Shown one piece after another: positions 1 through 64,000 of a stretch of DNA of 64,000 nt (positions are counted from its first letter, which is position 1; every line of letters begins with the position of its first letter). Made by a program: the position numbers and the translations under genes. The stretch spans positions 160,001 through 224,000 of the forward strand of contig CAXXHA010000035.1 in NCBI GenBank assembly GCA_963662265.2. The letters run 5' to 3'. The stretch comes from Spirochaetia bacterium. GTDB lineage: Bacteria > Spirochaetota > Spirochaetia > CADAEX01. The notes beneath the pieces are model-generated. The model made no database searches. It worked only from the letters and a program-made list of their open reading frames with translations, and was not told the origin of the DNA.

Positions 1-1
1 T

Positions 2-3000
2 TCTGAAAAACCTATTGTAATATTTCTTGATGATCTTCAGTGGTGCGATAGAGCGTCATATTATCTTTTAAATTATATACTTAATCTGTTTCATTTGTAT
101 GATAATATTTTTATTATTGCTGCATATCGTGATAATGAATTAAATGATGAATTAAAAACAATTGTAAAAAGCGCTGTAAAGAGAAAAGAAAATTATTTAA
201 GTATTTCTTTAGATTCTCTTTCTGCTGATCATACAGGAGAGATTATTAATAAAACATTTAATATTAATAATGCTTTTCTAAAAAAAATAGTTTATGAAAA
301 AACTGATGGAAATCCGTTTTTTATAAATCAGTTTCTTTTAAACTGTGTCAGAGAAAAAAGTATTTATTTTAATGAAAATACTCAATCATGGGATTATGAT
401 ATAAATGTAATTGATAAAGTCCCCCCTGCTGCTGATATTTGTCTGGTTTCCCTGGAAGCTGGGCTGAAAAATAATTCTGAAATGATCCAGCTGCTCAAGA
501 TAATTTCCTGTAACGGAGGCTCCTCTTTTGAGAAGGAAATATATGAATTATCCGGATTGAGTATGGAAAGATATGAGAAAGCTTTGTATTTAGCGCTGGA
601 TGCCGGATATCTTAAATTTACAGGATCAGATAATGAGAAGATATCATTTTCGCATGACCGTATCTACCAGGCATCATATTCTCTGATTCCAGACAGTAAA
701 AAATATATATATCATAAAAATACAGCTGAGTACCTTATCAGATCACTCTCAGATAAGGAAACAGAAAACCGCATTTTTGATATTACTGATCAGCTTATAA
801 GATCATATAAATTGAAACCTGATAATGAAATTGTTTCTGATAGCCAGGTTTTATTTCTTGCCGAATACTGCTTCAGAGCAGGAGATAGAGCTCTTTCAAT
901 AGCCGCATGGCAGTCTTCTTTAAAGTATTTCAAAACAGCTCTTGAGGTTTTTTCTGATACAGAGTGGATAAATCATTATGATTTTTCATTAAAACTTTAT
1001 ACAAGGGGTGCAGAATCTGCTCTTCTAAATCAGGAATATGAATTGATGGGAAAACTCATTTCCAGAGTTAAAGAAAAGGCCCATGATATTCTTGATATCA
1101 TACCTGCTTTGAAAATTCGGGGAATGTCATATATGGCAAGAGCAAGGCTTCCAGATGCCGTAGACCTGGGGAAACAGATACTTTTGCTTCTTGGAATAAA
1201 GATTCCTGAAAAGCATATCAAATTACATACTTTCATAGAGAGTTTAAAAGTCCGTTTTTATCTTAAATATGGCAATCGGAATGATCCTGAAACGGATAGA
1301 AAAACAGCTGTTCTTCTTGATTCTCTTATATTTACTTTTTCTCCGGCATACCTTGCTGCCCCGGAACTGTTTCCTGTAATTGTTCTAAAACAAATACCGT
1401 TATACGGAATGAATAAGACACATCCATTGTATCCTTTTTCAATGATTCTTTACAGTTTGTATCTGATTGCATCGGGAAATATTGATATTGCATATAAATA
1501 TGGTAAAGAAGCTCATGATCTGGTAGTAAATAATAATCATACTTACTTAATTCCTAAAATAAATTTTCTTTTTTCTCTATTTGTAAAACATTGGAAAGAT
1601 CCATTATCAGAATCTATGATGCTTTTCCGTGAAGGTTATAAAAATGGTATTTCATCAGGTGATTTTGAATATGTAACATATTGTATGAGTGCTGAGACTA
1701 TGAATTACATTTTTTCAGGTGATTATCTTCCGGAAGCTTTCAAGCAGATGTCTGATAATTACAGAGCTGTGAAAAATATGGGACAACAGCGTAATATGGA
1801 AACTATGAATATAAATAATTTAGTTGTTAGTAATTTATTGGCAATTACAGGAGACTGGAAAAGTCTTTCTACAGATACTTTTAATGAGGACTCAAATCTT
1901 GAAAGTCGGAAGGCTATAAATGAAACAAGCTATATTGGTATCTATTATCTTTATAAAATGATTTTGTCTGTCTGCTATGGGAATTATTCTGATGGAGCGG
2001 AATATCTTGATAAAGCTAAAGAGTATATAAAGGCTACAGTAGGGCAGACTTCAATTCAAGCATATTGTTTTTATTCTGCAATAATTAATTCGGAAAATTA
2101 CCGATTAAACAATCAGAGAAGTCGAAAACAATTGGAAGGAATTCTTTTTTCAATAAAGAACCTTTCTCAATGGGCAAAGCATTCTCCTGAAAACCAGCTA
2201 CACAGACTTTATCATGTAAAAGCTGAGTATTACTCAATTAAAAAAAAATATGATAAAGCATCCATGTATTTTAAACTTGCAATTAAAACTGCAGGAAGGA
2301 ATGGTTATATAAATGAGAAGGCTCTTGCGCTTGAAAGATTTGCTGAGTTTTATTTTTCCCGAAAAATGGAAAATGAGGGTGTCGGATATGTCGTTGAATC
2401 GTTTAACGCCTACAAAAAATGGGGAGCAAAAAGAAAGCTAATTCTTATGAAGGAACAGTATCCTGAAATACTTTCCTCATATAACACTCTGCTCCCCCAT
2501 GAGGAAAAAGAACGAATTACTGTTTTTACAGATTTTATTGACCGAGATGCGCTTGCAAAAGCAACCGGTACAATACTGTCAGAAATAAAGCAGTCTTCAT
2601 TATTTGAAAAACTTCTGACTATTCTTCTTCAGTATGCGGGTGCAGAAAGCGGCTATCTTTATGTTACGGTCAATGGAATAGACCGGTTTGCTGCTTCTGC
2701 CGAAACGGTATCAGGGAAAATATCAGTAAGAACTGTATCCTGTTTCGGATCTGAAAAAATATCAAAAGAAAATTCTTTTTATAAATCTATTGTTAATTAT
2801 ACAGGAAGAACTCATGAAATCTTTAATCTTCCTTCTGATAATCCTGAAATTAATCCAGGCTTGTTTTCTGATTATAAGGATATTTCGGTTCTCTGTATTC
2901 CAATAATCCGGCAGAGTAAAAAGCAGGGGATAATACTGCTTGTAAATACAATAAATCGATCAGGTTTCAGTAAAAAAACAGAACAGATGATAAAAGTTAT

Positions 3001-3874
3001 TGCATCCCAGGCATCAATTGCTCTTGAAAATGCAAGACTTTATTCAGAACTTGAAAAACAGATAAATATTCAGAATGATCTTAAAAAGGAGGGGCGGGTT
3101 CAGATTCAGAAACTTATGGATTCTGATAAGTTTGCATCAATCGGCTTTCTTCTTGAAGAACTTGCACATGAAATAAGCAATCCTAACCAGGCCGTTCTTT
3201 TGAGATCTTCATACCTTGAAGATGCATGTGAAAACATGATGAAACTTGCTGATGAATATTATGAAGAGGAAGGTGATTTTGATGTCGGAATAGAAATGTA
3301 TTCCGAATTCCGTAAAAATTTCCCCGAAGCCTTAGCTGCAATTACATCATCTTCAAGGCAGATAAATGCAATAATAAAAAACCTGAAAAGCTATATAAAA
3401 AATGAAAATATTCATGAAATAAATCATGTTGATCTGAATGAAGTTGTAGAAGAAACTGTCAGGCTTTCTTCTTTTTTTATCAGAAAAAAAACTTCCCGGT
3501 TTTATTTTAACAGGGGGAATGTCCCTCCTGTAGTTGGTAACTTTCAGAGACTTCAGCAGGTCATGCTTAATCTTATTCAGAACAGTTGTCTGTCGCTTTC
3601 TTCTCAGGACAAATGTATTAATATAAAAACAGAGTTTGACTGTCAAAGAAAATATGCTGTTATCACAGTAAATGATGAAGGAGAAGGGATATCTGAAGAG
3701 GAGGTGTTGAGAGCTAAGGAAAGATTTTTTACTACAAGAGGGAATAGAGGAGGAACAGGGTTGGGGCTTTCTGTATCTGATTCCATAATAAAAGAACATG
3801 GCGGAGAACTTATAATCTCATCAGTTCCTGGTGAAGGTACTGAAGTAAAAGTCTGCCTGCCTGTTGAGAAATAG
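2..3874 (+). CDS. Giant AAA/STAND ATPase-GAF-histidine kinase, 5'-truncated by the window edge (paralog A)
   Basis: Frame is open from base 2 (SEKPIVIFLDDLQWCD, Walker B), so the track start at 95 is not the real start. Has GNPFF and FSHDRI motifs, a GAF domain (CIPII...QASIALENARLY), H-box LAHEISNP and HATPase boxes NLIQNS/DEGEG/GTGLGL. Confidence 0.93.
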   Translation, partial: SEKPIVIFLDDLQWCDRASYYLLNYILNLFHLYDNIFIIAAYRDNELNDELKTIVKSAVKRKENYLSISLDSLSADHTGEIINKTFNINNAFLKKIVYEKTDGNPFFINQFLLNCVREKSIYFNENTQSWDYDINVIDKVPPAADICLVSLEAGLKNNSEMIQLLKIISCNGGSSFEKEIYELSGLSMERYEKALYLALDAGYLKFTGSDNEKISFSHDRIYQASYSLIPDSKKYIYHKNTAEYLIRSLSDKETENRIFDITDQLIRSYKLKPDNEIVSDSQVLFLAEYCFRAGDRALSIAAWQSSLKYFKTALEVFSDTEWINHYDFSLKLYTRGAESALLNQEYELMGKLISRVKEKAHDILDIIPALKIRGMSYMARARLPDAVDLGKQILLLLGIKIPEKHIKLHTFIESLKVRFYLKYGNRNDPETDRKTAVLLDSLIFTFSPAYLAAPELFPVIVLKQIPLYGMNKTHPLYPFSMILYSLYLIASGNIDIAYKYGKEAHDLVVNNNHTYLIPKINFLFSLFVKHWKDPLSESMMLFREGYKNGISSGDFEYVTYCMSAETMNYIFSGDYLPEAFKQMSDNYRAVKNMGQQRNMETMNINNLVVSNLLAITGDWKSLSTDTFNEDSNLESRKAINETSYIGIYYLYKMILSVCYGNYSDGAEYLDKAKEYIKATVGQTSIQAYCFYSAIINSENYRLNNQRSRKQLEGILFSIKNLSQWAKHSPENQLHRLYHVKAEYYSIKKKYDKASMYFKLAIKTAGRNGYINEKALALERFAEFYFSRKMENEGVGYVVESFNAYKKWGAKRKLILMKEQYPEILSSYNTLLPHEEKERITVFTDFIDRDALAKATGTILSEIKQSSLFEKLLTILLQYAGAESGYLYVTVNGIDRFAASAETVSGKISVRTVSCFGSEKISKENSFYKSIVNYTGRTHEIFNLPSDNPEINPGLFSDYKDISVLCIPIIRQSKKQGIILLVNTINRSGFSKKTEQMIKVIASQASIALENARLYSELEKQINIQNDLKKEGRVQIQKLMDSDKFASIGFLLEELAHEISNPNQAVLLRSSYLEDACENMMKLADEYYEEEGDFDVGIEMYSEFRKNFPEALAAITSSSRQINAIIKNLKSYIKNENIHEINHVDLNEVVEETVRLSSFFIRKKTSRFYFNRGNVPPVVGNFQRLQQVMLNLIQNSCLSLSSQDKCINIKTEFDCQRKYAVITVNDEGEGISEEEVLRAKERFFTTRGNRGGTGLGLSVSDSIIKEHGGELIISSVPGEGTEVKVCLPVEK
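500..1372 (+). repeat. Near-identical tract shared with 5585-6457 (offset 5085)
   Basis: Direct comparison shows only scattered substitutions, while the flanks are clearly diverged. Bases 1-49 also equal 5086-5134. Confidence 0.9.
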
Positions 3875-3880
3875 TATAAT

Positions 3881-6800
3881 ATGATAAATAAAATATATAA
3901 ATTTGAAAAAAATGATAAATTTAATAAAGATGTATTTTATCAGAAACTGAATGAATACAATAGCGTTGAATGCTCCTCTCTTATCAGTCCTGTAATATAT
4001 GATGAATCAGGTAATACAGGGATACTGTCATCTGAGGATGATTCTTTTTTCCTCTATAAACCGATTGCAGAATATAAAAAATTAACAGATGAAGACTTTA
4101 TAAAATTCTGTATATCTGCTGTAGAGGCGCTTTCTGATCTCCATAAAAGTGGATCAGATTTTGGAACGATTCATCCGGTATCAATTTATTATCTTTCTGA
4201 CGGCCCTGTCAGGTTCCTTCTTCCCGGATTTATTCCGCTAAATGATGAGAGTGAATTACTTTATTATGCATCCCCCGAAGCATTGGCTGATTCCGGGGAA
4301 GAGGAAAGGTCTGGTTGTATAAAAGACTACTATACACTTGGAATAATATTGCTGGAAATATTTACAGGTGAAAAGAAATATTTATTCAATACTGCACTTG
4401 AAACATTTCACCGCAAGATGACAACTGTGACTTCCCCTGCATCAGGGGAAGGTATATTTAATATCTTTAATAAAATGACAGCACTTAATCCGCAAGAAAG
4501 GTACCAGAGTGCTTCAGAAATAATACATGATTTTAAATACTGTCTTAAAAAATGTTCAAGTTCAGAATCAGAAGAGGCCTCGCTGGAATTCCATGAAGAG
4601 AGAGATTTTTCATTTTCAGTTTTCAGAATATCATGTGAGATTGAGGGCCGTGAAAAAGAGACAGCTTTGCTTGAAAAATCATTCAGAGATACAGCAAATG
4701 GAAAAAGCCGTATTGTTTTTGTTAGCGGATATTCAGGTATCGGAAAAACATCTTTAGTAAGCAATTTTCTTGAAATTATTCACCCTGCTTCCGGTTTTAT
4801 CCTAAAAGGAAAATTTGATCAGTATAATAACAGTCCATATACTGGATTTGTTCAGATATTCAGTACTCTTTTCGGAAAGCTTCTTCAGTTTGATGAAGAT
4901 AAACTGTCGTTATACCGTGACAGAATAATAAAACTTCTCGGAAGAAGCGGAAAACTTTTAACAGATATTGTTCCTGTGCTTGAAAAAATTACAGGCTGTT
5001 ATTCAGAACCGGAAGTAACAGGTGCTGTTGAAGTTAATAATTATATTACATATATGTTTCATAAGCTGCTTTCTTTATTTGCATCTTCTGAAAAACCTAT
5101 TGTAATATTTCTTGATGATCTTCAGTGGTGCGATTGCGCATCTTTTAATCTTCTTAAAAATCTTTATAAAACTCTTTATATGTATGAGAATTTACTGATA
5201 ATAGCAGCCTACCGAGATAATGAAATAAACAGTGAACTTGAAAAAATATTAAAAGTCTGTTCAGAGGGAATGATTGATTATCTTAATATAGAACTTTCTT
5301 CTCTTTCTCCTGAGCAAACCGGTTGTATTCTTGATAAATCATTTTCTATAAACGATATTGTATTCAAAGAAATAATACACGAAAAGACAGATGGCAATCC
5401 TTTTTTAATCAACAGTTTTCTATCAAGCTGCTTTAATAAGAATTATATATATTTTAATAAAGATAAATGTATCTGGAATTGGATAAAAGAGGAAATTGAA
5501 AAAGAACCGTTCGCAGGGGAGATTTATAAACACTTTTCAAATACTGTTAAAAAATATGATCCCGACATGATTGAGCTACTTAAAATAATTTCCTGTAACG
5601 GCGGCTCCTCTCTTGAGAAAGAATTATATGAATTATCCGGATTGAGTATGGAAAAATATGAGAAAGCTTTGTATTTGGCGCTGGATGCCGGATATCTTAA
5701 ATTTACAGGATCAGATAATAAAAAGATATCATTTTCTCATGACCGTATCTACCAGGCATCATATTCTCTGATTCCAGACAGTAAAAAATATATATATCAT
5801 AAAAATACAGCTGAGTACCTTATCAGATCACTCTCAGATACGGAAACAGAAAACCGTATTTTTGATATTACTGATCAGCTTATACGAGCATATGAATTAA
5901 AACCTGATAATGAAATTGTTTCTGATAGCCAGGTTTTATTTCTTGCTGAATACTGCTTCCGAGCAGGAGATAGGGCTCTTTCAACAGCAGCATGGCAGCC
6001 TTCTTTAAAGTATTTCAAAACAGCTCTTGAAGTTTTTTCTGATACAGAGTGGATAAATCATTATGATTTTTCATTAAAACTTTATACAAGGGGTGCAGAA
6101 TCTGCTCTTTTAAATCAGGAATATGAATTGATGGAAAAACTCATTTCCAGAGTTGAAGAAAAGGCCCATGATATTCTTGATATCATACCTGCTTTGAAAA
6201 TTCGGGGAATGTCATATATGGCAAGAGCAAGGCTTCCAGATGCCGTAGACCTGGGGAAACAGATACTTTTGCTTCTTGGAATAAAGATTCCTGAAAAGCA
6301 TATCAAATTACATACTTTTATAGAGAGTTTAAAAGTCCGTTTTTATCTTAAATATGGCACCCGGAATGAACATGAAACGGATAGAAAAACAGCTGTTCTT
6401 CTTGATTCTCTTATATTTACTTTTTCACCGGCATACCTCGCAGCCCCGGAACTGTTCCCAATAATAGTTCTCAAACAGTTACCACTGTATGAAAAAAATA
6501 CAAGTTATCCTCTTTATCCTTTTTCTTTGATTCTTTACAGTCTTGTTTTATTTGGTTTAAGTAAAATTAAAGTTGCTTCTGTTTATGCTGAAAATGCTTT
6601 CAAGATTACTTTACAAAATAATAATAAATTTCTTTTACCTAAAATATCATTTCTGTTTACCCAGTTTTTAATTCACTGGACAATGCCATTATCCGAGACT
6701 ATAAAGTTTTTCCAGAAGGGATATAAAGATGGTCTGGTGTCCGGTGATTTTGAGTATGTTGGCTATACACTTGCCTGTGAACTCAATAATCGTTTATATA

Positions 6801-8962
6801 CTGGTGAATACCTACCTGATTTCTTAAAGGATGCTGATGATAAAATACTACTGGCCGGCTTGATTGGACAGGAAAGAAATGAAAAAGCCTGTGTTTTTTT
6901 CAAATTAATTGCTTTAAATCTGACTGGATTAACTGAAAATAGAAATGTTATTTCGATAGCGGAATTGAATGAAGATGAATTGCTTTTAAATATTACAGAA
7001 TCAAATGATAACAGCTTTATAGCTTTATTTTATCTTTTAAAAAGTTTTATAGCATATTTATATGGTGACAAGGAAAAAGCTTTAAATCTTATTATTAAGT
7101 GCAAGTCATATAAGAATGGATTGGCTGGGCAGTTTTCATATACTGTATTTTACTATTACAGGGCATTAATCATGCTTGATTGTTTTTCTGAATCCGCTGG
7201 TTGTGATAATAATGAAGTTTTTAAGGAAGCGAAAGTCTCTATAAAAAAGATCGCAAACTGGGCAAAGTACTCTCCTGAAAACCAGCTTCACAGGCTTTAT
7301 CTGGTTAAAGCTGAATATTATTCAGTTAAAGAAGAGTTTAAAAAAGCATCTGAATATTTCAGGCTTGCAATAGAAACAGCTGGAAAAAACAATTTTATTA
7401 ATGAAAAAGCTCTTGCTCTTGAAAGATTTGCATTATTCTATTTGTCCCGCGGAATGAGAAGCGAGGCATTCGGCTATATTATAGAGTCTTTCAAAGCATA
7501 TAAAAAATGGGGCGCCAAAAGAAAACTTATTATAATGAAGGAGCAATATCCTGTAATCTTAACAGCATATAACACTCTGCTTCCTCATGAAGAAAAAGGA
7601 AATGATGTTTTTACCGAGATTGTAGAGCATGATGCTCTTGTAAAAGCAACAGGAACAATACTTTCTGAAATCAAACAATCTTCATTATTTGAAAAACTCC
7701 TGACAATTCTTGTTCAATATTCCGGAGCTGAACAAGCTTATTTATATCTTACAGAAAAAGAGTATGACAGAGTCTCAGCATTGGCAGAAACTGTTTCAGG
7801 AAATATTACAGTTAGAATAATTAATAGTTATGATTTTTCACTTTCTGAAAAAAATGATTATTACAAACCAATTGTTAATTATACAGGAAGAACGCTTGAG
7901 ACTGTATGTATTCCTTCTGATGGTTCCGGTTGTGAATCAGAATTGTTTCCCAATTATAAGGATATTTCAGTACTGTGTATGCCTATAATCAGACAGAAGG
8001 AAAAGCAGGGAATTATTCTTCTTGTAAATAGTCTTAACAGATCAGGATTCAACAGAAAAACCGAGCAAATGATAAAAGTCATTGCATCTCAGGCATCAAT
8101 TGCGCTTGAAAATGCAAGACTTTACTCTGAGCTTGAAAAGCAGGTTGATATTCAAAATGAACTTGAAAAGGATAGGGATATACAGTTTCAGAAGCTTATG
8201 GATTCTGAAAAACATGCATCTATAGGAGTTCTTCTTGCTGAACTTGCGCATGAAATAAACAATCCTAATCAGGCTATTCTTTTAAGGTCTTCCTATCTTG
8301 AAGAGACTGGCGGGAATATTATGAAACTTGCTGAGGAATATTATGAGGAAGAAGGCGATTTTAATGTCGGGTCAGAAATGTATTCGGAGTTCCGTTTAAA
8401 TTTTACAGATGCATTATCTGCTATTTCATCATCTTCAAGACAAATTAATATAATTATTAAAAACCTTAAAAACTATATAAAGTCAGCTAATAATCCAGAA
8501 ATGAATATTGTTGATCTGAATGAAATTATTCAGGAGACAGTTAACCTTGCATCGTTTTTTATCAAGAAAAAGACAGATAGGTTTTATTTTGTCCCGGGAG
8601 ATGTCCCCGTAATCCTCGGAAATTATCAGAGACTTCAGCAGGTAGTGCTTAATCTGATTCAAAACAGCTGTCAATCGCTTTCTTCAAGAGGAAAAAGTAT
8701 TTCGATCCATACAGAATATGACAGTCAAAACAAATGTGTTGTTCTGATAATAGAAGATGAGGGGGAAGGAATTGAGGCAAAATTGCTTTCCAGTGTAAAG
8801 GGACGTTTTTTTACCACAAAAGAAAATAAACGCAGTACAGGGCTCGGGCTTTCTGTATCTGATTCTATAATAAAGGAGCATGGCGGCGAACTCCTGATAT
8901 CATCTGTTCCGGGAAAGGGTACAAATGTAAGGGTAATGCTGCCGGTTGAAAGAAATGACTGA
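3881..8962 (+). CDS. Degenerate Ser/Thr kinase-AAA/STAND ATPase-GAF-histidine kinase, 1693 aa (paralog B)
   Basis: N-terminal kinase-like lobe (YYASPE, DYYTLGIILLEIFTG, NPQERYQSA), Walker A GYSGIGKT, Walker B IFLDDLQW, GAF, H-box LAHEINNP, HATPase boxes. Confidence 0.93.
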   Translation: MINKIYKFEKNDKFNKDVFYQKLNEYNSVECSSLISPVIYDESGNTGILSSEDDSFFLYKPIAEYKKLTDEDFIKFCISAVEALSDLHKSGSDFGTIHPVSIYYLSDGPVRFLLPGFIPLNDESELLYYASPEALADSGEEERSGCIKDYYTLGIILLEIFTGEKKYLFNTALETFHRKMTTVTSPASGEGIFNIFNKMTALNPQERYQSASEIIHDFKYCLKKCSSSESEEASLEFHEERDFSFSVFRISCEIEGREKETALLEKSFRDTANGKSRIVFVSGYSGIGKTSLVSNFLEIIHPASGFILKGKFDQYNNSPYTGFVQIFSTLFGKLLQFDEDKLSLYRDRIIKLLGRSGKLLTDIVPVLEKITGCYSEPEVTGAVEVNNYITYMFHKLLSLFASSEKPIVIFLDDLQWCDCASFNLLKNLYKTLYMYENLLIIAAYRDNEINSELEKILKVCSEGMIDYLNIELSSLSPEQTGCILDKSFSINDIVFKEIIHEKTDGNPFLINSFLSSCFNKNYIYFNKDKCIWNWIKEEIEKEPFAGEIYKHFSNTVKKYDPDMIELLKIISCNGGSSLEKELYELSGLSMEKYEKALYLALDAGYLKFTGSDNKKISFSHDRIYQASYSLIPDSKKYIYHKNTAEYLIRSLSDTETENRIFDITDQLIRAYELKPDNEIVSDSQVLFLAEYCFRAGDRALSTAAWQPSLKYFKTALEVFSDTEWINHYDFSLKLYTRGAESALLNQEYELMEKLISRVEEKAHDILDIIPALKIRGMSYMARARLPDAVDLGKQILLLLGIKIPEKHIKLHTFIESLKVRFYLKYGTRNEHETDRKTAVLLDSLIFTFSPAYLAAPELFPIIVLKQLPLYEKNTSYPLYPFSLILYSLVLFGLSKIKVASVYAENAFKITLQNNNKFLLPKISFLFTQFLIHWTMPLSETIKFFQKGYKDGLVSGDFEYVGYTLACELNNRLYTGEYLPDFLKDADDKILLAGLIGQERNEKACVFFKLIALNLTGLTENRNVISIAELNEDELLLNITESNDNSFIALFYLLKSFIAYLYGDKEKALNLIIKCKSYKNGLAGQFSYTVFYYYRALIMLDCFSESAGCDNNEVFKEAKVSIKKIANWAKYSPENQLHRLYLVKAEYYSVKEEFKKASEYFRLAIETAGKNNFINEKALALERFALFYLSRGMRSEAFGYIIESFKAYKKWGAKRKLIIMKEQYPVILTAYNTLLPHEEKGNDVFTEIVEHDALVKATGTILSEIKQSSLFEKLLTILVQYSGAEQAYLYLTEKEYDRVSALAETVSGNITVRIINSYDFSLSEKNDYYKPIVNYTGRTLETVCIPSDGSGCESELFPNYKDISVLCMPIIRQKEKQGIILLVNSLNRSGFNRKTEQMIKVIASQASIALENARLYSELEKQVDIQNELEKDRDIQFQKLMDSEKHASIGVLLAELAHEINNPNQAILLRSSYLEETGGNIMKLAEEYYEEEGDFNVGSEMYSEFRLNFTDALSAISSSSRQINIIIKNLKNYIKSANNPEMNIVDLNEIIQETVNLASFFIKKKTDRFYFVPGDVPVILGNYQRLQQVVLNLIQNSCQSLSSRGKSISIHTEYDSQNKCVVLIIEDEGEGIEAKLLSSVKGRFFTTKENKRSTGLGLSVSDSIIKEHGGELLISSVPGKGTNVRVMLPVERND

Positions 8963-10373
8963 AAAAAATAAATATCCTGATTATCCTGTACTTCTTATTG
9001 ATGATGAGGTGGAAGTTCTTAAGGCAGAAAGTTCTATTTTGAAATTTGCAGGAATTGACAACATTATAACCTGCAGTAACAGTAATCAAGTTATGGAAAT
9101 TGTTGCAAAGGAAAAACCTGAACTTATTCTACTTGACCTTGCAATGCCGGGAGTCAGCGGCAGGGAAATACTTGCAATGGTCAGGGATGAATATCCTGAA
9201 ACCGCAGTAATTATTGTGACAGCATCTGATGATATTAAAAATGCAATAGAATGCATGAAGGGAGGGGCAGCTGACTATATGGTAAAAGCTGTTGAGAAGG
9301 AAAGGCTTATAAGCGGTGTTAAAAATGTCCTTGAAATTAATAGTCTAAAGCGTGATTATATGAATCTTAAATCCCGTTTTTTTATCTCTTCCTTAAAATA
9401 TGAAGAAGCATTTTCTGATATAATTACATGCAGCAGAAATATGAAAAAAATATTTTCTTATTCTGAATCCATTGCAAGGAGCAGCGAGACAGTTTTTATC
9501 TCAGGTGAAACAGGGACCGGCAAGGAGCTTCTTGCAAATGCGATCCACATAATAAGCGGCAGAGATGGAGAAATGGTAACTGTAAATACAGCAGGACTTG
9601 ATGATTCTGTTTTTGCAGATACACTTTTCGGCCATAGAAAAGGAGCCTACACAGGGGCATTGGAGTCGCGTGGCGGTCTTGTTCAGAAAGCAACTGACGG
9701 GACGCTGTTTCTTGATGAGATCGGAGACCTTTCTCTTTCCTCCCAGGTAAAACTTTTAAGGCTTCTTGACCAGCATGAATATTATCCTATGGGTTCGGAT
9801 GTCGTAAAGAAATCTGATGCAAGATTTATTGTTGCAACAAACAGGAGTATGAAAAAGATGGTGGAAGAAGGCAGTTTTAGAAAGGACCTTTATTATCGGC
9901 TTTCAACTCACGAAATATCCATTCCTCCGCTAAGGGAAAGAAAGGATGATATTAAAATACTTCTTAATTATTTTCTTGATGCTGCCTGTGACGAGCTTGG
10001 TAAAACACGTTCTTCATATCCTCCCCAGCTTGAAACGCTTCTGGAAAACTACTTTTTTCCGGGCAATGTAAGAGAAATCCGTTCAATGGTATATGATGCT
10101 GTCAGCTGTCAGAAGGGAAATATGCTCTGTATGGAATCATTCAGAGAAGCGATTGGAAAAAGAGAGTCTCTTGATTCTTTTGAACATTCCTCTGTTTTTG
10201 ACTGCGGTTTAAGTAAAGCGGATAAAATTCCGACACTGCATGAGGCTGACTGGATATTAATTGATGAGGCTTTAAAAAGGTCCGGCGGAAACCAGACAAT
10301 TGCCGCGGGGATGCTGGGGATTACAAAGCAGGCGCTGAGTAAGAGACTGCAGCGGCGGGAAGGTGGGGAGTAG
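8955..10373 (+). CDS. Sigma54-dependent NtrC-family response regulator (REC-AAA+-Fis HTH)
   Basis: LLIDDE...LLDLAMP receiver, GETGTGKE, FGHRKGAYTGA, LFLDEIG, FRKDLYYRL, FPGNVRE, C-terminal GNQTIAAGMLGIT. ATG at 8955 overlaps the kinase stop. Confidence 0.96.
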   Translation: MTEKNKYPDYPVLLIDDEVEVLKAESSILKFAGIDNIITCSNSNQVMEIVAKEKPELILLDLAMPGVSGREILAMVRDEYPETAVIIVTASDDIKNAIECMKGGAADYMVKAVEKERLISGVKNVLEINSLKRDYMNLKSRFFISSLKYEEAFSDIITCSRNMKKIFSYSESIARSSETVFISGETGTGKELLANAIHIISGRDGEMVTVNTAGLDDSVFADTLFGHRKGAYTGALESRGGLVQKATDGTLFLDEIGDLSLSSQVKLLRLLDQHEYYPMGSDVVKKSDARFIVATNRSMKKMVEEGSFRKDLYYRLSTHEISIPPLRERKDDIKILLNYFLDAACDELGKTRSSYPPQLETLLENYFFPGNVREIRSMVYDAVSCQKGNMLCMESFREAIGKRESLDSFEHSSVFDCGLSKADKIPTLHEADWILIDEALKRSGGNQTIAAGMLGITKQALSKRLQRREGGE

Positions 10374-10531
10374 ATGGTTCCCTATGGGGCTTGTGTTTGC
10401 TGATTATGGTTAGTTGTCATAACAGATTTATTGTTAATAATATTCTAATGTATTTTGTAGTTTGTGATGAATAACAATAAGTCTTCTCCCTATATACTAT
10501 GAATCAGGCCTTTTATGATAGATTTTAATGG

Positions 10532-10575
10532 GTCAATAAATGTTTATTATTTACTATATGTCAACAAAAGTTGTC
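10532..10575 (+). promoter_or_regulatory. Tandem putative enhancer (UAS) sites
   Basis: GTCAATAAATGTTTAT (10532) and GTCAACAAAAGTTGTC (10560). The same motif pair lies before two other sigma54 promoters. Confidence 0.7.
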
Positions 10576-10648
10576 AGATATAAATATTGAAATTTTAACT
10601 GTATAATATAAATCCTTTTAGTATAAGAAAATATATAACTTTCAGACC

Positions 10649-10664
10649 CGGCATTAAATTTGCT
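10649..10664 (+). promoter_or_regulatory. Sigma54 -24/-12 promoter of the tlpA-like operon
   Basis: CGGCATTAAATTTGCT: GG(10650)-N10-GC(10662), followed by an SD and ATG 10709. Confidence 0.8.
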
Positions 10665-10708
10665 TATATGAATAAGTAAATTATCAATTATAAAAATCGG
10701 GAGTTATT

Positions 10709-11246
10709 ATGAAAAAACACAACAATATATTTTATGGATACAAGAGTCCTTCTTTTCGATTTAAACTGTATTCAGTATTATTTCTTTTAACCGCCACAGT
10801 ATCAGTAGTTTCACTTGATAAGGGAGATGAAGCAGCCAATTTTGCAAATATTGATCTATCTGGAAATTTTGAATTCTCAAAAAATTATATTGGAAAAGAT
10901 TGGGTGATAATGGACTTTTTTGCTACTTACTGTATTCCCTGTAAAGAGGAGATCCCTGAACTTGAAGCTCTTTATTCAGAATTCTCTGAAAAAGGACTAA
11001 GATGTTTTGTTTTTTGCAACAGATAAAAACGGGAAGAATGTTGTCGATCCATATTTTAAGGCAGTCCCTACAACGTTAAAAGTTCTTCTTGATAATTACA
11101 TGGTAACAGCAAAGCGCTTTAATGTTGAATCAATTCCTACTGTTTTTCTTATAAATCCGGAAGGTAAGATCGCTTTTAAAGCAGTTGGCTATAAAAAAGA
11201 ATCAATTGAAAAAATGCATGCTATATTGTCAGAAGCATTGAAATGA
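10709..11246 (+). CDS. TlpA/ResA-family thiol:disulfide oxidoreductase, split by one +1 frameshift
   Basis: DFFATYCIPCKEEIPEL (CxxC) and SIPTVFLINPEGKI. Removing one T from the run at 11010-11015 joins ORFs 10709-11026 and 11007-11246. Confidence 0.85.
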
Positions 11247-12154
11247 ATAGAATAATTCTGGTTCTTCTTTGTTTGTTCTTTATTCTGATCAGCATTGCCT
11301 ACTCAGCTGGTTCCGGGGAAAAAAAAGTTGATATATATTACTCTTCATCTCTTAACGGAAATCTTGACGGCTGTGACTGTAAAGACCACCCTAGAGCAGG
11401 TCTTGTAAAGCGGGCACATTATTTAAGAAATATAGAAAGAATAAAGTCCCTGCTTCTTGATGCTGGTGATGTTTTTGATTCTTATGAAGATTCTCTTCTT
11501 TCTGATTATATAACAGAGAGTTATGTGGAACTTGGTTATGATCTTGTTGCTATAGGAGATCAGGAACTTTCAAACGGGACTGAATATCTTTTAAAAAAAG
11601 TTAATAAAGGGCTTTTCAGGTGCAGCAACTTACAGCTTAAAACTTTATCAGGGGCGTTTAAGAAAATAACATCACCTCCAATTATAATTAAAAGGGGTGG
11701 GATAACTTTTTCTGTTATATCATTAATTGATCCTTCTGTGTTCATGTTTTATTCTGGAGAACTTAAGAAAACAATAAAAACAGATAATCCTGAATCATCT
11801 CTGTCTGATCTTCTAAAAGATAAAAAGGTTCAGTCTTCAGAAGTAAGAATACTTGTCTTTCATGGAACAATAAAATATGCTCGTATGCTTGCTAAAAGAT
11901 TTCCTGATCTTGATATTATTATTGCTGGGCATGAGCAAAAGTTAATTGATATGGAATATGTCGGAAATACTGTAATTTTATCTCCGGGGGAGGATGGGAA
12001 CAGGCTGGGGAAACTGACTGTTACATATACTGAAGAACAGCTTTTTTTAAAAAATAACTTTATTTTATTTGAATATATGAAAGATCCTGATGATGGCAAT
12101 ATCCGAATGAAGATTTATAAATATCTTGATGAAATGAAAAATAGGCTTAGGTAG
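11243..12154 (+). CDS. Exported UshA/5'-nucleotidase-like metallophosphoesterase-fold protein with CxC motif
   Basis: Signal peptide, GNLDGCDC..PRAGLVKRA, LLLDAGD, AIGDQE, IIIAGHE. Lacks the C-terminal 5'-nucleotidase domain. Confidence 0.75.
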   Translation: MNRIILVLLCLFFILISIAYSAGSGEKKVDIYYSSSLNGNLDGCDCKDHPRAGLVKRAHYLRNIERIKSLLLDAGDVFDSYEDSLLSDYITESYVELGYDLVAIGDQELSNGTEYLLKKVNKGLFRCSNLQLKTLSGAFKKITSPPIIIKRGGITFSVISLIDPSVFMFYSGELKKTIKTDNPESSLSDLLKDKKVQSSEVRILVFHGTIKYARMLAKRFPDLDIIIAGHEQKLIDMEYVGNTVILSPGEDGNRLGKLTVTYTEEQLFLKNNFILFEYMKDPDDGNIRMKIYKYLDEMKNRLR

Positions 12155-12168
12155 TTAGATTTAAAAAA

Positions 12169-12190
12169 CAGCTGCCGGATATGACAGCTG
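12169..12190. terminator. Hairpin between convergent genes
   Basis: CAGCTG-N10-CAGCTG with an A-tract on the left. Confidence 0.5.
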
Positions 12191-12205
12191 ATTTAATGAA
12201 ATACT

Positions 12206-12669
12206 TTAATAAATGTGTATGTATCGGGGAGCTTCATCTCCAGTATAATTCCAGCCGCTGCTGTTCCCATATTTGTCATAAATCCGAAGTTGCCAGTATA
12301 CGTCATTACCTGCAGTTAATGTTGTTGTAAATTGATATTCGGACTCAGTGACCGGATGCACTGCTGCAGAGGGGAGATCGTTTAACTGATAAAGCCCATC
12401 TGAAATCATATCTTGCAGCATTTTTAAGGTCAGGCCAGTCAAAAAGCGGTGTTGTGTCATTTGTCCAATCTAAGGGATGCCAGTTATATACACTTTCAAT
12501 ATCTCTTATTTCATAATCGCCTTCTCCTGTGACAGGATCGGTGTTTTTTTACCAGACACCATCCCTGATAATCTTCGCCATCCTTATCATATGGATTATC
12601 ATACCCGTGGCATGATAATATTAAAAATATAATGCTTATAATTATTATTAATTTAGAAAGTAATTTCAT
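12206..12669 (-). CDS. Lipoprotein of unknown function (frameshifted in this assembly)
   Basis: ATGA overlap with the upstream stop. MKLLSKLIIIISIIFLILSC lipobox. Two +1 shifts join it to ORF 12206-12460. Confidence 0.65.
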
Positions 12670-13787
12670 TGTTTTTCCTCCAGTGTAGATAGTTTACTTT
12701 TCAGTGTTATAATCTTGTTTTGGAAATCATTGGTTTTATCTTTTTTAAACCACATGATTGCTGATGTGATTAAAAATATATCGCCTGTAGTAATATATAT
12801 GATCCATAATTTATCATAAGTCTGGGTATCCTCTGTGTGTTTTTTCAATGTCTTCCTTGAAAATGGATTTTGCATAATTATCATAAGCTTCATCACTTTT
12901 CTCCTTGCAATAGTAAGCAGCACCAACAGATGCTATTCCCGCCCCTGTAAATACATATTTCAGGGACCTTTCTCCTCTTTGCTGCTTTTTTTTCTTTACT
13001 CAGCTTTTTCTCGAAGTAGGCTATTTCATTATTCAATCTGTTTTTTTTCTGTAATTCTGTCATACTCAGCCTTCTTCTTTCTGGACTTAGTAAGCAGTTT
13101 GTCAGCACGTGATTCAAGGTCTGCAAATGTGTATTTGCTGTCAATCATTGTTTTCAGGTGTTCTTCAACTTCTGAAGGGAATATTGATATGTCATCTTCC
13201 GAGATTGTTGTATATCGTGATTCAAGTTCCTCCTGCGTTGTAAGGAATACAGCGTATGTATCTTTTCTAAGCTCATCGCTGTAAGCAGTTGCGCTTGCTT
13301 TTTCTGTCTGTTTAAGTCCTGCTAGCTTGTAGGCAAGATCATCTGCAGAGTCAGGAAGTTTATCCATGGATGTAAATACAACTTTTTCCGCCTTAAGATT
13401 CTGCCCCAATGTTACATCGATGATTTTTGCATTTAGGGACAAAACCTGTTCCTACGCTTGAGAGTGTTTCCCAGTACTATTTTTTTCTGCTGCCAGGAGT
13501 TTTCCTATTTCTACAGCGCAGTTTTCATCTGTACAGCCTGTGAGTGTAAAAGCCTGCGCATTGAGTATTTCCTCTATCTGGTTCTGTTCTATTACAACAA
13601 ACTCTTCTGTCTGAACAAGTGCTGTTTCAAAAAGGCTTGATGCTGTTACTGCTTCTATTTCTGATACACCTACACCGCTGAACGGGATTACCGCCATTCT
13701 CGGTTTGTCCTGGGAGTAGACTGCAGATGCAAGGGAAATAAATAAAATCACATTTAGATATGTAACATTTCTTATAACTTTATTCAT
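12666..13787 (-). CDS. CsgG/HfaB-like exported protein with coiled-coil C-terminus (about 6 frameshifts)
   Basis: Signal peptide then PRMAVIPF...FVVIEQNQIEEILNAQAFTLTGCTDENCAVEIGKLLAAE. ORFs 13452-13787, 13029-13442, 12893-13144 and 12666-12926 join after removing single inserted bases. Confidence 0.75.
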
Positions 13788-13812
13788 GTTAATACTCCTT
13801 ATGATTATAGTT

Positions 13813-13828
13813 AGCAGGATTTGTGCCA
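13813..13828 (-). promoter_or_regulatory. Sigma54 -24/-12 promoter of the CsgG-like operon
   Basis: Minus strand reads TGGCACAAATCCTGCT, near consensus. AAGGAG SD follows. Confidence 0.85.
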
Positions 13829-13901
13829 GTGGTTGTTTTATTGTAAAGTTATGTTTTATAAGGAGTTATTTAATAATTTCCTTTATACATGTCATTATTA
13901 T

Positions 13902-13948
13902 GACAATAAAAGTTGACTTGGATTGTCGTAAAGAGACATTTTATTGAC
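13902..13948 (-). promoter_or_regulatory. Tandem putative enhancer (UAS) sites
   Basis: Minus strand GTCAATAAAATGTCTC (from 13948) and GTCAACTTTTATTGTC (from 13917). Confidence 0.7.
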
Positions 13949-14093
13949 AATAATATATTTTCGTTTTTTAGGAATATTATTCCTGGATGAAATAATCGAA
14001 GGTTTTATTATGATTTGTAAAATAAAAACTTGATTTCCGTTGAAACCTGTCCATATAAATATTTTTGCAGTTATTTTGACTGCGGAGAAATCT

Positions 14094-15598
14094 ATGAAAA
14101 AGTTTTTTTTTATCTTTCTTTTTTATTATTACTGTTTCTGCTTCTATTCATTGTTATGAAATATCTCAGTCTTCTTGGGATATTGGAACATTATCTTCAA
14201 GTTCCGGAATAAAAAAACTGGAAATTGAAATATATAATAATTCTGGAGAAAAAATAAAAATTGATATTATATCAACCTGCAGCTGTTTGTATTCAGATAA
14301 ACAAAATATTAAACTTTCAGCTGGTAAATCAGTTTCTGTTGTGTTTTTTTTTTGATCCTCTGGAAGAGAGAGGCAAAATATCCAAATACATGATTCTCCG
14401 TTCAACACAGGTCGGATTTTCTAAAGCTTTATTTGAAGTAACAGGTTTTGTTGAATCAGAATCAATTTCTGAAATTGTAAAAAACGGGCTTGATAATAAA
14501 AGCAGTTTTAAAGCTCTTGTAGAAAAAAATAATACTGAAAATACTGATATATCTGATAATGATGTATATATTAAATATTTTTACTCTGAAGGCTGTCGGA
14601 GCTGTTTACGGTTTTTTAAATGTTACTGTTCCTTCTCTTGAAAAAAAGTCTTAACAGAAAGATTTATGTTGATAGGCTGAATATTCTTGATGAAGAAATA
14701 TATAAAAAATATATTTCTGTTCTTTTTAAATTCGGCAAGGAGTATAATGCTGATATCCCTGCACTTTTAATAGATGAAAAACTTTTTAATGGTGAAGAAC
14801 AAATTACATCCGAATTTGAAAATGCGGTTAGAAATTATAAGGGGCTTTCTAAAATTCCAGATACTGAAACTAATACAGTAAAGGAATTTGTAATTGCTTT
14901 TATGCCTGTTGTAATAGCTGGTTTTCTTGATGGAATAAATCCATGTGTATTTTCAACACTTTTATTTCTTATATCAAGCCTTGTTCTTGCAGGAAAAAAA
15001 AGACAGGAGATTTTTTTTATAGGTATTTTTTTATTCAGCTTCAGTTTTTTTTAACTTACTTTTTAATAGGTCTTGGTCTTTTTCACGGATTGAGAAGTGC
15101 TTCTGTTTTCCCAGTAGTTTCTGAAATAATTAAATGGATTCTGATATTTTTTCTTTTAATAATTGCAGTGCTGAGTCTGTATGATTTTTTTCAAATCAGA
15201 AAAGGCCGTGCTGTTGATATTGTACTGCAACTTCCTTCCTTTTTGAAACTTCAGATCCACAGTGTAGTAAGAAAGCAGGCTAGAAACACCTCCATTATCG
15301 CCGGATCAGTTGTGCTGGGATTTCTTGTTTCGTTATTTGAACTTGCCTGTACAGGACAGATTTATTTTCCAGCAATTGCTTATATGCTTAAAACAGGGCA
15401 GAGAAGCGGGTATTTTTATTTAATAATTTATAATGCAAGTTTTATATTACCTCTTATGTTTGTATTTTTTCTAATCTACAAGGGAACAGGCTCTAAAGTT
15501 ATCACTCAGTTTTTTCAGAACCATATGGCAGGTATAAAAATATCTTTGAGTCTTTTATTTTTTTATTCTTAGTGGAGTTGTATTTTTTTTTAAATTAA
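14094..15598 (+). CDS. DUF1573 (Ig-like)-thioredoxin-like-CcdA/DsbD membrane fusion (multiple frameshifts)
   Basis: GGAG SD and ATG 14094. Reconstructed motifs IISTCSCL, YFYSEGCRSC, AGFLDGINPCVF, FELACTGQIY. The shifts fall in T/A-rich runs. Confidence 0.75.
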
Positions 15599-15628
15599 AG
15601 GTTTTCATGTTAAGGAAGTTTTTCAGTT

Positions 15629-15673
15629 GTCAACTAATGTTGTTTATAATTTAGTTTGTCAACTTTTATTTAC
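15629..15673 (+). promoter_or_regulatory. Tandem putative enhancer (UAS) sites
   Basis: GTCAACTAATGTTGTT (15629) and GTCAACTTTTATTTAC (15658). Confidence 0.7.
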
Positions 15674-15749
15674 AGTACTACTCGTATGTATAAATGTATA
15701 TTTTGTTGTAAATTGTTTTACAATAAACAGTTATCAGAAATGTAATAAT

Positions 15750-15765
15750 TGGTCTGAAATTTGCA
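15750..15765 (+). promoter_or_regulatory. Sigma54 -24/-12 promoter of the LPP20 lipoprotein unit
   Basis: TGGTCTGAAATTTGCA: GG(15751)-N10-GC(15763). Confidence 0.72.
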
Positions 15766-15809
15766 TAGTAACCTTTGAAGAATAATTAAATTATCAGAAG
15801 GAGATTATT

Positions 15810-16394
15810 ATGTTTAAAAAAATGATTATTGTTTTTGCAGCCTTTTTTGTTATTACTGCATGCGGATCCTCTCCAGCTCCAGCTCTTCTTGCAGCGCCTT
15901 CCCCTCACCCGCAAAAGCAGAATACAGATGTTCCCCAGTTTTTTCTACTGCCTCCTGTTGCAGAAGATGCGTTCTACGGGGTTGGATCTGCAAAAATGTC
16001 ATCAATTGATATGTCAAAGACAATGTCTATCTCAAGAGCGCGTGATGATATTGCAAGACAGGTAAATCTTCAGGTTAAGAATGCAATCACAGATTATGCA
16101 CAGGAAGCTGGAGCAAACAGTTCACAGACAATAAAGTTTGTTGAAACAGTTTCCCGGCAGATAGCAGAAGCAAAACTTCAGGGAGCAAAACCTAAGGAGA
16201 TGTATGTTTCAAAAGACGGTACAATTTATGCTCTTGTTGAATATCAGATTTCAAATTTTAAATCAGATGCAGATGAAATATTTAAACGTAATGAGGAAGC
16301 TGCATTTTCTGAATTCAAGGCAGCTCAGGCTCTTGAAAAACTTGATATGGAATTAAAGAATAATCCGACTAAATCTGTTCCAGTAACAGAGTAG
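15810..16394 (+). CDS. LPP20-family lipoprotein
   Basis: Lipobox ITAC. VPQFF...FYGVGSA...RARDDIARQV pattern typical of LPP20. Confidence 0.8.
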   Translation: MFKKMIIVFAAFFVITACGSSPAPALLAAPSPHPQKQNTDVPQFFLLPPVAEDAFYGVGSAKMSSIDMSKTMSISRARDDIARQVNLQVKNAITDYAQEAGANSSQTIKFVETVSRQIAEAKLQGAKPKEMYVSKDGTIYALVEYQISNFKSDADEIFKRNEEAAFSEFKAAQALEKLDMELKNNPTKSVPVTE

Positions 16395-16496
16395 TAAAAC
16401 TTGTGCCTTGATATAAGTAATGTAAGTTTTGAATTGAACTAATTAGACAAGTTTATTTAAAAATGTGAATAATAAATAAAATTATAGAGGATTATT

Positions 16497-17291
16497 ATGT
16501 TTACAATCAGTACAAGAAAAGATTATTCCGATGCAGATAAGATATCTGATATTGATCACTTTAGAGAAGTAGATACTGATACATTATCATACGGGAAAAA
16601 AATAAATTTATATAATTTGATTACAGCTAATGAAAAAGTCTTAATCCTTGTACATGGTTACAATAATGTATTGGAAGATACGCTTGAAGCATACCGTCAT
16701 ATACATCAAAGAATTTTTGATTACTCTGTAGGGTATGATAGAGTTATAGGATTTCTGTGGCCAGGGGGTGATTCAAAACTTGATTATCATGTTCCCAGGC
16801 AAAGAACAAAAGAAATTGCACCCAGGTTTGCATATCATTTAAGAAAAATATCAAATGTCTGTAAAACAAAAGTAGATATTATGTGTCATAGTATGGGTGT
16901 GCGAGTGGTGTTTGAAGCGCTTAATTATGTTGATTTTGAAGATATCGGTAATGTTTTTACACTTGCAGCAGCTGTTGATAATGAAAAAATTGAAATAGAT
17001 GAAAAATATTTTGAACCGGGACAAAAAGCTGATAACTTATTTGTTTTTCATTCAAAGCGGGATAATGCATTAAAATATGCTTATAAACTAGGTGATTTTG
17101 ATTCCGCTCTTGGACTTACCGGACCGGAAAATCCTGCTCTTATTCTTGCACATAATAAAAATACAAGAGTAATTAATTGCAGTAAAAAAATATTTAAACA
17201 TGGTGCATACAAGTATAAGAAGGATGTGTACATAACTATAAAAAATCATCTTGAGAACAATTCATATTATCAGATATTTGATACTCTTTAA
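16497..17291 (+). CDS. DUF900-family alpha/beta hydrolase
   Basis: VLILVHGYNN, FLWPG, nucleophile elbow CHSMG, LAAAVD, HSKRDNAL, ALGLTGP, HGAY. Confidence 0.85.
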   Translation: MFTISTRKDYSDADKISDIDHFREVDTDTLSYGKKINLYNLITANEKVLILVHGYNNVLEDTLEAYRHIHQRIFDYSVGYDRVIGFLWPGGDSKLDYHVPRQRTKEIAPRFAYHLRKISNVCKTKVDIMCHSMGVRVVFEALNYVDFEDIGNVFTLAAAVDNEKIEIDEKYFEPGQKADNLFVFHSKRDNALKYAYKLGDFDSALGLTGPENPALILAHNKNTRVINCSKKIFKHGAYKYKKDVYITIKNHLENNSYYQIFDTL

Positions 17292-17334
17292 AATTATTAA
17301 GTATTGGACAATACATTTAATCAAGGATTTATAA

Positions 17335-18264
17335 ATGATATACATAGTTTCCAACAGGCTTGTTAATCATGAAAAAAATGATGAAGAAGTCTTTTCTGAT
17401 GATTTTGACAATACCGGGTATGAGGTATTGAGGGTTGCAAGAGCTTTTTATGTTGACAGCGGCGAGTGGAGTATTGAGCTTGTTGATGAGGAATTCGGCA
17501 GAGGGAAATCTGATATCCCCCTTTATAAAATATTCAAGGAAGTTTCATTATCCGATAGAAGTTGTGTTGTATATATTCACGGTTATGATTTATCTGTAAA
17601 GGCTATTCTTGAAAAATGCATTGAAATTGAAAGGTATGGTGTAAATGTTATTCTTTTTTTATGGCCTCCAAATCCGGGCCCCCAGTTTTTATTTTCTAAA
17701 ATAAACATTTGCAAAAAAGCCCGGAAAAATGTCAGAAGATCTGTCATTGCTCTTGAAAGGTTTTTTGAAATATTATGTGACTTTTCAGAAGTTAACGGCG
17801 ATTCGGGACAGCTGAAAACACTTGCTGTTAACGGACTAGGGAACTATCTTCTTCAGTCTCTTGTTGTAAGTCCTGATTTCGATTTCCAGTGCTCAGTTTT
17901 TAAAAATATTCTTATTCACCAGGCCGATGTTGACTGTATAGGCCATGAAGTATGGCTTGATAAGCTTGGAAAAAAAAGCAGAGTGATTGTCACTATTAAT
18001 GAGACAGACAGTCTTCTTGATTATTCCAATACAGGCAGTCCTGAAAAACTCGGTAACTGTAACCGTTATATGGTGTCAAAATATGCAGGTTATTATGATT
18101 TTACAGAAGCTGATGGTGCTGAAAATGAAAACCGCCTCTGGGGTGATCCTGCGAAAAGAAACAAACATATAAGAGATTTTTTTACAGATGTTTTTACCGG
18201 TACAAAGATAAGAAGAAACGGTATAGGGTTTAACCCTGTTGATAACTGCTTTGAAGTGATATAG
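17335..18264 (+). CDS. DUF900-like alpha/beta hydrolase, probably inactive
   Basis: VVYIHGY, FLWP, HQADVD, INETD. The elbow reads AVNGLG with no Ser. Confidence 0.7.
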   Translation: MIYIVSNRLVNHEKNDEEVFSDDFDNTGYEVLRVARAFYVDSGEWSIELVDEEFGRGKSDIPLYKIFKEVSLSDRSCVVYIHGYDLSVKAILEKCIEIERYGVNVILFLWPPNPGPQFLFSKINICKKARKNVRRSVIALERFFEILCDFSEVNGDSGQLKTLAVNGLGNYLLQSLVVSPDFDFQCSVFKNILIHQADVDCIGHEVWLDKLGKKSRVIVTINETDSLLDYSNTGSPEKLGNCNRYMVSKYAGYYDFTEADGAENENRLWGDPAKRNKHIRDFFTDVFTGTKIRRNGIGFNPVDNCFEVI

Positions 18265-18440
18265 GATTAACTCTTCCAGACTACACATCCCCGCCAAGTC
18301 TTTTTATATGCTCCGATTTCCCGATTCCTGAATAAGGATTTTCCATTACTGCCTTGTAAGATCAAAGCATTTTAACTAAAGTGATTTTTAGTTTTTTCTG
18401 ATCCATGTAATGTCTTTTTCTTCCTGTGTAGAAATATTAA
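18265..18440 (-). pseudogene. yoeB: Txe/YoeB toxin remnant
   Basis: Manual translation gives ...KCFDL / KAVMENPYSGIGKSEHIKRLGGDV*SGRVN, matching the YoeB GIGKPE...WSRR motif with stops and a frameshift. Confidence 0.65.
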
Positions 18441-18654
18441 GAGTACATGATATGGATAAATTTTTCTTTCAGGCTTCATTCTTAATTTCCTGTATTTTTA
18501 ATACAAAATCAATTCTTAAAAAATCATAAAAATATAATTCTTAATCAGTATGTGCGTATCGATAAACCTTGACTTTTATTTGCAAATGCTGATTAATAGT
18601 CCCGGTTGTTAAACTTTTATTCATAAATTTTTACTTATTTGAGGATTAGATAAT

Positions 18655-19344
18655 ATGAAAAAGTTGCTTTTTTTGCCGCTTATACTTGTTCTGCTGACTG
18701 CTCTAGCTATTGGTCTCGGGGCAGCTGTAAAATATGATTCAGATCCTGAATATTCGCTTGGAAGCACACTCCTTGTTGATGGTGAAGTTTCAGATGTTAT
18801 CAGCATTGAAAACAATTCCGTAACTCAGTTGAACTCAGGATCAGGTGCTGGTAATGACAGCCTGATTGGCTACAGGCTGACTGCAGGGAATTTGGCGGGA
18901 TCTTTCGCTAATGCCATATACAGTACATTTGATATAGGATCAGATGATAAATTTACATTTTCACTCGGCATCCCTTCTGAAAACTGCCTGGTATCCTTTC
19001 CTGACGGAGGCTATGTAAAATCATTCAATCCTGATGCAAGGGTAGCTGTCACAGATATTCATGCTTTCTTTTCAGACAGCAGAACTTATGATAACAAAAT
19101 CATATACGGCAGTTTTTCCGGCAGGAACAATTACAGGGCAGATCTTTACATTTATTCGACAGAAAGTACAATGCTCACCGGTTCAGTTCCTGGTGATAAG
19201 GGTTTGACCGTGTACAATGTCAAACTTATGGCCGGGTGGAACAGGGTTCTGCAGATCAAAAAAGATAATCTTCTTCTGATTACAAACGGCGAGAATAAAG
19301 AGGGTAAATGGATACGGATAAAGAAGCTTAAGATGGAGTTGTAA
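18655..19344 (+). CDS. Exported or membrane-anchored hypothetical protein
   Basis: GAGGA SD, hydrophobic N-terminus, C-terminal YNVKLMAGWN. Confidence 0.75.
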   Translation: MKKLLFLPLILVLLTALAIGLGAAVKYDSDPEYSLGSTLLVDGEVSDVISIENNSVTQLNSGSGAGNDSLIGYRLTAGNLAGSFANAIYSTFDIGSDDKFTFSLGIPSENCLVSFPDGGYVKSFNPDARVAVTDIHAFFSDSRTYDNKIIYGSFSGRNNYRADLYIYSTESTMLTGSVPGDKGLTVYNVKLMAGWNRVLQIKKDNLLLITNGENKEGKWIRIKKLKMEL

Positions 19345-19367
19345 TTTCAAAAAGATAATTTATTTTT

Positions 19368-20432
19368 TCAGGCAGACAGCCTGAATATAAGCTGTGTCCT
19401 GCTTTCTGCTCCTGTTTTGTTGAAGATATTCCATACATGTCTTTTTACTGTTGATTCTGCTGTCTTCAGCCTCTGTGAAATATCCCTGTTTGAGAGGCCC
19501 TGGTAGATATATTCTATAATTTCTGCTTCCCTGTTTGTTAAACTGTACCTCTGTTTTATAGTGTTGATATCAAGTACCGGTAATCCTTGTTCATTGTGTT
19601 CATACAGAGTTACTGTGTATTGCGGTTCTCCTGGCAGAAGCAATCTGTATTCCGGTGATGAGATTATCCCCATTCTTAAATTATATCTGTATTCGTCCTT
19701 ATCCAGGTATATTTCTGATTTTCCCGGAAGACTGATCTGGTTTTTGAAAAAATTGAATCTTTCTGAAAATATTCTTGAATTTATACTGTTTCCTTTTACC
19801 GGGTTTTCCGAATATTTTTCTCCGAAAAGATTACTGAATGCCTGCTTTATTTTTTTGCCGCAGGATACAACCTCCCCGTAATTATTCAGGTAGGCAATGC
19901 AGTCGCTTCCGGTTTCTGGGTATAGTGTTTTTCTGAAACTTTCTTCCAGAAATGAAGCTGCAAAGTTGAATATTTCCACATCATTTTTTGAAAATCTGCT
20001 GCTGTTAAGACCTGCTCTCGCAACTCCGAAAAAACCTGATATCCTGTTGTTTATTCTTATTGGAACATAACAGCCGTCGGAAGCCGGTCTTGTTTTCTGG
20101 GTCTCATGAATAAATTCTCTGGAATGGGGGACTTCCTTGTCAAGAAGCTCTCTGAAAACTACTGTCCTGTTTGATTCGATCATGTTTTCAAGGATAAAGT
20201 CTTTTTCGAACAGTGATTGATATACATCATTGAATTCATCAGGATTGTTTGATATCTGCAGGTTTTCCTGTATCCTGCTGTTATTGAAAACAACAGTTGC
20301 AAAATACTGAATATCCAGAAGCCTGCAAATATCCGGGGTAAGTTCTGTCAGGAATTTCCTGTCCAGTTGTTCAGAATATATTTTATTGACAATCTTTTTT
20401 ATAATATCAGACTGCCGCTTATTGATAATCAT
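19368..20432 (-). CDS. LuxR-family HTH regulator with N-terminal sensor domain
   Basis: C-terminal LTNREAEII...GLSNRDISQRL...TVKRHVWNIFNK. Confidence 0.9.
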   Translation of the reverse strand: MIINKRQSDIIKKIVNKIYSEQLDRKFLTELTPDICRLLDIQYFATVVFNNSRIQENLQISNNPDEFNDVYQSLFEKDFILENMIESNRTVVFRELLDKEVPHSREFIHETQKTRPASDGCYVPIRINNRISGFFGVARAGLNSSRFSKNDVEIFNFAASFLEESFRKTLYPETGSDCIAYLNNYGEVVSCGKKIKQAFSNLFGEKYSENPVKGNSINSRIFSERFNFFKNQISLPGKSEIYLDKDEYRYNLRMGIISSPEYRLLLPGEPQYTVTLYEHNEQGLPVLDINTIKQRYSLTNREAEIIEYIYQGLSNRDISQRLKTAESTVKRHVWNIFNKTGAESRTQLIFRLSA

Positions 20433-20470
20433 AATACCTGCCTGTTGTTCACTTTAAAAAAAATTATTCA

Positions 20471-20499
20471 ATAATGTACAACTAAAGTTGTATTGTCAA
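20471..20499 (-). promoter_or_regulatory. Sigma70 promoter of the LuxR gene with a palindromic operator in the spacer
   Basis: TTGACA-17-CATTAT on the minus strand. The spacer contains TACAACT-N2-AGTTGTA (20477-20492). Confidence 0.65.
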
Positions 20500-20730
20500 G
20501 CTTGAAAAAGAGTGTAAAAATATTAATACTTTTACTGCCCTGCAGTGAAAATTTAAATAAGAAAGTTGATTTAAAATTCTGGTAAAAATGTGATTAAAGG
20601 ATACAGGGTGTCATAAACGGCACCCTATATTTTTGCCTTTTTTAAGCTGAAGTCACAGTTTTATGGGCAGCTCTGCTTCAGTTTGTTCGATTTCTGAACA
20701 CAGTACTTTATTCTTTAATAAGACTTTAAA

Positions 20731-20759
20731 TTGACACAACTCACCAATATAAATATGAT
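20731..20759 (+). promoter_or_regulatory. Sigma70 promoter giving a leaderless transcript
   Basis: TTGACA-17-TATGAT, then 6 nt to the ATG. No SD. Confidence 0.7.
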
Positions 20760-20765
20760 CAGATT

Positions 20766-21476
20766 ATGATATTTGCACATAGAGGGGCATCCCGATACAG
20801 GCCGGAAAATACACTTGCAGCTTATGAATATGCTTATGAACTGGGTGCAGACGGAATTGAAATTGATGTACAGCTGAGCCGTGATAATGTTCCGGTTCTT
20901 TATCATGACTGGTCGTTTGACCGTATTACCGGGCATCAGGATCTTGTTACAGAGATGAATTCTTCTGATATAAAAAAACTTGATGCCGGATCTGCCTTTT
21001 CTGATGATTTTAAAGGTGAACAGGTCCCTTTTCTTGATGAAGCACTTTCTATTATTCCGGAAGGTAAGCTTGTTAATATAGAAATAAAAAAAACAGCCTT
21101 TGAAGACAGACCTCTCGAAGAGATTGTTCTTGAAACAGTGAGTAAACACAGGCTTGATGACCGTGTTATTATATCTTCCTTCAATCATTATTCTCTTAAA
21201 AAGGTGATGGATATAAATCCTGATGTGAAAAGGGCGCTTCTGTTTAATTCAATGCCTGTAGAGGTTGTGTCATATGCGGAGAAGTTTGAATGCTACAGTT
21301 TCCATCCAGCATTTGTTTATGTAAACCGGGAGGATGTCCTGTCTCTTAAAAAGTCGGGGATAAAAGTATATCCATGGGTCGTTGATATTCCTTTTTATGC
21401 TGAAAAACTGATCAGTATGGGTGTTGACGGCCTGATAACCAATATTCCGGATCTTCTGAAAAAACAGGCAGAGTAG
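20766..21476 (+). CDS. glpQ: Glycerophosphodiester phosphodiesterase
   Basis: AHRGAS...PENTLAA, GIEIDVQL, HD, NIEIK, SSF, GVDGLITN. Confidence 0.93.
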   Translation: MIFAHRGASRYRPENTLAAYEYAYELGADGIEIDVQLSRDNVPVLYHDWSFDRITGHQDLVTEMNSSDIKKLDAGSAFSDDFKGEQVPFLDEALSIIPEGKLVNIEIKKTAFEDRPLEEIVLETVSKHRLDDRVIISSFNHYSLKKVMDINPDVKRALLFNSMPVEVVSYAEKFECYSFHPAFVYVNREDVLSLKKSGIKVYPWVVDIPFYAEKLISMGVDGLITNIPDLLKKQAE

Positions 21477-21655
21477 CAGTTAATAGTTCTTTTGAATTTT
21501 CAGGATATTTCCATTTTTCTGAATAACAACTATTCTTTTCAGAGCTTTAATTCATCTGAATATTTTATGGTGATTTTTTCATCTGCAGGGGTTTTTAATA
21601 ATTCTTTTTACCGGACATATATGGAAAAAATACTGTTTGATAAATATTGTGTATA

Positions 21656-22192
21656 TCAGAATTCAATGCCTTCCCTGGCATCTGTACCTTCGCTGTAGTA
21701 ATGTTTTATTTCTTTTATTTCGCTGACAAGGTCTGCTTTTTCTGCGAGGAAGCTACTGCATCCCCTTCCTGTCAGTATAAGTTCTGAAGACAGGTTCCTG
21801 CTCTTAAAGAGTTTTTTAATCTCTTTATCTGTGATCAGTCCCAGGCTGTGGGCTGTTACTGCCTCATCAAGAATTATCAGGTCATATTCCCCTTTTCTGA
21901 CAATAGTCAGGGCTTTTTCAAATCCTTCATGTTCTTTCTCTGTTTCTTCCCTGTCAGGAGTACCTTTAATAAACCTTCCGGTACCGAATTGTTCTGCTGT
22001 GATTTTCTGTTTCCCCTCAAGTGCTTTGGAAAGAAGATTGAGAGTTTTTATTTCGCTGTAATTTCCTTTTTTGATAAACTGCCCGAGATAAACAGATTTG
22101 CCTGCGCCTATTGCCCTTAATGCCAGTCCGAGCGCTGCTGTTGTTTTTCCCTTCCCGTTGCCGGTATATATATGTATGAACCCTTTTTCCAT
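21656..22192 (-). CDS. cobO: Cob(I)yrinic acid a,c-diamide adenosyltransferase
   Basis: IHIYTGNGKGKTTAALG, QFIK, ILDE, LTGR, ADLVSE, AREGIEF. Likely start is MEKG at 22192. Confidence 0.92.
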   Translation of the reverse strand: MEKGFIHIYTGNGKGKTTAALGLALRAIGAGKSVYLGQFIKKGNYSEIKTLNLLSKALEGKQKITAEQFGTGRFIKGTPDREETEKEHEGFEKALTIVRKGEYDLIILDEAVTAHSLGLITDKEIKKLFKSRNLSSELILTGRGCSSFLAEKADLVSEIKEIKHYYSEGTDAREGIEF

Positions 22193-22454
22193 ATTTATGA
22201 TTATAACCCAGGTTATAAGCTTTGTGTCCCCTCTATTCAAGAAGTACTTCAATTCAATGAAAAACAGATTTTTACCGCGAGGTCAGTTGATCATAGCTGA
22301 TTGTAAAAATCATGACAAACAGACTGCCTAATAATGATGTTGAAAGATATATGACGGGAACAGAAAATACTCTGCCTGTTCCCATGTGTATAAAGGTGTT
22401 TGTATTTTTATATATTCTGCTAATTGATTGCCGTATTTGTAAAAAATAATAATT

Positions 22455-23378
22455 CTATTGAAGATCAGTCATTGTTTTTGATTTTATGAACTCCCTGACC
22501 TCATCAAGTTCCGGTATGGATGTCATCCCTCCCTTTTTGCAGGCAGACAGGGCTGCTGCTGCGGATGAGAATCTTAAGTTATCTTCAAGGCTCATTTTTT
22601 TCAGCAGTCCGTAGGCATATGCCCCGTGAAAAATATCTCCTGCCCCTGTTGTATCAACAGCCTTGACTTCAAAAGAAGGCATGATAATAATCTCATTATC
22701 TTTTTTGTAGATCATTCCCTTCTCTCCGATTGTAATTACTATGTTATTGGGGCACAGTTTTTCCAGCATTGAAAATGCCTTCCTGTAGTTGTTGTCTGAT
22801 TGAAGATTTTCAAGGCCTGTGAATGTGCATGCAAACTTTTCCGAACATACAAGGTGGTCCACTTTCGGTGCAAGTATTTCTGTTTCACTTCTGAAAGAAC
22901 CTGCATCAAGAACAGATTCAGCGTCCGGAAAAATCTCCATAGCTCTTTCTGATGTATCAAGTTCATAGCCGTCAAAGAGAAGTACTGCCGGGTTGTATTT
23001 TTCAAAAGTCACATTGTCCGGGTTATTTATCTGGTCCAGTTTGTTCCTGTTGATAAGTGTCCTGCTCCCGTTAAGTTTGTTGACAGTGATGATTGAAACA
23101 GCGCTCTCAACTTCAGGGTCCATGAAAAGGTTTGTTGTATCAACACCCCTCTTTCTCAGTGCTTCCTCTGCACTTTTTGAATATATATCATTGCCGGTAA
23201 GGGAAACCAGTACAGATTTTTCACCCCACTTTGCAATCAGGTATGATGCATTAGCAGCAGGCCCCCCTCCGCATTCATTGAATTCATGAGACATGTATTT
23301 CATATTTTCTTCAGGATATCCGTCTATATAGGCTGTGATATCATAGGAAGTATTACCGATGCATATAATTTCATTCAT
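22455..23378 (-). CDS. PfkB-family carbohydrate kinase
   Basis: GGGPAANA and VDTTGAGDIFHG signatures. Confidence 0.93.
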   Translation of the reverse strand: MNEIICIGNTSYDITAYIDGYPEENMKYMSHEFNECGGGPAANASYLIAKWGEKSVLVSLTGNDIYSKSAEEALRKRGVDTTNLFMDPEVESAVSIITVNKLNGSRTLINRNKLDQINNPDNVTFEKYNPAVLLFDGYELDTSERAMEIFPDAESVLDAGSFRSETEILAPKVDHLVCSEKFACTFTGLENLQSDNNYRKAFSMLEKLCPNNIVITIGEKGMIYKKDNEIIIMPSFEVKAVDTTGAGDIFHGAYAYGLLKKMSLEDNLRFSSAAAALSACKKGGMTSIPELDEVREFIKSKTMTDLQ

Positions 23379-23521
23379 TTATAAGCTCCTTTCAGAAATC
23401 TTCAGCAAATATTTGCCGTTTTAAAGCATTTTATATCAATAAAGATAAATGTTTTCGGCTGAATTATATTACGGGATAATGAGAGATAAACTAAAAAAGT
23501 TTATCAGGATCTGTTTACTGA

Positions 23522-24496
23522 CTACCCTAGCTGGTAGAAAACAGGCACAAGAATTGGCACTATCAGGGACAGCACTGCTCCGCTTGTAATTGAAAGGGGA
23601 ACAACCTTGTCTCCGCAGCTTTTTTCAATAAGCGGAAGTGTTACATCCATGCTTGTGGCCCCTGCAACACCTATGCCGATATTTGGAAAACGTGTTGTAC
23701 TGAGGAACGGTATTGAAAGAAGCGCAATAGTCTCTCTCATGATGTTTATCAAAAAACCTGCAGAACCCAGAACCGGATCTCCCATATCTGTAATTATCAC
23801 ACCTGAAAGGGAATACCAGCCGAAGCCTGATGAGAGTGCTAGTGCCTTGCCAGGGCTTATAGACAGCAGTCCTGAAACAGCGAGTCCTCCGAGCAGGGAA
23901 CCTATAATAGTTCCAGCGGGAAGCAGTATTGTATCGGGGTGAGCAAGAGCTTCCTTCAGTGTTACATTATTATGGACAAGCTGAATACCTATCATGAAAA
24001 GGAGGATGTTCAACAGCCATGATGTTATGTTTTCTCCTGTAAACTGAGGAAATGCCTTTAAAAAGAATCCTGATGCAAAACCTGCAAGAACAAGCACAAC
24101 CAGTTTTGCAGGATCTTTAAAATGTGCGATAAATGTATTTATGTAATGCTGAAGATCTTTTTTTTCAGTTTCAGCTCTGTTGTTTACTGTAAATCCAGAC
24201 TCTGTTTTTTTCCCAGAGAAAAGGTTCTGAAAGTGATATATGACTGCCAGTACAATTACAGTTCCTGCAACAGTTGCAAGAGCAAAGGTTACTGATACGA
24301 TTCCTATCTGTTTGAGCGCTCTTCCGATTTCTTCATTCCGTCCAATTCTGAATCCCATGAAAAAAAGAAGCGAGAAAAGTGATATATTTACAAGAATTTC
24401 CACTGTTTTTCCTGCCGGAACCAGTTTTAATTTTGCAACTAACATTCCTGCAAAGAGGAATAATAAAATTACTGATATAGATGTTAATGCTGCCAT
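23522..24496 (-). CDS. LysO (DUF340) family lysine exporter
   Basis: Multi-TM protein with GFGWYSLSG and GATSMDVTLP. Confidence 0.88.
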   Translation of the reverse strand: MAALTSISVILLFLFAGMLVAKLKLVPAGKTVEILVNISLFSLLFFMGFRIGRNEEIGRALKQIGIVSVTFALATVAGTVIVLAVIYHFQNLFSGKKTESGFTVNNRAETEKKDLQHYINTFIAHFKDPAKLVVLVLAGFASGFFLKAFPQFTGENITSWLLNILLFMIGIQLVHNNVTLKEALAHPDTILLPAGTIIGSLLGGLAVSGLLSISPGKALALSSGFGWYSLSGVIITDMGDPVLGSAGFLINIMRETIALLSIPFLSTTRFPNIGIGVAGATSMDVTLPLIEKSCGDKVVPLSITSGAVLSLIVPILVPVFYQLG

Positions 24497-24657
24497 ATCA
24501 GCAATCTAGCATATAATTTTTTATGCTTCAATTATACTGAGTCTTCAACTGAATCAAATAGCTGCCTCTTATATTTATTCAAGCTTGACAGATGCAGAGT
24601 GTATATTGTTTAATTATGCTGTATAATTATTCAATACAATAAAAAAGGGGATTTTAA

Positions 24658-25419
24658 ATGAAAAAATTATTAATTTTTCTGCTTGTTCTTGCTGTTGCGG
24701 GTTCTGTATGGGCTGGCGGAAAAAAAGAAAAAACTGATGATGACGGTGTTCGTGTTATCACTATAGCTTCAGATGCTACATGGCCGCCGATGGAATTTGT
24801 TAATGAGAACAAGGAAATTGTAGGGTTCAATGTTGATCTAATGAAAGCCGCAGCAGAAGCTGGCGGATATAAAGTGGAAATTCAGAATACAGCCTGGGAC
24901 GGAATTTTTGCTGGTCTTGCTAACGGAGCCTATGATGTTGTTTGTTCTTCAGTAACAATTACTGAGGAAAGAAAGAAGAGTATGGATTTTTCTATTCCTT
25001 ATGTAAATGCCGGTCAGGTGCTTGTTGTTGAGAAAAGCAATAATTCTGATAAATCTCTTGCAGATATGAAGGGTAAAGAGGTTGGTGCTCAGATCGGAAC
25101 TACAGGCGCTATAGAAATCGGCAATACTGACGGAGTAACACTTAAAACTTATGATGAAATCGGTCTTGCAATCGCAGATCTTGCAAACGGAAGAATCTCA
25201 GGTGTTGTTGCAGACGGTCCTATAGCTGCAGACTTTGTTCTTCAGAATGCTGAATATAAAGAAAGTCTCAAAATTGTAGGCGAGCCTTTTACTGAAGAAT
25301 TCTACGGTGTTGCAATTAAAAAGGGGAACCAGGAAGTTCTTGATATAATCAATGACGGACTTAAAAAGGTTCTGGAATCTGATAAAATTGAAGAGCTTAA
25401 AGATAAGTGGCTGAGATAA
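24658..25419 (+). CDS. Polar/basic amino acid ABC transporter substrate-binding protein
   Basis: ASDATWPPMEF, WDGIFAGL, TITEERK, QIGTTG. Confidence 0.93.
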   Translation: MKKLLIFLLVLAVAGSVWAGGKKEKTDDDGVRVITIASDATWPPMEFVNENKEIVGFNVDLMKAAAEAGGYKVEIQNTAWDGIFAGLANGAYDVVCSSVTITEERKKSMDFSIPYVNAGQVLVVEKSNNSDKSLADMKGKEVGAQIGTTGAIEIGNTDGVTLKTYDEIGLAIADLANGRISGVVADGPIAADFVLQNAEYKESLKIVGEPFTEEFYGVAIKKGNQEVLDIINDGLKKVLESDKIEELKDKWLR

Positions 25420-26192
25420 AAAAAACAAAAATAGAGGTTACCGACGGTACTCTTATCCCCGGGAAAGGTGAGCATTCCGTGTTTTCTGCATGGAGAATAG
25501 CCTTTTTCGGGGCTATTGCTCTGATTATTATTCTCCCGGTTGTAAAACCTGATCCCTACCTTGAAATCCTCAAGTTTATTCCTGACGGTGTTGTTGCAAC
25601 TTTCAAGGTAACAGTCCTGTCAATTCTGCTCTCTACTGCTATAGGGCTTCTTGCAGGACTTGGGCGGATTTCGAGAATTACTCTGATCAATAGAATTGCT
25701 ACTGTCTATGTCGAAGTTGTAAGGGGAATACCTCTCCTTGTGCAGCTTTTTTATATTTATTATGCTCTCGGGAAACTTGTCCAGGTGCCCCGGCTTACAT
25801 CTGCGGTTATTGCAATGGCTTTCTGCTACGGCGCATACATGGGTGAAATATTCAGGGCAGGTATTCTCTCAATTCCAAAAGGTCAGATGGAGGCATCTCT
25901 TGCACTGGGAATGAGCAGGGCTCAGGCAATGAGGAAAGTTATTCTTCCGCAGACAATAAAAGTAATACTTCCTCCTATCGGTAATGAATTTATAGCACTC
26001 CTGAAAGATTCATCTCTTGTATCTATTCTTGCAGTTTCAGACCTGTTGAGGCGGGGAAGAGAATATGCTTCAACTTCATTCATGTATTTTGAAAGTTATA
26101 CAATGGTTGCGCTGGTTTATCTTGTGATAACATTGTTTCTTTCAAGAATTGTAGCTATTATGGAAGAAAGGCTGGGACGTAATGAGAAGTAG
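25407..26192 (+). CDS. Amino acid ABC transporter permease
   Basis: [33 protein letters not shown]. Confidence 0.93.
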
Positions 26193-26925
26193 TGAAAAAC
26201 CAATTGTCAGAATAAATAATGTAACCAAGAATTTCGGGACTGTTGAGGCTCTTAAAAATGTAAGCCTTGATGTTAAGACCGGGGAAGTTGTTCTTATTAT
26301 CGGGCCATCAGGCAGCGGAAAGAGTACACTTCTCAGAAGTGTTAACAAGCTTGAAAACCTGACAACAGGTGAGATATGGATTGATGATGATCTTCTTACT
26401 CATCATCAGTCGGACATAAGAAAGATCAGGGAGGAGGTTGGGATGGTTTTTCAGAACTTCAACCTGTTTTCCCATCTTACAGCACTTGAAAATATAACAC
26501 TTGCTCCAATGGTTGTTAAAAAAATAGGTAAGGCTGAAGCAGTTAAAATTGCGGAAGACCTTCTTGCAAGGGTAGGGCTTTCCGACAGGGCAGGTAATTA
26601 TCCTGATCAGCTTTCAGGCGGTCAGCAGCAGAGGGTTGCTATAGCAAGGGCTCTTGCCATGAATCCCAAGGTTATGCTTTTTGATGAGCCTACCAGCGCT
26701 CTTGACCCGGAGATGATAAAGGAAGTTCTTGATGTAATGCTTCAGCTTGCAAAAGACGGAATGACAATGCTTGTTGTTTCCCATGAAATGGGTTTTGCGA
26801 GGGCTGCTGCAGATACTGTAGTCTTCATGGATGAGGGGGAGATAATTGAAAAAGGCTCTCCCGATGATATTTTTGATAATCCTCAGGAAGAGAGAACCAA
26901 AAAGTTTCTCAAACACATCCTGTAA
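26182..26925 (+). CDS. Amino acid ABC transporter ATP-binding protein (GlnQ-like)
   Basis: [28 protein letters not shown]. Confidence 0.95.
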
Positions 26926-26950
26926 TACTTTAATCTGAATATTGTTTATG

Positions 26951-26980
26951 AGGCTGTCTGTAAAGGACAGCTTTTTTATT
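26951..26980 (+). terminator. Intrinsic terminator
   Basis: GCTGTC/GACAGC stem plus T-tract. Confidence 0.7.
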
Positions 26981-27343
26981 TTCTTGTTGGAAATCAGAAA
27001 TAATATTATTTTCAGGATTGATAATAATCACTGTTCTGATATAGAGTATCAGTTTAACCGGATATGAAATATCTCTTGCTGCTCCAGTGCTTTAATTATT
27101 GTATCTGAAGCAATAATAATGAATTCGGCTGTAAAATTTTTTTTATTCCTGTTCCCGTGTTATAATTAAAGGATGTAGTTCACCGGTATCTGTACACTAT
27201 CAGCAGGATCTGGTGTGTGTTACTCCGAGTGTCCATTTATTATCCCGATGTACAAGAAGGGATAACTGTACCATTGATCGCCAGTATCTGTCGCAGGTGT
27301 GGACAATAACGGGGAGCTATACAGGAAGTATTTTTTGTGAAAG

Positions 27344-28696
27344 GTGGAAGAAATGAATAAACCCCAGATGTCTGCCCACTTCAAAGGGCGAAAACCTTCG
27401 GCAATCAGAATGTCGCAGATTGAATTTTCAAAAAGAAAAGACAGTGTTAAAGCTATCAATACCGCTATTGGTAATGTAACTCTTCCTACGCATCCAGCCA
27501 TGCAGGAGAGGATGTTTAATCTTGATTCTGATGCCTCTCCGTTTAAAAACGGTGTTGTTAAATACACAGCCACAGTTGGAGAAAAAGAAGCGAATGATGC
27601 TTTTCTGAATGTAATTGCATCAAGCGGATTCAAGACAGATAAACTATATTCACAGATTACTGACGGGGGAAGCCAGGCGATGGAACTGGTTGTTCTCGGC
27701 CTCTGCGGGGAAGCCGGAACTGATGACAAGCCTCTGCTTTTAATTGATCCTGCATATACAAATTATCTTTCCATGGCAAACAGGGTTGGCCGTAAAATTG
27801 TTTCTGTGAAACGAACACTTCAGGAAAACGGAAAATTTACACTTCCCGATATTAAAGATATCGAAGAGGTTGTCATGAAACATAAGCCCGGAGCTCTTGT
27901 TGTTATCCCGTATGATAATCCTACAGGACATTTTTACAAGGAAAGTGATATGGCTTCCCTTGCCGGACTCTGTGTGAAATATAACATGTGGATGGTCAGC
28001 GATGAAGCATACAGGGAGCTTTATTATGATGGTGACAGAACGGTAAGTATCTGGGGTATTACTGATGATCTTGTTCTCGGAATAGAGGGACGGAGGATCA
28101 GTATTGAAACCACATCCAAGGTATGGAACTGCTGCGGACTTAGAATTGGGGCCCTTGTTGCAGATAATGAAGAATTTCATACTCAGGCTGTTGCTGAAAA
28201 CACTGCAAACCTATGTTCAAGCGCTATCGGGCAGTATATTTTCGGCGCTATTGCACATGAATCAAGGGAAGACCTTGTAAAATGGTATGAAAAGATAAGG
28301 TCTTACTATAAATCGATGCTGACAGACTTCTGCAATGATCTTAAATCAAGACTTCCCGGAGTCATTGTTTCGAGTCCTGATTCCTCAATTTATTCAGTTA
28401 TTGATGTAAGAAATATTGCAAAACCGGGTTTTAATGCACTTGATTTTGTACTTTACTGTGCCAGGGAGGGAAGTGTTGAGGTTGATGGTGAATATTACAC
28501 ACTTCTTGTCTCTCCGATGTCTGGGTTCTACAGTGTTGCCCCCGGAGAGAATAATCCGGGTATGACTCAGATGAGGGTCTCATATGTTCCTGTTAAAGAG
28601 GATATGAAGAAGACACCGGAGCTGTTTGAGAAGCTTTTTACAGAATACAACAGCAGGATTGAGTCTGCCGCAGGTGCTGCTGCCGAGAAAAAGTAG
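27344..28696 (+). CDS. Class I/II PLP-dependent aminotransferase
   Basis: DNPTG, SDEAY, SKVWNCCGLRIG. Confidence 0.9.
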   Translation: MEEMNKPQMSAHFKGRKPSAIRMSQIEFSKRKDSVKAINTAIGNVTLPTHPAMQERMFNLDSDASPFKNGVVKYTATVGEKEANDAFLNVIASSGFKTDKLYSQITDGGSQAMELVVLGLCGEAGTDDKPLLLIDPAYTNYLSMANRVGRKIVSVKRTLQENGKFTLPDIKDIEEVVMKHKPGALVVIPYDNPTGHFYKESDMASLAGLCVKYNMWMVSDEAYRELYYDGDRTVSIWGITDDLVLGIEGRRISIETTSKVWNCCGLRIGALVADNEEFHTQAVAENTANLCSSAIGQYIFGAIAHESREDLVKWYEKIRSYYKSMLTDFCNDLKSRLPGVIVSSPDSSIYSVIDVRNIAKPGFNALDFVLYCAREGSVEVDGEYYTLLVSPMSGFYSVAPGENNPGMTQMRVSYVPVKEDMKKTPELFEKLFTEYNSRIESAAGAAAEKK

Positions 28697-28889
28697 GTCA
28701 GTCCAGAATTAAGTAAATGCAGTATTTTTCTGACTATCAGGGGAATGCTGCTTTTTTTATGGCTGAAAAATATTACAGGGATGATGTGCCTGGAAATGGT
28801 AAATTATAAAGGCATTCATAGCTGTCTTTTCTCGGTTTTTCTGAAAAGGTATTGTGCTTTTCTGTATCGCTTGATGCTTCTGATGAAAT

Positions 28890-28921
28890 AAAAAAACCCG
28901 GAAAGCATCTGCTTTACCGGG
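28890..28921 (-). terminator. aspS terminator
   Basis: CCCGG.AAAGC/GCTTT.CCGGG stem with a U-tract on the minus strand. Confidence 0.7.
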
Positions 28922-28947
28922 CCTGGTATATATGCTGGTGACAGCTT

Positions 28948-30756
28948 TTATTCTGCTGCTTTTTCAGCTACTTCAGCTTCTTCTTTGATTTCCTCTTTAA
29001 AGAGAATTCCAAGTTCATCCAGCTGGTTCTGCTCAATTTCTGAAGGGGAGTCATCAAGAGGTGACAACCCTGCTGTGTTTTTCGGGAACGCTATAACTTC
29101 CCTGATTGAATCTTCTCCTGCCATTATCATTACCAGTCTGTCAAGGCCGGGAGCGATACCTCCGTGAGGCGGTGCTCCGTATTTGAAAGCATTGAGCATG
29201 AAGCCGAATTTTCTTTCTGCCTCTTCATCTGAAAAACCTACAACATTGAAAATTCTCTTCTGAATTTCAGGGTCATGAACCCTGATTGATCCTGATGCAA
29301 TTTCATATCCGTTGAGAACAAGGTCGTAGAGATCTCCCTTAACCGGACCCGGGTCCTGTTCCATTGTCTCGAGATACTGTCCCTGAGGCATTGAGAACAT
29401 GTGATGCGCAGGATCCCATTTGTTCTCATCTTCGTTCCATTCGAAGAGTGGGAAGTCAAGGATCCAGGCAAAAGCAAATGCAGATTCATCGATAAGACCA
29501 AGGTCTTTTCCTAGTTTGCTTCTTACAGCCCCGAGTGAGTTACAGGTTACTTTCCAGCTGTCTGCAACAAAAAGGAGGAGGTCTCCGTTCTCGGCGCCTG
29601 TCTTTTCAATTATTTCCTTTTCCTCATCCTTAAAGAATTTTGAAACACCCCCTTCAAGCCCTTCTTCTCCTGCCTTCATCCATGCAAGGCCTTTTGCCCC
29701 GTAAATTTTGGCAGTATCTTCAAGTTCTGTGATTTTCTTTCTGGAATAATCTGATGCGCATCCTTTTGCAAGTATATACCTTACTGTTCCTCCGTTTGCC
29801 ACTGTGTCCTTGAATACAGAGAAGCTGCATTTTTCAGCGATGTCGGTGAAATCCTTTATCTTCATCTCGAAACGGAGGTCAGGTTTGTCTGAGCCGTAGG
29901 ATTCCATTGCTTCATGATAGCTCAGTCTTCTGAAATTCTCAGGGAGTTTAAGAGAGAGAGTTTTTTCAAAGACATGGCTCATCATTCCTTCTGTGAGGGA
30001 AAGTACATCTTCCCGGTCAACAAAGCTCATCTCTATATCTATCTGGGTAAATTCAGGCTGCCTGTCTCCCCTTGCATCCTCATCCCTGTAGCATCTTGCA
30101 ATCTGGAAGTACTTATCAAGTCCTGATACCATTAAGAGCTGTTTATATATCTGGGGGCTCTGTGGAAGGGCGAATGCTTTTCCGGGGTACAGTCTTGAAG
30201 GTACGATAAAGTCTCTTGCCCCTTCAGGAGTAGATTTTATGAAAGTGGGAGTTTCAATCTCGTAAAAATCCTTATTACTAAGGTATTCCCTTACTGCAAA
30301 TGCTGTTTCATGCCTGAGCCTGATATTGTTTTTCATTTTCTCAGATCTCAGGTCCAGGAATCTGTATTTAAGCCTCAAGTCTTCCTTAGCGTTTGATTTC
30401 TCGTCTACCATGAAGGGGAGGACTTCGCACTGTGAAAGTACTCTTATTTCTTCGGCTTTAATTTCAATTTCACCTGTACTCATATCAGGATTTATCATTT
30501 CATCAGGTCTTTTTCTCACCAGACCCTTTACTGCTATGCAGTATTCGAATTTAAGGTTGTCTGCAAGATTTATAAGATCTTCTGATGCATCCTCATCTAT
30601 TACTACCTGGCTTACACCATATCTGTCTCTTAAATTTATAAAGTGGATTCCGCCGTGGTTTCTGTTTTTATATACCCATCCGTTAAGGGTAACTGTCTTT
30701 CCGGCATCATTTCCGGATAGCTCTCCGCAAGTGTGTGTTCGTTTAAATTCATTCAT
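28948..30756 (-). CDS. aspS: Aspartate--tRNA ligase
   Basis: RTHTCGEL, STPEGARDF, LPQSPQ, RDEDARGDRQPEF, GAPPHGG. Likely start is MNEFK at 30756. Confidence 0.97.
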   Translation of the reverse strand: MNEFKRTHTCGELSGNDAGKTVTLNGWVYKNRNHGGIHFINLRDRYGVSQVVIDEDASEDLINLADNLKFEYCIAVKGLVRKRPDEMINPDMSTGEIEIKAEEIRVLSQCEVLPFMVDEKSNAKEDLRLKYRFLDLRSEKMKNNIRLRHETAFAVREYLSNKDFYEIETPTFIKSTPEGARDFIVPSRLYPGKAFALPQSPQIYKQLLMVSGLDKYFQIARCYRDEDARGDRQPEFTQIDIEMSFVDREDVLSLTEGMMSHVFEKTLSLKLPENFRRLSYHEAMESYGSDKPDLRFEMKIKDFTDIAEKCSFSVFKDTVANGGTVRYILAKGCASDYSRKKITELEDTAKIYGAKGLAWMKAGEEGLEGGVSKFFKDEEKEIIEKTGAENGDLLLFVADSWKVTCNSLGAVRSKLGKDLGLIDESAFAFAWILDFPLFEWNEDENKWDPAHHMFSMPQGQYLETMEQDPGPVKGDLYDLVLNGYEIASGSIRVHDPEIQKRIFNVVGFSDEEAERKFGFMLNAFKYGAPPHGGIAPGLDRLVMIMAGEDSIREVIAFPKNTAGLSPLDDSPSEIEQNQLDELGILFKEEIKEEAEVAEKAAE

Positions 30757-31047
30757 GATAAGAAATCTATCATCTGGAATAAACATGTTCAAGATGCATA
30801 TTAACGTAGTTTACGGGGAGTAAAAAAGCTGGTGATTTATATTGTGTTTATCTCTATTGAGAGGTGTATGGATTATGACTATTGGTTTGAATGTTTATAC
30901 AAATTTAGCATTGATTTGAATGACATGGGAGTTTAAATAAGTTATCATTAGGACAGGGCAGATTAAAATTATCTGCAGCCAATATAATGTTTTAAATATG
31001 GTCAGCTGTAAAATAGCTTGCAGCTGATAAAGACCGGAGTTTAGAAA

Positions 31048-31809
31048 ATGCTTAACAGCAATAATATTCCAAAATATGTTCAGATATATAATTATCTTGA
31101 CGGTCTGATAAAAAGAGGCAGGATTAAAGTCGGTGACCGGCTGCCTACAGAGGAAAAGATCGCAGCTGATTTCAAGGTGAACAGGATGACTGTAAGGCAG
31201 GCTATTGATGAGTTTGTAGTCAAGAAGATGGTTGTAAGAGAGCGGGGCAGGGGAAGTTTCCTGGTCAGAAACAGGCCGCAGGAGTACCTGTGGAGCTTTA
31301 ACAACATAACAAGCTTTACAGATTCGATGCTGGATGCGGGAGTAAAGTCTGAATCTGAAAATATCCTGATTGAGCTTTCAGAGGCAGATGACAGGGTATG
31401 TTCGCTTCTTGCCCTTGATGAAGGCGACAAGAGGGTAATACATACGCTCAGAAGCAAATATGCCGAAGATGAGGTTGTCTGCTACGAGAGAAGTTTTCTT
31501 CCCTATAATGATTTCAGGGAAATCCTCGATATGAACATAGAAGGATCTCTTTATCATATACTTGTTGATAAGTTCAATATAAAGCTTGATCATTCCACCC
31601 ATACACTGAGCTCTTCGATAACAGGAGAGGAGGAGAGGACTCTTTTTCAGATAGATGAGAATGTTTCCTGCATGATGGTTGAATCTGTTACCTATGATCC
31701 GGGAAATATCCCTGTTGAAGTCCTCTATACATGCTTCAGGGGAGATAAATTTAAATTCAGGATTGAATCAGGTAAATATATTTATCAGAAAAAAGGGGAT
31801 ATCAGTTAA
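31048..31809 (+). CDS. GntR/HutC-family regulator with UTRA domain (PhnF-like)
   Basis: PKYVQI, RLPTEE, VNRMTVRQA, RGRGSF, C-terminal FRGDKF. Confidence 0.9.
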   Translation: MLNSNNIPKYVQIYNYLDGLIKRGRIKVGDRLPTEEKIAADFKVNRMTVRQAIDEFVVKKMVVRERGRGSFLVRNRPQEYLWSFNNITSFTDSMLDAGVKSESENILIELSEADDRVCSLLALDEGDKRVIHTLRSKYAEDEVVCYERSFLPYNDFREILDMNIEGSLYHILVDKFNIKLDHSTHTLSSSITGEEERTLFQIDENVSCMMVESVTYDPGNIPVEVLYTCFRGDKFKFRIESGKYIYQKKGDIS

Positions 31810-31992
31810 AAAAGGATTGCCGCGATATTGTTCTGATCTTTTTTGTATCTAATGGCTGATCAGTATCTTTCATTTTTCCCTGTAAATACTTGGAGAATTT
31901 ACATCCTGTTAAGGAAAATAATCCGTCAGGAATTATATATACATATAAACTGTCCGTGTCTTGGACACTCTGGATATTCACATACTGTAAAT

Positions 31993-32031
31993 AAAAAAAA
32001 GGCGCCAGGTCCTGAGGACCAAGCGCCTTTT
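31993..32031. terminator. Bidirectional terminator
   Basis: A8-GGCGC...GCGCC-T4. Confidence 0.7.
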
Positions 32032-32049
32032 ATTTTACATATTGCCGGA

Positions 32050-32355
32050 TTATTTTCCTGCAGCACTTGTAAAGTAAGTTTTAGCCTGTCCAAGTGGCTG
32101 GAGTGATTCTGTGTACATTTCTTTATCGAAATATGTAACTCCGAGATCATAAATACTCATTGCTCTACCCCATTTACCGAATGACTCAGGTGCGCCTGCT
32201 GCTTCAGCTTCAGCTTTAAGACCGTTTACTTCGTCCATAAGAGCCACAGCTTCGTCTTTTGCAGGATCAGCAGGTGCTTTTGCACTTGATGCACATGCAA
32301 CAAACATCATTGAGAGCATCGCTACTAACAGGATAAGAAATAACTTCCTTTTCAT
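32050..32355 (-). CDS. Small lipoprotein
   Basis: GAGGAGG SD, FVAC lipobox, own terminator. Confidence 0.85.
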   Translation of the reverse strand: MKRKLFLILLVAMLSMMFVACASSAKAPADPAKDEAVALMDEVNGLKAEAEAAGAPESFGKWGRAMSIYDLGVTYFDKEMYTESLQPLGQAKTYFTSAAGK

Positions 32356-32430
32356 AATTCCTCCTCATTAATGTAGAAAAGTTATTAAAATTGCAAATCA
32401 CATTCATTCGAGTTATTAGTGAATGATAGA

Positions 32431-32459
32431 TTAACAATTTTTTAACAAAAGATTAACAA
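32431..32459 (-). promoter_or_regulatory. Three TTAACAA direct repeats at exact 11-bp spacing (OmpR/PhoB-type box)
   Basis: Copies at 32431, 32442 and 32453 upstream of the lipoprotein gene. Confidence 0.6.
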
Positions 32460-32794
32460 TATGTTTAATTATCACCTGACAATCTGAATTTTGCAAGGAA
32501 AATTTTATCAAAACCTGGGTAAAAATAAGCCAGAATAATAGTAAAACACTAAAATTTTCCGGTTTCTAATCTGATTGTTGATAAATACTGATTATTATAG
32601 GTCAATTATCTCCATAAATATTTATAGTAATTAAGATGATAATGATGATAATAATGATGTATTTGCAAATATTATCAGTAAATGGAAAGAGCAGTGGATG
32701 GGTCGGGTATTTGTGATGACCCCGGATAGTTGTGGATGGGCCGGGTACCTGTAAATGTGTAAATCAGCTTGAAATCCTGACTGGGAAATTAAAT

Positions 32795-32825
32795 AAAAAA
32801 AGGCGTCCATTTAAAATGAACGCCT
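32795..32825 (-). terminator. phnW terminator
   Basis: AGGCGT.CAT/ATG.ACGCCT stem with an A-tract. Confidence 0.7.
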
Positions 32826-32896
32826 CCAGCTTTTATAAAAAGTCTGTTTTTGCCGCTGAATGGTTGCCCGCAGGCTCAGCATAATTGTAGAAAATA

Positions 32897-34048
32897 TTAA
32901 TATTTAACAGGAATAGCAACACCTGACTCTTTAAGAGCATTTTCGAGTACTTTGAAAGCATCTCTGATATCTTCAGCTTTGAGAGCTCCAAGGTTACAGA
33001 TTCTGAATGTTTCGAGGTCTGCAATTTTACCAGGATAGATTGTTACGCCGTTTTCAAACAGATAATCGTGGATTTTTGAAAAATCAAAGTTAGGATCATT
33101 AGGATACATGAGTCCAACAACAAGTTTAGTCTGTTTTTCTTCAGGAAGAATTCCTTTGAAACCAAGTCTTGTCATTTCTTCGTTGATTACTTTCCATCCG
33201 TCCATCAGTCTTTCGTATTTAGGCATTTCACCTTCAGCAAAATGTTCTTTGATTGCCTGCTCAAGTGAGTAGATAATCTGTACAGGAGGTGTGAAGTTCA
33301 TCTGACCGTTCTTTTCAAAGAAATCATACTGTCTGTAAAGGTTTGTGTAGTATGATCTTTTTGGGTAGTCTTTTGATTTTTCGATTTCTGCTCTTTTACC
33401 GATGAGGTATGAAACGCCTGTGAAAGCATTCATTCCTTTCTGTGATGAAGCCATGCAGAAGTCAATGTTGTCTTTTTCTATATCGATAGGAAGAAGACCG
33501 TAAGTTGAAGTTGTATCTGTTACGAAAATTGAGTTGTATTTGTGAGCAAGAGCTCCAACTTCTCTGATTGGGTTCTTGATTCCTGTCCCAGTTTCCTGGT
33601 GAACCATGTATACAACAGCGATTTCAGAATCGTTTTTAAGAGCTTCTTCAACTTTTGCAAGATCAGGAAGTTCTGTTACTCCGAACTGAAGGTTAACTGT
33701 TTCGATTCCGTAGTATTCACATGCTTCTGCAGCTCTTGCATTGTAAAAACCGTTGTTTACAATAAGAACTTTTTTATTAGCTGGAACAAGTGATCCGAGG
33801 GCTACATCGATATTTATTGTTCCTGAACCTGCAAAAAGAACAGCTACGTGATCTTTTGTATTTCCATGAACAACTTTTACAAGGTCCTCACAAACTTTTC
33901 TTGCAATAACTGCAAATTCTTCTTCTCTGTGGCAGATATCGCCCTGGATGAGAGATGCTTTAACAGTTTCAGTAGTTGTAGATGGACCCGGGTTTAATAA
34001 TATGTTTCTTTTAACAGTTTTATTAACTGTCTGTTCCTTAAGTACCAT
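32897..34048 (-). CDS. phnW: 2-aminoethylphosphonate aminotransferase (class V)
   Basis: KRNILLNPGP, DICHRE, GSGT, VHQETGTG, DTTST, SSQK, FTPP, IYPGK, FRICNLG. Confidence 0.88.
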   Translation of the reverse strand: MVLKEQTVNKTVKRNILLNPGPSTTTETVKASLIQGDICHREEEFAVIARKVCEDLVKVVHGNTKDHVAVLFAGSGTINIDVALGSLVPANKKVLIVNNGFYNARAAEACEYYGIETVNLQFGVTELPDLAKVEEALKNDSEIAVVYMVHQETGTGIKNPIREVGALAHKYNSIFVTDTTSTYGLLPIDIEKDNIDFCMASSQKGMNAFTGVSYLIGKRAEIEKSKDYPKRSYYTNLYRQYDFFEKNGQMNFTPPVQIIYSLEQAIKEHFAEGEMPKYERLMDGWKVINEEMTRLGFKGILPEEKQTKLVVGLMYPNDPNFDFSKIHDYLFENGVTIYPGKIADLETFRICNLGALKAEDIRDAFKVLENALKESGVAIPVKY

Positions 34049-34097
34049 GGCTGGTTACTCCTCCTTCAAAAAAAACTATATCAAGTATTTTAATCGT

Positions 34098-34125
34098 ATT
34101 CTAACATTTAAAGAATATTAGTCAA
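34098..34125 (-). promoter_or_regulatory. Sigma70 promoter of phnW
   Basis: TTGACT-16-TAGAAT with TGn extension. Confidence 0.55.
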
Positions 34126-34445
34126 TGCTGATGGATGAAATCCGGTAAAATATTCAGCTCTTTTTTATCTATATATTATAAAACATAACCAATTGTAATA
34201 AAAATCATGAGAAATAGTCTTATTTAGGGGAATTCGGTAAATACACACCTTGATTAAAAGTTATAAAAAAATAAAATAATATTAGTTGGACAGCATAAAT
34301 GTGGAGATATTGGATATATTAAAATAATGTAAAAAATTTGTTAAAATTTTCCTTGACAGAATTCACTATCAACAGGTTAAAATAGATATATAAAGTAATT
34401 TCTTTATAGAGGGGTGTTGCCCTTTGAAAATTTGAGGAGGAAATA

Positions 34446-35423
34446 ATGAAAAGAAGTCTTTTGTTGATTCTTTGTATTCTTGTTCTCGGTTCTTTTGTTT
34501 TTGCTGAAGGCCAGGGAGAAGGATCAGGCAAAACTAAAAAACACGCAATCATGGGATCATCAAGCTTAGGAGGAAGCTGGTACCCAACTGCTTCAAGAAT
34601 TGCTGGTGTAACTATGAAATACACAGATTCTGTTGTAACTGTACAGTCATCAGGTGGTGGTACAGAAAATATCAGACTTATGAAACAGGGTCAGTACCAG
34701 ATGGGTATGGCTGAATCTAACATAATGGTTTATGGATACCAGGGAATCAGAGATTTTGACGGCGATCCCTACCCAGAACTTACATTTGTAACTCAGCTTT
34801 ATCCCCTTATTTTCCAGGCTCTTGTAGCAAAAAGCACAGGCTGGACTACACTTGCAGACCTTAAAGGTAAATCATTTTCACCAGGTTCACCAGGATCAGG
34901 TGATGTTGCAGCATGGGAAGAAGTTTTTGACGGCGGTTTTAACATGCAGCCTGAAGACCTTATCTGGAAACCACTTTCACATAATGAAAGATCAATGGCT
35001 TTCAAAGACAGAGTTCTTGATTCAGTAGGTTATGAAACAGCTTGCCCTGCAGGTTCAATTCTTGAAGCTACAGCTCAGAACCCAGGAACTATTCTTTCAA
35101 TCGGTGGAAAAAACAGAGATCAGCTTATTGCTAAATATTCATGGTATGACCCATGGGTAATTCCTGCTGGAACATACAATGGTCAGGACGAAGATGTTCA
35201 GACTATTATCCAGGGTGGTGGAATCATTGCTGATGCTAATGTAAGTGAAGAACTTATTTACGACTATGTAAGCGCTATGTACGGACCTGGCCTCGAAGCA
35301 GTTCAGTCAGTTCATGCTAACGCTCATTACATTACACTTGACACAGCATGTGACGGTAGAGGACCTGTTCCAATACATGCAGGTGCTGCAAAATTCTACA
35401 AAGAAAAAGGTGTTTACAAATAA
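34446..35423 (+). CDS. TAXI-family TRAP transporter solute-binding protein
   Basis: MGSSSLGGSWYP, SSGGGTENI, IPAGTY, PIHAGAAKFYKE. Confidence 0.93.
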   Translation: MKRSLLLILCILVLGSFVFAEGQGEGSGKTKKHAIMGSSSLGGSWYPTASRIAGVTMKYTDSVVTVQSSGGGTENIRLMKQGQYQMGMAESNIMVYGYQGIRDFDGDPYPELTFVTQLYPLIFQALVAKSTGWTTLADLKGKSFSPGSPGSGDVAAWEEVFDGGFNMQPEDLIWKPLSHNERSMAFKDRVLDSVGYETACPAGSILEATAQNPGTILSIGGKNRDQLIAKYSWYDPWVIPAGTYNGQDEDVQTIIQGGGIIADANVSEELIYDYVSAMYGPGLEAVQSVHANAHYITLDTACDGRGPVPIHAGAAKFYKEKGVYK

Positions 35424-35441
35424 GATTTGTGGGATTTATAT

Positions 35442-35470
35442 GAAGCCGGATATTTATCCGGCTTCTTTTT
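35442..35470 (+). terminator. Terminator-like hairpin after the TAXI gene
   Basis: GAAGCCGGATA/TATCCGGCTTC plus T-tract. Confidence 0.8.
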
Positions 35471-35963
35471 CTGTATATATTGACTGTTTTTTGTTAAAAG
35501 GTATAAAAAGCCGGCAACATATCGACAGAAAAACCATTCGTATTTAAAAAACCTGGCAGAATATCTCTGCAATTTATAGAAAAAATATTTTTTTGATTAG
35601 GTTTATACTTCCGGAATTGGAGGCTGGGAGATTCTATAAACTCTGTTTGCATTAAAATGTACTTTTATAAAATGGCAAAAAGTGCAGATGAAAAGCATTC
35701 AGAAAATATTTCTTATACCGAATAGTATGGGGAATAGCTGATAGAGGAATTTAATACGGCAAAATTCCTGTATCACAAAAATCTGATATTACTTCAGGTA
35801 GGTATTCTGCCTCGCAGAATGCCAGTCTCATGCAGAAATAAATATACTACTTGTAAAAGTTTCTGTGAATGAGGCACTTGTCCCGCCAGGGGCATCTGTC
35901 CCGTATCGGGGCAGAAAAACCCTGTTTCAGGGTAAAAAACTCATATAGAAGGAAAGAAGATTA

Positions 35964-38168
35964 ATGAGTGACGATTTGATGAGTAACCTCGATTACTCGA
36001 AAATGACAGAGGCGGAAATTGCTGAAGCAAAAGCAATTGAAGCCAGAGCTAAAGAGCTTGAAAAAGCTACTTCAGGCCACAGGGAGTGGAATAAGACCGG
36101 TCTTTTGGTAATTTCAGCAATTGCTATTGTTTACGGCTTGTTTCACATGTACACAGGTTTTGCTGGAATGTTCACTGCTCTCAGGCAGAGATCAATCCAC
36201 CTTAGTTTTGCGCTTGTAATTTGTCTTATCAAATTTTCTGCAAACAGAAACAAAGATGAAAAGTCTGAACCAGTTATTCCTTACATCTTACTTGGTGTAG
36301 GTGCATGGACATCTGTTATTCTGACACTTCAGAGTAAAAAGATGCTTTCTTATGGTGCTGTAATAGGCGCTCTTGTTGTAATAGCTGCTATACTTTTTGT
36401 AGCAAGAATATTCACAAAGAAAGCAAGAGTGAAAGCTGGTGTTCAGGTTGAAAAGAAAATGGTCTGGTATGACTTTGTATTTATAACATTTGCACTTGTA
36501 GGATGTTACTATATTGCAATAAATACTGATGCAATTCTTGAAAGAGCTGGTATTGTATACTTAAAAGACCAGATTATCGGTGTGCTGCTTCTTCTTACCG
36601 TACTTGAAGCAACAAGACGATCAATCGGACATGTTCTCATGTTTATCGGTATTGTAATGCTTTTCTACTGTAGATTCGGATATGTATTTCCAGGCGTTTT
36701 CTGGCATCCAGGATTCCCTGTCAGCATGATAATCAGACACTTTATTCTTATCGACTCAGGTCTCTGGTCAACACCTCTCGGTGTATCTTCAAGTTATATA
36801 TCACTGTTCCTTCTCTTAGGTGCAGCTCTTCATGCAACAGGTCTTGCAGAGCTTCTTCTTAAGATTGCGAAAGGTATCTTTGGTGCGATGGTTGGTGGAC
36901 CTGCTAAGATGGCAGTTGTTGCATCATCAATGTTTGCTATGATCTCAGGATCTTCAACTTCAAACGTAGCAACAACAGGTATTATCACTATTCCTCTTAT
37001 GAAGAAAACTGGTATTCCTCCACAGCTTGCAGGATCAATCGAAGCAGCAGCTTCTATGGGTGGACAGATTACTCCTCCTGTAATGGGTGCTGTAGCATTC
37101 ATCATGGCAGAGTTCCTCGGTATCAGTTATGTAACTGTTATTGCAGCAGCAGCTCTTCCTGCAGCTCTTTACTACACAGCTGTATTTACAATGATTCACT
37201 TTGAATCACATAAAATCGGTGCTTATGGACTCAAGAAATCAGAACTTCCTGAATGGAAGGGTGATGCTCTTAGAAAAGGATATCTTTTCCTTCCTGTAAT
37301 TGTACTTGTATACATGCTCTGTACTGGTTACACACCAATGAGAGCTTCATTCAACTCATTCTGGATTGCAATCGCATTAAGTATGTTCAGAAAAGAAACA
37401 AGACTTACTCCTAAGAAGTTCTTAAATGTTATTGATTCAGCAGGTCAGACTCTTACAGTAGTTGCTATCCCATCAGCTATCGCTGGTTTCGTAGTAGGTA
37501 CTGCAACTCTTACAGGTCTTACTCCTGCTCTCTCATCATTCCTTGCAATGATTGCTCAGGATAAACTTATCCTTACACTTATCATTACACAGGTTATGTG
37601 TCTTGTACTTGGTATGGGTGTACCAACAGTAGCTAACTATATCCTCATGACTATCATGACAGTTCCTGTAATGATCAGAGCCGGTGTTCCGCCACTTGCA
37701 GCACACCTTTTCTGTTTCCACTTCGGAATCATGTCAGAGCTTACACCTCCAGTAGCTATTACTTCTTACACAGCTTCTGCTATTGCAGGCGCGCCGTTCT
37801 GGCCGACAGCTGGTAACGCTGTAAGACTTGCAGCTGTTGCATACATCGTACCTTACATCTTTGTATACAACACATCACTGCTTCTCGGAATGGAGCCGTT
37901 TACAGGTGGAACATTAGTAACTATAGTGATGGCGCTCCTTGGTGCGGTAACATTCGGAACAGCTATGGCTGGATTTATAAAGAGGCGAATGTATCTCATA
38001 GAACAGATTATACTGGCTGTTGCAGCTATTGCGATTATTGTACCGCGAGCACTTCCCAGACTTGCAGGTATTTTAATTATCGGCGGTATTATTACAATGC
38101 AGTTTATCTATAAGAAAAATCCTAAGAACTACAAGGTTCCTGATAAGAAACCTGCTTATGATGCATAA
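35964..38168 (+). CDS. TRAP transporter fused 4TM/12TM permease
   Basis: LEATRR, GGPAKMAV, SMGGQITPPVMG, LGMGVPT, LTPPVA. Confidence 0.94.
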   Translation: MSDDLMSNLDYSKMTEAEIAEAKAIEARAKELEKATSGHREWNKTGLLVISAIAIVYGLFHMYTGFAGMFTALRQRSIHLSFALVICLIKFSANRNKDEKSEPVIPYILLGVGAWTSVILTLQSKKMLSYGAVIGALVVIAAILFVARIFTKKARVKAGVQVEKKMVWYDFVFITFALVGCYYIAINTDAILERAGIVYLKDQIIGVLLLLTVLEATRRSIGHVLMFIGIVMLFYCRFGYVFPGVFWHPGFPVSMIIRHFILIDSGLWSTPLGVSSSYISLFLLLGAALHATGLAELLLKIAKGIFGAMVGGPAKMAVVASSMFAMISGSSTSNVATTGIITIPLMKKTGIPPQLAGSIEAAASMGGQITPPVMGAVAFIMAEFLGISYVTVIAAAALPAALYYTAVFTMIHFESHKIGAYGLKKSELPEWKGDALRKGYLFLPVIVLVYMLCTGYTPMRASFNSFWIAIALSMFRKETRLTPKKFLNVIDSAGQTLTVVAIPSAIAGFVVGTATLTGLTPALSSFLAMIAQDKLILTLIITQVMCLVLGMGVPTVANYILMTIMTVPVMIRAGVPPLAAHLFCFHFGIMSELTPPVAITSYTASAIAGAPFWPTAGNAVRLAAVAYIVPYIFVYNTSLLLGMEPFTGGTLVTIVMALLGAVTFGTAMAGFIKRRMYLIEQIILAVAAIAIIVPRALPRLAGILIIGGIITMQFIYKKNPKNYKVPDKKPAYDA

Positions 38169-38193
38169 GTAATAAATCTTAAAGGATTTTATG

Positions 38194-38226
38194 GCCCGGA
38201 TACGGTATGCGTATCCGGGTTTTTTT
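38194..38226 (+). terminator. Intrinsic terminator
   Basis: CCCGGATACG/CGTATCCGGG plus T7. Confidence 0.85.
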
Positions 38227-38471
38227 ATGCATTACCAGTCAAATGAAACCGGTTATCTGAACTGATAAGAATTATTTTATATTTTAATTGCTGAGTTATG
38301 GATTGGCTTTTATAACCCTCCGGAAATTACTGATGCTAACTTGCAATAGCTTCTTTCAGTGGAAATAATTTATTTGCTGGATGACAGTAAAATGAAAAAA
38401 GACGGACATAAAGTCCGCCTTTGAAATATAAACTGGTTGTATGATTTTTTATAAAGTTTTTAGATTTCTTT

Positions 38472-39245
38472 TTATCCGGAAATCCTTCCCTTCATATACT
38501 CAACACCGTTTTTGAAGATCCTTAAGCCGTATCCCTCTTTTATTTCCTTTCTTGTCCACTGCGGGTGGTTTTCCGGGAAGAGGAAAGCTTCGGGGTGAGG
38601 CATGAGCCCCAGTATTCTTCCGGTTGAGTCTGTGATACCTGCTATATCATTTTCAGAGCCGTTGGGGTTCCTGTCAGAGTATCTGATTGCTGCAAGGTTT
38701 TCTCTCTCAAGCCTGTCGAGTACTTCTTCAGACTTTGTAATAAATCTTCCTTCACCATGTCTGATCGGGACATCCATTTTATCGAGTCCCTTTGTCCATA
38801 TGCAGTCAGATTTCTCATTGAAAGCTATTTCCAGCCAGCTGTTTTCAAATACACCGGTGTTATTGTGAATAAGCGATACATCGCAGCTCCAGTTACCTTC
38901 GAAGTTCGGAAGTACACCCATCTTCACAAGTACCTGAAACCCGTTGCATATGCCGATTATAAGCTTTCCGTCAGCTATAAACCTGTCAAGTTCCTCTTTA
39001 AGGTGATGCTTGAAGAGGTGTGCAAATACCAGGCCTGAGCCCAGGTGGTCCCCGAATGAGAAGCCTCCGGGAAATGCGAGTATATGATAATTTCTTAAGC
39101 TTTCAGGTTTTTCAATAATATCCTTGATGTGGATTTTTTCAGCTTCCGATCCGGAAAGGATAAAAGCCTGTTTAAGCTCATTATCTGCATTGATACCGTA
39201 ACCGGTAATGACTGCTGTTTTTACTGCATTGTTTCTGTCTGCCAT
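38472..39245 (-). CDS. purQ: FGAM synthase glutaminase subunit
   Basis: PGGFSFGD, GICNGFQ, HGEGR, NPNGS, MPHPE. Confidence 0.95.
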   Translation of the reverse strand: MADRNNAVKTAVITGYGINADNELKQAFILSGSEAEKIHIKDIIEKPESLRNYHILAFPGGFSFGDHLGSGLVFAHLFKHHLKEELDRFIADGKLIIGICNGFQVLVKMGVLPNFEGNWSCDVSLIHNNTGVFENSWLEIAFNEKSDCIWTKGLDKMDVPIRHGEGRFITKSEEVLDRLERENLAAIRYSDRNPNGSENDIAGITDSTGRILGLMPHPEAFLFPENHPQWTRKEIKEGYGLRIFKNGVEYMKGRISG

Positions 39246-42217
39246 TAGAAGTCCTCCCTTTTCCAGGAACTGCTTATAGCATCAATTGAAGTTTCAATTA
39301 CAGCTGTATCATTTTTCCTGATTACCATTTTTTCTGTATCTGTGGTTTTCCCGATAATTTTGCAGGGTGAGCCTTCCATTATTCTCTCAAAATCTGATGA
39401 TTTTTCTTCCGATACACTTACAATAAACCTTGAAGGAGATTCGCAGAAGAGAAGCCTTGCTGTCTCATCCGGAGAATTACCAGGCAGTTTGTCAATTGAT
39501 ATATCTGACCCTGTCATGCCGCCAAGTGTGCTTTCTGCAAGTGCCACTGCAAGGCCTCCGTCAGAAAGGTCGTGGCAGGAAGCGATGAGTCCCTTCTGAA
39601 TTGCTTCTGACAGACGTGTGTATGTCGAAAGAGCAGTTTCTGTATCTACAGAAGGAGCTGAACCGTAATATCCTCTTGAAAGCTTTTCAAAATATGTTCC
39701 GCCAAGTTCACCGTTAGTGTTTCCCAGGATGTAGATCCTGTCGCCCGGTTTCTTGAAGTCAGTTGTTACTGCCTTCTTTGTGTCATTAATTATTCCCATC
39801 AGTGAAACAAGAAGGGTTGGTCGTATTGAAACTTTCCGTCCGCCCATTCTTGCATCATTTTTCATTGAATCCTTTCCTGAAATAAGGGGCAGCCCGTATT
39901 CGATGCATGCCCTGTTAAGGCCCTTGCATGCTCTGACAAGCTGCGCAAGTTTGTATTTACCGTCAGGTGTGGTTTCTGATTCAACAGGATCAGGCCAGCA
40001 GAAGTTATCAAGAACTGCCGCAAATTCAGGATTTCCGCCAGATCCTATGTGTGCCCTGTATGCTTCATCAACCGCGCACATTGCCATGTCGTATGTATCC
40101 TTGTCGCTGTAACGTGGGCATACACCATGAGTTACAGTAACTCCTCTTTCAGATTCATAAACCGGCCTCAGAACAGCTCCGTCTGAAGGAGCGTCCGAGT
40201 TGACGCCTGTGAAGGGTTTTACAACTGAAACACCTCCAACTTCATGGTCATACTGCCTTACAAGAGATTCCTTTGAAGCAATATTTGGTTCATTGAGAAG
40301 GTCATGAAGCATTTTATTGTTGTCTATATTCTCTTTTACAGGATCTGCACCTGCAAAAGGTCTTTTCCATTCAGCTTCGAGTTCCATTGCAGGAAGGCCG
40401 TTATGGAGGAATTCTATTGAGAGATAGCAGGCAGGTTTATTATCATATCTGATATCAAGGTATCCAGTATCCTGGAATTCCCCGACAGTTGTCGCTTCAA
40501 CATCCCTCTTCTCTGCCAGAGCAAGAAAGGCATCGAGTTTTTCCGGTTTGACAGCGAGACTCATCCTTTCCTGTGATTCAGAAACAAGAATCTCCCATGG
40601 CGCGAGTCCTTCATATTTAAGGGGGCACTTTTCAAGATCAAGCCTGATCCCGTTTGAATGTTCAGCCATTTCTCCGAGTGATGATGAAAGTCCTCCAGCC
40701 CCGTTATCTGTTAAACCGTTATAAAGACCTTTATCCCTTGCTTCAAGGAGAAAGTCTGCCATTTTTTTCTGTGTTATCGGGTCCCCGATCTGTACTGCAG
40801 AGGTTGGTGAGTCTTCATCAAGTGCCTGGGAAGAGAATGTTGCACCGTGAATACCGTCCTTCCCGATTCTTCCTCCAAGCATGACTGCATAATCACCAGG
40901 TTCAACATGAGCTATCCAGCTCCCCTCATTATCTATTTCAGCAGGGAGTACACCTCCTGTTCCGCAGAATACGAGTGGTTTTCCAGTAAAGCTGTCGTCA
41001 AAAAGGAACCCTCCTGCTACTGTCGGAATACCTGACTGGTTGCCTCCGTCAATAATTCCGTGATGAACGCCCCTCAAAACTGTTTTAGGATGAAGAAGGC
41101 CTTCAGGAATTTGCGCTTCTGGTGTTTCAGGTTCTCCGAAACAGAGGAAGTTTGTATTGAAGAATGGTTTTGCACCTTTTCCGGTTCCCATTATGTCTCT
41201 GTTTACACCTACAATGCCTGTAATTGATCCTCCGTAGGGATCAAGAGCAGAAGGTGAATTATGTGTTTCCACTTTGAAGCAAACCAGGTGTTTATCGTCA
41301 AAATCAATTACTCCTGAATCATCATGAAATACAGACCTCAGGAATTTTCTTTTTTCTGACAGATCATCTGTGGTTTTCTTGATGTAGTTTTTAAAGACTG
41401 ATTCAATTCTTTCAGACTGCCCTGTTTCCAGGTCCTTGTAGTTGATGTTTGCCGCGAATATTTTATGCTTGCAGTGCTCGCTCCATGTCTGGGCAATCAT
41501 TTCAAGCTCAACATCTGTAGCATCTGATGTAATTCCCAGTTCTTCCCTTTTCTTGAGTGTTTCAGAGTCTGTAAAGTATTTTTTTAAAGACTGCATCTCA
41601 TCAAGAGTGAGGGCAAGGAGTCTTTCCTTTGAAATTTTCAGAAGTTCTTCATCAGAAGCATTCCTAATATCAATGTTTTCTACAGTTACTTCGCTTTTTA
41701 CAACTTTGTAGGGGTACAGCGGGGGAAGAGTCTTTTCTCCCCATTCTCTTCGTTCGATGAAGCGGGACTGCTGGATAAGAGGGTTGTAAAAGGCTTTTTC
41801 CAGTTTCTTAAGTGTTCCACTGTCAAGTTCCGGCGACTTTATCAGGTACTGGACCGCAGTCTGGATAACAGCATCTCTTCCTGTCTTGAGGGAGAGTGTC
41901 TCCTCAATAGTATTCCGAGCAGTGATAGCAACCGGATTTGTAACTCCTGGTCTGTATGTTACTTCAATAAGATATTTCCAGTCAGGCATCAGAGAAGAAT
42001 CTGCAGCAGATGTATCTGTTGCTGCCTCTTGAGCAACCGGATCTGAAAAAAGTTCTTTTGACAGGTCTGGAGTAAGTTCCGCTATACCTTCTGTGAGGTA
42101 TACATCCACCATTGCAAGGTTCTCAACAGCGTCGGTAACCGTGCTTCTGATAAGCGACAGAAGGCGTTTAGCCCGGCCGTCTATTTCCGAATTTTTATAG
42201 AATACTTCTGTTCTCAT
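39245..42217 (-). CDS. purL: FGAM synthase subunit with N-terminal PurS-like extension
   Basis: QTWSEHCKHK, KVETHNSPS, DGIHGA, VQIGDP, SESQERM, SGKDS, HDLSDGG. Confidence 0.96.
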   Translation of the reverse strand: MRTEVFYKNSEIDGRAKRLLSLIRSTVTDAVENLAMVDVYLTEGIAELTPDLSKELFSDPVAQEAATDTSAADSSLMPDWKYLIEVTYRPGVTNPVAITARNTIEETLSLKTGRDAVIQTAVQYLIKSPELDSGTLKKLEKAFYNPLIQQSRFIERREWGEKTLPPLYPYKVVKSEVTVENIDIRNASDEELLKISKERLLALTLDEMQSLKKYFTDSETLKKREELGITSDATDVELEMIAQTWSEHCKHKIFAANINYKDLETGQSERIESVFKNYIKKTTDDLSEKRKFLRSVFHDDSGVIDFDDKHLVCFKVETHNSPSALDPYGGSITGIVGVNRDIMGTGKGAKPFFNTNFLCFGEPETPEAQIPEGLLHPKTVLRGVHHGIIDGGNQSGIPTVAGGFLFDDSFTGKPLVFCGTGGVLPAEIDNEGSWIAHVEPGDYAVMLGGRIGKDGIHGATFSSQALDEDSPTSAVQIGDPITQKKMADFLLEARDKGLYNGLTDNGAGGLSSSLGEMAEHSNGIRLDLEKCPLKYEGLAPWEILVSESQERMSLAVKPEKLDAFLALAEKRDVEATTVGEFQDTGYLDIRYDNKPACYLSIEFLHNGLPAMELEAEWKRPFAGADPVKENIDNNKMLHDLLNEPNIASKESLVRQYDHEVGGVSVVKPFTGVNSDAPSDGAVLRPVYESERGVTVTHGVCPRYSDKDTYDMAMCAVDEAYRAHIGSGGNPEFAAVLDNFCWPDPVESETTPDGKYKLAQLVRACKGLNRACIEYGLPLISGKDSMKNDARMGGRKVSIRPTLLVSLMGIINDTKKAVTTDFKKPGDRIYILGNTNGELGGTYFEKLSRGYYGSAPSVDTETALSTYTRLSEAIQKGLIASCHDLSDGGLAVALAESTLGGMTGSDISIDKLPGNSPDETARLLFCESPSRFIVSVSEEKSSDFERIMEGSPCKIIGKTTDTEKMVIRKNDTAVIETSIDAISSSWKREDF

Positions 42218-42537
42218 AATTGCCTGTGAATTTATCAGAAAAGCCTCTTATGCTCAATATTCTGTAATAAGCACTTTTGAATAAATCCAGTAAATACAGA
42301 GAGATGCAGCATTATCAGGCAGAAAATCATGCTGCTGAATGATTACAGGGTAAGTATTTGCTTTTTTACAGTCTGTAAAGTGCTGATTGTTATAAGGTGA
42401 AAAGGGGACGGAGGATTTTTCTTTGAGGATTTCTTTTTCCGAATTGTCATCGAATATGTTTTATTGAAGTGAAAGAGCTTTCCTTTCCTGGAATCATTCA
42501 CAGGTATGGATATCTCTTCAGGGAAGGCGTTCTATTT

Positions 42538-42576
42538 AAAAAAAAGCCTGACTGCCGGGTATGACAGACAGGCTTT
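42538..42576 (-). terminator. lysA terminator
   Basis: AAGCCTG...CAGGCTT hairpin with an A-tract. Confidence 0.7.
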
Positions 42577-42614
42577 TATAATAAATTTATCAGTGTATAT
42601 ATTGCTTTGATATT

Positions 42615-43868
42615 TTACAGTTTTGAAAAATCAAGAGTTGCAAAAAGATCTTCTACAGTTTCAGCTCTCCTGATTTCTTCAACAGAACCGTCTTTTTTCA
42701 GAAGAAGCTCTGCAGATCTCAGCTTGCCGTTGTAGTTGAATCCCATTGCATATCCGTGGGCTCCTGTTTCGTGAATAACAATTATATCGCCGATGTTTGT
42801 CTCAACCATTTCCCTGTTTACTGCGAATTTATCATTGTTTTCGCATAGAGAACCTGTAACATCATAAACCTTGTCTTTAGCCCCATCTATGTTGCTCATG
42901 TTTGTGATATGGTGATAGGCGCCGTAGAGAGCAGGTCTCATCAGGTTTGCCATGCATGAGTCGAGTCCGATGTACTTCTTGTATGTTTCTTTCTTGTGAA
43001 GAACAGTTGAAACAAGGTATCCGTAAGGTCCTCCTACCATTCTTCCGCATTCCATTACAATTCTTAAGGGATCAAGGTTGTTTTTTGTGATTTTTTCTTC
43101 ATATGCTTTTTTGATTCCTTTAGAAACATATTCAAGATCAACAGCCTTGTCTTCAGGTTTGTATGGAATACCGATACCTCCGCCGAGGTTTATAAATTCG
43201 ATTTTTATATCAAGTTTTTCTTTAACTTCAATAACAAGATCGAAGAGAATTTCTGCTGTTTCAATGAAGTAATCGGGATTAAGCTCGTTTGATGCAACCA
43301 TTGTGTGGAGGCCGAATCTTTTTGCCCCTTTTTCCTTCATTTTTCTGTAGCCCTCAATCAGCTGCTCTCTTGTAAAACCGTATTTCGCCTCTTCCGGGTT
43401 TCCTATAATCTTGTTTCCTTCCTTGAGAGGACCCGGGTTGTATCTGAAGCATATAAGTTCAGGAACACCGGCTGATTTTTCAAGGAACGGGATGTGGCTG
43501 ATATCATCAAGGTTAATAACAGCTCCGAGATCCCATGCTTTTTTATATTCATCTGCAGGTGTATCATTTGAAGTGAACATAATGTCCTCCCCTTTGATAC
43601 CTACCTTGTCAGAAAGAAGAAGTTCCGGAAGTGATGAACAGTCTGCTCCCATTCCTTCCTCTTTAAGGATTTTCATTATATATGGATTTGGAAGAGCTTT
43701 TACTGCAAAATAGTTTTTAAATCCGCCTGGAACCCATGAAAATGCCTTGTAGAATCTTCTCGCATTTTCCCTGATTGCTTCTTCATCGTAAATATGAAAC
43801 GGAGTCTGGTGCTTGCTGATAATCTTATCAAGCTGTTCTTTAGTGAATGGTACTTTCTTTTCAGCCAT
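42615..43868 (-). CDS. lysA: Diaminopimelate decarboxylase
   Basis: TPFHIYDE, FAVKA, NLGGGIG, ECGR, RPALY, GSLCENND, GAHG..MGFNYN. Confidence 0.95.
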   Translation of the reverse strand: MAEKKVPFTKEQLDKIISKHQTPFHIYDEEAIRENARRFYKAFSWVPGGFKNYFAVKALPNPYIMKILKEEGMGADCSSLPELLLSDKVGIKGEDIMFTSNDTPADEYKKAWDLGAVINLDDISHIPFLEKSAGVPELICFRYNPGPLKEGNKIIGNPEEAKYGFTREQLIEGYRKMKEKGAKRFGLHTMVASNELNPDYFIETAEILFDLVIEVKEKLDIKIEFINLGGGIGIPYKPEDKAVDLEYVSKGIKKAYEEKITKNNLDPLRIVMECGRMVGGPYGYLVSTVLHKKETYKKYIGLDSCMANLMRPALYGAYHHITNMSNIDGAKDKVYDVTGSLCENNDKFAVNREMVETNIGDIIVIHETGAHGYAMGFNYNGKLRSAELLLKKDGSVEEIRRAETVEDLFATLDFSKL

Positions 43869-44195
43869 TGTTAACCTCTGTCTGTTTGTTTTTTGGGAAT
43901 CCGTTTTTTTTATGTCTGCTTCCTGACTTTTCTGTATATTCCCTTATTCAAGCAGATCCATTGTTTTAATAGCGGCCGGGTGGTCGGATTCCTTATATTT
44001 TTCCGGCAGCTGATTTAAGCAGTATCCCTTTTAAATGTTTAATCCGGGATAATTCATAATTCTGCAAGTCAGGTTTAAATGGATGGACCTGTTTCTATTT
44101 ATAACAATGTACAGAAATAAAAAAGTTGTTTCAATATTACAATTAGTGTATTAAAACTGTTTGTCACATATTTAATATTATTTTATTATGTATTT

Positions 44196-45995
44196 ATGGG
44201 TAAAAAATATTTTTCTGGAATTGTTAAAGGTTTCTTCAGATTTTTCAACAGGCTGCGGCTTTTTATAATCAATATAGTTTTCTGGGGAATTATAGCTGCT
44301 GTTGCAGTTCTCCTTTTTCAGGGGGAGATAGTTCCTGATGTAAATAAAAATTCTGTTCTAAAAATCTCTCTGAACGGTACGGTTGTTGAGCAGTATTCAG
44401 GAGGGTACCAGTCAGAAATTGAAGGGATGGTATCCGGAGGCGGTGAAATTCTTCTCAGGGATATAAGGGAAGTACTTGATTTTGCAGCTTCTGATGACAG
44501 GGTTACATCTGTTTTTCTTGATCTTTCAAACTTCCAGGGTTCAGGCTTTGCAAAGCTTCAGGAGATTGCCCATTCTATTGAAAAAATAAAAAATAACGGC
44601 AAGAAAATAGTCTGTTATTCTGATTCTTTTGACAATTCCTCATATTACCTTGCTTCGCATACTGGCACAGTAGTCCTTGATCCTCTGGGGGAGGTGAGGC
44701 TCCGGGGATTCGGCCGTTTCAGAAACTATTACAGGAAAGGGCTTGATAAGTACAGCATCAGGATGAATGTCTTCAAGGCCGGGGATTTCAAGAGCGCAGT
44801 TGACCCGTATCTGCATGAAAAGATGCCTGACAATGACAGGGAGGCTTTGTCCCTGCTGTATGACAGGCTTATGAAAATGTATGCTGATGATATTTCTGAA
44901 GGCAGAGGAATGAGCCGAGATCTAGTCTTTGACTACATGAAAAATTATCACATTTTTCTAAGGAATTCCGGTGGAGACGGTGCTGCGGCAGCGCTTGAAA
45001 ATAACTTTGTGGATTTTGTAGGTGATTTTGATTCTGCACTTAATATGATAGAGGAAGCTGAGGAAATTATCTGGACTAAGTATCTCAAGGTTGTGAAAAA
45101 GGAGAAAGCCTCCTCTGATAATAAAATAGCAGTAATTACAGCCTCCGGTATGATTCTGGACGGTGAGTATGAGCCTGGAAAAATAGGTTCAGAAACATTT
45201 AAAACTCTTTTTGAAAAAGCCTCAGACAGTCCTGATATCAAGGCTGTAGTTTTCAGAATTGATTCAGGTGGAGGGAGTGCTACCGCATCTGAAGTAATAA
45301 GAAGAGCTGTTGTAAAACTTAAGGAAAAAGGCAAGGCTGTTATCGTCTCAATGAGCAGCACTGCAGCTTCCGGAGGATACTGGGTATCGTCTGATGCCGA
45401 CAGGATAATTTCATACCCTTCAACCATTACCGGGTCTATAGGTGTCTTTGCTGTGCTTCCCGACTTTTCTGAATTCCTCGAAAAGTATTTCGGTATAACT
45501 GTGGATGGTTATTCATCGGTTGATTCTCCTTCTTCCTACAGGCCTGACAGGGAGCTTGATGAGAGGGAAAAGGAGATAATTCAGCTTGGTGTTGACAGTA
45601 CTTACAGCCGGTTTATTAATATTGTTTCTGAAGGGAGAGAAATCCCCCCTGAAGATGTAATGAAAATTGCAGGTGGGCGGATCTGGTCAGGTATTGATGC
45701 TGCAGAGAATAAACTTGTCGACAGCACAGGATATTTTGAAGATGCAGTTAACGCTGCTGCGGAGGCTGCCGGTTTGGCGGAATACAGTCTTTTATATCTT
45801 GATCCGGAAGAGGACTGGAAGAGCCAGGCATTCAGGGAGCTTGCTGTACTTGTGAAGATGTTAAAGTCTTCATCTGTCATATCTTTCTTTTCAGATATTA
45901 TGAAAGATTCACCGGTAAGCGGGAATGTTCTTGAATACCTTGAACCGGGCTGTTTCTACTCCTGGACATGGATAGATTCTGAAGAGTTGTTTTAG
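44196..45995 (+). CDS. sppA: Signal peptide peptidase, 67K type
   Basis: YYLAS, FKSAVDP, RIDSGGGS, AASGGY, TGSIGV, GRIWSG. Confidence 0.94.
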   Translation: MGKKYFSGIVKGFFRFFNRLRLFIINIVFWGIIAAVAVLLFQGEIVPDVNKNSVLKISLNGTVVEQYSGGYQSEIEGMVSGGGEILLRDIREVLDFAASDDRVTSVFLDLSNFQGSGFAKLQEIAHSIEKIKNNGKKIVCYSDSFDNSSYYLASHTGTVVLDPLGEVRLRGFGRFRNYYRKGLDKYSIRMNVFKAGDFKSAVDPYLHEKMPDNDREALSLLYDRLMKMYADDISEGRGMSRDLVFDYMKNYHIFLRNSGGDGAAAALENNFVDFVGDFDSALNMIEEAEEIIWTKYLKVVKKEKASSDNKIAVITASGMILDGEYEPGKIGSETFKTLFEKASDSPDIKAVVFRIDSGGGSATASEVIRRAVVKLKEKGKAVIVSMSSTAASGGYWVSSDADRIISYPSTITGSIGVFAVLPDFSEFLEKYFGITVDGYSSVDSPSSYRPDRELDEREKEIIQLGVDSTYSRFINIVSEGREIPPEDVMKIAGGRIWSGIDAAENKLVDSTGYFEDAVNAAAEAAGLAEYSLLYLDPEEDWKSQAFRELAVLVKMLKSSSVISFFSDIMKDSPVSGNVLEYLEPGCFYSWTWIDSEELF

Positions 45996-46302
45996 AAGCA
46001 GATAACATTTATCCTCCCTGTACATTCTTTTCACCCGTTGATAAAATATGTCATGTAGTGTATCCTAAGAGGTTAATAAGATAAGTGAATCTCTAAAAAC
46101 TATGTTTTTATTTTGCGTTATTTTATTCTGATTCAGACTCTTATATGATAATAATTTATTGTATGCAAAAACATAGTTTTTTTTTCTTATAGATTCACTT
46201 GCGGGCAGACATCTGAGGAAAAAACTCGCAAATGCGGTTTTACATAGGTGCCTGTAAATAAAACAATAAATAATTTGTATAATTATACATCCGGGGGGAG
46301 TA

Positions 46303-47493
46303 ATGGCAGTATCACAGCGTGTTTTAAAATCCATGGAAAGTTCTTCATGGATAAGGAAAATGTTTGAAACCGGGGGACAGCTTAAAGCCAGGTACGGTGA
46401 GGACAATGTTTATGATTTTAGTCTGGGAAATCCCAATATTGAACCTCCCGGGGAATTTACCAGAATATTAAGAGAATATGTCGGAAGAGATGTTAAAGGG
46501 ATGCATGCCTACATGCCTAATGCAGGTTATCCTGATGTAAGGGCCAAAGTGGCAGATTACATAAGCAGTACTGAGAATGTTTCAGTTTCTGCAGATTCCG
46601 TTGTAATGACATGCGGGGCTGCAGGTGCAATGAATGCTGTCCTTAAAACAATTGTAAATCCCGGCGACAGGGTAATAACCAGCACACCTTTCTTTGCAGA
46701 ATACACTGCATATGTCGACAACCATTGCGGAGAACTTGTTACTGTTCCCGGAAAGAGTGATTTTGACCTTGATGTTGAAGCAATAGGCAATGCTATTGAT
46801 GAAAAGACTGCAGCATTGATTATCAATTCTCCAAACAATCCGTCCGGCAGGATATTTCCGGAATCGACAATCAGGGCTCTTTCTGAAATGCTTGAACAGA
46901 AAAGAAAGGAAACAGGAAGAGCTGTATACCTCCTGAGTGATGAACCTTACAAGAAGATAGTGTATGAAGGAGTTGCTGTCCCTAGTATTCTTGCCAGTTA
47001 TAAAAATACAATTGTTCTTACATCATATTCAAAAGACCTTTCTCTCCCCGGAGAAAGAATAGGATGGCTTGCTGTTCATCCAGAAGCTGATGATTTCGGC
47101 AATCTTATGAACGGAATAATAATGTGCAACAGGATCCTTGGATATGTAAACGCTCCTGCTATAATGCAGAAAGTTGTTGCAGAGCTTCAGGGAGTGAGTG
47201 TTGATATAGATTTCTATAGAAAGAAAAGAGACAGGCTCTGTGAGATTCTTGAAGAAGCCGGGTTCAGTTTTATAAAACCTGAAGGTACCTTTTACCTGTT
47301 TCCTGAAGCTCCGGATGGGGATGATCTTAAAGCTGTAGCTGCTCTTCAGGAGGAGAGGATTCTTACAGTACCGGGAAGAGGCTTCGGTTCCCCCGGTTAT
47401 TTCAGGATATCATACTGTGTTGCTGATTCTGTAATTGAAGGTTCTGCTGAAGGTTTCAAAAAAGCATATAAAGCACTCACAGAAAAGGCTTAG
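46303..47493 (+). CDS. PLP-dependent aminotransferase (AspB/YugH-like)
   Basis: SSWIRKMFE, DFSLGNP, NSPNNPSG, SDEPY, SYSKDLSLPGERIG. Confidence 0.92.
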   Translation: MAVSQRVLKSMESSSWIRKMFETGGQLKARYGEDNVYDFSLGNPNIEPPGEFTRILREYVGRDVKGMHAYMPNAGYPDVRAKVADYISSTENVSVSADSVVMTCGAAGAMNAVLKTIVNPGDRVITSTPFFAEYTAYVDNHCGELVTVPGKSDFDLDVEAIGNAIDEKTAALIINSPNNPSGRIFPESTIRALSEMLEQKRKETGRAVYLLSDEPYKKIVYEGVAVPSILASYKNTIVLTSYSKDLSLPGERIGWLAVHPEADDFGNLMNGIIMCNRILGYVNAPAIMQKVVAELQGVSVDIDFYRKKRDRLCEILEEAGFSFIKPEGTFYLFPEAPDGDDLKAVAALQEERILTVPGRGFGSPGYFRISYCVADSVIEGSAEGFKKAYKALTEKA

Positions 47494-47956
47494 GAATAAA
47501 TTATTTATGTCTGTCTGAAATATTTTCTGGCAGACTGATTGATTAAAAATATTAATATTTAAAAAACATCTATACAGGTATAATTAAAAATCTGTATAAA
47601 CTTCACTGTATTTTAATATGAAAATAACTTGCCCTGTCAGGGTAGAAATATAAAAAAAGAAAACAGGAATAAATATATGACAATAGGTTGCGTTTTATTA
47701 TTTGTATCTACTTTAGCGTGCATTGCCTTTGGACTTATTCACTGGGACAAAAACAGCAATTCCTGAAAGCCTTGCTTGACCGGGAATCCCTGTTCTTTTA
47801 AAATAGGGCAGTTGCTTCATATAGAAGCGCTGTTCTGAAAGTTTATAATTTTCAGGTACCTGCTGCCGGGTTATATCAACCTGGAAGTTTAATCTTAGGC
47901 AGGCTCCTGTCAAATAAAAAAAGTCTTAACACTACTAGAAAATCCTTAAGGAGCTA

Positions 47957-49567
47957 ATGATGTCTGGAAAAGTGCTATTAGGTGATGAAGCTATTGCTCT
48001 TGGTGCAATTCATGCCGGTCTTTCCAATGCTTATGGGTACCCCGGTACGCCATCTTCAGAAATAATGGAATATCTTCTCGGGTATTCTAAAAAAACTGGT
48101 AATATTCATGCTGCATGGTGCAGCAATGAGAAAACTGCATATGAGGATGCTCTCGGAGCATCTCTTGCCGGTAAAAGATCAATTGTAACAATGAAACATG
48201 TGGGGCTTAATGTAGCTGCAGACCCTTTTGTTAACTCTGCTCTTCTGAAAATAAACGGGGGACTTGTCCTTGTTGTTGCCGATGATCCGGGAATGCATTC
48301 TTCCCAGGATGAACAGGACTCAAGGTTTTATGCTGATTTTGCAAAGATACCCTGCTTTGAACCTGTGAACCAGCAGGAAGCCTATGAAATGACCAGAGAG
48401 GCTTTTGAAGTTTCGGAGAAATTCAATATTCCTGTAATGATAAGAATTGTCACACGGCTTGCCCATTCAAGAGCTGTGGTAGATACAGGCGGGGAAAGAG
48501 CTCAGAATGAGAAGAAGAAAGCAGAAGATAAAAATACATGGATGCTTCTTCCTGCATATGCGAGAAAGCAGTGGGTTACACTTCTTCAGAAAAATGAAAA
48601 GTTTGTTGAATATTCTGAAAAAACAGATTTCAACCCTCTTTATATCAATCCTGATTATAAAAAAGTCGGTGTTATTACTTCCGGTCTCGGTAAAAACTAC
48701 TATGTAGAAAATGTCGATGATCTTGAAGAAAAACCGTCACATCTCCATGTCGGAACATATCCTCTTCCTGTGGATAAAATCAGAAAACTTGCAGATAATG
48801 TTGAAAAACTGGTTCTTCTTGAAGAGGGGTATCCTTTTATTGAATCAAAACTCAGGGGGATACTGCCAGGTAATATTGAGATTGCAGGAAAGCTTGATGA
48901 GCAGGTTCCTCCTACAGGAGAACTTAATCCTGACAATGTAAGACCTGTTCTTGGTCTCGGGGAAAGGGCGTGCCTTGCAGCTGTAGAAGCTGTTCCGGGA
49001 AGACCTCCCCAGCTCTGTAACGGATGTCCGCATATTGATTCCTATGAATCAATTACAAAGGCTCTTGAAATATATGATGAGAGTGTAGTTACTTCAGATA
49101 TCGGCTGTTATGCTCTCGGGGCACTTCCACCTTATTCTGCAATTGAAACAATTATCTGCATGGGAGCTTCTGTCGGAACTGCAAAAGGTGCTGCTGAATC
49201 AGGTCTCAAGCCTGCTGTAGCTGTAATCGGGGACAGTACTTTCTTCCATTCAGGAATCAATTCACTTGTTGATGCGATTGCTGCAAATACACCAATGACT
49301 CTTGTTATTCTTGACAACTGGATTGTTGCAATGACAGGCGGTCAGGAGACAATTGTTCCTTCATCAAGAATCGAAAGTGTTATTAAAGGGCTTGGTGTGG
49401 ATCCTGATCATATAAAGACAATTGTACCTATGAAAAAGAACCTCGAGGAAAATGTTAAAATCCTCAGAGAGGAGTTTGATTACCAGGGTATTTCAGTAAT
49501 TCTTTCTGTAAGGGAATGTATTGAGGAAACCAAAAGACGGCTTAAAAGGGAGAAAAACAAAAAATGA
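47957..49567 (+). CDS. iorA: Indolepyruvate:ferredoxin oxidoreductase alpha subunit
   Basis: YPGTPSSE, NEKTA, MKHVGLNVAAD, SSQDEQDSR, LCNGCPH, DIGCY, GDSTFFHSG. Confidence 0.95.
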   Translation: MMSGKVLLGDEAIALGAIHAGLSNAYGYPGTPSSEIMEYLLGYSKKTGNIHAAWCSNEKTAYEDALGASLAGKRSIVTMKHVGLNVAADPFVNSALLKINGGLVLVVADDPGMHSSQDEQDSRFYADFAKIPCFEPVNQQEAYEMTREAFEVSEKFNIPVMIRIVTRLAHSRAVVDTGGERAQNEKKKAEDKNTWMLLPAYARKQWVTLLQKNEKFVEYSEKTDFNPLYINPDYKKVGVITSGLGKNYYVENVDDLEEKPSHLHVGTYPLPVDKIRKLADNVEKLVLLEEGYPFIESKLRGILPGNIEIAGKLDEQVPPTGELNPDNVRPVLGLGERACLAAVEAVPGRPPQLCNGCPHIDSYESITKALEIYDESVVTSDIGCYALGALPPYSAIETIICMGASVGTAKGAAESGLKPAVAVIGDSTFFHSGINSLVDAIAANTPMTLVILDNWIVAMTGGQETIVPSSRIESVIKGLGVDPDHIKTIVPMKKNLEENVKILREEFDYQGISVILSVRECIEETKRRLKREKNKK

Positions 49568-50127
49568 AATATGACATAATCCTTGCAGGGGTCGGCGGAC
49601 AGGGTGTATTATCACTTGCCGCAATTATTGCAACAGGAGCAATGAAAGACGGACTTAAAGTAAGACAGTCTGAAGTTCACGGCATGGCGCAGAGAGGCGG
49701 TGCTGTTCTTTCACATATGAGGATTTCCGATAAGGAGATTGCAAGTGACCTTGTTGCCAAGGGAACAGCTTCTCTTATTATAAGCATGGAGCCTCTTGAG
49801 GTTGGAAGGTATGTAGATTACCTTGCACCTGACGGAGGGATTGTTACTGCATCAGAACCGGTTGTAAATATACCGAACTATCCTGAAATTGAATCAGTAT
49901 ATGAGAAGCTTAAAAAATATCCCGATATAAAGATTGTTGATTCAGCTTCACTTGCAAAAGAGGCAGGTTCTTCAAGAGCTACAAATATGGTAATTATCGG
50001 GGCTGCTGCTGACAAGCTTCCTGTAAAAGCTGAAACTCTTAAAGCAGCTATTAAAGATCTGTTTGCCGCAAAGGGGCAGGATATTGTTGATATCAACATA
50101 AAAGCCTTTGAGCTTGGACAGAAATAG
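49564..50127 (+). CDS. iorB: Indolepyruvate:ferredoxin oxidoreductase beta subunit
   Basis: GVGGQG, SEVHGMAQRGG. Confidence 0.95.
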   Translation: MKYDIILAGVGGQGVLSLAAIIATGAMKDGLKVRQSEVHGMAQRGGAVLSHMRISDKEIASDLVAKGTASLIISMEPLEVGRYVDYLAPDGGIVTASEPVVNIPNYPEIESVYEKLKKYPDIKIVDSASLAKEAGSSRATNMVIIGAAADKLPVKAETLKAAIKDLFAAKGQDIVDINIKAFELGQK

Positions 50128-50180
50128 ATTTTTTTGACTGCATCAAGACTGATGCTGATTAGATACTGTAAATAACAGAA

Positions 50181-50213
50181 AAACAGTCTGTTCCTTTCCG
50201 GAGCAGGCTGTTT
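50181..50213 (+). terminator. Terminator after iorB
   Basis: AAACAGTCTGTTCC/GGAGCAGGCTGTTT hairpin. Confidence 0.65.
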
Positions 50214-50471
50214 AATTTAAATAAGGGAATCCCGTAAATACTTGTCTGTTTGCGGGAGATTAATTTTATTTATAAGTTTAAATATGCCGATATATTTTAT
50301 ATTGCATTAAAGAAATAATGAAGCCACGGAAATATTGATTCTGCGGCAGACATTCATAAACAGGTAAAAAAACATTCTTCTTTAAAAACGTCACTTTAGC
50401 AGTGATTTTATCCTGGAGAAAGCCGGGTAGGGAACTGCGGAAAATATTTTGTAATACAACAGGAAAAGAAT

Positions 50472-51782
50472 ATGGATATTAAATACTGGGACAGGGAAAT
50501 TGAAACTATAGACCGTGAAGGTCTTGAGAAAATTCAGCTTGAAAATCTTAAGGAAACTATTTACTGGGCTCTTAAGACCCCTTTTTACAGTGAAAGGCTT
50601 AAAAGTGTCGGGATTACATCTCCTGATGATATCAAGACACTTAAAGATATTAAAAAAATCCCTTTTACAACAAAGGATGATTTAAGATCTGCCTATCCAT
50701 ATGACATGCTTGCTGTTCCGAAAGAAGAGGTTGTGAGGCTTCACGCATCAAGCGGAACAACAGGAACTCCTACAGTTATATATCATACCCAGAGAGACAT
50801 GGACAGGTGGACAGACCTTGTAGCAAGGTCTGTAACAGGAATAGGCTGTGACAGCAGCGATGTGTTTCAGAATATGATGACTTACGGACTCTTTACAGGG
50901 GGGATCGGGCTTCATTACGGCGCAGAGAAGGCAGGTCTTCTTGTAATCCCTATAAGTTCCGGAAATACAAAGAGGCAGTTTAAATTCATGAAGGATTTTC
51001 AGTCTACACTTGTGCATGCTACTCCGAGTTACATGCTTCACATGTATTCAAAACTGGAAGAGGAAGGGTATTCCCTTTCTGATTTCAATATTAAAAAGTC
51101 TCTCGGGGGTGCTGAACCGCACTCAGAAGACATGAGAAAGAAGATTGAAGATCTTTATAATATTGACATGTACAATAATTACGGCCTCAGTGAAATGAAC
51201 GGACCGTGTGTTGCAACAGAGTGTGTCTATAAGGATGACATGCATGTGTGGGAGGATTCCTTCTATCTTGAGATGATAAACCCTGAAACGCTTGAAGATG
51301 TTGAAGACGGAAATGATGGTGAAGTTGTTTTTACAACACTGAGAAGACAGGGAACACCTCTCTTGAGGTACAGAACACGTGACCTCTCTGTTGTTAATCC
51401 TGAACCCTGCAAGTGCGGTAGGACTCACAGAAGACTCTGCAGGATAAAGGGAAGAAGCGATGATATGCTTATCATAAACGGCGTCAATGTATTTCCTTCA
51501 CAGATTGAAGAAGTACTCATGAAGCTTCCTGAAGTAGGGACTAACTATCTGATTGTTGTGAAAAAATCCGGGGCCCTCGACAAGGTTACTGTAAAGGTTG
51601 AAATAGGGCCTGCTGCTTTCAGCGATGATGCCAGGGATCTTAATGAACTAAGGGCCAGGATAAAGGAGCTTCTCAAGGCGGCTCTTCTCATATCTCCGAA
51701 TGTTGAGCTTCATGAACAGGGAGTTCTTCCTGTACATGAAGGAAAGGCAAAGAGGGTTGTTGATGAAAGGATCCGGGAATAG
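50472..51782 (+). CDS. paaK: Phenylacetate--CoA ligase
   Basis: PFTTKDDLR, HASSGTTG, YGLFTGG, YGLSE, RYRTRD, GRSDDM, GVNVFPSQIE. Confidence 0.94.
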   Translation: MDIKYWDREIETIDREGLEKIQLENLKETIYWALKTPFYSERLKSVGITSPDDIKTLKDIKKIPFTTKDDLRSAYPYDMLAVPKEEVVRLHASSGTTGTPTVIYHTQRDMDRWTDLVARSVTGIGCDSSDVFQNMMTYGLFTGGIGLHYGAEKAGLLVIPISSGNTKRQFKFMKDFQSTLVHATPSYMLHMYSKLEEEGYSLSDFNIKKSLGGAEPHSEDMRKKIEDLYNIDMYNNYGLSEMNGPCVATECVYKDDMHVWEDSFYLEMINPETLEDVEDGNDGEVVFTTLRRQGTPLLRYRTRDLSVVNPEPCKCGRTHRRLCRIKGRSDDMLIINGVNVFPSQIEEVLMKLPEVGTNYLIVVKKSGALDKVTVKVEIGPAAFSDDARDLNELRARIKELLKAALLISPNVELHEQGVLPVHEGKAKRVVDERIRE

Positions 51783-51795
51783 GTAAGAAAACAAA

Positions 51796-53280
51796 ATGGG
51801 TTTTGAAAGTTCTGCAAAAATACTGCTTGAAGAGTGTCCCTCGTTTACAGACAGGGGATTTGATACTGATATAGAACTTTATACTTCTCTTATAGGTGAT
51901 AAAAAATATGTGCTTGCAAAGAGCCTGTATGAAAAGAAACTCATACCCCGTTATCCTGATGAAGCAGTAAGAATCAGGATAATAAGGTATTTCCGGAAGA
52001 ATGATTACAGGTTTAAAGAGATCTACGGCAGTGCTGTCAAGGAACTTCATCACAGGATAATACTTTCCGTTAAAAAACTCATTGATTATATTTCATCAAT
52101 ATTTGAAGAAAATACATCAAATCCCTACGAGCTTTTAAGGCGAATAGATAAGGCCCAGCATGTGATTCCTTCGGAAAAAACAGCAGCAATCCGGTTTATA
52201 AGAAAACTTTCAAGATACTCAGTACTGCTGAATCACAGGACTGAGTCATATGCAAAAGCCTATGATATTTTAACCAGGTATTATGACAACACCCTTTTTG
52301 TCAAAAGAATTGTTCCCAAAAAGTTAAAGAAAAAAGAAATATCCCAGGAATACAAGCCTGAAAAAAAGAAGAAAAAAATAACAATTGATCTTGATGCGGT
52401 TGAATTCTCTGATCAGGATATTGCAATGATCTGTATAAATTCGGCAATAACAAAACGAACATACAAGGTGCTTGCTTACTGCAGGCTGTACTGGAAGCAG
52501 ATACATAATCAGGACTTTGAAAAAAAGATTTTCCTTTATTCACGTAAATACAATACACTTCATTTTAAAATATTCACTTTTGTAAAAAACGGCAGGATAA
52601 AAAAACTCGGCGATGATGTAATTCTTCTGGAACTCTACAGTCTTATCTCAAGGGGGTACAGGTACAGTGTTCACGAGGACCTTCTCATGCAGAAGATCTG
52701 GAGGAAAATCAAACCGGTTGATGTTTTGAAGAGGAAAAAACAGGGGGACGGAGGATCTGTTTCTGCTGGTTTCGGGAAATCCGGCAGCAGGACGACTGGA
52801 ATTGATAAAGCTGCTGTAAAAACCGGAACAATTGGCGGAACAATCGGGGACGGAGGCAGGAAAAATGCTGCCGCCAAACAAAAAATTACCGTCCGGAAAA
52901 ACAAAATAATAAAGCCTGGAAAAAAACAGCTCCGGATAAACGAGATACACAGGCAGTCACTTAAGAAGAAGCTTGATCTCCTGTCATTCCGTAATGTTTT
53001 TGATGCGCATGAAGTATTCAGTTCTCTCTTGCCGGGATATATAGAAAAATATATTGTAAGGCACAGGAAGAAAGGGAGCGGGAAAGATCCCTACATACAG
53101 AAAGGTGCTCTCTACATAATCCAGAACTTTGTAAAAAACAACTATGATTCTTTAACATATGACTGGAACAGCAGCATTGAAAAACAGGAAGTTGCAAATA
53201 TTGGATTTCTGGTCCCTGAAATTGATACAATAATAGCAATGTGTCTTGAAGAAGTCAGGATGCGGCGAGCTACGGTTTAA
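51796..53280 (+). CDS. Basic hypothetical protein with Gly/Lys-rich linker
   Basis: 494-aa ORF 13 bp after paaK with no recognised motif. Confidence 0.75.
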   Translation: MGFESSAKILLEECPSFTDRGFDTDIELYTSLIGDKKYVLAKSLYEKKLIPRYPDEAVRIRIIRYFRKNDYRFKEIYGSAVKELHHRIILSVKKLIDYISSIFEENTSNPYELLRRIDKAQHVIPSEKTAAIRFIRKLSRYSVLLNHRTESYAKAYDILTRYYDNTLFVKRIVPKKLKKKEISQEYKPEKKKKKITIDLDAVEFSDQDIAMICINSAITKRTYKVLAYCRLYWKQIHNQDFEKKIFLYSRKYNTLHFKIFTFVKNGRIKKLGDDVILLELYSLISRGYRYSVHEDLLMQKIWRKIKPVDVLKRKKQGDGGSVSAGFGKSGSRTTGIDKAAVKTGTIGGTIGDGGRKNAAAKQKITVRKNKIIKPGKKQLRINEIHRQSLKKKLDLLSFRNVFDAHEVFSSLLPGYIEKYIVRHRKKGSGKDPYIQKGALYIIQNFVKNNYDSLTYDWNSSIEKQEVANIGFLVPEIDTIIAMCLEEVRMRRATV

Positions 53281-53331
53281 TCTGCCTTAATAAGTCTGCC
53301 TTGTTTTGATTCAAATTATTCAGTTATGATT

Positions 53332-53811
53332 CTAATAAACTGAATCCGGAGGATCGACAAGTTTGAAAATTTTATTCTTCAAATATGCAAGGCCGCAGTA
53401 TTTATAATCTTCTGCTTTTTTAACAAGACCTGCTTTTACCGGATTGTTGTTTATGTATTCATATACAGCATAAAGTTGCCTGTATGATTCAATTATTATA
53501 CTCTTGAATCTGTCATACCAGACATGCCCTTTGTAGCTATATATTTTGTTGAAAACCACAGCAAATTTGCTTAATATCCACTGCATAATTTTTGATAAAT
53601 CTGATTTCGGGCGGGGTTTAATCAATAAATGAATATGATTGGTCATTACACAGAAATTAATAATTTTAAATCGGTATTTCTTCTTTGCATCTTTGAGAAT
53701 CTTGATAAAGATATCTTTTATATTATCCTTTTCAAAAATAAATTCCTGCCGGTTAGATCTTGCAATTACATGATAAGTAGCATTTTCTTTTTTGTTTCTT
53801 GGTTTTCGCAT
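53332..53811 (-). mobile_element. RAYT / IS200-like Y1 (HUH) transposase
   Basis: YHVIARSN, FCVMTNHIHLL (HUH), GHVWYDRF, YINNNPVKAG. Confidence 0.9.
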
Positions 53812-53904
53812 ACAGGATTACACTGCAATTTATGAATCCTGCTTCAAAATGTTGCTTTCAATATCATTACTCGATTTTTTAAATAACGATCCTGGAACAA
53901 TAAA

Positions 53905-53915
53905 CCTCCGTCCCC
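53905..53915 (-). repeat. GGGGACGGAGG motif (also at 42404, 52744 and 52846 on +)
   Basis: Four exact copies of a GC-rich 11-mer, three of them within about 600 bp of the RAYT gene. Confidence 0.65.
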
Positions 53916-53926
53916 TTAAAACCCTT

Positions 53927-53962
53927 AAAAAAAGGGATATCCCGAAAAAACAGGATATCCCT
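53927..53962 (-). terminator. htrA terminator
   Basis: AGGGATATCC...GGATATCCCT with a U-tract on the minus strand. Confidence 0.8.
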
Positions 53963-54007
53963 CTGTATGATCAGGGAACCGCCGGGGGGATGGAAGTTCC
54001 CTTCTGT

Positions 54008-55501
54008 TTATTTCACAAGCCCGAGCACAATTGAGTTACCCTGCCTTGTCACCTGGAAAATCTTTTTCCTGCTGCTGCCTGAATTGAGAGCATTATAAAA
54101 ATCCCCGATACTCTCAGTTTTAATATCATTGATCTCTTCAATGACATCCCCGGGCTTGAACCCTGCAATCGCTGCTGAAGAGTCGCCGATTACCGATGCT
54201 ATAACCACGCCGTTAACATTTTTCTCAAGTTTTAACTCCTTTCTGATATCGTCTGTCAGTGTGGTAACAATGAGTCCGGGCCAGAGGTCCCTGTTCTTCT
54301 GTATCTCCTTCTCATCAGCTCTCTTCTCGATTTTCACGTTAACTGTGATTTCTTTCCTGTTTCTTATCAGCCTGAAAACGCTCCTGTCTCCCGGGTGGAG
54401 TTTTCCGACAATCTTTGTAAGGTGTGTTGAATCGCTTATTTCCCTGTTGTCTACTGCTGTTATAAAGTCGCCTGGCATGAGGCCTGATTTATCTGCCGGG
54501 GAATCTTTGAACACATTGTGAATGAGTGCGCCGTTTTTGTCTCCAAGTGCCAGTGTTTTTCTGATATCCGGGTACATGCTTTCATTTGCATCCCCGATGC
54601 TTACTCCGAGCCATCCGTAAACAACTTTACCGGTATTTATAAAGTCTTCAATTGCTTTCTTAGCATTGTTGATCGGAATTGCAAAACCGACACCCACGCT
54701 TCCTCCAGACTGTGATGCAATCCATGTGTTTATGCCGACTATTTCACCCTTCATGTTGACAAGAGCTCCACCTGAGTTACCCGGGTTTATTGAAGCATCT
54801 GTCTGTATGTAATCTGTAAAACCTGCAATAGTTGAACCTGACATTGTTTCCCTTCCAAGGGCGCTTACAATCCCCATTGTAACTGTGGATTCAAATCCGA
54901 AAGGGTTTCCCACTGCAAGAACTATATCGCCGACTTCGAGGTTTTCTGAATCACCGAGCCTTGCAACAGGAATGTTTTCCGATGCTTCGAATTTAATAAG
55001 AGCAAGGTCTGTTCTCGGGTCATTTCCGATCCGTTTTGCTTCATATTCTCTTCCGTCATTGAGCTTTACCTTTATCTCGTCAGCTTCTCCCGCGACATGG
55101 TTATTTGTAAGAACATAAACATTTTTGCCTTCTTTCCTTACAATAACGCCGGAGCCGAGACCGGGCCTCTTGTATTCCCTTTTTTCTCCTCCCTCGTTAT
55201 TGCCGCCTCTCGGATTTCCGAAGAAAAAATCAAAAGGGCTTGAAAACCCCGGTATTGTCTGTTCAATAACTTCAACAGTGTTTATTTCAACAACAACCGG
55301 AAGAACTTTTTTTGCAACTCCGCTGAATGAGTAGTAAAGCTGCTCTTTTGAATCAGGAACTACTTTTTCAGCTGCAGACGGGTTTCCCTGAGTAGGTGTT
55401 TCCTCTGCTGCCGGGGCTGCGAAAATATAGAATCCTGTCAGGGAAAAGAGCAGGATAAAAAATATAATTGAAATAGAATAAACAGTCTTTTTATTTACCA
55501 T
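54008..55501 (-). CDS. htrA: Do/DegQ-family serine protease with two PDZ domains
   Basis: GSGVI, TNNHV, TDLA, QTDASINPGNSGG. Confidence 0.95.
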   Translation of the reverse strand: MVNKKTVYSISIIFFILLFSLTGFYIFAAPAAEETPTQGNPSAAEKVVPDSKEQLYYSFSGVAKKVLPVVVEINTVEVIEQTIPGFSSPFDFFFGNPRGGNNEGGEKREYKRPGLGSGVIVRKEGKNVYVLTNNHVAGEADEIKVKLNDGREYEAKRIGNDPRTDLALIKFEASENIPVARLGDSENLEVGDIVLAVGNPFGFESTVTMGIVSALGRETMSGSTIAGFTDYIQTDASINPGNSGGALVNMKGEIVGINTWIASQSGGSVGVGFAIPINNAKKAIEDFINTGKVVYGWLGVSIGDANESMYPDIRKTLALGDKNGALIHNVFKDSPADKSGLMPGDFITAVDNREISDSTHLTKIVGKLHPGDRSVFRLIRNRKEITVNVKIEKRADEKEIQKNRDLWPGLIVTTLTDDIRKELKLEKNVNGVVIASVIGDSSAAIAGFKPGDVIEEINDIKTESIGDFYNALNSGSSRKKIFQVTRQGNSIVLGLVK

Positions 55502-55749
55502 TTTTATTCTCCTTGTAATTAATGTCTTTAAACAAAATATACATACACCTTTTAAAGATGTCTAATAATAATTTTGTTACATTGATAAACAAAATGTTAT
55601 AATTAAGTTTATTTTCTGTTTATGGATGAAAACACACTTTTCTGCTAATGTCAGATATCTGAATAACTGGTATTATATTAATGTTCAGATAATATATTGC
55701 TGCTCTTCCAGTTAAAGACTCATAAACAGGTTTTAAAAAAGGTATTAAA

Positions 55750-57058
55750 ATGGGAAAAATGTATTTCATTATTATGTTATTAATTATCCTTGCGGTGAAT
55801 GTTTTTCCGCAGGATACTTTTGTTATTACATCTGAAACTGCTGTAAAAATGGCTGTTGAAAATAACCTGAAAATTAAAAAGGAAGATTTCACACTTTCTG
55901 AAAAGAGAAGGAGCCGTAATAACCGCTATAACGCTCTTGTTCCTGACATATCAGCAGGGACCTCGTTAAGCAGGGCAAATGAGGCGCCTGTCATCGGCGA
56001 ACATCACTGGAATTTAAGCGGCAGCATTCAGGCTCAGCTTACACTTTCTCTTGCCGTACTTGACGGTATCAGGTATCTCTCTGCAGATTATGAAAACGGA
56101 CTTATCGGGAGAGAGGATGCTGTAAAAAATCCTCAGGCGAGATACTCTCAAGTCTTTCTATAATATACTTCTCATAAGGGAGAATCTTCAGCTTCTTGAA
56201 AAAAACATTGAAACTGCTGAAAAGAGGTTCCGTCAGTCTGATATCAATTTCAGAAACGGTCTTGCTTCCGAGCTTGACAGGTTGAGGTCCCGTGTCACTT
56301 ATGAGCAGCTTAAGCCTGATTTTGTGGAGCTTGAAAACAGTTATGAAAAAGCGCTCCTTTCTTTCAAGCAGATGATAGGACTGGAGAAGGAAAGTGAAAT
56401 AACTCTTGAAGGTGAAATAAATCCTGATCCCCTTACCATAGAAATTAATCAGCTTATATTTTCATCTCTGCCTGAAAGGCTTGATGTTCAGAAGCTGATA
56501 AGCAGCATAAGAATGCTCAAGATATCTGAAGAATCAGAAATTCACGGCAGCCGTTATCCTTCACTTACATTGAGCTACAGCAAGAACATGGTTTTTGCCA
56601 ATGATCCTTTTTCAGATCCCCTCTTTGATAACACTGATGAAAACTGGAGTGATACAGGTTCATTAACTCTCTCTCTTTCACTGGATCTTGACAGTTTTAT
56701 TCCGAGGCTTAAATCTGATACAGATATTAAAAACAAGCGGGATGAAATAAGGAAAACCGAAACCGAGCTGGCTTCAGTTCTTCAGCTGGCTGAAATTGAG
56801 ATAAGATCAATTGTCATGGAGCTGGAGAAATCAGAGAAAAAAATTGAAGTGCTTGAGCTTAACAGGGAGCTGGCTGAAAGAGCATATCAGCTGGCAGAGG
56901 AGGGGTACAACGCGGGGACTGTCGAGCTCCTGACTCTTGAGAGCGCATCTGATGATTTTGAAAAAGCAAAGCTTGATGTACTGACGGAAAAATACAATTA
57001 CCAGTCTTCGCTTCTGGATCTTGAATATGCAGTTAACAGAAAACCGGAGGATATTTAA
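55750..57058 (+). CDS. TolC-family outer membrane efflux protein, one +1 frameshift
   Basis: Removing one A at 56124-56129 joins the 137-aa and 258-aa ORFs. Repeats FRNGLASELD and YNAGTVELL. Confidence 0.8.
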
Positions 57059-58008
57059 TGAAGAAAAGCAGAAAAATATTAATATTTGCAGTAATTATTT
57101 TAGTTGCAGCTGCAGGAGCTGTATTCTTTTTCCATATGAAAGGGATTGGGAAAAAGGCTGAAGAGCGTAAAGCGGCTGAGGAGTCCCGCTCATATCCTGT
57201 AAGAATATCTGAATGCGTCCCAGGTGATATTTCTGATTTTATTGAAATCAACGGGTCTGTCATTGCTGAGAAGAGTGTTGATGTTAACCCTGATACAGGG
57301 GGCAGGATAAGGATTATTCATGCGGAAATAGGTGATTCTTTAAGGAAAGGGGAGGTTATTGCCGAGGTTGATCCTTCCAAGCCGGGGCTTTCATATACTT
57401 TCAGCCCTGTAAGATCTCCGATTTCAGGGACTGTTACAGCGCTTCATGTTGAAGCAGGATCTACTGTAACAGTTTCAAGCGTGATAGCAACAATAGGAGA
57501 TCTGTCAGAACTGAGGGTTGAGACAGAAATACCGGAACCTAAAATTTCCGCAATAAAAATGGGCTCTGAAGCAGTCCTCACATTTGTTGCATATCCTGAA
57601 AATAAATATCCGGCAAGAGTTGTTGAGATAAGCCCTGTTGTAAATCCTCTCACACGGACAATGAAGATAAAACTCGAATTCATCCAGAGCAATGATGAGG
57701 TAAAGGCAGGTATGTTCGGTTCTGTCAAACTTTTCACAGAAACAAGCACTCATACTCTTAAAATCCCCTCAAGTGCGGTTGTAGTCAGGGATAGCCTGGA
57801 TACTGTTTTTGTTCTTGATGAAAGTGAAAACATTGTCAGGAAAGTCAGGATTGAGAAAGGGATCACAGCGGACGGCATAACAGAAGTTGTAAGCGGGCTT
57901 TCTGCAGGTGACCTTGTTGTGACTGCCGGGCAGAATCTTCTTGAAGACATGGTTAATGTAAATGTTATTGAAAGCGGCAGCACTGAAGAGAACGGGGAAG
58001 GGTTCTGA
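57058..58008 (+). CDS. RND efflux periplasmic adaptor
   Basis: N-terminal TM, RSPISGTV, TRTMKI, GMFG, GLSAGDLVV. Confidence 0.92.
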   Translation: MKKSRKILIFAVIILVAAAGAVFFFHMKGIGKKAEERKAAEESRSYPVRISECVPGDISDFIEINGSVIAEKSVDVNPDTGGRIRIIHAEIGDSLRKGEVIAEVDPSKPGLSYTFSPVRSPISGTVTALHVEAGSTVTVSSVIATIGDLSELRVETEIPEPKISAIKMGSEAVLTFVAYPENKYPARVVEISPVVNPLTRTMKIKLEFIQSNDEVKAGMFGSVKLFTETSTHTLKIPSSAVVVRDSLDTVFVLDESENIVRKVRIEKGITADGITEVVSGLSAGDLVVTAGQNLLEDMVNVNVIESGSTEENGEGF

Positions 58009-61000
58009 TGTCAGTATCAAGAAGGGCTGTTTCAAGGCCGGTAACAGTTATTGTTCTTTTTTCTCTCATAATAGCGCTGGGGCTTTTCATTCTGCCACAG
58101 ATCCCGATAAATCTGTACCCTGAGTTTAATCCCCCTGTTCTTGTTGTTTCAACTTCCTATCCTGGAGCAGGTCCTGAAGAGGTTGAAAACAGCGTAACAA
58201 GGCTGCTTGAGGGAATGCTTGAGAATATAAATGATATAAAGGAAATCCGTTCAACTTCATCCGAAGGGCAGAGCCTTATTATTCTTGAGTTTGACTGGAA
58301 GAAGAATCTCTCTGAAGCTGCCGATGATGTCAGGGACAAGCTTGAATTTATCAAGGAATATCTTCCTGATGATTCCAAATCCCCTTCAATATTCAAGTTC
58401 GACCCGTCTATGATGCCGATTCTTGACCTTACAGTAGAAGGGAACCGCCCCCCCGAGGAGCTTAAGGAGATAGCCGAGGATATTATACAGCCGCGGCTGG
58501 AGCAGGTCAGCGGAGTGTCTCTGACATATATAAGCGGAGGCAGGGAAAGGGTTATCAGGGTCGAAGTCTCAAAAAACAGGCTGCAGGCATTCAACCTGAC
58601 ACTGGGCAGTATATCGTCTGCAATCACATCGCAGAATATACAGGTTGGCGGGGGGACTGTTTCATCCGGTTCATATAATTATCTTGTGAGGACAGACGGC
58701 GAATACAAGACAATTGAAGAGATTAAAAACACAGTTGTCGCATACCGTGGAGGAAGCGGCAGTACTCCTCCGACTGTGATTAAGCTTTCAGATGTCGCAG
58801 ATGTGAAGGATGGCTACCGGGATGAAAGCAGTATTGTCTATATAAACGGTAAGACTGGAATATATATAGAAGTACAGAAAAAAAGCGGTGAAAATTCCGT
58901 TCAGGTTTCAGACCGTGTCATAAAGAGCATTGCCGGTATAAACCGGGAACTTCCTCCCGGGATTACTCTAAAAGTCCTTAAAGATTCTACAGATATAATC
59001 AGGGCTTCAATAAAACAGGTGAGTATATCAGCCCTTACCGGAGCATTCCTTGCAATGACAATCCTGCTTGTATTCCTGAGAAATATAAAGAGCACATTTA
59101 TAATCGGAATATCAATTCCTGTATCTCTTCTGATTACACTGATGGGAATGTACTTCTTCGATGTTTCCATAAACATAATATCACTTGCAGGGCTTACACT
59201 TGGGGTAGGAATGATAGTCGACTCCTCTATTGTAATACTCGAGAATATCTACCGGTACCGGGAAAAGGGATCCCGACTGAAAGTCTCTGCAATTCTCGGA
59301 AGCGCCGAAATGACAGGCGCTATCACAGCCTCGACTCTTACAACTATATGTGTTTTCCTTCCAATTGTTCTTTTCAAGGCTGAAATCGGCTTTCTCGGCA
59401 TACTGTTCGGGGATCTTGCCTTTACAGTTGTTGTCGCCCTTGTCTCCTCCCTTTTTGTCGCGCTTCTTCTTGTTCCTGTTCTTTCAGGCCATTATCTTCC
59501 GATTTTTACAAAGAGGCAGAAGCCGTTCAAGAGAAAAATATATGAAAATACAGATGCTTTCATGGAAAGGTTTTTCGTTGGAATGGAAAAGCTCTACAGC
59601 AAAGCTCTTCTGAAAGTTTTTAAATACAGAAAGACAACTATCACTTCTGTAATTCTCCTTCTTGTTGTTTCCCTCTTATTCATACCGGCAGTGGGTCTTG
59701 AATTTTCCCCATCAGCAGATGACGATGTAGTCTCGCTTACTGTAAACATGCCTGTGGGAACAAATCTTGAAACAACACTCTCTGTTGTTCAGAAAATCGA
59801 AGAAATTATCCGGAGCGAGATCTCAGGTTTCGAAGACCTCACTGTTACTGCAGGGGGAAGTTCTGATTTTCTTTCAGGAAGCAGCTCATACCTTGGTAAG
59901 ATAAAGATAACATTACCTGAGTATTCAAAGCGTATTGATACATCTGAAGATATTAAAAGAAAACTCAGGGAAAGGTTTGAGGAATTTCCCGGAGTTGTTT
60001 TCAGTTTTGAATCTGGACATGGAAGGGGAGCAGGGAATCCCAATCCCATCGATATACTTATAAAGTCAAATGATACAGATGCTGCCCATGAGACAGCGCT
60101 TAATCTCAAGAATCTGATAAATGAAAATGTTAAGGGGGCTTCTGAACCTGATACAGATATAAGCGACGGTCTTCCCCAGCTTGAGGTTGAGGTTAACAGG
60201 GAGAGGGCGTATGAACTGGGTCTTACCTTAAGTTCCATTGGAACTGAAATAAACTCAGCAATAAACGGGGTAACTGCCTCTAAATTCAGGATAAAGGGAG
60301 ATGAATATGACATACTTCTTATCCTCAAAAAAGAGGACAGGAGCGAAATTCCTGATCTTGAAACTATCTATATATCAAACAGCAGGGGAGACTTCATTCC
60401 TGTCTCAGCAGTCGCAAATCTTGTAAAGTCGACCGGCCCTGTAGATATAAACAGGCTTGACCAGACAAGGGTCATACATGTTACAGCAGGTCTTAAGCAG
60501 GGGGTGAAGCTGAATGAGGTGAAAGAGGAAATTGATGATCTGATCCGGGACAAGCTGATAATTCCTGAAAATGTCAATATCGAGTATTCCGGGGATGTCG
60601 GTGACCTTAAGGAATACGGTATTAAATTCCTTGCGATCATGGTTATGGCTCTTTTTCTTGTCTATGGTGTCATGGCAAGCCAGTTTGAGTCATTCAAGGA
60701 TCCTTTTATCATGTTTCTCACTGTGCCTCTTCTATTTATAGGGGTTGTGCTGATTCACCTGATTACAGGTTCCCCTTTCAGTATGTTCACATCTGTCGGC
60801 GTTATAATGCTGTCAGGTATTGTTGTGAATAACGGTATAGTACTTGTTGATTATATTAACCTCCTGATAGGCCGTGGTGAAAGCCTTGTTGATGCATGTA
60901 TCAAGGGGGGTGTGAGCAGGTTAAGGCCTATACTGATGACAACTCTCACCACAATCCTCGGGATGGCCCCGATGGCATTTATTCCCGGTGAAGGTTCTGA

Positions 61001-61178
61001 ACTTGTACAGCCGATCGGCCAGGCTGTTATCGGGGGACTTTCTACAAGTACATTTATAACTCTCTTTTTTATCCCGGTCGTATTTATTGTCTTTAACACA
61101 AAGAGGTTCGGCACAGGGGAAGGCTCTGCTGCATCTGCTGCCGGGGACGGGAAAGAACAGACAGTTGACAGGGGCTGA
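58008..61178 (+). CDS. RND efflux permease (AcrB family)
   Basis: YPGAGPEEVE, GMIVDSSIVILENI, GIVVNNGI, RLRPILMT. Confidence 0.96.
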   Translation: MSVSRRAVSRPVTVIVLFSLIIALGLFILPQIPINLYPEFNPPVLVVSTSYPGAGPEEVENSVTRLLEGMLENINDIKEIRSTSSEGQSLIILEFDWKKNLSEAADDVRDKLEFIKEYLPDDSKSPSIFKFDPSMMPILDLTVEGNRPPEELKEIAEDIIQPRLEQVSGVSLTYISGGRERVIRVEVSKNRLQAFNLTLGSISSAITSQNIQVGGGTVSSGSYNYLVRTDGEYKTIEEIKNTVVAYRGGSGSTPPTVIKLSDVADVKDGYRDESSIVYINGKTGIYIEVQKKSGENSVQVSDRVIKSIAGINRELPPGITLKVLKDSTDIIRASIKQVSISALTGAFLAMTILLVFLRNIKSTFIIGISIPVSLLITLMGMYFFDVSINIISLAGLTLGVGMIVDSSIVILENIYRYREKGSRLKVSAILGSAEMTGAITASTLTTICVFLPIVLFKAEIGFLGILFGDLAFTVVVALVSSLFVALLLVPVLSGHYLPIFTKRQKPFKRKIYENTDAFMERFFVGMEKLYSKALLKVFKYRKTTITSVILLLVVSLLFIPAVGLEFSPSADDDVVSLTVNMPVGTNLETTLSVVQKIEEIIRSEISGFEDLTVTAGGSSDFLSGSSSYLGKIKITLPEYSKRIDTSEDIKRKLRERFEEFPGVVFSFESGHGRGAGNPNPIDILIKSNDTDAAHETALNLKNLINENVKGASEPDTDISDGLPQLEVEVNRERAYELGLTLSSIGTEINSAINGVTASKFRIKGDEYDILLILKKEDRSEIPDLETIYISNSRGDFIPVSAVANLVKSTGPVDINRLDQTRVIHVTAGLKQGVKLNEVKEEIDDLIRDKLIIPENVNIEYSGDVGDLKEYGIKFLAIMVMALFLVYGVMASQFESFKDPFIMFLTVPLLFIGVVLIHLITGSPFSMFTSVGVIMLSGIVVNNGIVLVDYINLLIGRGESLVDACIKGGVSRLRPILMTTLTTILGMAPMAFIPGEGSELVQPIGQAVIGGLSTSTFITLFFIPVVFIVFNTKRFGTGEGSAASAAGDGKEQTVDRG

Positions 61179-61205
61179 AATTAAATTGCAGGCAGGTTTT
61201 AAAAG

Positions 61206-61484
61206 ATGAAAAGAATTGAAATTATTGCAAATCATTCTGTTGAAGCTGATATTATCGAAGCTGTTGAAAAGGTTTGCCAGAATAAAGCGTATTATACAAA
61301 AATCCCTGTTGTTTACGGAAAAGGGAATTCCAATCCAAAAATGGGCGACAATATATGGCCTGAGGAAAATTTCATGCTTATTATTTATGCTGAAGAAAAA
61401 ATATCATTTCAGATCAGAAATGCTGTAGAAGATATTAAGCTGAAATTTCCGGATGAAGGGATCAAGCTTTTTGATATAGGTTGA
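61206..61484 (+). CDS. PII-like PG0541-family transporter-associated protein
   Basis: YTKIPVVYGKG..PKMGDNIWPEEN, located directly after the RND gene. Confidence 0.8.
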   Translation: MKRIEIIANHSVEADIIEAVEKVCQNKAYYTKIPVVYGKGNSNPKMGDNIWPEENFMLIIYAEEKISFQIRNAVEDIKLKFPDEGIKLFDIG

Positions 61485-61566
61485 AGACAGGATTGATTGA
61501 AGAAGCTGTGAAATACTGCAGTTCTGATCTGCTTTAAATGTTAATCCATGGTTTATAGGAGTTTGA

Positions 61567-62271
61567 ATGAAAGCTAAAATATTGATAATCGAAGATGAAG
61601 TTGAAATAGCGGAACTGATATCTCTTTACCTCTCAAATGACGGTCTTGAATCAGTCCATGCTGAATCAGCTGAAGATGCTCTTGATCTGGTTGCTCAGGG
61701 AAATATTGATCTTATTGTCCTTGATATAAATCTCCCCGGAATGGATGGTTTTGAATTCCTCCAGAAGCTCAGGGATACGAAAAAGAATATCCCTGTAATT
61801 ATTGTTTCGGCACGTCAGGATGATGCTGATATGGTTCTAGGGCTTGGAACAGGTGCTGATGATTATGTTACAAAGCCGTTTTCCCCCAAGGTTCTGGTTG
61901 CAAGAATAAGAAGCAACCTGAGGAGATATTTTGATTCTGCTGCAGGAGGCGGAGTAAGATCGACAAATATAACCAGTTTCGGGGATTATGCAATTGATAT
62001 GGATGCATATGTTGTCAGGAAGGGGGACAGGAAGGTGCAGCTTTCCCCCAGGGAATATGAGGTGCTGGCGTACCTTGTGCAGAACAGTTCTGTCCCGAAA
62101 ACTCCCGATGATATATACAAGGCTGTCTGGGGAAATAATTACGGGGATATTACAACTGTTGCAGTTCATATACAGAGGCTCAGGAAAAAAATAGAAAAAG
62201 ACCCTGCCCACCCGGAATTCATAAAAACTGTTCACGGTATGGGGTATCAGTTCAGCCCTGAAGGAGAGTGA
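61567..62271 (+). CDS. OmpR-family response regulator
   Basis: IIEDE, LDINLPGMDG, GADDYVTKPF, VHIQRLRKKIE, TVHGMGY. Confidence 0.96.
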   Translation: MKAKILIIEDEVEIAELISLYLSNDGLESVHAESAEDALDLVAQGNIDLIVLDINLPGMDGFEFLQKLRDTKKNIPVIIVSARQDDADMVLGLGTGADDYVTKPFSPKVLVARIRSNLRRYFDSAAGGGVRSTNITSFGDYAIDMDAYVVRKGDRKVQLSPREYEVLAYLVQNSSVPKTPDDIYKAVWGNNYGDITTVAVHIQRLRKKIEKDPAHPEFIKTVHGMGYQFSPEGE

Positions 62272-62272
62272 G

Positions 62273-63622
62273 TTGAAGCTGAGGACCCAGATTATAATTC
62301 TTTCTGCAGCACTTGCAGTTACACCTTTCCTTATAAGTATATTTATTTTTTCATATCACCGCGCATTCGGCAGTGATGAAGAACAGTACATGGAAAGATT
62401 TCTAGTCTCAAAATGGATATATGAAGAGTTTTATCCCTCCATATATGATGAAAATATGGAGAGGGTGTTTATTCCTACAGGAATCGAAGTAAGTATAATA
62501 AATGAAGAGGGGATTATTGTTTTTTCAAATATTCCCCAGATGAAGAGAGGGATGTTTTTCAATCCGATGTTTCCCCGGTTTATTGAATTTATCAGGGGAA
62601 AAGAGAGCAGGACAATTATTGAAACATTTGACCATGACGGGAAGAAATGGCAGTTTTTCTTCATATATTCTGAAATCCCGGAATATCTCAGGAAAAACCG
62701 TTTTGGGTGGCTGAAACAGACTCTCTACAGCTCTCTTTATCTTACCCTTGCAGTGCTTATTGCCGGGTATTTCTTTGTCCGGTCTATTCTGAGAAGGACC
62801 GGCAAGCTTGAGTATGCGATAAAAAAGGTTTCAGAAGGGCAGCTCGATTTTGAGATTGAGAAGGAAGGGCGGGATGAATTTGCCCTTCTCCTTGATTCTT
62901 TCGACAGTATGAGAATAGCTCTTAAAGAGGAGCAGGCAAGAAAATCCCGTTTTATCATGGCGGTTTCCCATGATCTTAAGACTCCACTTACCTCTATCAA
63001 GGGTTATGTAGAAGCAATCCAGGACGGACTTGTCAGGGACTCTGAAACTCTCAATAAATATGTAGGTATTATTTCTGATAAATCTGTTGTACTTGAAGAG
63101 AGGATATCTTCACTCATAGATTTTGCAAGGATGGAAACAGGGGAATGGAAAATCAGGAACAGCGAGATAGAGCTTAACAGTTTTTTCAAAAGGCTCAGCA
63201 GTATTTATGAAGAGGACTGCAGAATATTAAGCAAGAACTACAAGTATGACAATTACCTGCCCGAGTCTGTTAAGATCACATGCGATCCTGTCCTTTTTGA
63301 AAGGGCTTTAGAAAATCTCTTTGTGAATTCTGTAAAACATACTCTTTCAGGCACAGAGATATTATTCAGGGCTTTTATGGATAACAGCATTCCTGTCATA
63401 GAACTGGGAGATAACGGAGAAGGGATTGATGAAGCTGATCTCAAGTATATATTTGAACCCTTTTACCGGGGAAGCAATTCCCGCAAGGAGCCTGGTATGG
63501 GACTGGGGCTTTCAACTGCAAAATCTGTTCTTGATGCTCATGGATGGGATGTCAGTGTTTCATCTGTCAAAGGGGAGGGGACTGTTTTCCGCATAGTCCT
63601 TGGCAGGGCAGGTAAAAACTAG
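62273..63622 (+). CDS. HAMP-domain sensor histidine kinase
   Basis: Two TMs, HAMP, SHDLKTPLT, NLFVNS, DNGEG, GMGLGL. Confidence 0.95.
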   Translation: MKLRTQIIILSAALAVTPFLISIFIFSYHRAFGSDEEQYMERFLVSKWIYEEFYPSIYDENMERVFIPTGIEVSIINEEGIIVFSNIPQMKRGMFFNPMFPRFIEFIRGKESRTIIETFDHDGKKWQFFFIYSEIPEYLRKNRFGWLKQTLYSSLYLTLAVLIAGYFFVRSILRRTGKLEYAIKKVSEGQLDFEIEKEGRDEFALLLDSFDSMRIALKEEQARKSRFIMAVSHDLKTPLTSIKGYVEAIQDGLVRDSETLNKYVGIISDKSVVLEERISSLIDFARMETGEWKIRNSEIELNSFFKRLSSIYEEDCRILSKNYKYDNYLPESVKITCDPVLFERALENLFVNSVKHTLSGTEILFRAFMDNSIPVIELGDNGEGIDEADLKYIFEPFYRGSNSRKEPGMGLGLSTAKSVLDAHGWDVSVSSVKGEGTVFRIVLGRAGKN

Positions 63623-64000
63623 CAGAAAAGGTTGGAAATATTAAAAAAACAGGTCTTCTGTTTCAGTTAACTGTTGACTCAGGTGGTGAAATAATGCCAT
63701 ATAGTTATATCTAATACTTATATCCGGAGGGATTTATCCAGAGCTGCTTATATACATAAGCTAAGTTGGAAAAGCAGATAATTCTAAAAATCTATAAAAA
63801 ACTCATTCTTAAAAACAGGTGAGTTGTGTCTTTTTGGAATTTTCTGCAGATCTTTCCCGGTCTGTTATATACCTGCATTATTAAATAATCCGTATTATTG
63901 AATATAATATTCTTATATGAAGTATTTCTGTGAATTTTTATGATTCACGGAAAAATATATTCAACTGCAATGGTTTTTTCCCGAATAAATACAGGAAAAA

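What the first reader, a model, noticed from the sequence alone, without database searches (positions are those of the whole stretch)
2..18264. Candidate undescribed system: twin STAND-ATPase histidine kinases signal through a sigma54 activator to an envelope thiol-redox/CsgG/LPP20/hydrolase cassette
Seen: two giant kinases with no obvious TM segments are closely coupled to an NtrC-type regulator, and the adjacent sigma54-type units encode mostly exported proteins. The block is more AT-rich than the housekeeping DNA after about 19 kb and ends in a toxin remnant. Known: STK-AAA-GAF-HK hybrids (HstK/Pkn type in cyanobacteria) rarely have defined outputs, and STAND ATPases are ligand-triggered switches. 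Inference: a complete input-to-output module in which a cytoplasmic cue induces a surface complex (CsgG-like plus lipoproteins) together with its own disulfide relay. I do not recognise it as a named system, and its function (stress, defence or competition) is open.
Basis: partly seen in the sequence, partly recalled or inferred. Interest (0 to 1): 0.78.

Follow-up and report, generated by a model that had tools for sequence, protein, structure and literature searches.

The report
Sigma-54 two-component regulon with eroded outputs
Two giant soluble sensor kinases and a sigma-54 activator sit beside three promoters that share one layout and drive cell-envelope genes, but many of those target genes are broken here, so this looks like an ordinary regulatory circuit in decay and not a new complete system.

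Summary
Two tandem paralogous kinases (66% identical) have a degenerate kinase domain, then AAA_16, GAF and histidine-kinase domains. They run straight into an NtrC-type REC/sigma-54/HTH_8 regulator. The block is 33.6% GC; the rest of the window is 39.8%.

New support for a regulatory link: three downstream units each carry a -24/-12 element. About 90 and 120 nt upstream of each lies a pair of GTCAAY boxes. That composite occurs only 3 times in 64 kb (0.25 expected).

Against a "complete, undescribed system":
- At least 15 frameshifts, mostly at A/T runs, break four output genes: the TlpA-like thioredoxin, the "CsgG-like" gene, a lipoprotein and the DUF1573/DsbD_TM gene.
- The second DUF900 hydrolase has lost its nucleophile serine, unlike 40 of 40 aligned relatives.
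- "CsgG" is only an LpoB/PelC/TolB-N-like domain.
- The kinase architecture is a described family (CP1 pseudokinase/COG3899).
- The thiol genes resemble a standard CcdA-TlpA reducing pathway.
- The toxin remnant found no tool support.

Co-occurrence in other genomes stayed effectively untested. The one genome scan returned generic NtrC loci, and 0 of 80 carry cassette genes. Interest is modest.

The parts
2..3874 (+). Sensor kinase 1. The window start removes roughly its first 400 residues. What remains is the tail of AAA_16, a helical region, GAF and a histidine-kinase transmitter.
   Evidence: Pfam GAF 867-1008 and HATPase_c 1182-1289. It aligns to kinase 2 from residue 403 onward at 66% identity.
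3881..8962 (+). Sensor kinase 2, 1693 aa. It has a degenerate protein-kinase domain (about aa 58-227), AAA_16 P-loop ATPase (256-441), a long helical region, GAF (1269-1409), an H-box and HATPase_c (1581-1690).
   Evidence: Pkinase C-lobe 19.3 bits, below the 31.7 cut-off; StkP/PknB, E 4e-4 to 7e-4; 10 of 10 nearest Atlas clusters have Pkinase+AAA_16+GAF.
8946..10373 (+). NtrC-type response regulator and sigma-54 enhancer-binding protein (REC, AAA+, HTH_8).
   Evidence: Response_reg 86.3 bits, Sigma54_activat 185.9 bits, HTH_8 32.5 bits. 'GAYTGA' and the Walker A motif are visible in the translation. One search gave many 51-58% identical relatives, several named as from Spirochaetia.
10532..10565 (+). 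Paired GTCAAY boxes (candidate activator-binding site) for promoter 1.
   Evidence: 1 of only 3 matches in the window. The boxes lie at -118 and -90 from the GG of the -24 element.
10650..10664 (+). Sigma-54-type -24/-12 element, GGCAT-N5-TTGCT. Its GC is 46 nt before the ATG at 10709.
10709..11246 (+). TlpA/ResA-like exported thioredoxin with a CxxC motif, split by one frameshift at a T6 run near 11010.
   Evidence: The two ORFs match collinear halves of single profiles. Thioredoxin: 18-49 and 53-99 of 103. ResA NF002854: 35-97 and 109-164 of 176. DNA shown.
11243..12154 (+). Exported UshA-like metallophosphatase-fold protein with a Cys-x-Cys motif. It is an intact 303-aa ORF.
   Evidence: NF041198, E 7e-30, 104 bits (cut-off 275), profile positions 3-274 of 519. 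The family is listed with a CxU motif in PMC13188914 and PMC2398784 (passages).
12169..12190 (.). GC-rich hairpin between the two convergent units (terminator-like).
12206..12669 (-). Small lipoprotein gene (signal peptide plus lipobox) broken into three frames, with at least 2 frameshifts, one at an A7 run.
   Evidence: Three-frame reading and DNA. No relative was available, so this rests on ORF geometry only.
12666..13787 (-). The 'CsgG-like' gene: signal peptide, an LpoB/PelC/TolB-N-like domain, then long helices with hydrophobic segments. It is broken by 6 single-base insertions.
   Evidence: A frameshift-aware alignment is collinear with the intact 369-aa relative P0123 (203 of 368 identical), with extra bases near 13484, 13468, 13437, 13037, 12964 and 12849. 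The model of the relative's family has pLDDT 79.
13813..13827 (-). Sigma-54-type -24/-12 element, GGCAC-N5-CTGCT. Its GC is 27 nt before the ATG at 13787.
13912..13948 (-). Paired GTCAAY boxes for promoter 2.
14095..15572 (+). Gene for a signal peptide, DUF1573 Ig-like domain, CxxC region and DsbD_TM (CcdA-like) membrane domain. It is broken by 6 frameshifts at T9, T10, T6, A7, T7 and T7 runs.
   Evidence: It is collinear with the intact 488-aa relative P0152 (264 of 487 identical), with events at 14344, 14612, 14649, 15029 and 15558. The shift at the start codon is read. Relatives carry DUF1573 and DsbD_TM.
15629..15663 (+). Paired GTCAAY boxes for promoter 3.
15751..15765 (+). Sigma-54-type -24/-12 element, GGTCT-N5-TTGCA. 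Its GC is 46 nt before the ATG at 15810.
   Evidence: It has 3 mismatches to TGGCAC-N5-TTGC but keeps GG-N10-GC.
15810..16394 (+). LPP20-family lipoprotein.
   Evidence: PF02169, 36.4 bits (cut-off 25.9). The lipobox is visible in the translation.
16497..17291 (+). DUF900 alpha/beta hydrolase with no signal peptide and the HSMG nucleophile motif present.
   Evidence: PF05990, 71.2 bits. Sequence. Hydropathy.
17335..18264 (+). Second DUF900-family protein with no signal peptide. Its nucleophile motif has changed from [HYF]S[LMQH]G to NGLG.
   Evidence: Atlas: DUF900 clusters at 0.97. There are 379 relatives. 40 of 41 aligned members keep the Ser and only this one has Gly. 40 of 41 match PF05990 and this one does not.
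18265..18654 (.). Non-coding gap at the right edge of the AT-rich block.
   Evidence: Only short stop-to-stop fragments are present. No family, structure-sequence or DNA match was found.

Best explanation
This is a sigma-54-dependent two-component regulon in what appears, from the source names on relatives, to be a spirochaete genome.

How it is proposed to work:
- Two tandem paralogous cytoplasmic sensor kinases detect an intracellular cue. Each has a pseudokinase domain, an AAA_16/COG3899 P-loop ATPase, a helical region, GAF and a histidine-kinase transmitter. The architecture is shown. That they sense a cytoplasmic cue is inferred from the lack of membrane segments.
- Both kinases phosphorylate the single NtrC-type regulator encoded right after them. 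This is inferred from the operon structure, their near-identical regions around the phospho-accepting histidine, and kinase-regulator adjacency in distant relatives.
- The phosphorylated regulator binds paired GTCAAY boxes about 90 and 120 nt upstream of three -24/-12 promoters and activates them. The cis-elements are shown. Binding is inferred.
- The three target units are: (i) a TlpA-like thioredoxin and an UshA-like CxC protein; (ii) an LpoB/PelC-like periplasmic protein and a small lipoprotein; (iii) an LPP20 lipoprotein and two DUF900 hydrolases.
- A DUF1573/CxxC/DsbD_TM gene lies between units (ii) and (iii) without its own -24/-12 element. It would feed electrons to the exported thioredoxin.

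In this genome the output side is eroded. At least 15 frameshifts, nearly all single-base gains and mostly in A/T runs, break four genes, and one hydrolase has lost its catalytic serine. The kinases and regulator are intact. The circuit as sequenced is therefore a decaying envelope regulon, not a working complete system.
For: - Domains.
- Twin kinases: 66% identical.
- Three well-placed -24/-12 elements.
- GTCAAY-N20-28-GTCAAY occurs 3 times in the window, all upstream of and co-oriented with those promoters. Expectation is 0.25, and 0 of 100 shuffles reach 3.
- A 5-mer shared by all three upstream regions at two conserved places arises in 1 of 2000 dinucleotide shuffles. A shared 6-mer arises in 32 of 2000.
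- A kinase with a homologous transmitter sits directly upstream of the regulator in 4 of the 5 closest loci and divergently in the fifth.
- Frameshifts map collinearly onto intact relatives. The same aligner gave 0 internal frameshifts in two intact control genes.
- The thioredoxin halves are collinear on single profiles.
- Serine loss.
- Genes elsewhere in the window match their profiles essentially end to end, apart from one split outer-membrane efflux gene.
Against: - The a-priori sigma-54 consensus is not enriched in the window: 23 matches against 39.3 expected. The support is positional only.
- The third promoter has 3 mismatches to that consensus.
- An unbiased 'best 10-mer identical in all three' statistic was not significant: 65 of 500 shuffles reached it. 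The GTCAAY pattern was then defined after looking.
- No binding, transcription or phosphotransfer data exist.
- No related genome with the same arrangement was found. 0 of 80 loci carry a cassette gene, and in the six closest loci the flanking kinases (five of six) have PAS, GAF or solute-binding sensors and the neighbouring genes are mostly transporters.
- The frameshifts could be assembly errors. No substitution-type stop codon appears in either re-framed gene. Nearly all events go in one direction, and three lie in runs of only 3 bases.
Confidence: 0.6

Rival explanations
1. One reading: an intact, complete and previously undescribed input-to-output system. On this view the apparent frameshifts are homopolymer errors of the assembly.
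For: - At least 9 of the 15 events sit in A/T runs of 6-10 bases.
- Nearly all are +1.
- No substitution-type stop is seen after re-framing.
- Identity to relatives (54-55%) matches that of the intact genes (51-58%).
- The shared promoter layout argues that the units belong together.
Against: - Errors would have to be confined to about 3.6 kb. The 10 kb of kinase and regulator genes hold 13 A/T runs of 7 or more without a single frameshift, and the 44.6 kb beyond 19.4 kb holds 43 such runs with one split gene.
- The serine-to-glycine and histidine-to-asparagine changes in the second hydrolase are substitutions, not indels.
- The parts belong to described families.
- Conservation elsewhere is not shown.
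Confidence: 0.2
2. The adjacency is incidental. The two-component system regulates genes elsewhere, and the envelope genes are an unrelated decaying patch of an AT-rich island.
For: - 0 of 80 NtrC-family loci have these neighbours.
- In the six closest, the downstream genes are mostly transporters.
- Sigma-54 consensus matches are not enriched overall.
- The regulatory genes are intact while their supposed targets are broken.
Against: The only three copies of the paired GTCAAY composite in 64 kb each lie at the same distance upstream of a -24/-12 element, within 6 kb of the activator gene.
Confidence: 0.12
3. The homopolymer frameshifts are a contingency (phase-variation) mechanism, or are rescued by polymerase slippage, switching surface proteins on and off.
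For: - The breaks concentrate in genes for exported or surface proteins and in long A/T runs (T9, T10, A7, A8).
Against: - Six independent shifts per gene cannot revert together.
- Three of the six in the LpoB/PelC-like gene lie in runs of only 3 bases.
- Only two tracts reach the 9-10 bases that, from recalled knowledge, are needed for appreciable transcriptional slippage.
Confidence: 0.05
4. It is an anti-phage defence or competition island built around a STAND-like sensor.
For: - The AAA_16/STAND-like ATPase, the AT-rich composition and the hydrolase genes.
- Weak PADLOC hits of the pseudokinase domain to PD-T4-6 kinase models (E 3e-11).
Against: - The PADLOC hits are generic kinase and RtcR-type AAA+ similarities, and 8 of the 11 proteins scanned hit nothing.
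- The output is a conventional response regulator.
- No nuclease, TIR, protease or similar effector was seen.
- No integrase or mobile-element gene was seen in the block.
Confidence: 0.03

Closest known systems
NtrB/NtrC-, AtoS/AtoC- and ZraS/ZraR-type sigma-54 two-component systems
   Same: - The regulator has REC, a sigma-54 AAA+ domain and HTH_8. Its best NCBIfam hit is AtoC (327 bits, below the 714 cut-off).
- The kinase gene sits directly upstream.
- Targets carry -24/-12 promoters with upstream paired sites.
   Different: - No equivalog cut-off is reached.
- There are two sensors, and each is a 1,700-residue soluble pseudokinase/ATPase/GAF protein, not a membrane or PAS sensor.
- The targets are envelope proteins.
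CP1 (pseudo)kinase / COG3899 family, annotated 'trifunctional serine/threonine-protein kinase/ATP-binding protein/sensor histidine kinase'
   Same: - N-terminal kinase-like domain, AAA_16/COG3899 ATPase and GAF, with no membrane segment.
- 10 of 10 nearest Atlas clusters show this architecture.
- The family description in PMC12599244 section 10 (read whole) fits.
- A Leptospira protein with PK, AAA_16, GAF and SpoIIE domains is listed in PMC5100919 (passage).
   Different: - The kinase-like domain here is very degenerate. It scores 19.3 bits against a 31.7 cut-off, and the catalytic-loop and DFG positions are not conserved in the alignment.
[quoted passage not shown]
- Here a candidate output pathway can be read from the DNA.
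CcdA/DsbD-TlpA/ResA/Etrx extracytoplasmic reducing pathways
   Same: A DsbD_TM-type membrane protein and an exported CxxC thioredoxin-fold protein of ResA/TlpA type lie near a candidate client with a redox motif.
   Different: - The membrane protein carries an N-terminal DUF1573 Ig-like domain and its own CxxC region.
- The candidate client is an UshA-like CxC protein, not a cytochrome or methionine sulfoxide reductase.
- Both electron-transfer genes are frameshifted here.
- Knowledge of the model pathways is recalled. Of PMC3914529 I saw only the search listing and the start of the abstract.
LpoB / PelC / GNA1162 / TolB N-terminal / CsgG periplasmic-domain fold
   Same: The model of the intact relative's N-terminal domain matches LpoB (E 8e-6, target TM-score 0.53-0.57), PelC, GNA1162, TolB and CsgG pre-pore chains.
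   Different: - No CsgG barrel region is present. Pfam covers 39-91 of 210 positions in the window gene and 35-103 in the relative.
- The rest is a long helical region with hydrophobic helices.
- No curli genes are nearby.
UshA-like (seleno)protein family NF041198
   Same: The N-terminal half aligns (E 7e-30). A Cys-x-Cys motif stands where the family is listed with CxU.
   Different: - It scores 104 bits against a 275 cut-off.
- Only profile positions 3-274 of 519 are covered, so it is a short form or a truncation.
- It has cysteine, not selenocysteine.
DUF900 (PF05990) alpha/beta hydrolases
   Same: The first gene is a clear member (71.2 bits). The second belongs by relatives and by Atlas similarity.
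   Different: - The second has lost the nucleophile serine.
- The family has no assigned function. Five papers mention the name (listing only).

Membership tests
NtrC-family sigma-54 enhancer-binding response regulator | Receiver domain, sigma-54-interaction AAA+ domain with a GAFTGA-type loop, and a C-terminal Fis-type HTH | tested here: met
   Response_reg 86.3, Sigma54_activat 185.9, AAA_lid_14 57.5 and HTH_8 32.5 bits, all above their cut-offs. 'GAYTGA' and the Walker A motif are visible in the translation.
NtrC-family sigma-54 enhancer-binding response regulator | Membership of a named equivalog (AtoC, NtrC, ZraR and others) | tested here: not met
   The best hit, AtoC, scores 327 bits against a 714 cut-off. 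NtrC scores 291 against 559.
Sigma-54 regulon (targets) | GG-N10-GC promoter at a suitable distance from the start codon, with upstream activator sites | tested here: met
   Three elements with GC 46, 27 and 46 nt before start codons. The paired GTCAAY composite is unique to these three places. Function was not tested.
CP1 pseudokinase / COG3899 sensor proteins | N-terminal protein-kinase-like domain with degraded catalytic motifs | tested here: met
   Weak Pkinase C-lobe match (E 8e-4, 19.3 bits, below the 31.7 cut-off). phmmer to StkP/PknB chains gives E 4e-4 to 7e-4, with the catalytic loop not conserved in the alignment. Nearest Atlas clusters carry Pkinase in 93-100% of members.
CP1 pseudokinase / COG3899 sensor proteins | Linked COG3899/AAA_16 ATPase, frequent GAF or PAS domains, no membrane region | tested here: met
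   AAA_16 100.4 bits and GAF 31.5 bits. Hydropathy maxima are 1.46 and 1.75. Family description in PMC12599244 section 10.
STAND NTPases | P-loop NTPase with the STAND-specific helical/winged-helix module and a C-terminal repeat sensor | tested here: inconclusive
   AAA_16 is clear, and Walker A and B motifs are visible. The nSTAND_NTPase5 match is only 17 bits against a 34 cut-off. TPR matches in the helical region are far below cut-off. No structure was modelled.
Histidine kinase (HisKA/HATPase_c) | H-box histidine and a GHKL ATPase domain | tested here: met
   HATPase_c scores 72.8 and 73.1 bits. HisKA is only 19 bits against a 26.9 cut-off, but the H-box histidine is present.
CsgG curli secretion channel | Full-length CsgG lipoprotein including the barrel-forming region, with curli partner genes | tested here: not met
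   Only profile positions 39-91 of 210 match. The intact relative matches 35-103. The model shows an LpoB/PelC-like domain plus helices. No curli family turned up among the neighbours scanned.
CcdA/DsbD-TlpA reducing pathway | DsbD_TM membrane protein with membrane-embedded cysteines, plus an exported CxxC thioredoxin | tested here: inconclusive
   The window fragments themselves gave no Pfam hit. In the one Pfam-scanned relative that carries DsbD_TM (P0162) it scores 27.1 bits, exactly the cut-off, and source annotations list PF02683 or the name CcdA for many of the 120 listed relatives. Cysteines in hydrophobic segments are visible. The thioredoxin matches ResA and TlpA models below their cut-offs. 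Both genes are frameshifted.
UshA-like (seleno)protein NF041198 | Score above the curated cut-off across the 519-position profile, with a CxU/CxC motif | tested here: not met
   104 bits against 275, covering positions 3-274 only. The CxC motif is present.
LPP20 lipoprotein (PF02169) | Profile match above cut-off and a lipoprotein signal | tested here: met
   36.4 bits against 25.9. The lipobox is visible.
DUF900 alpha/beta hydrolase (PF05990) | Profile match and a nucleophile serine in the [HYF]S[LMQH]G motif | tested here: met
   Gene 16497..17291 scores 71.2 bits and keeps HSMG.
DUF900 alpha/beta hydrolase (PF05990) | The same features, for gene 17335..18264 | tested here: not met
   No Pfam match, while 40 of 41 aligned members match. 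Serine is replaced by glycine, uniquely among the 41. It is homologous by phmmer.
Known anti-phage defence systems (PADLOC-DB) | Match to a system-specific model set | tested here: not met
   Only generic kinase (PD-T4-6) and RtcR-type AAA+ similarities were found. 8 of 11 proteins had no hit.
Type II toxin-antitoxin toxin (remnant) | Detectable similarity to a toxin family | tested here: not met
   Four fragments against Pfam, seven against NCBIfam at E up to 10, one against PDB sequences and the DNA against plasmids all gave nothing. A resemblance I saw by eye rests on recall only.

The most novel reading that the evidence does not exclude
This locus would give the first readable output pathway for the CP1-pseudokinase/COG3899 ATPase class of giant soluble sensor kinases. 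On this reading a nucleotide-driven cytoplasmic switch, present in two diverged copies, feeds one sigma-54 activator. That activator recognises paired GTCAAY boxes and turns on an envelope-remodelling set: a reducing pathway for an UshA-like CxC protein, an LpoB/PelC-like ring protein with lipoproteins, and DUF900 hydrolases. The set would be conserved in related spirochaetes, and the breaks seen here would be either assembly errors or slippage-based on/off switching of surface proteins.
Probability: 0.12. Interest if true: 0.6.

Novelty: new member of a known kind. Interest (0 to 1): 0.36.

Why it matters
Sensor kinases of this giant class (pseudokinase, COG3899 ATPase, GAF) are common. [quoted passage not shown] Here the DNA itself suggests a full path from sensor to activator to three promoters with a shared binding-site layout. 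That gives concrete, cheap experiments: footprinting on the GTCAAY boxes, phosphotransfer assays and reporter fusions.

It also shows regulatory genes outliving their targets, if the frameshifts are real. It is a caution that a 'complete system' read from domain names can hide a row of pseudogenes.

If the frameshifts are assembly errors, the locus is simply one more sigma-54 envelope regulon with unusual sensors.

Tried and rejected
1. Genome-neighbourhood test. It returned neither the source genome nor the 51-58% spirochaetal group. 0 of 80 loci carry any of 16 cassette or neighbour queries. This is not a fair test of orthologous loci.

2. Matching 'longest contig' lengths across the three protein searches, by eye. 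No coincidence above 10 kb was found. Two coincidences below 5 kb are at chance level. This proxy is too crude to use.

3. Accession numbers as a proxy for adjacency. Only 1 of 10 proteins had an accession, so I dropped it.

4. Toxin remnant: no support.

5. PADLOC defence models: generic hits only.

6. Plasmid collection with the second hydrolase: one weak chromosomal-type hit at 24% identity, uninformative.

7. Rfam found no family and ARAGORN found no tRNA in the window.

8. The sigma-54 consensus is not enriched overall: 23 matches against 39.3 expected.

9. An unbiased triple-identity 10-mer statistic was not significant: 65 of 500 shuffles.

10. Shared AT-rich k-mers between upstream regions were mostly promoter-like low-complexity words.

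11. Two patterns had the wrong spacing and were ignored.

12. The DsbD_TM gene has no -24/-12 element upstream, by my reading.

13. BLASTP between the two hydrolase genes was not significant (E 0.14). Their relation rests.

Full report
**What is in the sequence**

ORF listing and profile scans give one co-directional unit on the plus strand. Kinase 1 occupies 2..3874 and is cut by the window start. Kinase 2 occupies 3881..8962 and is 1693 aa. The regulator occupies 8946..10373.

Kinase 2 carries these domains:
- AAA_16 at residues 256-441 (100.4 bits)
- GAF at 1269-1409
- a weak HisKA match around an intact H-box
- HATPase_c at 1581-1690

Its first 250 residues are a degenerate protein-kinase domain. 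Pfam matches only the C-lobe (19.3 bits, cut-off 31.7). phmmer against PDB sequences finds StkP and PknB at E 4e-4 to 7e-4, and the catalytic loop is not conserved in that alignment.

The two kinases are 66% identical over 1294 residues. At DNA level they are 57-80% identical. The exception is a block of about 750 bp at 95-99%, which looks like a gene-conversion tract. Hydropathy gives no convincing membrane segment.

The regulator has Response_reg, Sigma54_activat, AAA_lid_14 and HTH_8, all above their cut-offs. No NCBIfam equivalog cut-off is reached; the best hit is AtoC. Its closest relatives in the large protein set are 51-58% identical. Several are named as from Spirochaetia or Spirochaetales, as are relatives of two output genes.

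**Composition**

Positions 1-18264 are 33.6% GC and the rest of the window is 39.8%. Third-codon-position GC is 0.18-0.29 for the kinases and four intact output genes and 0.33 for the regulator, against 0.30-0.41 in nine flanking genes beyond 20.7 kb.

**The output genes**

Downstream of a hairpin after the regulator, the order is:
- a TlpA/ResA-like thioredoxin (10709..11246)
- an UshA-like metallophosphatase-fold protein with a Cys-x-Cys motif (11243..12154). It matches NF041198 at 104 bits against a cut-off of 275, covering profile positions 3-274 of 519.
- on the minus strand, a gene with a weak CsgG match (13787..12666), followed by a small lipoprotein gene (12669..12206)
- a gene whose intact relatives are about 490 aa, with a DUF1573 Ig-like domain, a CxxC region and a DsbD_TM domain (14095..15572)
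- an LPP20 lipoprotein (15810..16394)
- a DUF900 hydrolase (16497..17291)
- a 309-aa protein with no Pfam match (17335..18264)

The 309-aa protein is a DUF900 relative. Atlas similarity to DUF900 clusters is 0.97. An exhaustive phmmer search found 379 relatives, and 40 of the 41 aligned members match PF05990.

The 'CsgG' label is too strong. The match covers 39-91 of 210 profile positions. A model of the intact relative's family (pLDDT 79) shows an N-terminal alpha/beta domain. That domain matches LpoB, PelC, GNA1162, the TolB N-terminal domain and the CsgG periplasmic domain (E about 1e-5 to 1e-4). It is followed by long helices. There is no barrel region and no curli gene nearby.

By my reading of the N-termini, six of these eight genes have signal peptides, lipoboxes or membrane segments. 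The two DUF900-type genes have none.

**Evidence that the units are targets of the activator**

A search with the recalled consensus TGGCAC-N5-TTGC, allowing up to 2 mismatches, gave 23 matches where 39.3 were expected. The consensus is therefore not enriched.

Two of those matches are well placed. They lie in intergenic DNA and point at the thioredoxin gene (10650) and at the LpoB/PelC-like gene (13827). A third GG-N10-GC element with 3 mismatches precedes LPP20 (15751). The GC dinucleotides lie 46, 27 and 46 nt before the start codons.

I aligned the three upstream regions on the GG. Each shows GTCAAY boxes at about -120 and -90. The controls gave mixed results:
- A 5-mer shared by all three regions at two conserved places arose in 1 of 2000 dinucleotide-preserving shuffles, and a shared 6-mer in 32 of 2000.
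- The composite GTCAAY-N20-28-GTCAAY occurs exactly three times in the 64-kb window on both strands, at exactly these three places and co-oriented with the promoters. Expectation is 0.25, and 0 of 100 shuffles reach 3.
- An earlier, unbiased statistic (best 10-mer identical in all three) was not significant, being reached in 65 of 500 shuffles.
- The GTCAAY pattern was defined after looking, so the numbers above are generous.

Even so, the layout is what one expects of a sigma-54 regulon with tandem activator sites. It lies within 6 kb of an activator gene. The DUF1573/DsbD_TM gene has no such promoter, by my reading.

**The output side is broken**

- The thioredoxin is split. Its two ORFs match collinear halves of single profiles: Thioredoxin 18-49 and 53-99 of 103, and ResA 35-97 and 109-164 of 176. 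The junction is at a T6 run.
- The LpoB/PelC-like gene is collinear with the intact 369-aa relative P0123 in a frameshift-aware protein-to-DNA alignment (203 of 368 identical). It needs six single extra bases, near 13484, 13468, 13437, 13037, 12964 and 12849. Two further events in the poorly conserved signal peptide I discount.
- The DsbD_TM gene is collinear with the 488-aa relative P0152 (264 of 487 identical), with shifts at 14344 (T10), 14612 (T6), 14649 (A7), 15029 (T7) and 15558 (T7). A further shift at the T9 run just after the start codon is read.
- The small lipoprotein gene runs through three frames, with one junction at an A7 run. No relative was available to confirm this.

That makes at least 15 frameshifts in about 3.6 kb.

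The same aligner gave no internal frameshift for two intact control genes.

The 309-aa hydrolase relative has NGLG where 40 of 41 aligned family members have [HYF]S[LMQH]G. It alone lacks the nucleophile serine.

Elsewhere in the window the genes match their profiles essentially end to end. The exception is an outer-membrane efflux gene split at an A6 run.

A/T runs of 8 or more number 9 in 10.4-15.8 kb and 10 in the 44.6 kb after 19.4 kb.

**Real decay or assembly error?**

For error:
- At least nine of the fifteen events are in runs of 6-10 bases.
- Almost all are gains of one base.
- No substitution-type stop appears after re-framing.
- Identity to relatives is no lower than for the intact genes.

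For real decay:
- The kinase and regulator genes hold 13 A/T runs of 7 or more without a break, and the far flank holds 43 with one split gene. Errors would have to be confined to four genes.
- The serine and histidine losses in the hydrolase are substitutions.

I put real decay at about 0.6. The regulatory reading does not depend on which is true.

**Comparison with what is known**

- The kinase architecture is described. The review PMC12599244 (section 10, read whole) defines CP1 kinases and pseudokinases that lack membrane regions, are always linked to a COG3899 ATPase and often carry GAF or PAS domains. [quoted passage not shown]
- All ten nearest Atlas clusters carry this architecture. 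Several are named 'trifunctional serine/threonine-protein kinase/ATP-binding protein/sensor histidine kinase'.
- The UshA-like family is listed among (seleno)protein families with a CxU motif (passages of PMC2398784 and PMC13188914). The window protein has cysteine at both positions.
- A DsbD_TM protein plus an exported TlpA-like thioredoxin is the usual design of extracytoplasmic reducing pathways. This is recalled knowledge.
- No paper in the library mentions any two of LPP20, CsgG and DUF900 together.
- Five papers mention DUF900. I saw the listing only.

**Conservation elsewhere**

0 of 80 have any cassette gene.

In the five closest loci (46-50% identity) a kinase with a homologous transmitter flanks the regulator. 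It is directly upstream in four and divergent in one. Its sensor domains are PAS, GAF or solute-binding, and the downstream genes include transporters. The sixth (44%) is flanked upstream by a tRNA-synthetase gene and downstream by transport-system genes.

This shows that the kinase-regulator pairing is typical of the family. It says little about orthologues.

**Verdict**

The locus is still a member of a known kind, a sigma-54 two-component regulon with CP1/COG3899-type sensors. Its output genes are eroded in this sequence, and its parts belong to known families. Interest is modest. It would rise if the arrangement and the GTCAAY boxes proved conserved in related genomes.

Noticed in passing
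window 590-1340 and about 5675-6425: A block of about 750 bp is 95-99% identical between the two kinase genes, which are otherwise 57-80% identical at DNA level. It looks like recent gene conversion between tandem paralogues. The most diverged stretch (56-59%) lies in the helical region before GAF.
   Followed up: partly
window 55750-57058: An outer-membrane efflux (OEP/TolC-like) gene upstream of HlyD- and AcrB-family genes is split into two ORFs by a frameshift at an A6 run. It is the only broken gene seen outside the cassette.
   Followed up: partly
window 53332-53811 (-): An IS200-like Y1 transposase gene (PF01797, 73.7 bits).
   Followed up: no
window 19368-20432 (-): A LuxR-type regulator with a GerE helix-turn-helix and a weak autoinducer-binding/GAF-like N-terminal region sits just beyond the AT-rich block. 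Whether it relates to the block is unknown.
   Followed up: no
window 18655-19344 (+): An exported 229-aa protein with no family match lies directly after the block. Its GC (41%) matches the flanking DNA, not the block.
   Followed up: no
This gene family may be prone to interruption.
   Followed up: no
window 11243-12154 (+): The UshA-like protein covers only the first half of its 519-position family profile and ends right before a hairpin. It could be a natural short form or a truncation.
   Followed up: no
model of P0123 family: Lower-ranked fold matches include the Vibrio flagellar basal-body protein FlgT (rank 42). From recalled knowledge, LPP20-family proteins include flagellar FlgP. A link to a periplasmic ring structure is conceivable but was not tested.
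   Followed up: no
window 10400-15800: Long A/T homopolymers are concentrated here: 9 runs of 8 or more in 5.4 kb, against 10 in the 44.6 kb after 19.4 kb.
   Followed up: partly

Follow-up and report, generated by a model that had tools for sequence, protein, structure and literature searches.

We conclude that three candidate sigma-54 promoters in this Spirochaetia genome (P1, P2, and P3) share one enhancer arrangement, in which each -24/-12 element follows two tandem sites beginning with GTCAAY at a nearly constant distance. The motif and its geometry are real and far beyond chance. The layout is that of a classical NtrC-type enhancer, here for an uncharacterized activator subfamily, and, judging from sequence comparison, the six GTCAAY sites are probably the upstream activating sequences of the response regulator encoded next to them at 8955 to 10373 (positions refer to the window, the whole 64,000-nucleotide stretch of DNA analyzed).

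At P1, on the forward strand, the distal site GTCAATAAATGTTTAT occupies 10532 to 10547 and the proximal site GTCAACAAAAGTTGTC starts at 10560 (as an 18-mer, TGTCAACAAAAGTTGTCA, 10559 to 10576), with centers at about -135.5 and -107.5 relative to a transcription start predicted near 10675; the -24/-12 element CGGCATTAAATTTGCT (10649 to 10664, GG at 10650) leads to an ATG at 10709. P2 lies on the reverse strand, with the distal site GTCAATAAAATGTCTC starting at 13948 (13933 to 13948, center about -138.5), the proximal site GTCAACTTTTATTGTC at 13917 (18-mer AGTCAACTTTTATTGTCA, 13901 to 13918, center about -107.5), and the element TGGCACAAATCCTGCT (13813 to 13828, GG at 13827) ahead of a predicted start near 13802 and an ATG at 13787. 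P3, again on the forward strand, combines the distal site GTCAACTAATGTTGTT (15629 to 15644, center about -139.5), the proximal site GTCAACTTTTATTTAC at 15658 (18-mer TGTCAACTTTTATTTACA, 15657 to 15674, center about -110.5), and the element TGGTCTGAAATTTGCA (15750 to 15765, GG at 15751), with a predicted start near 15776 and an ATG at 15810. These sequences and coordinates, first reported in the initial annotation, all check out, and the pair spacings (28, 31, and 29 bp at P1, P2, and P3) and the distances from proximal site to GG (90, 90, and 93 bp) were reproduced on remeasurement. Its description of both sites in each pair as imperfect palindromes applies to the proximal sites, which are good TGTCAAY-N4-RTTGACA palindromes (1, 2, and 1 mismatches to TGTCAAYNNNNRTTGACA), but not to the distal ones. 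The latter carry three mismatches at P3 and more than three at P1 and P2 (4 and 5 counted by hand) and, with a strong left half and a weak right half, are essentially half-sites.

The sigma-54 promoter consensus is TGGCACG-N4-TTGCW, and against it P1, P2, and P3 score 9, 10, and 9 of 12; they are the only elements between 10300 and 19500 that score at least 9. Each stands ahead of a gene and keeps a distance of exactly 10 bp between GG and GC, in the setting TGGCAC-N5-TTGCW, and the GC lies 47, 26, and 47 bp before the start codon. The match of P1 and P3 is only moderate (9/12); 716 elements in the genome score the same or better. The upstream regions have a G+C content of only 22%, and inspection by eye against WATCAR-N4-TTR recognized no IHF site in the spacers.

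The combination of sites and promoter element is confined to this locus in the available assembly. Same-strand GTCAAY pairs spaced by 26 to 33 bp occur 10 times on the two strands of the 3.77-Mb genome, three of them being those of P1 to P3, and only these three have a GG-N10-GC element 85 to 100 bp downstream (in fact at 90 to 93 bp); among the remaining seven, the element lies at 35 bp in one and at 110 bp in another and is absent in five. The palindrome TGTCAAYNNNNRTTGACA has three genome matches with at most one mismatch, including the proximal sites of P1 and P3, and 53 matches with two, the P2 proximal site among them. Thus, the motif does not occur at background frequency. The proposed association with -24/-12 elements is also borne out, since 4 of the 56 sites with up to two mismatches have a sigma-54-like element 60 to 250 bp away, and three of these four are the proximal sites of P1 to P3, all at 90 to 93 bp. 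Seven five-letter words are common to the three upstream regions at positions agreeing within 4 bp relative to the GG (mean 0.31 and maximum 4 in 500 shuffles), including GTCAA at -118/-121/-122 and GTCAAC at -90/-90/-93. Because the genome is 90.6% complete, the claim of a purely local regulon cannot be absolute.

The putative reader of these sites is a sigma-54 activator of the NtrC family, encoded on the forward strand (the listed open reading frame starts with TTG at 8946), and its stop codon lies 159 bp ahead of the first site pair. It shows the full domain set of this family: a receiver (Response_reg, 2.1e-24), an AAA+ domain (Sigma54_activat, 6e-55) with its lid, Walker A motif GETGTGKE and loop GAYTGA, and a Fis-type helix-turn-helix (HTH_8, 7.1e-8, residues 437 to 470) with the recognition helix ITKQALSKRL, which occurs once in the genome. 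The receiver residues D20, D64, and K114 are invariant across 11 aligned homologues, as expected of an enhancer-binding protein (bEBP) receiver. Walker A and the loop are conserved in the same alignment, the loop reading GAFTGA or GAYTGA except in two rows, which have GAYSGA/GAFSGA; the Y variant of GAFTGA is probably active. The protein falls below every NCBIfam equivalog cut-off, including those for NtrC (TIGR01818, 290.6 bits versus 558.6; NF008176, 247.7 versus 620) and GlrR (NF011695, 232.7 versus 763, with a match that ends at residue 394 and leaves the helix-turn-helix uncovered). Directly upstream, also on the forward strand, lies a 1,693-aa sensor kinase gene (AAA_16 ATPase, GAF, and HATPase_c; 3881 to 8962) whose last bases overlap the first ones of the regulator gene, making it the likely cognate kinase; a paralogue of it occupies 95 to 3874. 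The sigma factor itself is available, as an intact 466-aa rpoN frame (contig C10; Sigma54_DBD, 1.4e-54) was found in the genome.

The predicted targets point to the cell envelope. Behind P1 (10709 to 12154, forward strand), a thioredoxin/TlpA-like gene, split into pieces at 10709 to 11026 and 11007 to 11246 by a frame break near 11015, is followed by a UshA-like metallophosphoesterase gene (11243 to 12154); the unit scores 104 bits against NCBIfam NF041198, under its cut-off, and a terminator scan placed a terminator-like hairpin after it at 12169 to 12190. P2 precedes a lipoprotein gene on the reverse strand (12206 to 13787) that resembles the CsgG N terminus and has several broken frames; the N terminus of its product shares 59% identity across 99 aa with a 588-aa CsgG/PEGA protein that lies behind a matching promoter in a related spirochaete. 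The P3 unit (15810 to 18264, forward strand) would comprise an LPP20 lipoprotein paralogue (15810 to 16394), a DUF900 alpha/beta hydrolase (16497 to 17291), and a 309-aa protein (17335 to 18264), with all three genes presumably cotranscribed. For the DsbD-like gene at 14096 to 15572, the forward strand between the P2 sites and the gene holds no GG-N10-GC scoring at least 9, and thus no fourth unit was found. The syntenic second copy of the LPP20 gene in this genome has neither the sites nor GG-N10-GC, and the same is true upstream of the LPP20 orthologues in all four relatives examined that lack the regulator.

Most target genes in this assembly contain frame breaks, which may reflect a decaying regulon or assembly errors. 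One alternative is that the architecture is real and the regulon a relic, with true pseudogenes broken at homopolymer tracts and an enhancer left without functional products. The breaks in the thioredoxin-like, CsgG-like, and DsbD-like genes often fall at T or A runs of 8 to 10, and the region from 14001 to 16000 has six runs of at least 8, where the genome averages 0.32 per kb, whereas no frame is broken in the regulator gene or in the 8.8 kb of kinase genes. However, the kinase genes have no runs of at least 8, so their intactness fits both readings. A frame is also broken, at a short run, in the second copy of LPP20, which lies on a different contig; this suggests that insertion-deletion errors are general in the assembly. 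The sites and promoters themselves are well preserved. We consider such decay unlikely.

The assignment of the sites to the adjacent activator, as originally proposed, gains support from covariation of helix and operator across phyla. A back-translated search with ITKQALSKRL recovered four activators from elsewhere that carry exactly this helix, in one spirochaete metagenome-assembled genome (MAG), one Acidobacteria MAG, and two metagenome contigs, and in all four the motif lies just past the stop codon, with a sigma-54-like element further on. In L023/L035, CGTCAACATAAATTTACA lies 92 bp ahead of the GG of AGGCACGCCTTTTGCC, and a CsgG/PEGA gene again follows; L033 has the perfect palindrome TGTCAATAAAAATTGACA, L039 has CGTCAACTTAAATTGACC and CGGCAACTTTAGTTGACC, and L042 has TGTCAACTTTTTTTTCCA. 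Of these loci, only L023, from the spirochaete relative, repeats the 90- to 93-bp geometry; L033, L039, and L042 have their best sites 168 to 223 bp from the GG, and their candidates at about 82 to 85 bp are weak. Ten spirochaete orthologues with other helices (42 to 52% identical) have no GTCAAY within 300 bp past the stop codon, and one of the ten has a site with up to three mismatches, as does one among the 19 homologues found in genomes related to the Acidobacteria one. By that measure, sites follow 5/5 ITKQALSKRL activators and 2/29 with other helices (Fisher one-sided P = 7.5e-5, for a comparison of few genomes, some interrelated and thus not fully independent).

The same covariation bears on whether the enhancer is real but read by another sigma-54 activator. 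The genome is rich in paralogues (39 matches in the search of relatives; 9 intact bEBP-like frames after motif filtering), and enhancers are able to act far from the regulator gene. However, the other eight bEBP-like frames lack ITKQALSKRL, a degenerate search for the helix-turn-helix found the adjacent regulator alone, and the motif tracks the helix into two other phylum-level groups, always beside the helix-bearing gene, making a different reader improbable.

It is highly improbable that GTCAAC/GTTGAC represents sigma-70 -35 boxes (TTGACA) on the opposite strand, or the sites of another, repressor-type factor, with only an incidental link to GG-N10-GC. RTTGACA does include the -35 consensus, and five small phage-like helix-turn-helix genes that happen to have the 11-residue helix in common with it are followed by GGTTGACAAATCGAAA-like words resembling -35 boxes. 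However, sigma-70-like matches between 10300 and 16000 are at background (31 versus 24.9 in shuffles; standard deviation, 5.5) and a single weak one overlaps any of the six sites, and on these grounds the -35 reading was rejected. Furthermore, the opposite-strand direction at P1 leads back into the regulator gene at its 3' end, and nothing in this reading accounts for the fixed 90- to 93-bp distance to GG-N10-GC at P1 to P3 and in L023. Chance, or a promoter cassette copied three times, can be dismissed, as the genome-wide counts rule out the former and the P1 to P3 regions, although AT-rich and 70% identical per aligned column on average, show no extended similarity, the conserved letters being scattered and the runs of identical columns being the words GTCAA, TCAAC, and GG/TGC.

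The adjacent regulator as reader of the sites invites comparison with known systems. At E. coli glnAp2, NtrC sites II and I lie at -108 and -140 from the sigma-54 promoter start (passages of PMC5159524), and the arrangement described here likewise has two dimer sites about three helical turns apart, with predicted centers at -107.5 to -110.5 and -135.5 to -139.5. The regulator shares the receiver/AAA+/Fis-type architecture of NtrC but scores under the equivalog cut-off and so is not NtrC itself, its sites differ in sequence, its targets are of the envelope type rather than genes of nitrogen assimilation, and the 1,693-aa AAA_16/GAF kinase differs from NtrB. In Enterobacteriaceae, GlrR (QseF) binds three TGTC-N10-GACA motifs located over 100 bp ahead of the glmY sigma-54 promoter, beside its own two-component genes (passages of PMC3045617). 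TGTCAAY-N4-RTTGACA agrees with these in its outer bases and its 18-bp span but differs in its inner bases, and two sites take the place of three; the 18-mer consensus fits TGTC-N10-GACA, as does the perfect site of L033, and no site in the window has both outer tetramers intact. The link to the cell envelope recalls GlrR, and the L033 target, like glmY, appears to be a small noncoding transcript (Rfam families gave no match in the window, L033, L039, or L042), whereas the regulator is 31% identical to E. coli GlrR and has another recognition helix. Finally, in the Desulfovibrio vulgaris sigma-54 regulome, most promoters are no more than 100 nt from the closest activator site, and activator genes similarly lie beside targets with conserved sites upstream of -24/-12 promoters; the phylum and motifs are different, and TGTC is absent from the main text of that report (PMC4641369). 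Within journals outside subscription, a literature search returned no description of a TGTCAAY-N4-RTTGACA operator or of TGTCAA with sigma-54.

We infer regulator binding, phosphorylation by the neighboring kinase, the transcription starts, the operon extents, and the physiological signal. The adjacent giant kinase would phosphorylate the regulator, whose dimers would fill the strong palindromic site near -108 and the weaker half-palindromic site near -138. The bound dimers could then form an AAA+ ring and, by looping out the AT-rich spacer, reach and remodel the sigma-54 RNA polymerase waiting at the -24/-12 element. In this way, three local units would be switched on jointly, supplying the TlpA-like thioredoxin and UshA-like phosphoesterase (P1), a CsgG/PEGA-type lipoprotein (P2), and the LPP20 paralogue with one or more DUF900 hydrolases (P3). 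We offer tentatively, as a possibility we doubt more than we favor, a broader scenario in which a cross-phylum clade of ITKQALSKRL activators reads TGTCAAY-N4-RTTGACA. In the genome studied here it would govern a horizontally acquired envelope-remodeling module (so read because its own genus and family yielded no orthologue), with a duplicated core LPP20 gene captured under sigma-54 control. In the Acidobacteria genome it would drive a structured noncoding RNA of about 200 nt, an independent parallel to GlrR-GlmY.

These observations leave the understanding of sigma-54 activation unchanged and show the classical -108/-140 NtrC enhancer geometry in use again outside Proteobacteria. They propose a sequence-level operator, TGTCAAY-N4-RTTGACA, for an uncharacterized activator subfamily, with a helix-operator pairing that extends over spirochaetes, an Acidobacteria MAG, and two unassigned metagenome contigs. 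For this spirochaete, they outline a small, bounded predicted regulon of envelope genes, in which the enhancer and -24/-12 promoter ahead of a core lipoprotein paralogue have no counterpart at its syntenic copy or in four relatives.

The window holds three predicted sigma-54 promoters (P1, P2, and P3), each preceded by a distal and a proximal site at nearly fixed spacing. The GTCAAY 16-mers start at 10532 and 10560 (+) for P1, at 13948 and 13917 (-) for P2, and at 15629 and 15658 (+) for P3, and the GG of the respective GG-N10-GC element lies at 10650 (+), 13827 (-), and 15751 (+). Coordinates and sequences of the six sites and three elements in the initial annotation match the window exactly, and we reproduced its pair spacings (28, 31, and 29 bp) and its distances from proximal-site start to GG (90, 90, and 93 bp; both in the order P1, P2, P3). 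The genome (3.77 Mb, 38.5% G+C) contains 2789 GTCAAY words on both strands. Same-strand pairs 26 to 33 bp apart number only 10, 3 of which are the P1 to P3 pairs, inside 5.2 kb. These alone have GG-N10-GC 85 to 100 bp downstream; among the other seven, the element occurs once at 35 bp, once at 110 bp, and not at all in five. The counts thus single out P1 to P3, rather than a motif at background frequency that lacks association with -24/-12 elements. When the upstream regions (22% G+C) are anchored at the GG, they share seven 5-mers within 4 bp (shuffle mean, 0.31; maximum, 4; 500 shuffles), including GTCAA near -120 and GTCAAC near -90 relative to the GG. Outside the common words and the promoter the three regions show no conservation and thus do not look like duplicates. 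P2 and P3 also have the word ATGTATAAA at about 13882-13890 (-) and 15686-15694 (+), 27 to 28 bp downstream of the proximal-site start and so at about the same step as from distal to proximal site; P1 does not have it there.

Site quality was scored as mismatches to the palindrome TGTCAAYNNNNRTTGACA; genome-wide, 3 sites deviate from it at no more than one position, 53 at two, and 500 at three. The proximal sites of P1 and P3 are two of the three best matches, and that of P2 has two mismatches. The distal site of P3 has three, and those of P1 and P2 have more (4 and 5 by manual count). Because of these counts, the earlier description of two imperfect palindromes per promoter holds for the proximal sites, which are good palindromes, but not for the distal sites, in which only the left half is strong. 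In all six sites (10532-15673), the strong GTCAAY half faces away from the promoter. The same polarity occurs in a related spirochaete locus (L023) and in loci L042 and L053; a site for a symmetric dimer could do without it. Among the 56 sites in the genome with at most two mismatches, 4 have a sigma-54-like element (at least 9/12) 60 to 250 bp away: the P1 to P3 proximal sites, all at 90 to 93 bp, and a weak case at 205 bp. Within the limits of a genome that is 90.6% complete, the predicted regulon is local.

Against the sigma-54 consensus TGGCACG-N4-TTGCW (12 positions), P1, P2, and P3 score 9, 10, and 9. No other element between 10300 and 19500 scores that high, whereas such elements number 716 genome-wide and hence are not rare. 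The evidence for these predicted promoters is their position, not their score, and each lies 26 to 47 bp ahead of a start codon with a Shine-Dalgarno sequence. An interpretation of the GTCAAY-type words as sigma-70 -35 boxes fails, as sigma-70-like matches are at background and just one weak match touches a site.

The genome has rpoN, on which the proposed regulon would depend, as an intact frame of 466 aa. The product of the adjacent activator gene (8946/8955-10373) has a receiver, an AAA+ domain for sigma-54 interaction with Walker A and GAYTGA motifs, an AAA lid, and an HTH of the Fis type; it falls below every cut-off of the curated equivalog models, including those for AtoC, NtrC, ZraR, and GlrR. 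The start of the activator gene overlaps the 3' end of a gene for a 1693-aa kinase (AAA_16, GAF, HATPase_c), which is itself preceded by a paralogous kinase gene. These tandem giant paralogues, at 95-3874 and 3881-8962, combine an AAA_16 or STAND-like ATPase with GAF and HATPase_c domains. The true start of the first is uncertain because its frame begins just 95 bases from the start of the window and is without the N-terminal third of the second. Searches of 2 same-genus and 17 other same-family genomes returned no orthologue of the regulator, the best matches being paralogues at about 32 to 38% identity; ten other families of the class do have orthologues, at 42 to 52% identity.

Which protein would read the sites is indicated by comparison of the recognition helix, LGITKQALSKRL. 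Among 11 aligned proteins, only that of L023 shares this helix, and among their loci only L023 has GTCAAC downstream of the regulator. There, CGTCAACATAAATTTACA starts 92 bp ahead of the GG of AGGCACGCCTTTTGCC, and the operon behind it encodes a CsgG/PEGA lipoprotein whose N terminus is 59% identical to that of the P2 gene product. The first gene behind that promoter (L023:9710-10435) encodes a 241-aa protein limited to a sigma-54 interaction domain plus an AAA lid, without receiver or HTH. A search of 185,579 species genomes and a metagenome collection with the back-translated helix gave 11 matches: L035 (the same DNA as L023), three more activators (L033, from an Acidobacteria MAG, L039, and L042), and seven non-activators (five HTH proteins of about 155 aa, one 137-aa protein, and one chance match in a short frame). 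In the three additional activator loci the motif directly follows the regulator stop, with a perfect TGTCAATAAAAATTGACA at +73 in L033, CGTCAACTTAAATTGACC at +7 and CGGCAACTTTAGTTGACC at +25 in L039, and TGTCAACTTTTTTTTCCA at +25 in L042, and a sigma-54-like element lies 194 to 254 bp past the stop.

As controls, 10 spirochaete orthologues with other helices had no GTCAAY within 300 bp past the stop, and one had a site with no more than three mismatches, TGTAAACATTTTTTTACA in L029, whose helix reads MTRQALGNRL. Such a site also occurred in 1 of 19 homologues from relatives of the L033 genome (L053, helix ISRQALNRRL); these homologues share 47 to 75% identity with the L033 protein where the two align. 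Site presence is thus 5/5 with the same helix versus 2/29 with other helices (one-sided Fisher p = 7.5e-5, with related genomes not fully independent), and ITKQALSKRL occurs once within the window's genome. This comparison supports the proposal that the activator at 8955-10373 reads the motif, and the helix evidence makes it unlikely that the sites serve a different activator. In L029, about 17 to 210 bp past the regulator stop, the palindrome is followed by TGGCACGTTTTTTGAT, whose -12 element reads GA, not GC; its helix and TGTAAACATTTTTTTACA may be a variant helix/operator pair. The five small proteins (L032, L036, L037, L040, and L041) are phage-like and share the 11-residue stretch GITKQALSKRL. 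Their loci are mutually homologous, with GGTTGACAAATC, probably a -35 box, and an A-rich word about 45 to 60 nt past each stop.

Relatives of the P3 gene (LPP20) at 76 to 80% nucleotide identity occur in all four of the same-genus and same-family genomes searched, and in none of the four are the sites or GG-N10-GC found upstream. Regulator searches in these four gave only paralogues (32 to 36% identity) in three and a best E-value in the same range in the fourth. The window's genome has two LPP20 lipoproteins, at 15810-16394 and on another contig (G000:C29:69270-69861), 75% identical in protein. The latter copy lies at a place syntenic with the relatives and is without enhancer sites, whereas the window copy lies behind the sigma-54 unit. 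Since the C29 copy and the four relatives do not have the sites, the window LPP20 is taken to be a paralogue that was put downstream of the proposed enhancer and promoter. The regulator-enhancer interpretation is supported by comparative evidence. Just past the P3 unit, the gene at 19368-20432 (-) encodes a LuxR-type regulator whose N-terminal domain resembles an autoinducer-binding or a GAF domain.

The regulon may be decaying, as reading frames are disrupted in the Trx-like, CsgG-like, and DsbD-like genes, in many cases at runs of 8 to 10 A or T residues. The frameshifted units between the promoters lie at 10709-11246, 12206-13787, and 14096-15572, with several breaks at such runs. However, the unlinked LPP20 copy is broken at a short run, which suggests assembly errors. 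No run of 8 or more occurs in the regulator gene or in the two kinase genes (8.8 kb together), all of which are intact. The breaks could reflect assembly error, pseudogenisation, or slippage.

For the regulon as predicted, with +1 taken as 25 nt past the first G of the GG and thus predicted near 10675 (+), 13802 (-), and 15776 (+), the site centres of P1, P2, and P3 fall at -107.5, -107.5, and -110.5 (proximal) and at -135.5, -138.5, and -139.5 (distal). At glnAp2, the two sites bound by NtrC, II and I, have their centres at -108 and -140, respectively (PMC5159524). Because of this agreement, the mechanism is most likely classical NtrC-type activation. Phosphorylated regulator dimers would bind the strong proximal site and, cooperatively, the weak distal site, oligomerise, and loop across the AT-rich spacer, and the oligomer would open the sigma-54 closed complex at the -24/-12 element. 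The operator consensus also has the same outer bases and 18-bp span as the GlrR/QseF box, TGTC-N10-GACA (PMC3045617), but the regulator is only 31% identical to Escherichia coli GlrR and its helix differs. The likeness is one of working, not of family membership. In the Acidobacteria locus (L033:5495-5705, -), the sigma-54 promoter adjoining the same-helix regulator precedes about 200 nt without evident ORF, with a strong terminal hairpin and U-run (fold z = -4.8) and no match in Rfam; this stretch may encode a small RNA under sigma-54 control, which would recall the GlrR-glmY pair.

We conclude that the P1 to P3 arrangement is probably a tandem enhancer of the NtrC type, which would serve an activator subfamily not characterised before. 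As this type of arrangement is well known, the finding is useful rather than surprising.
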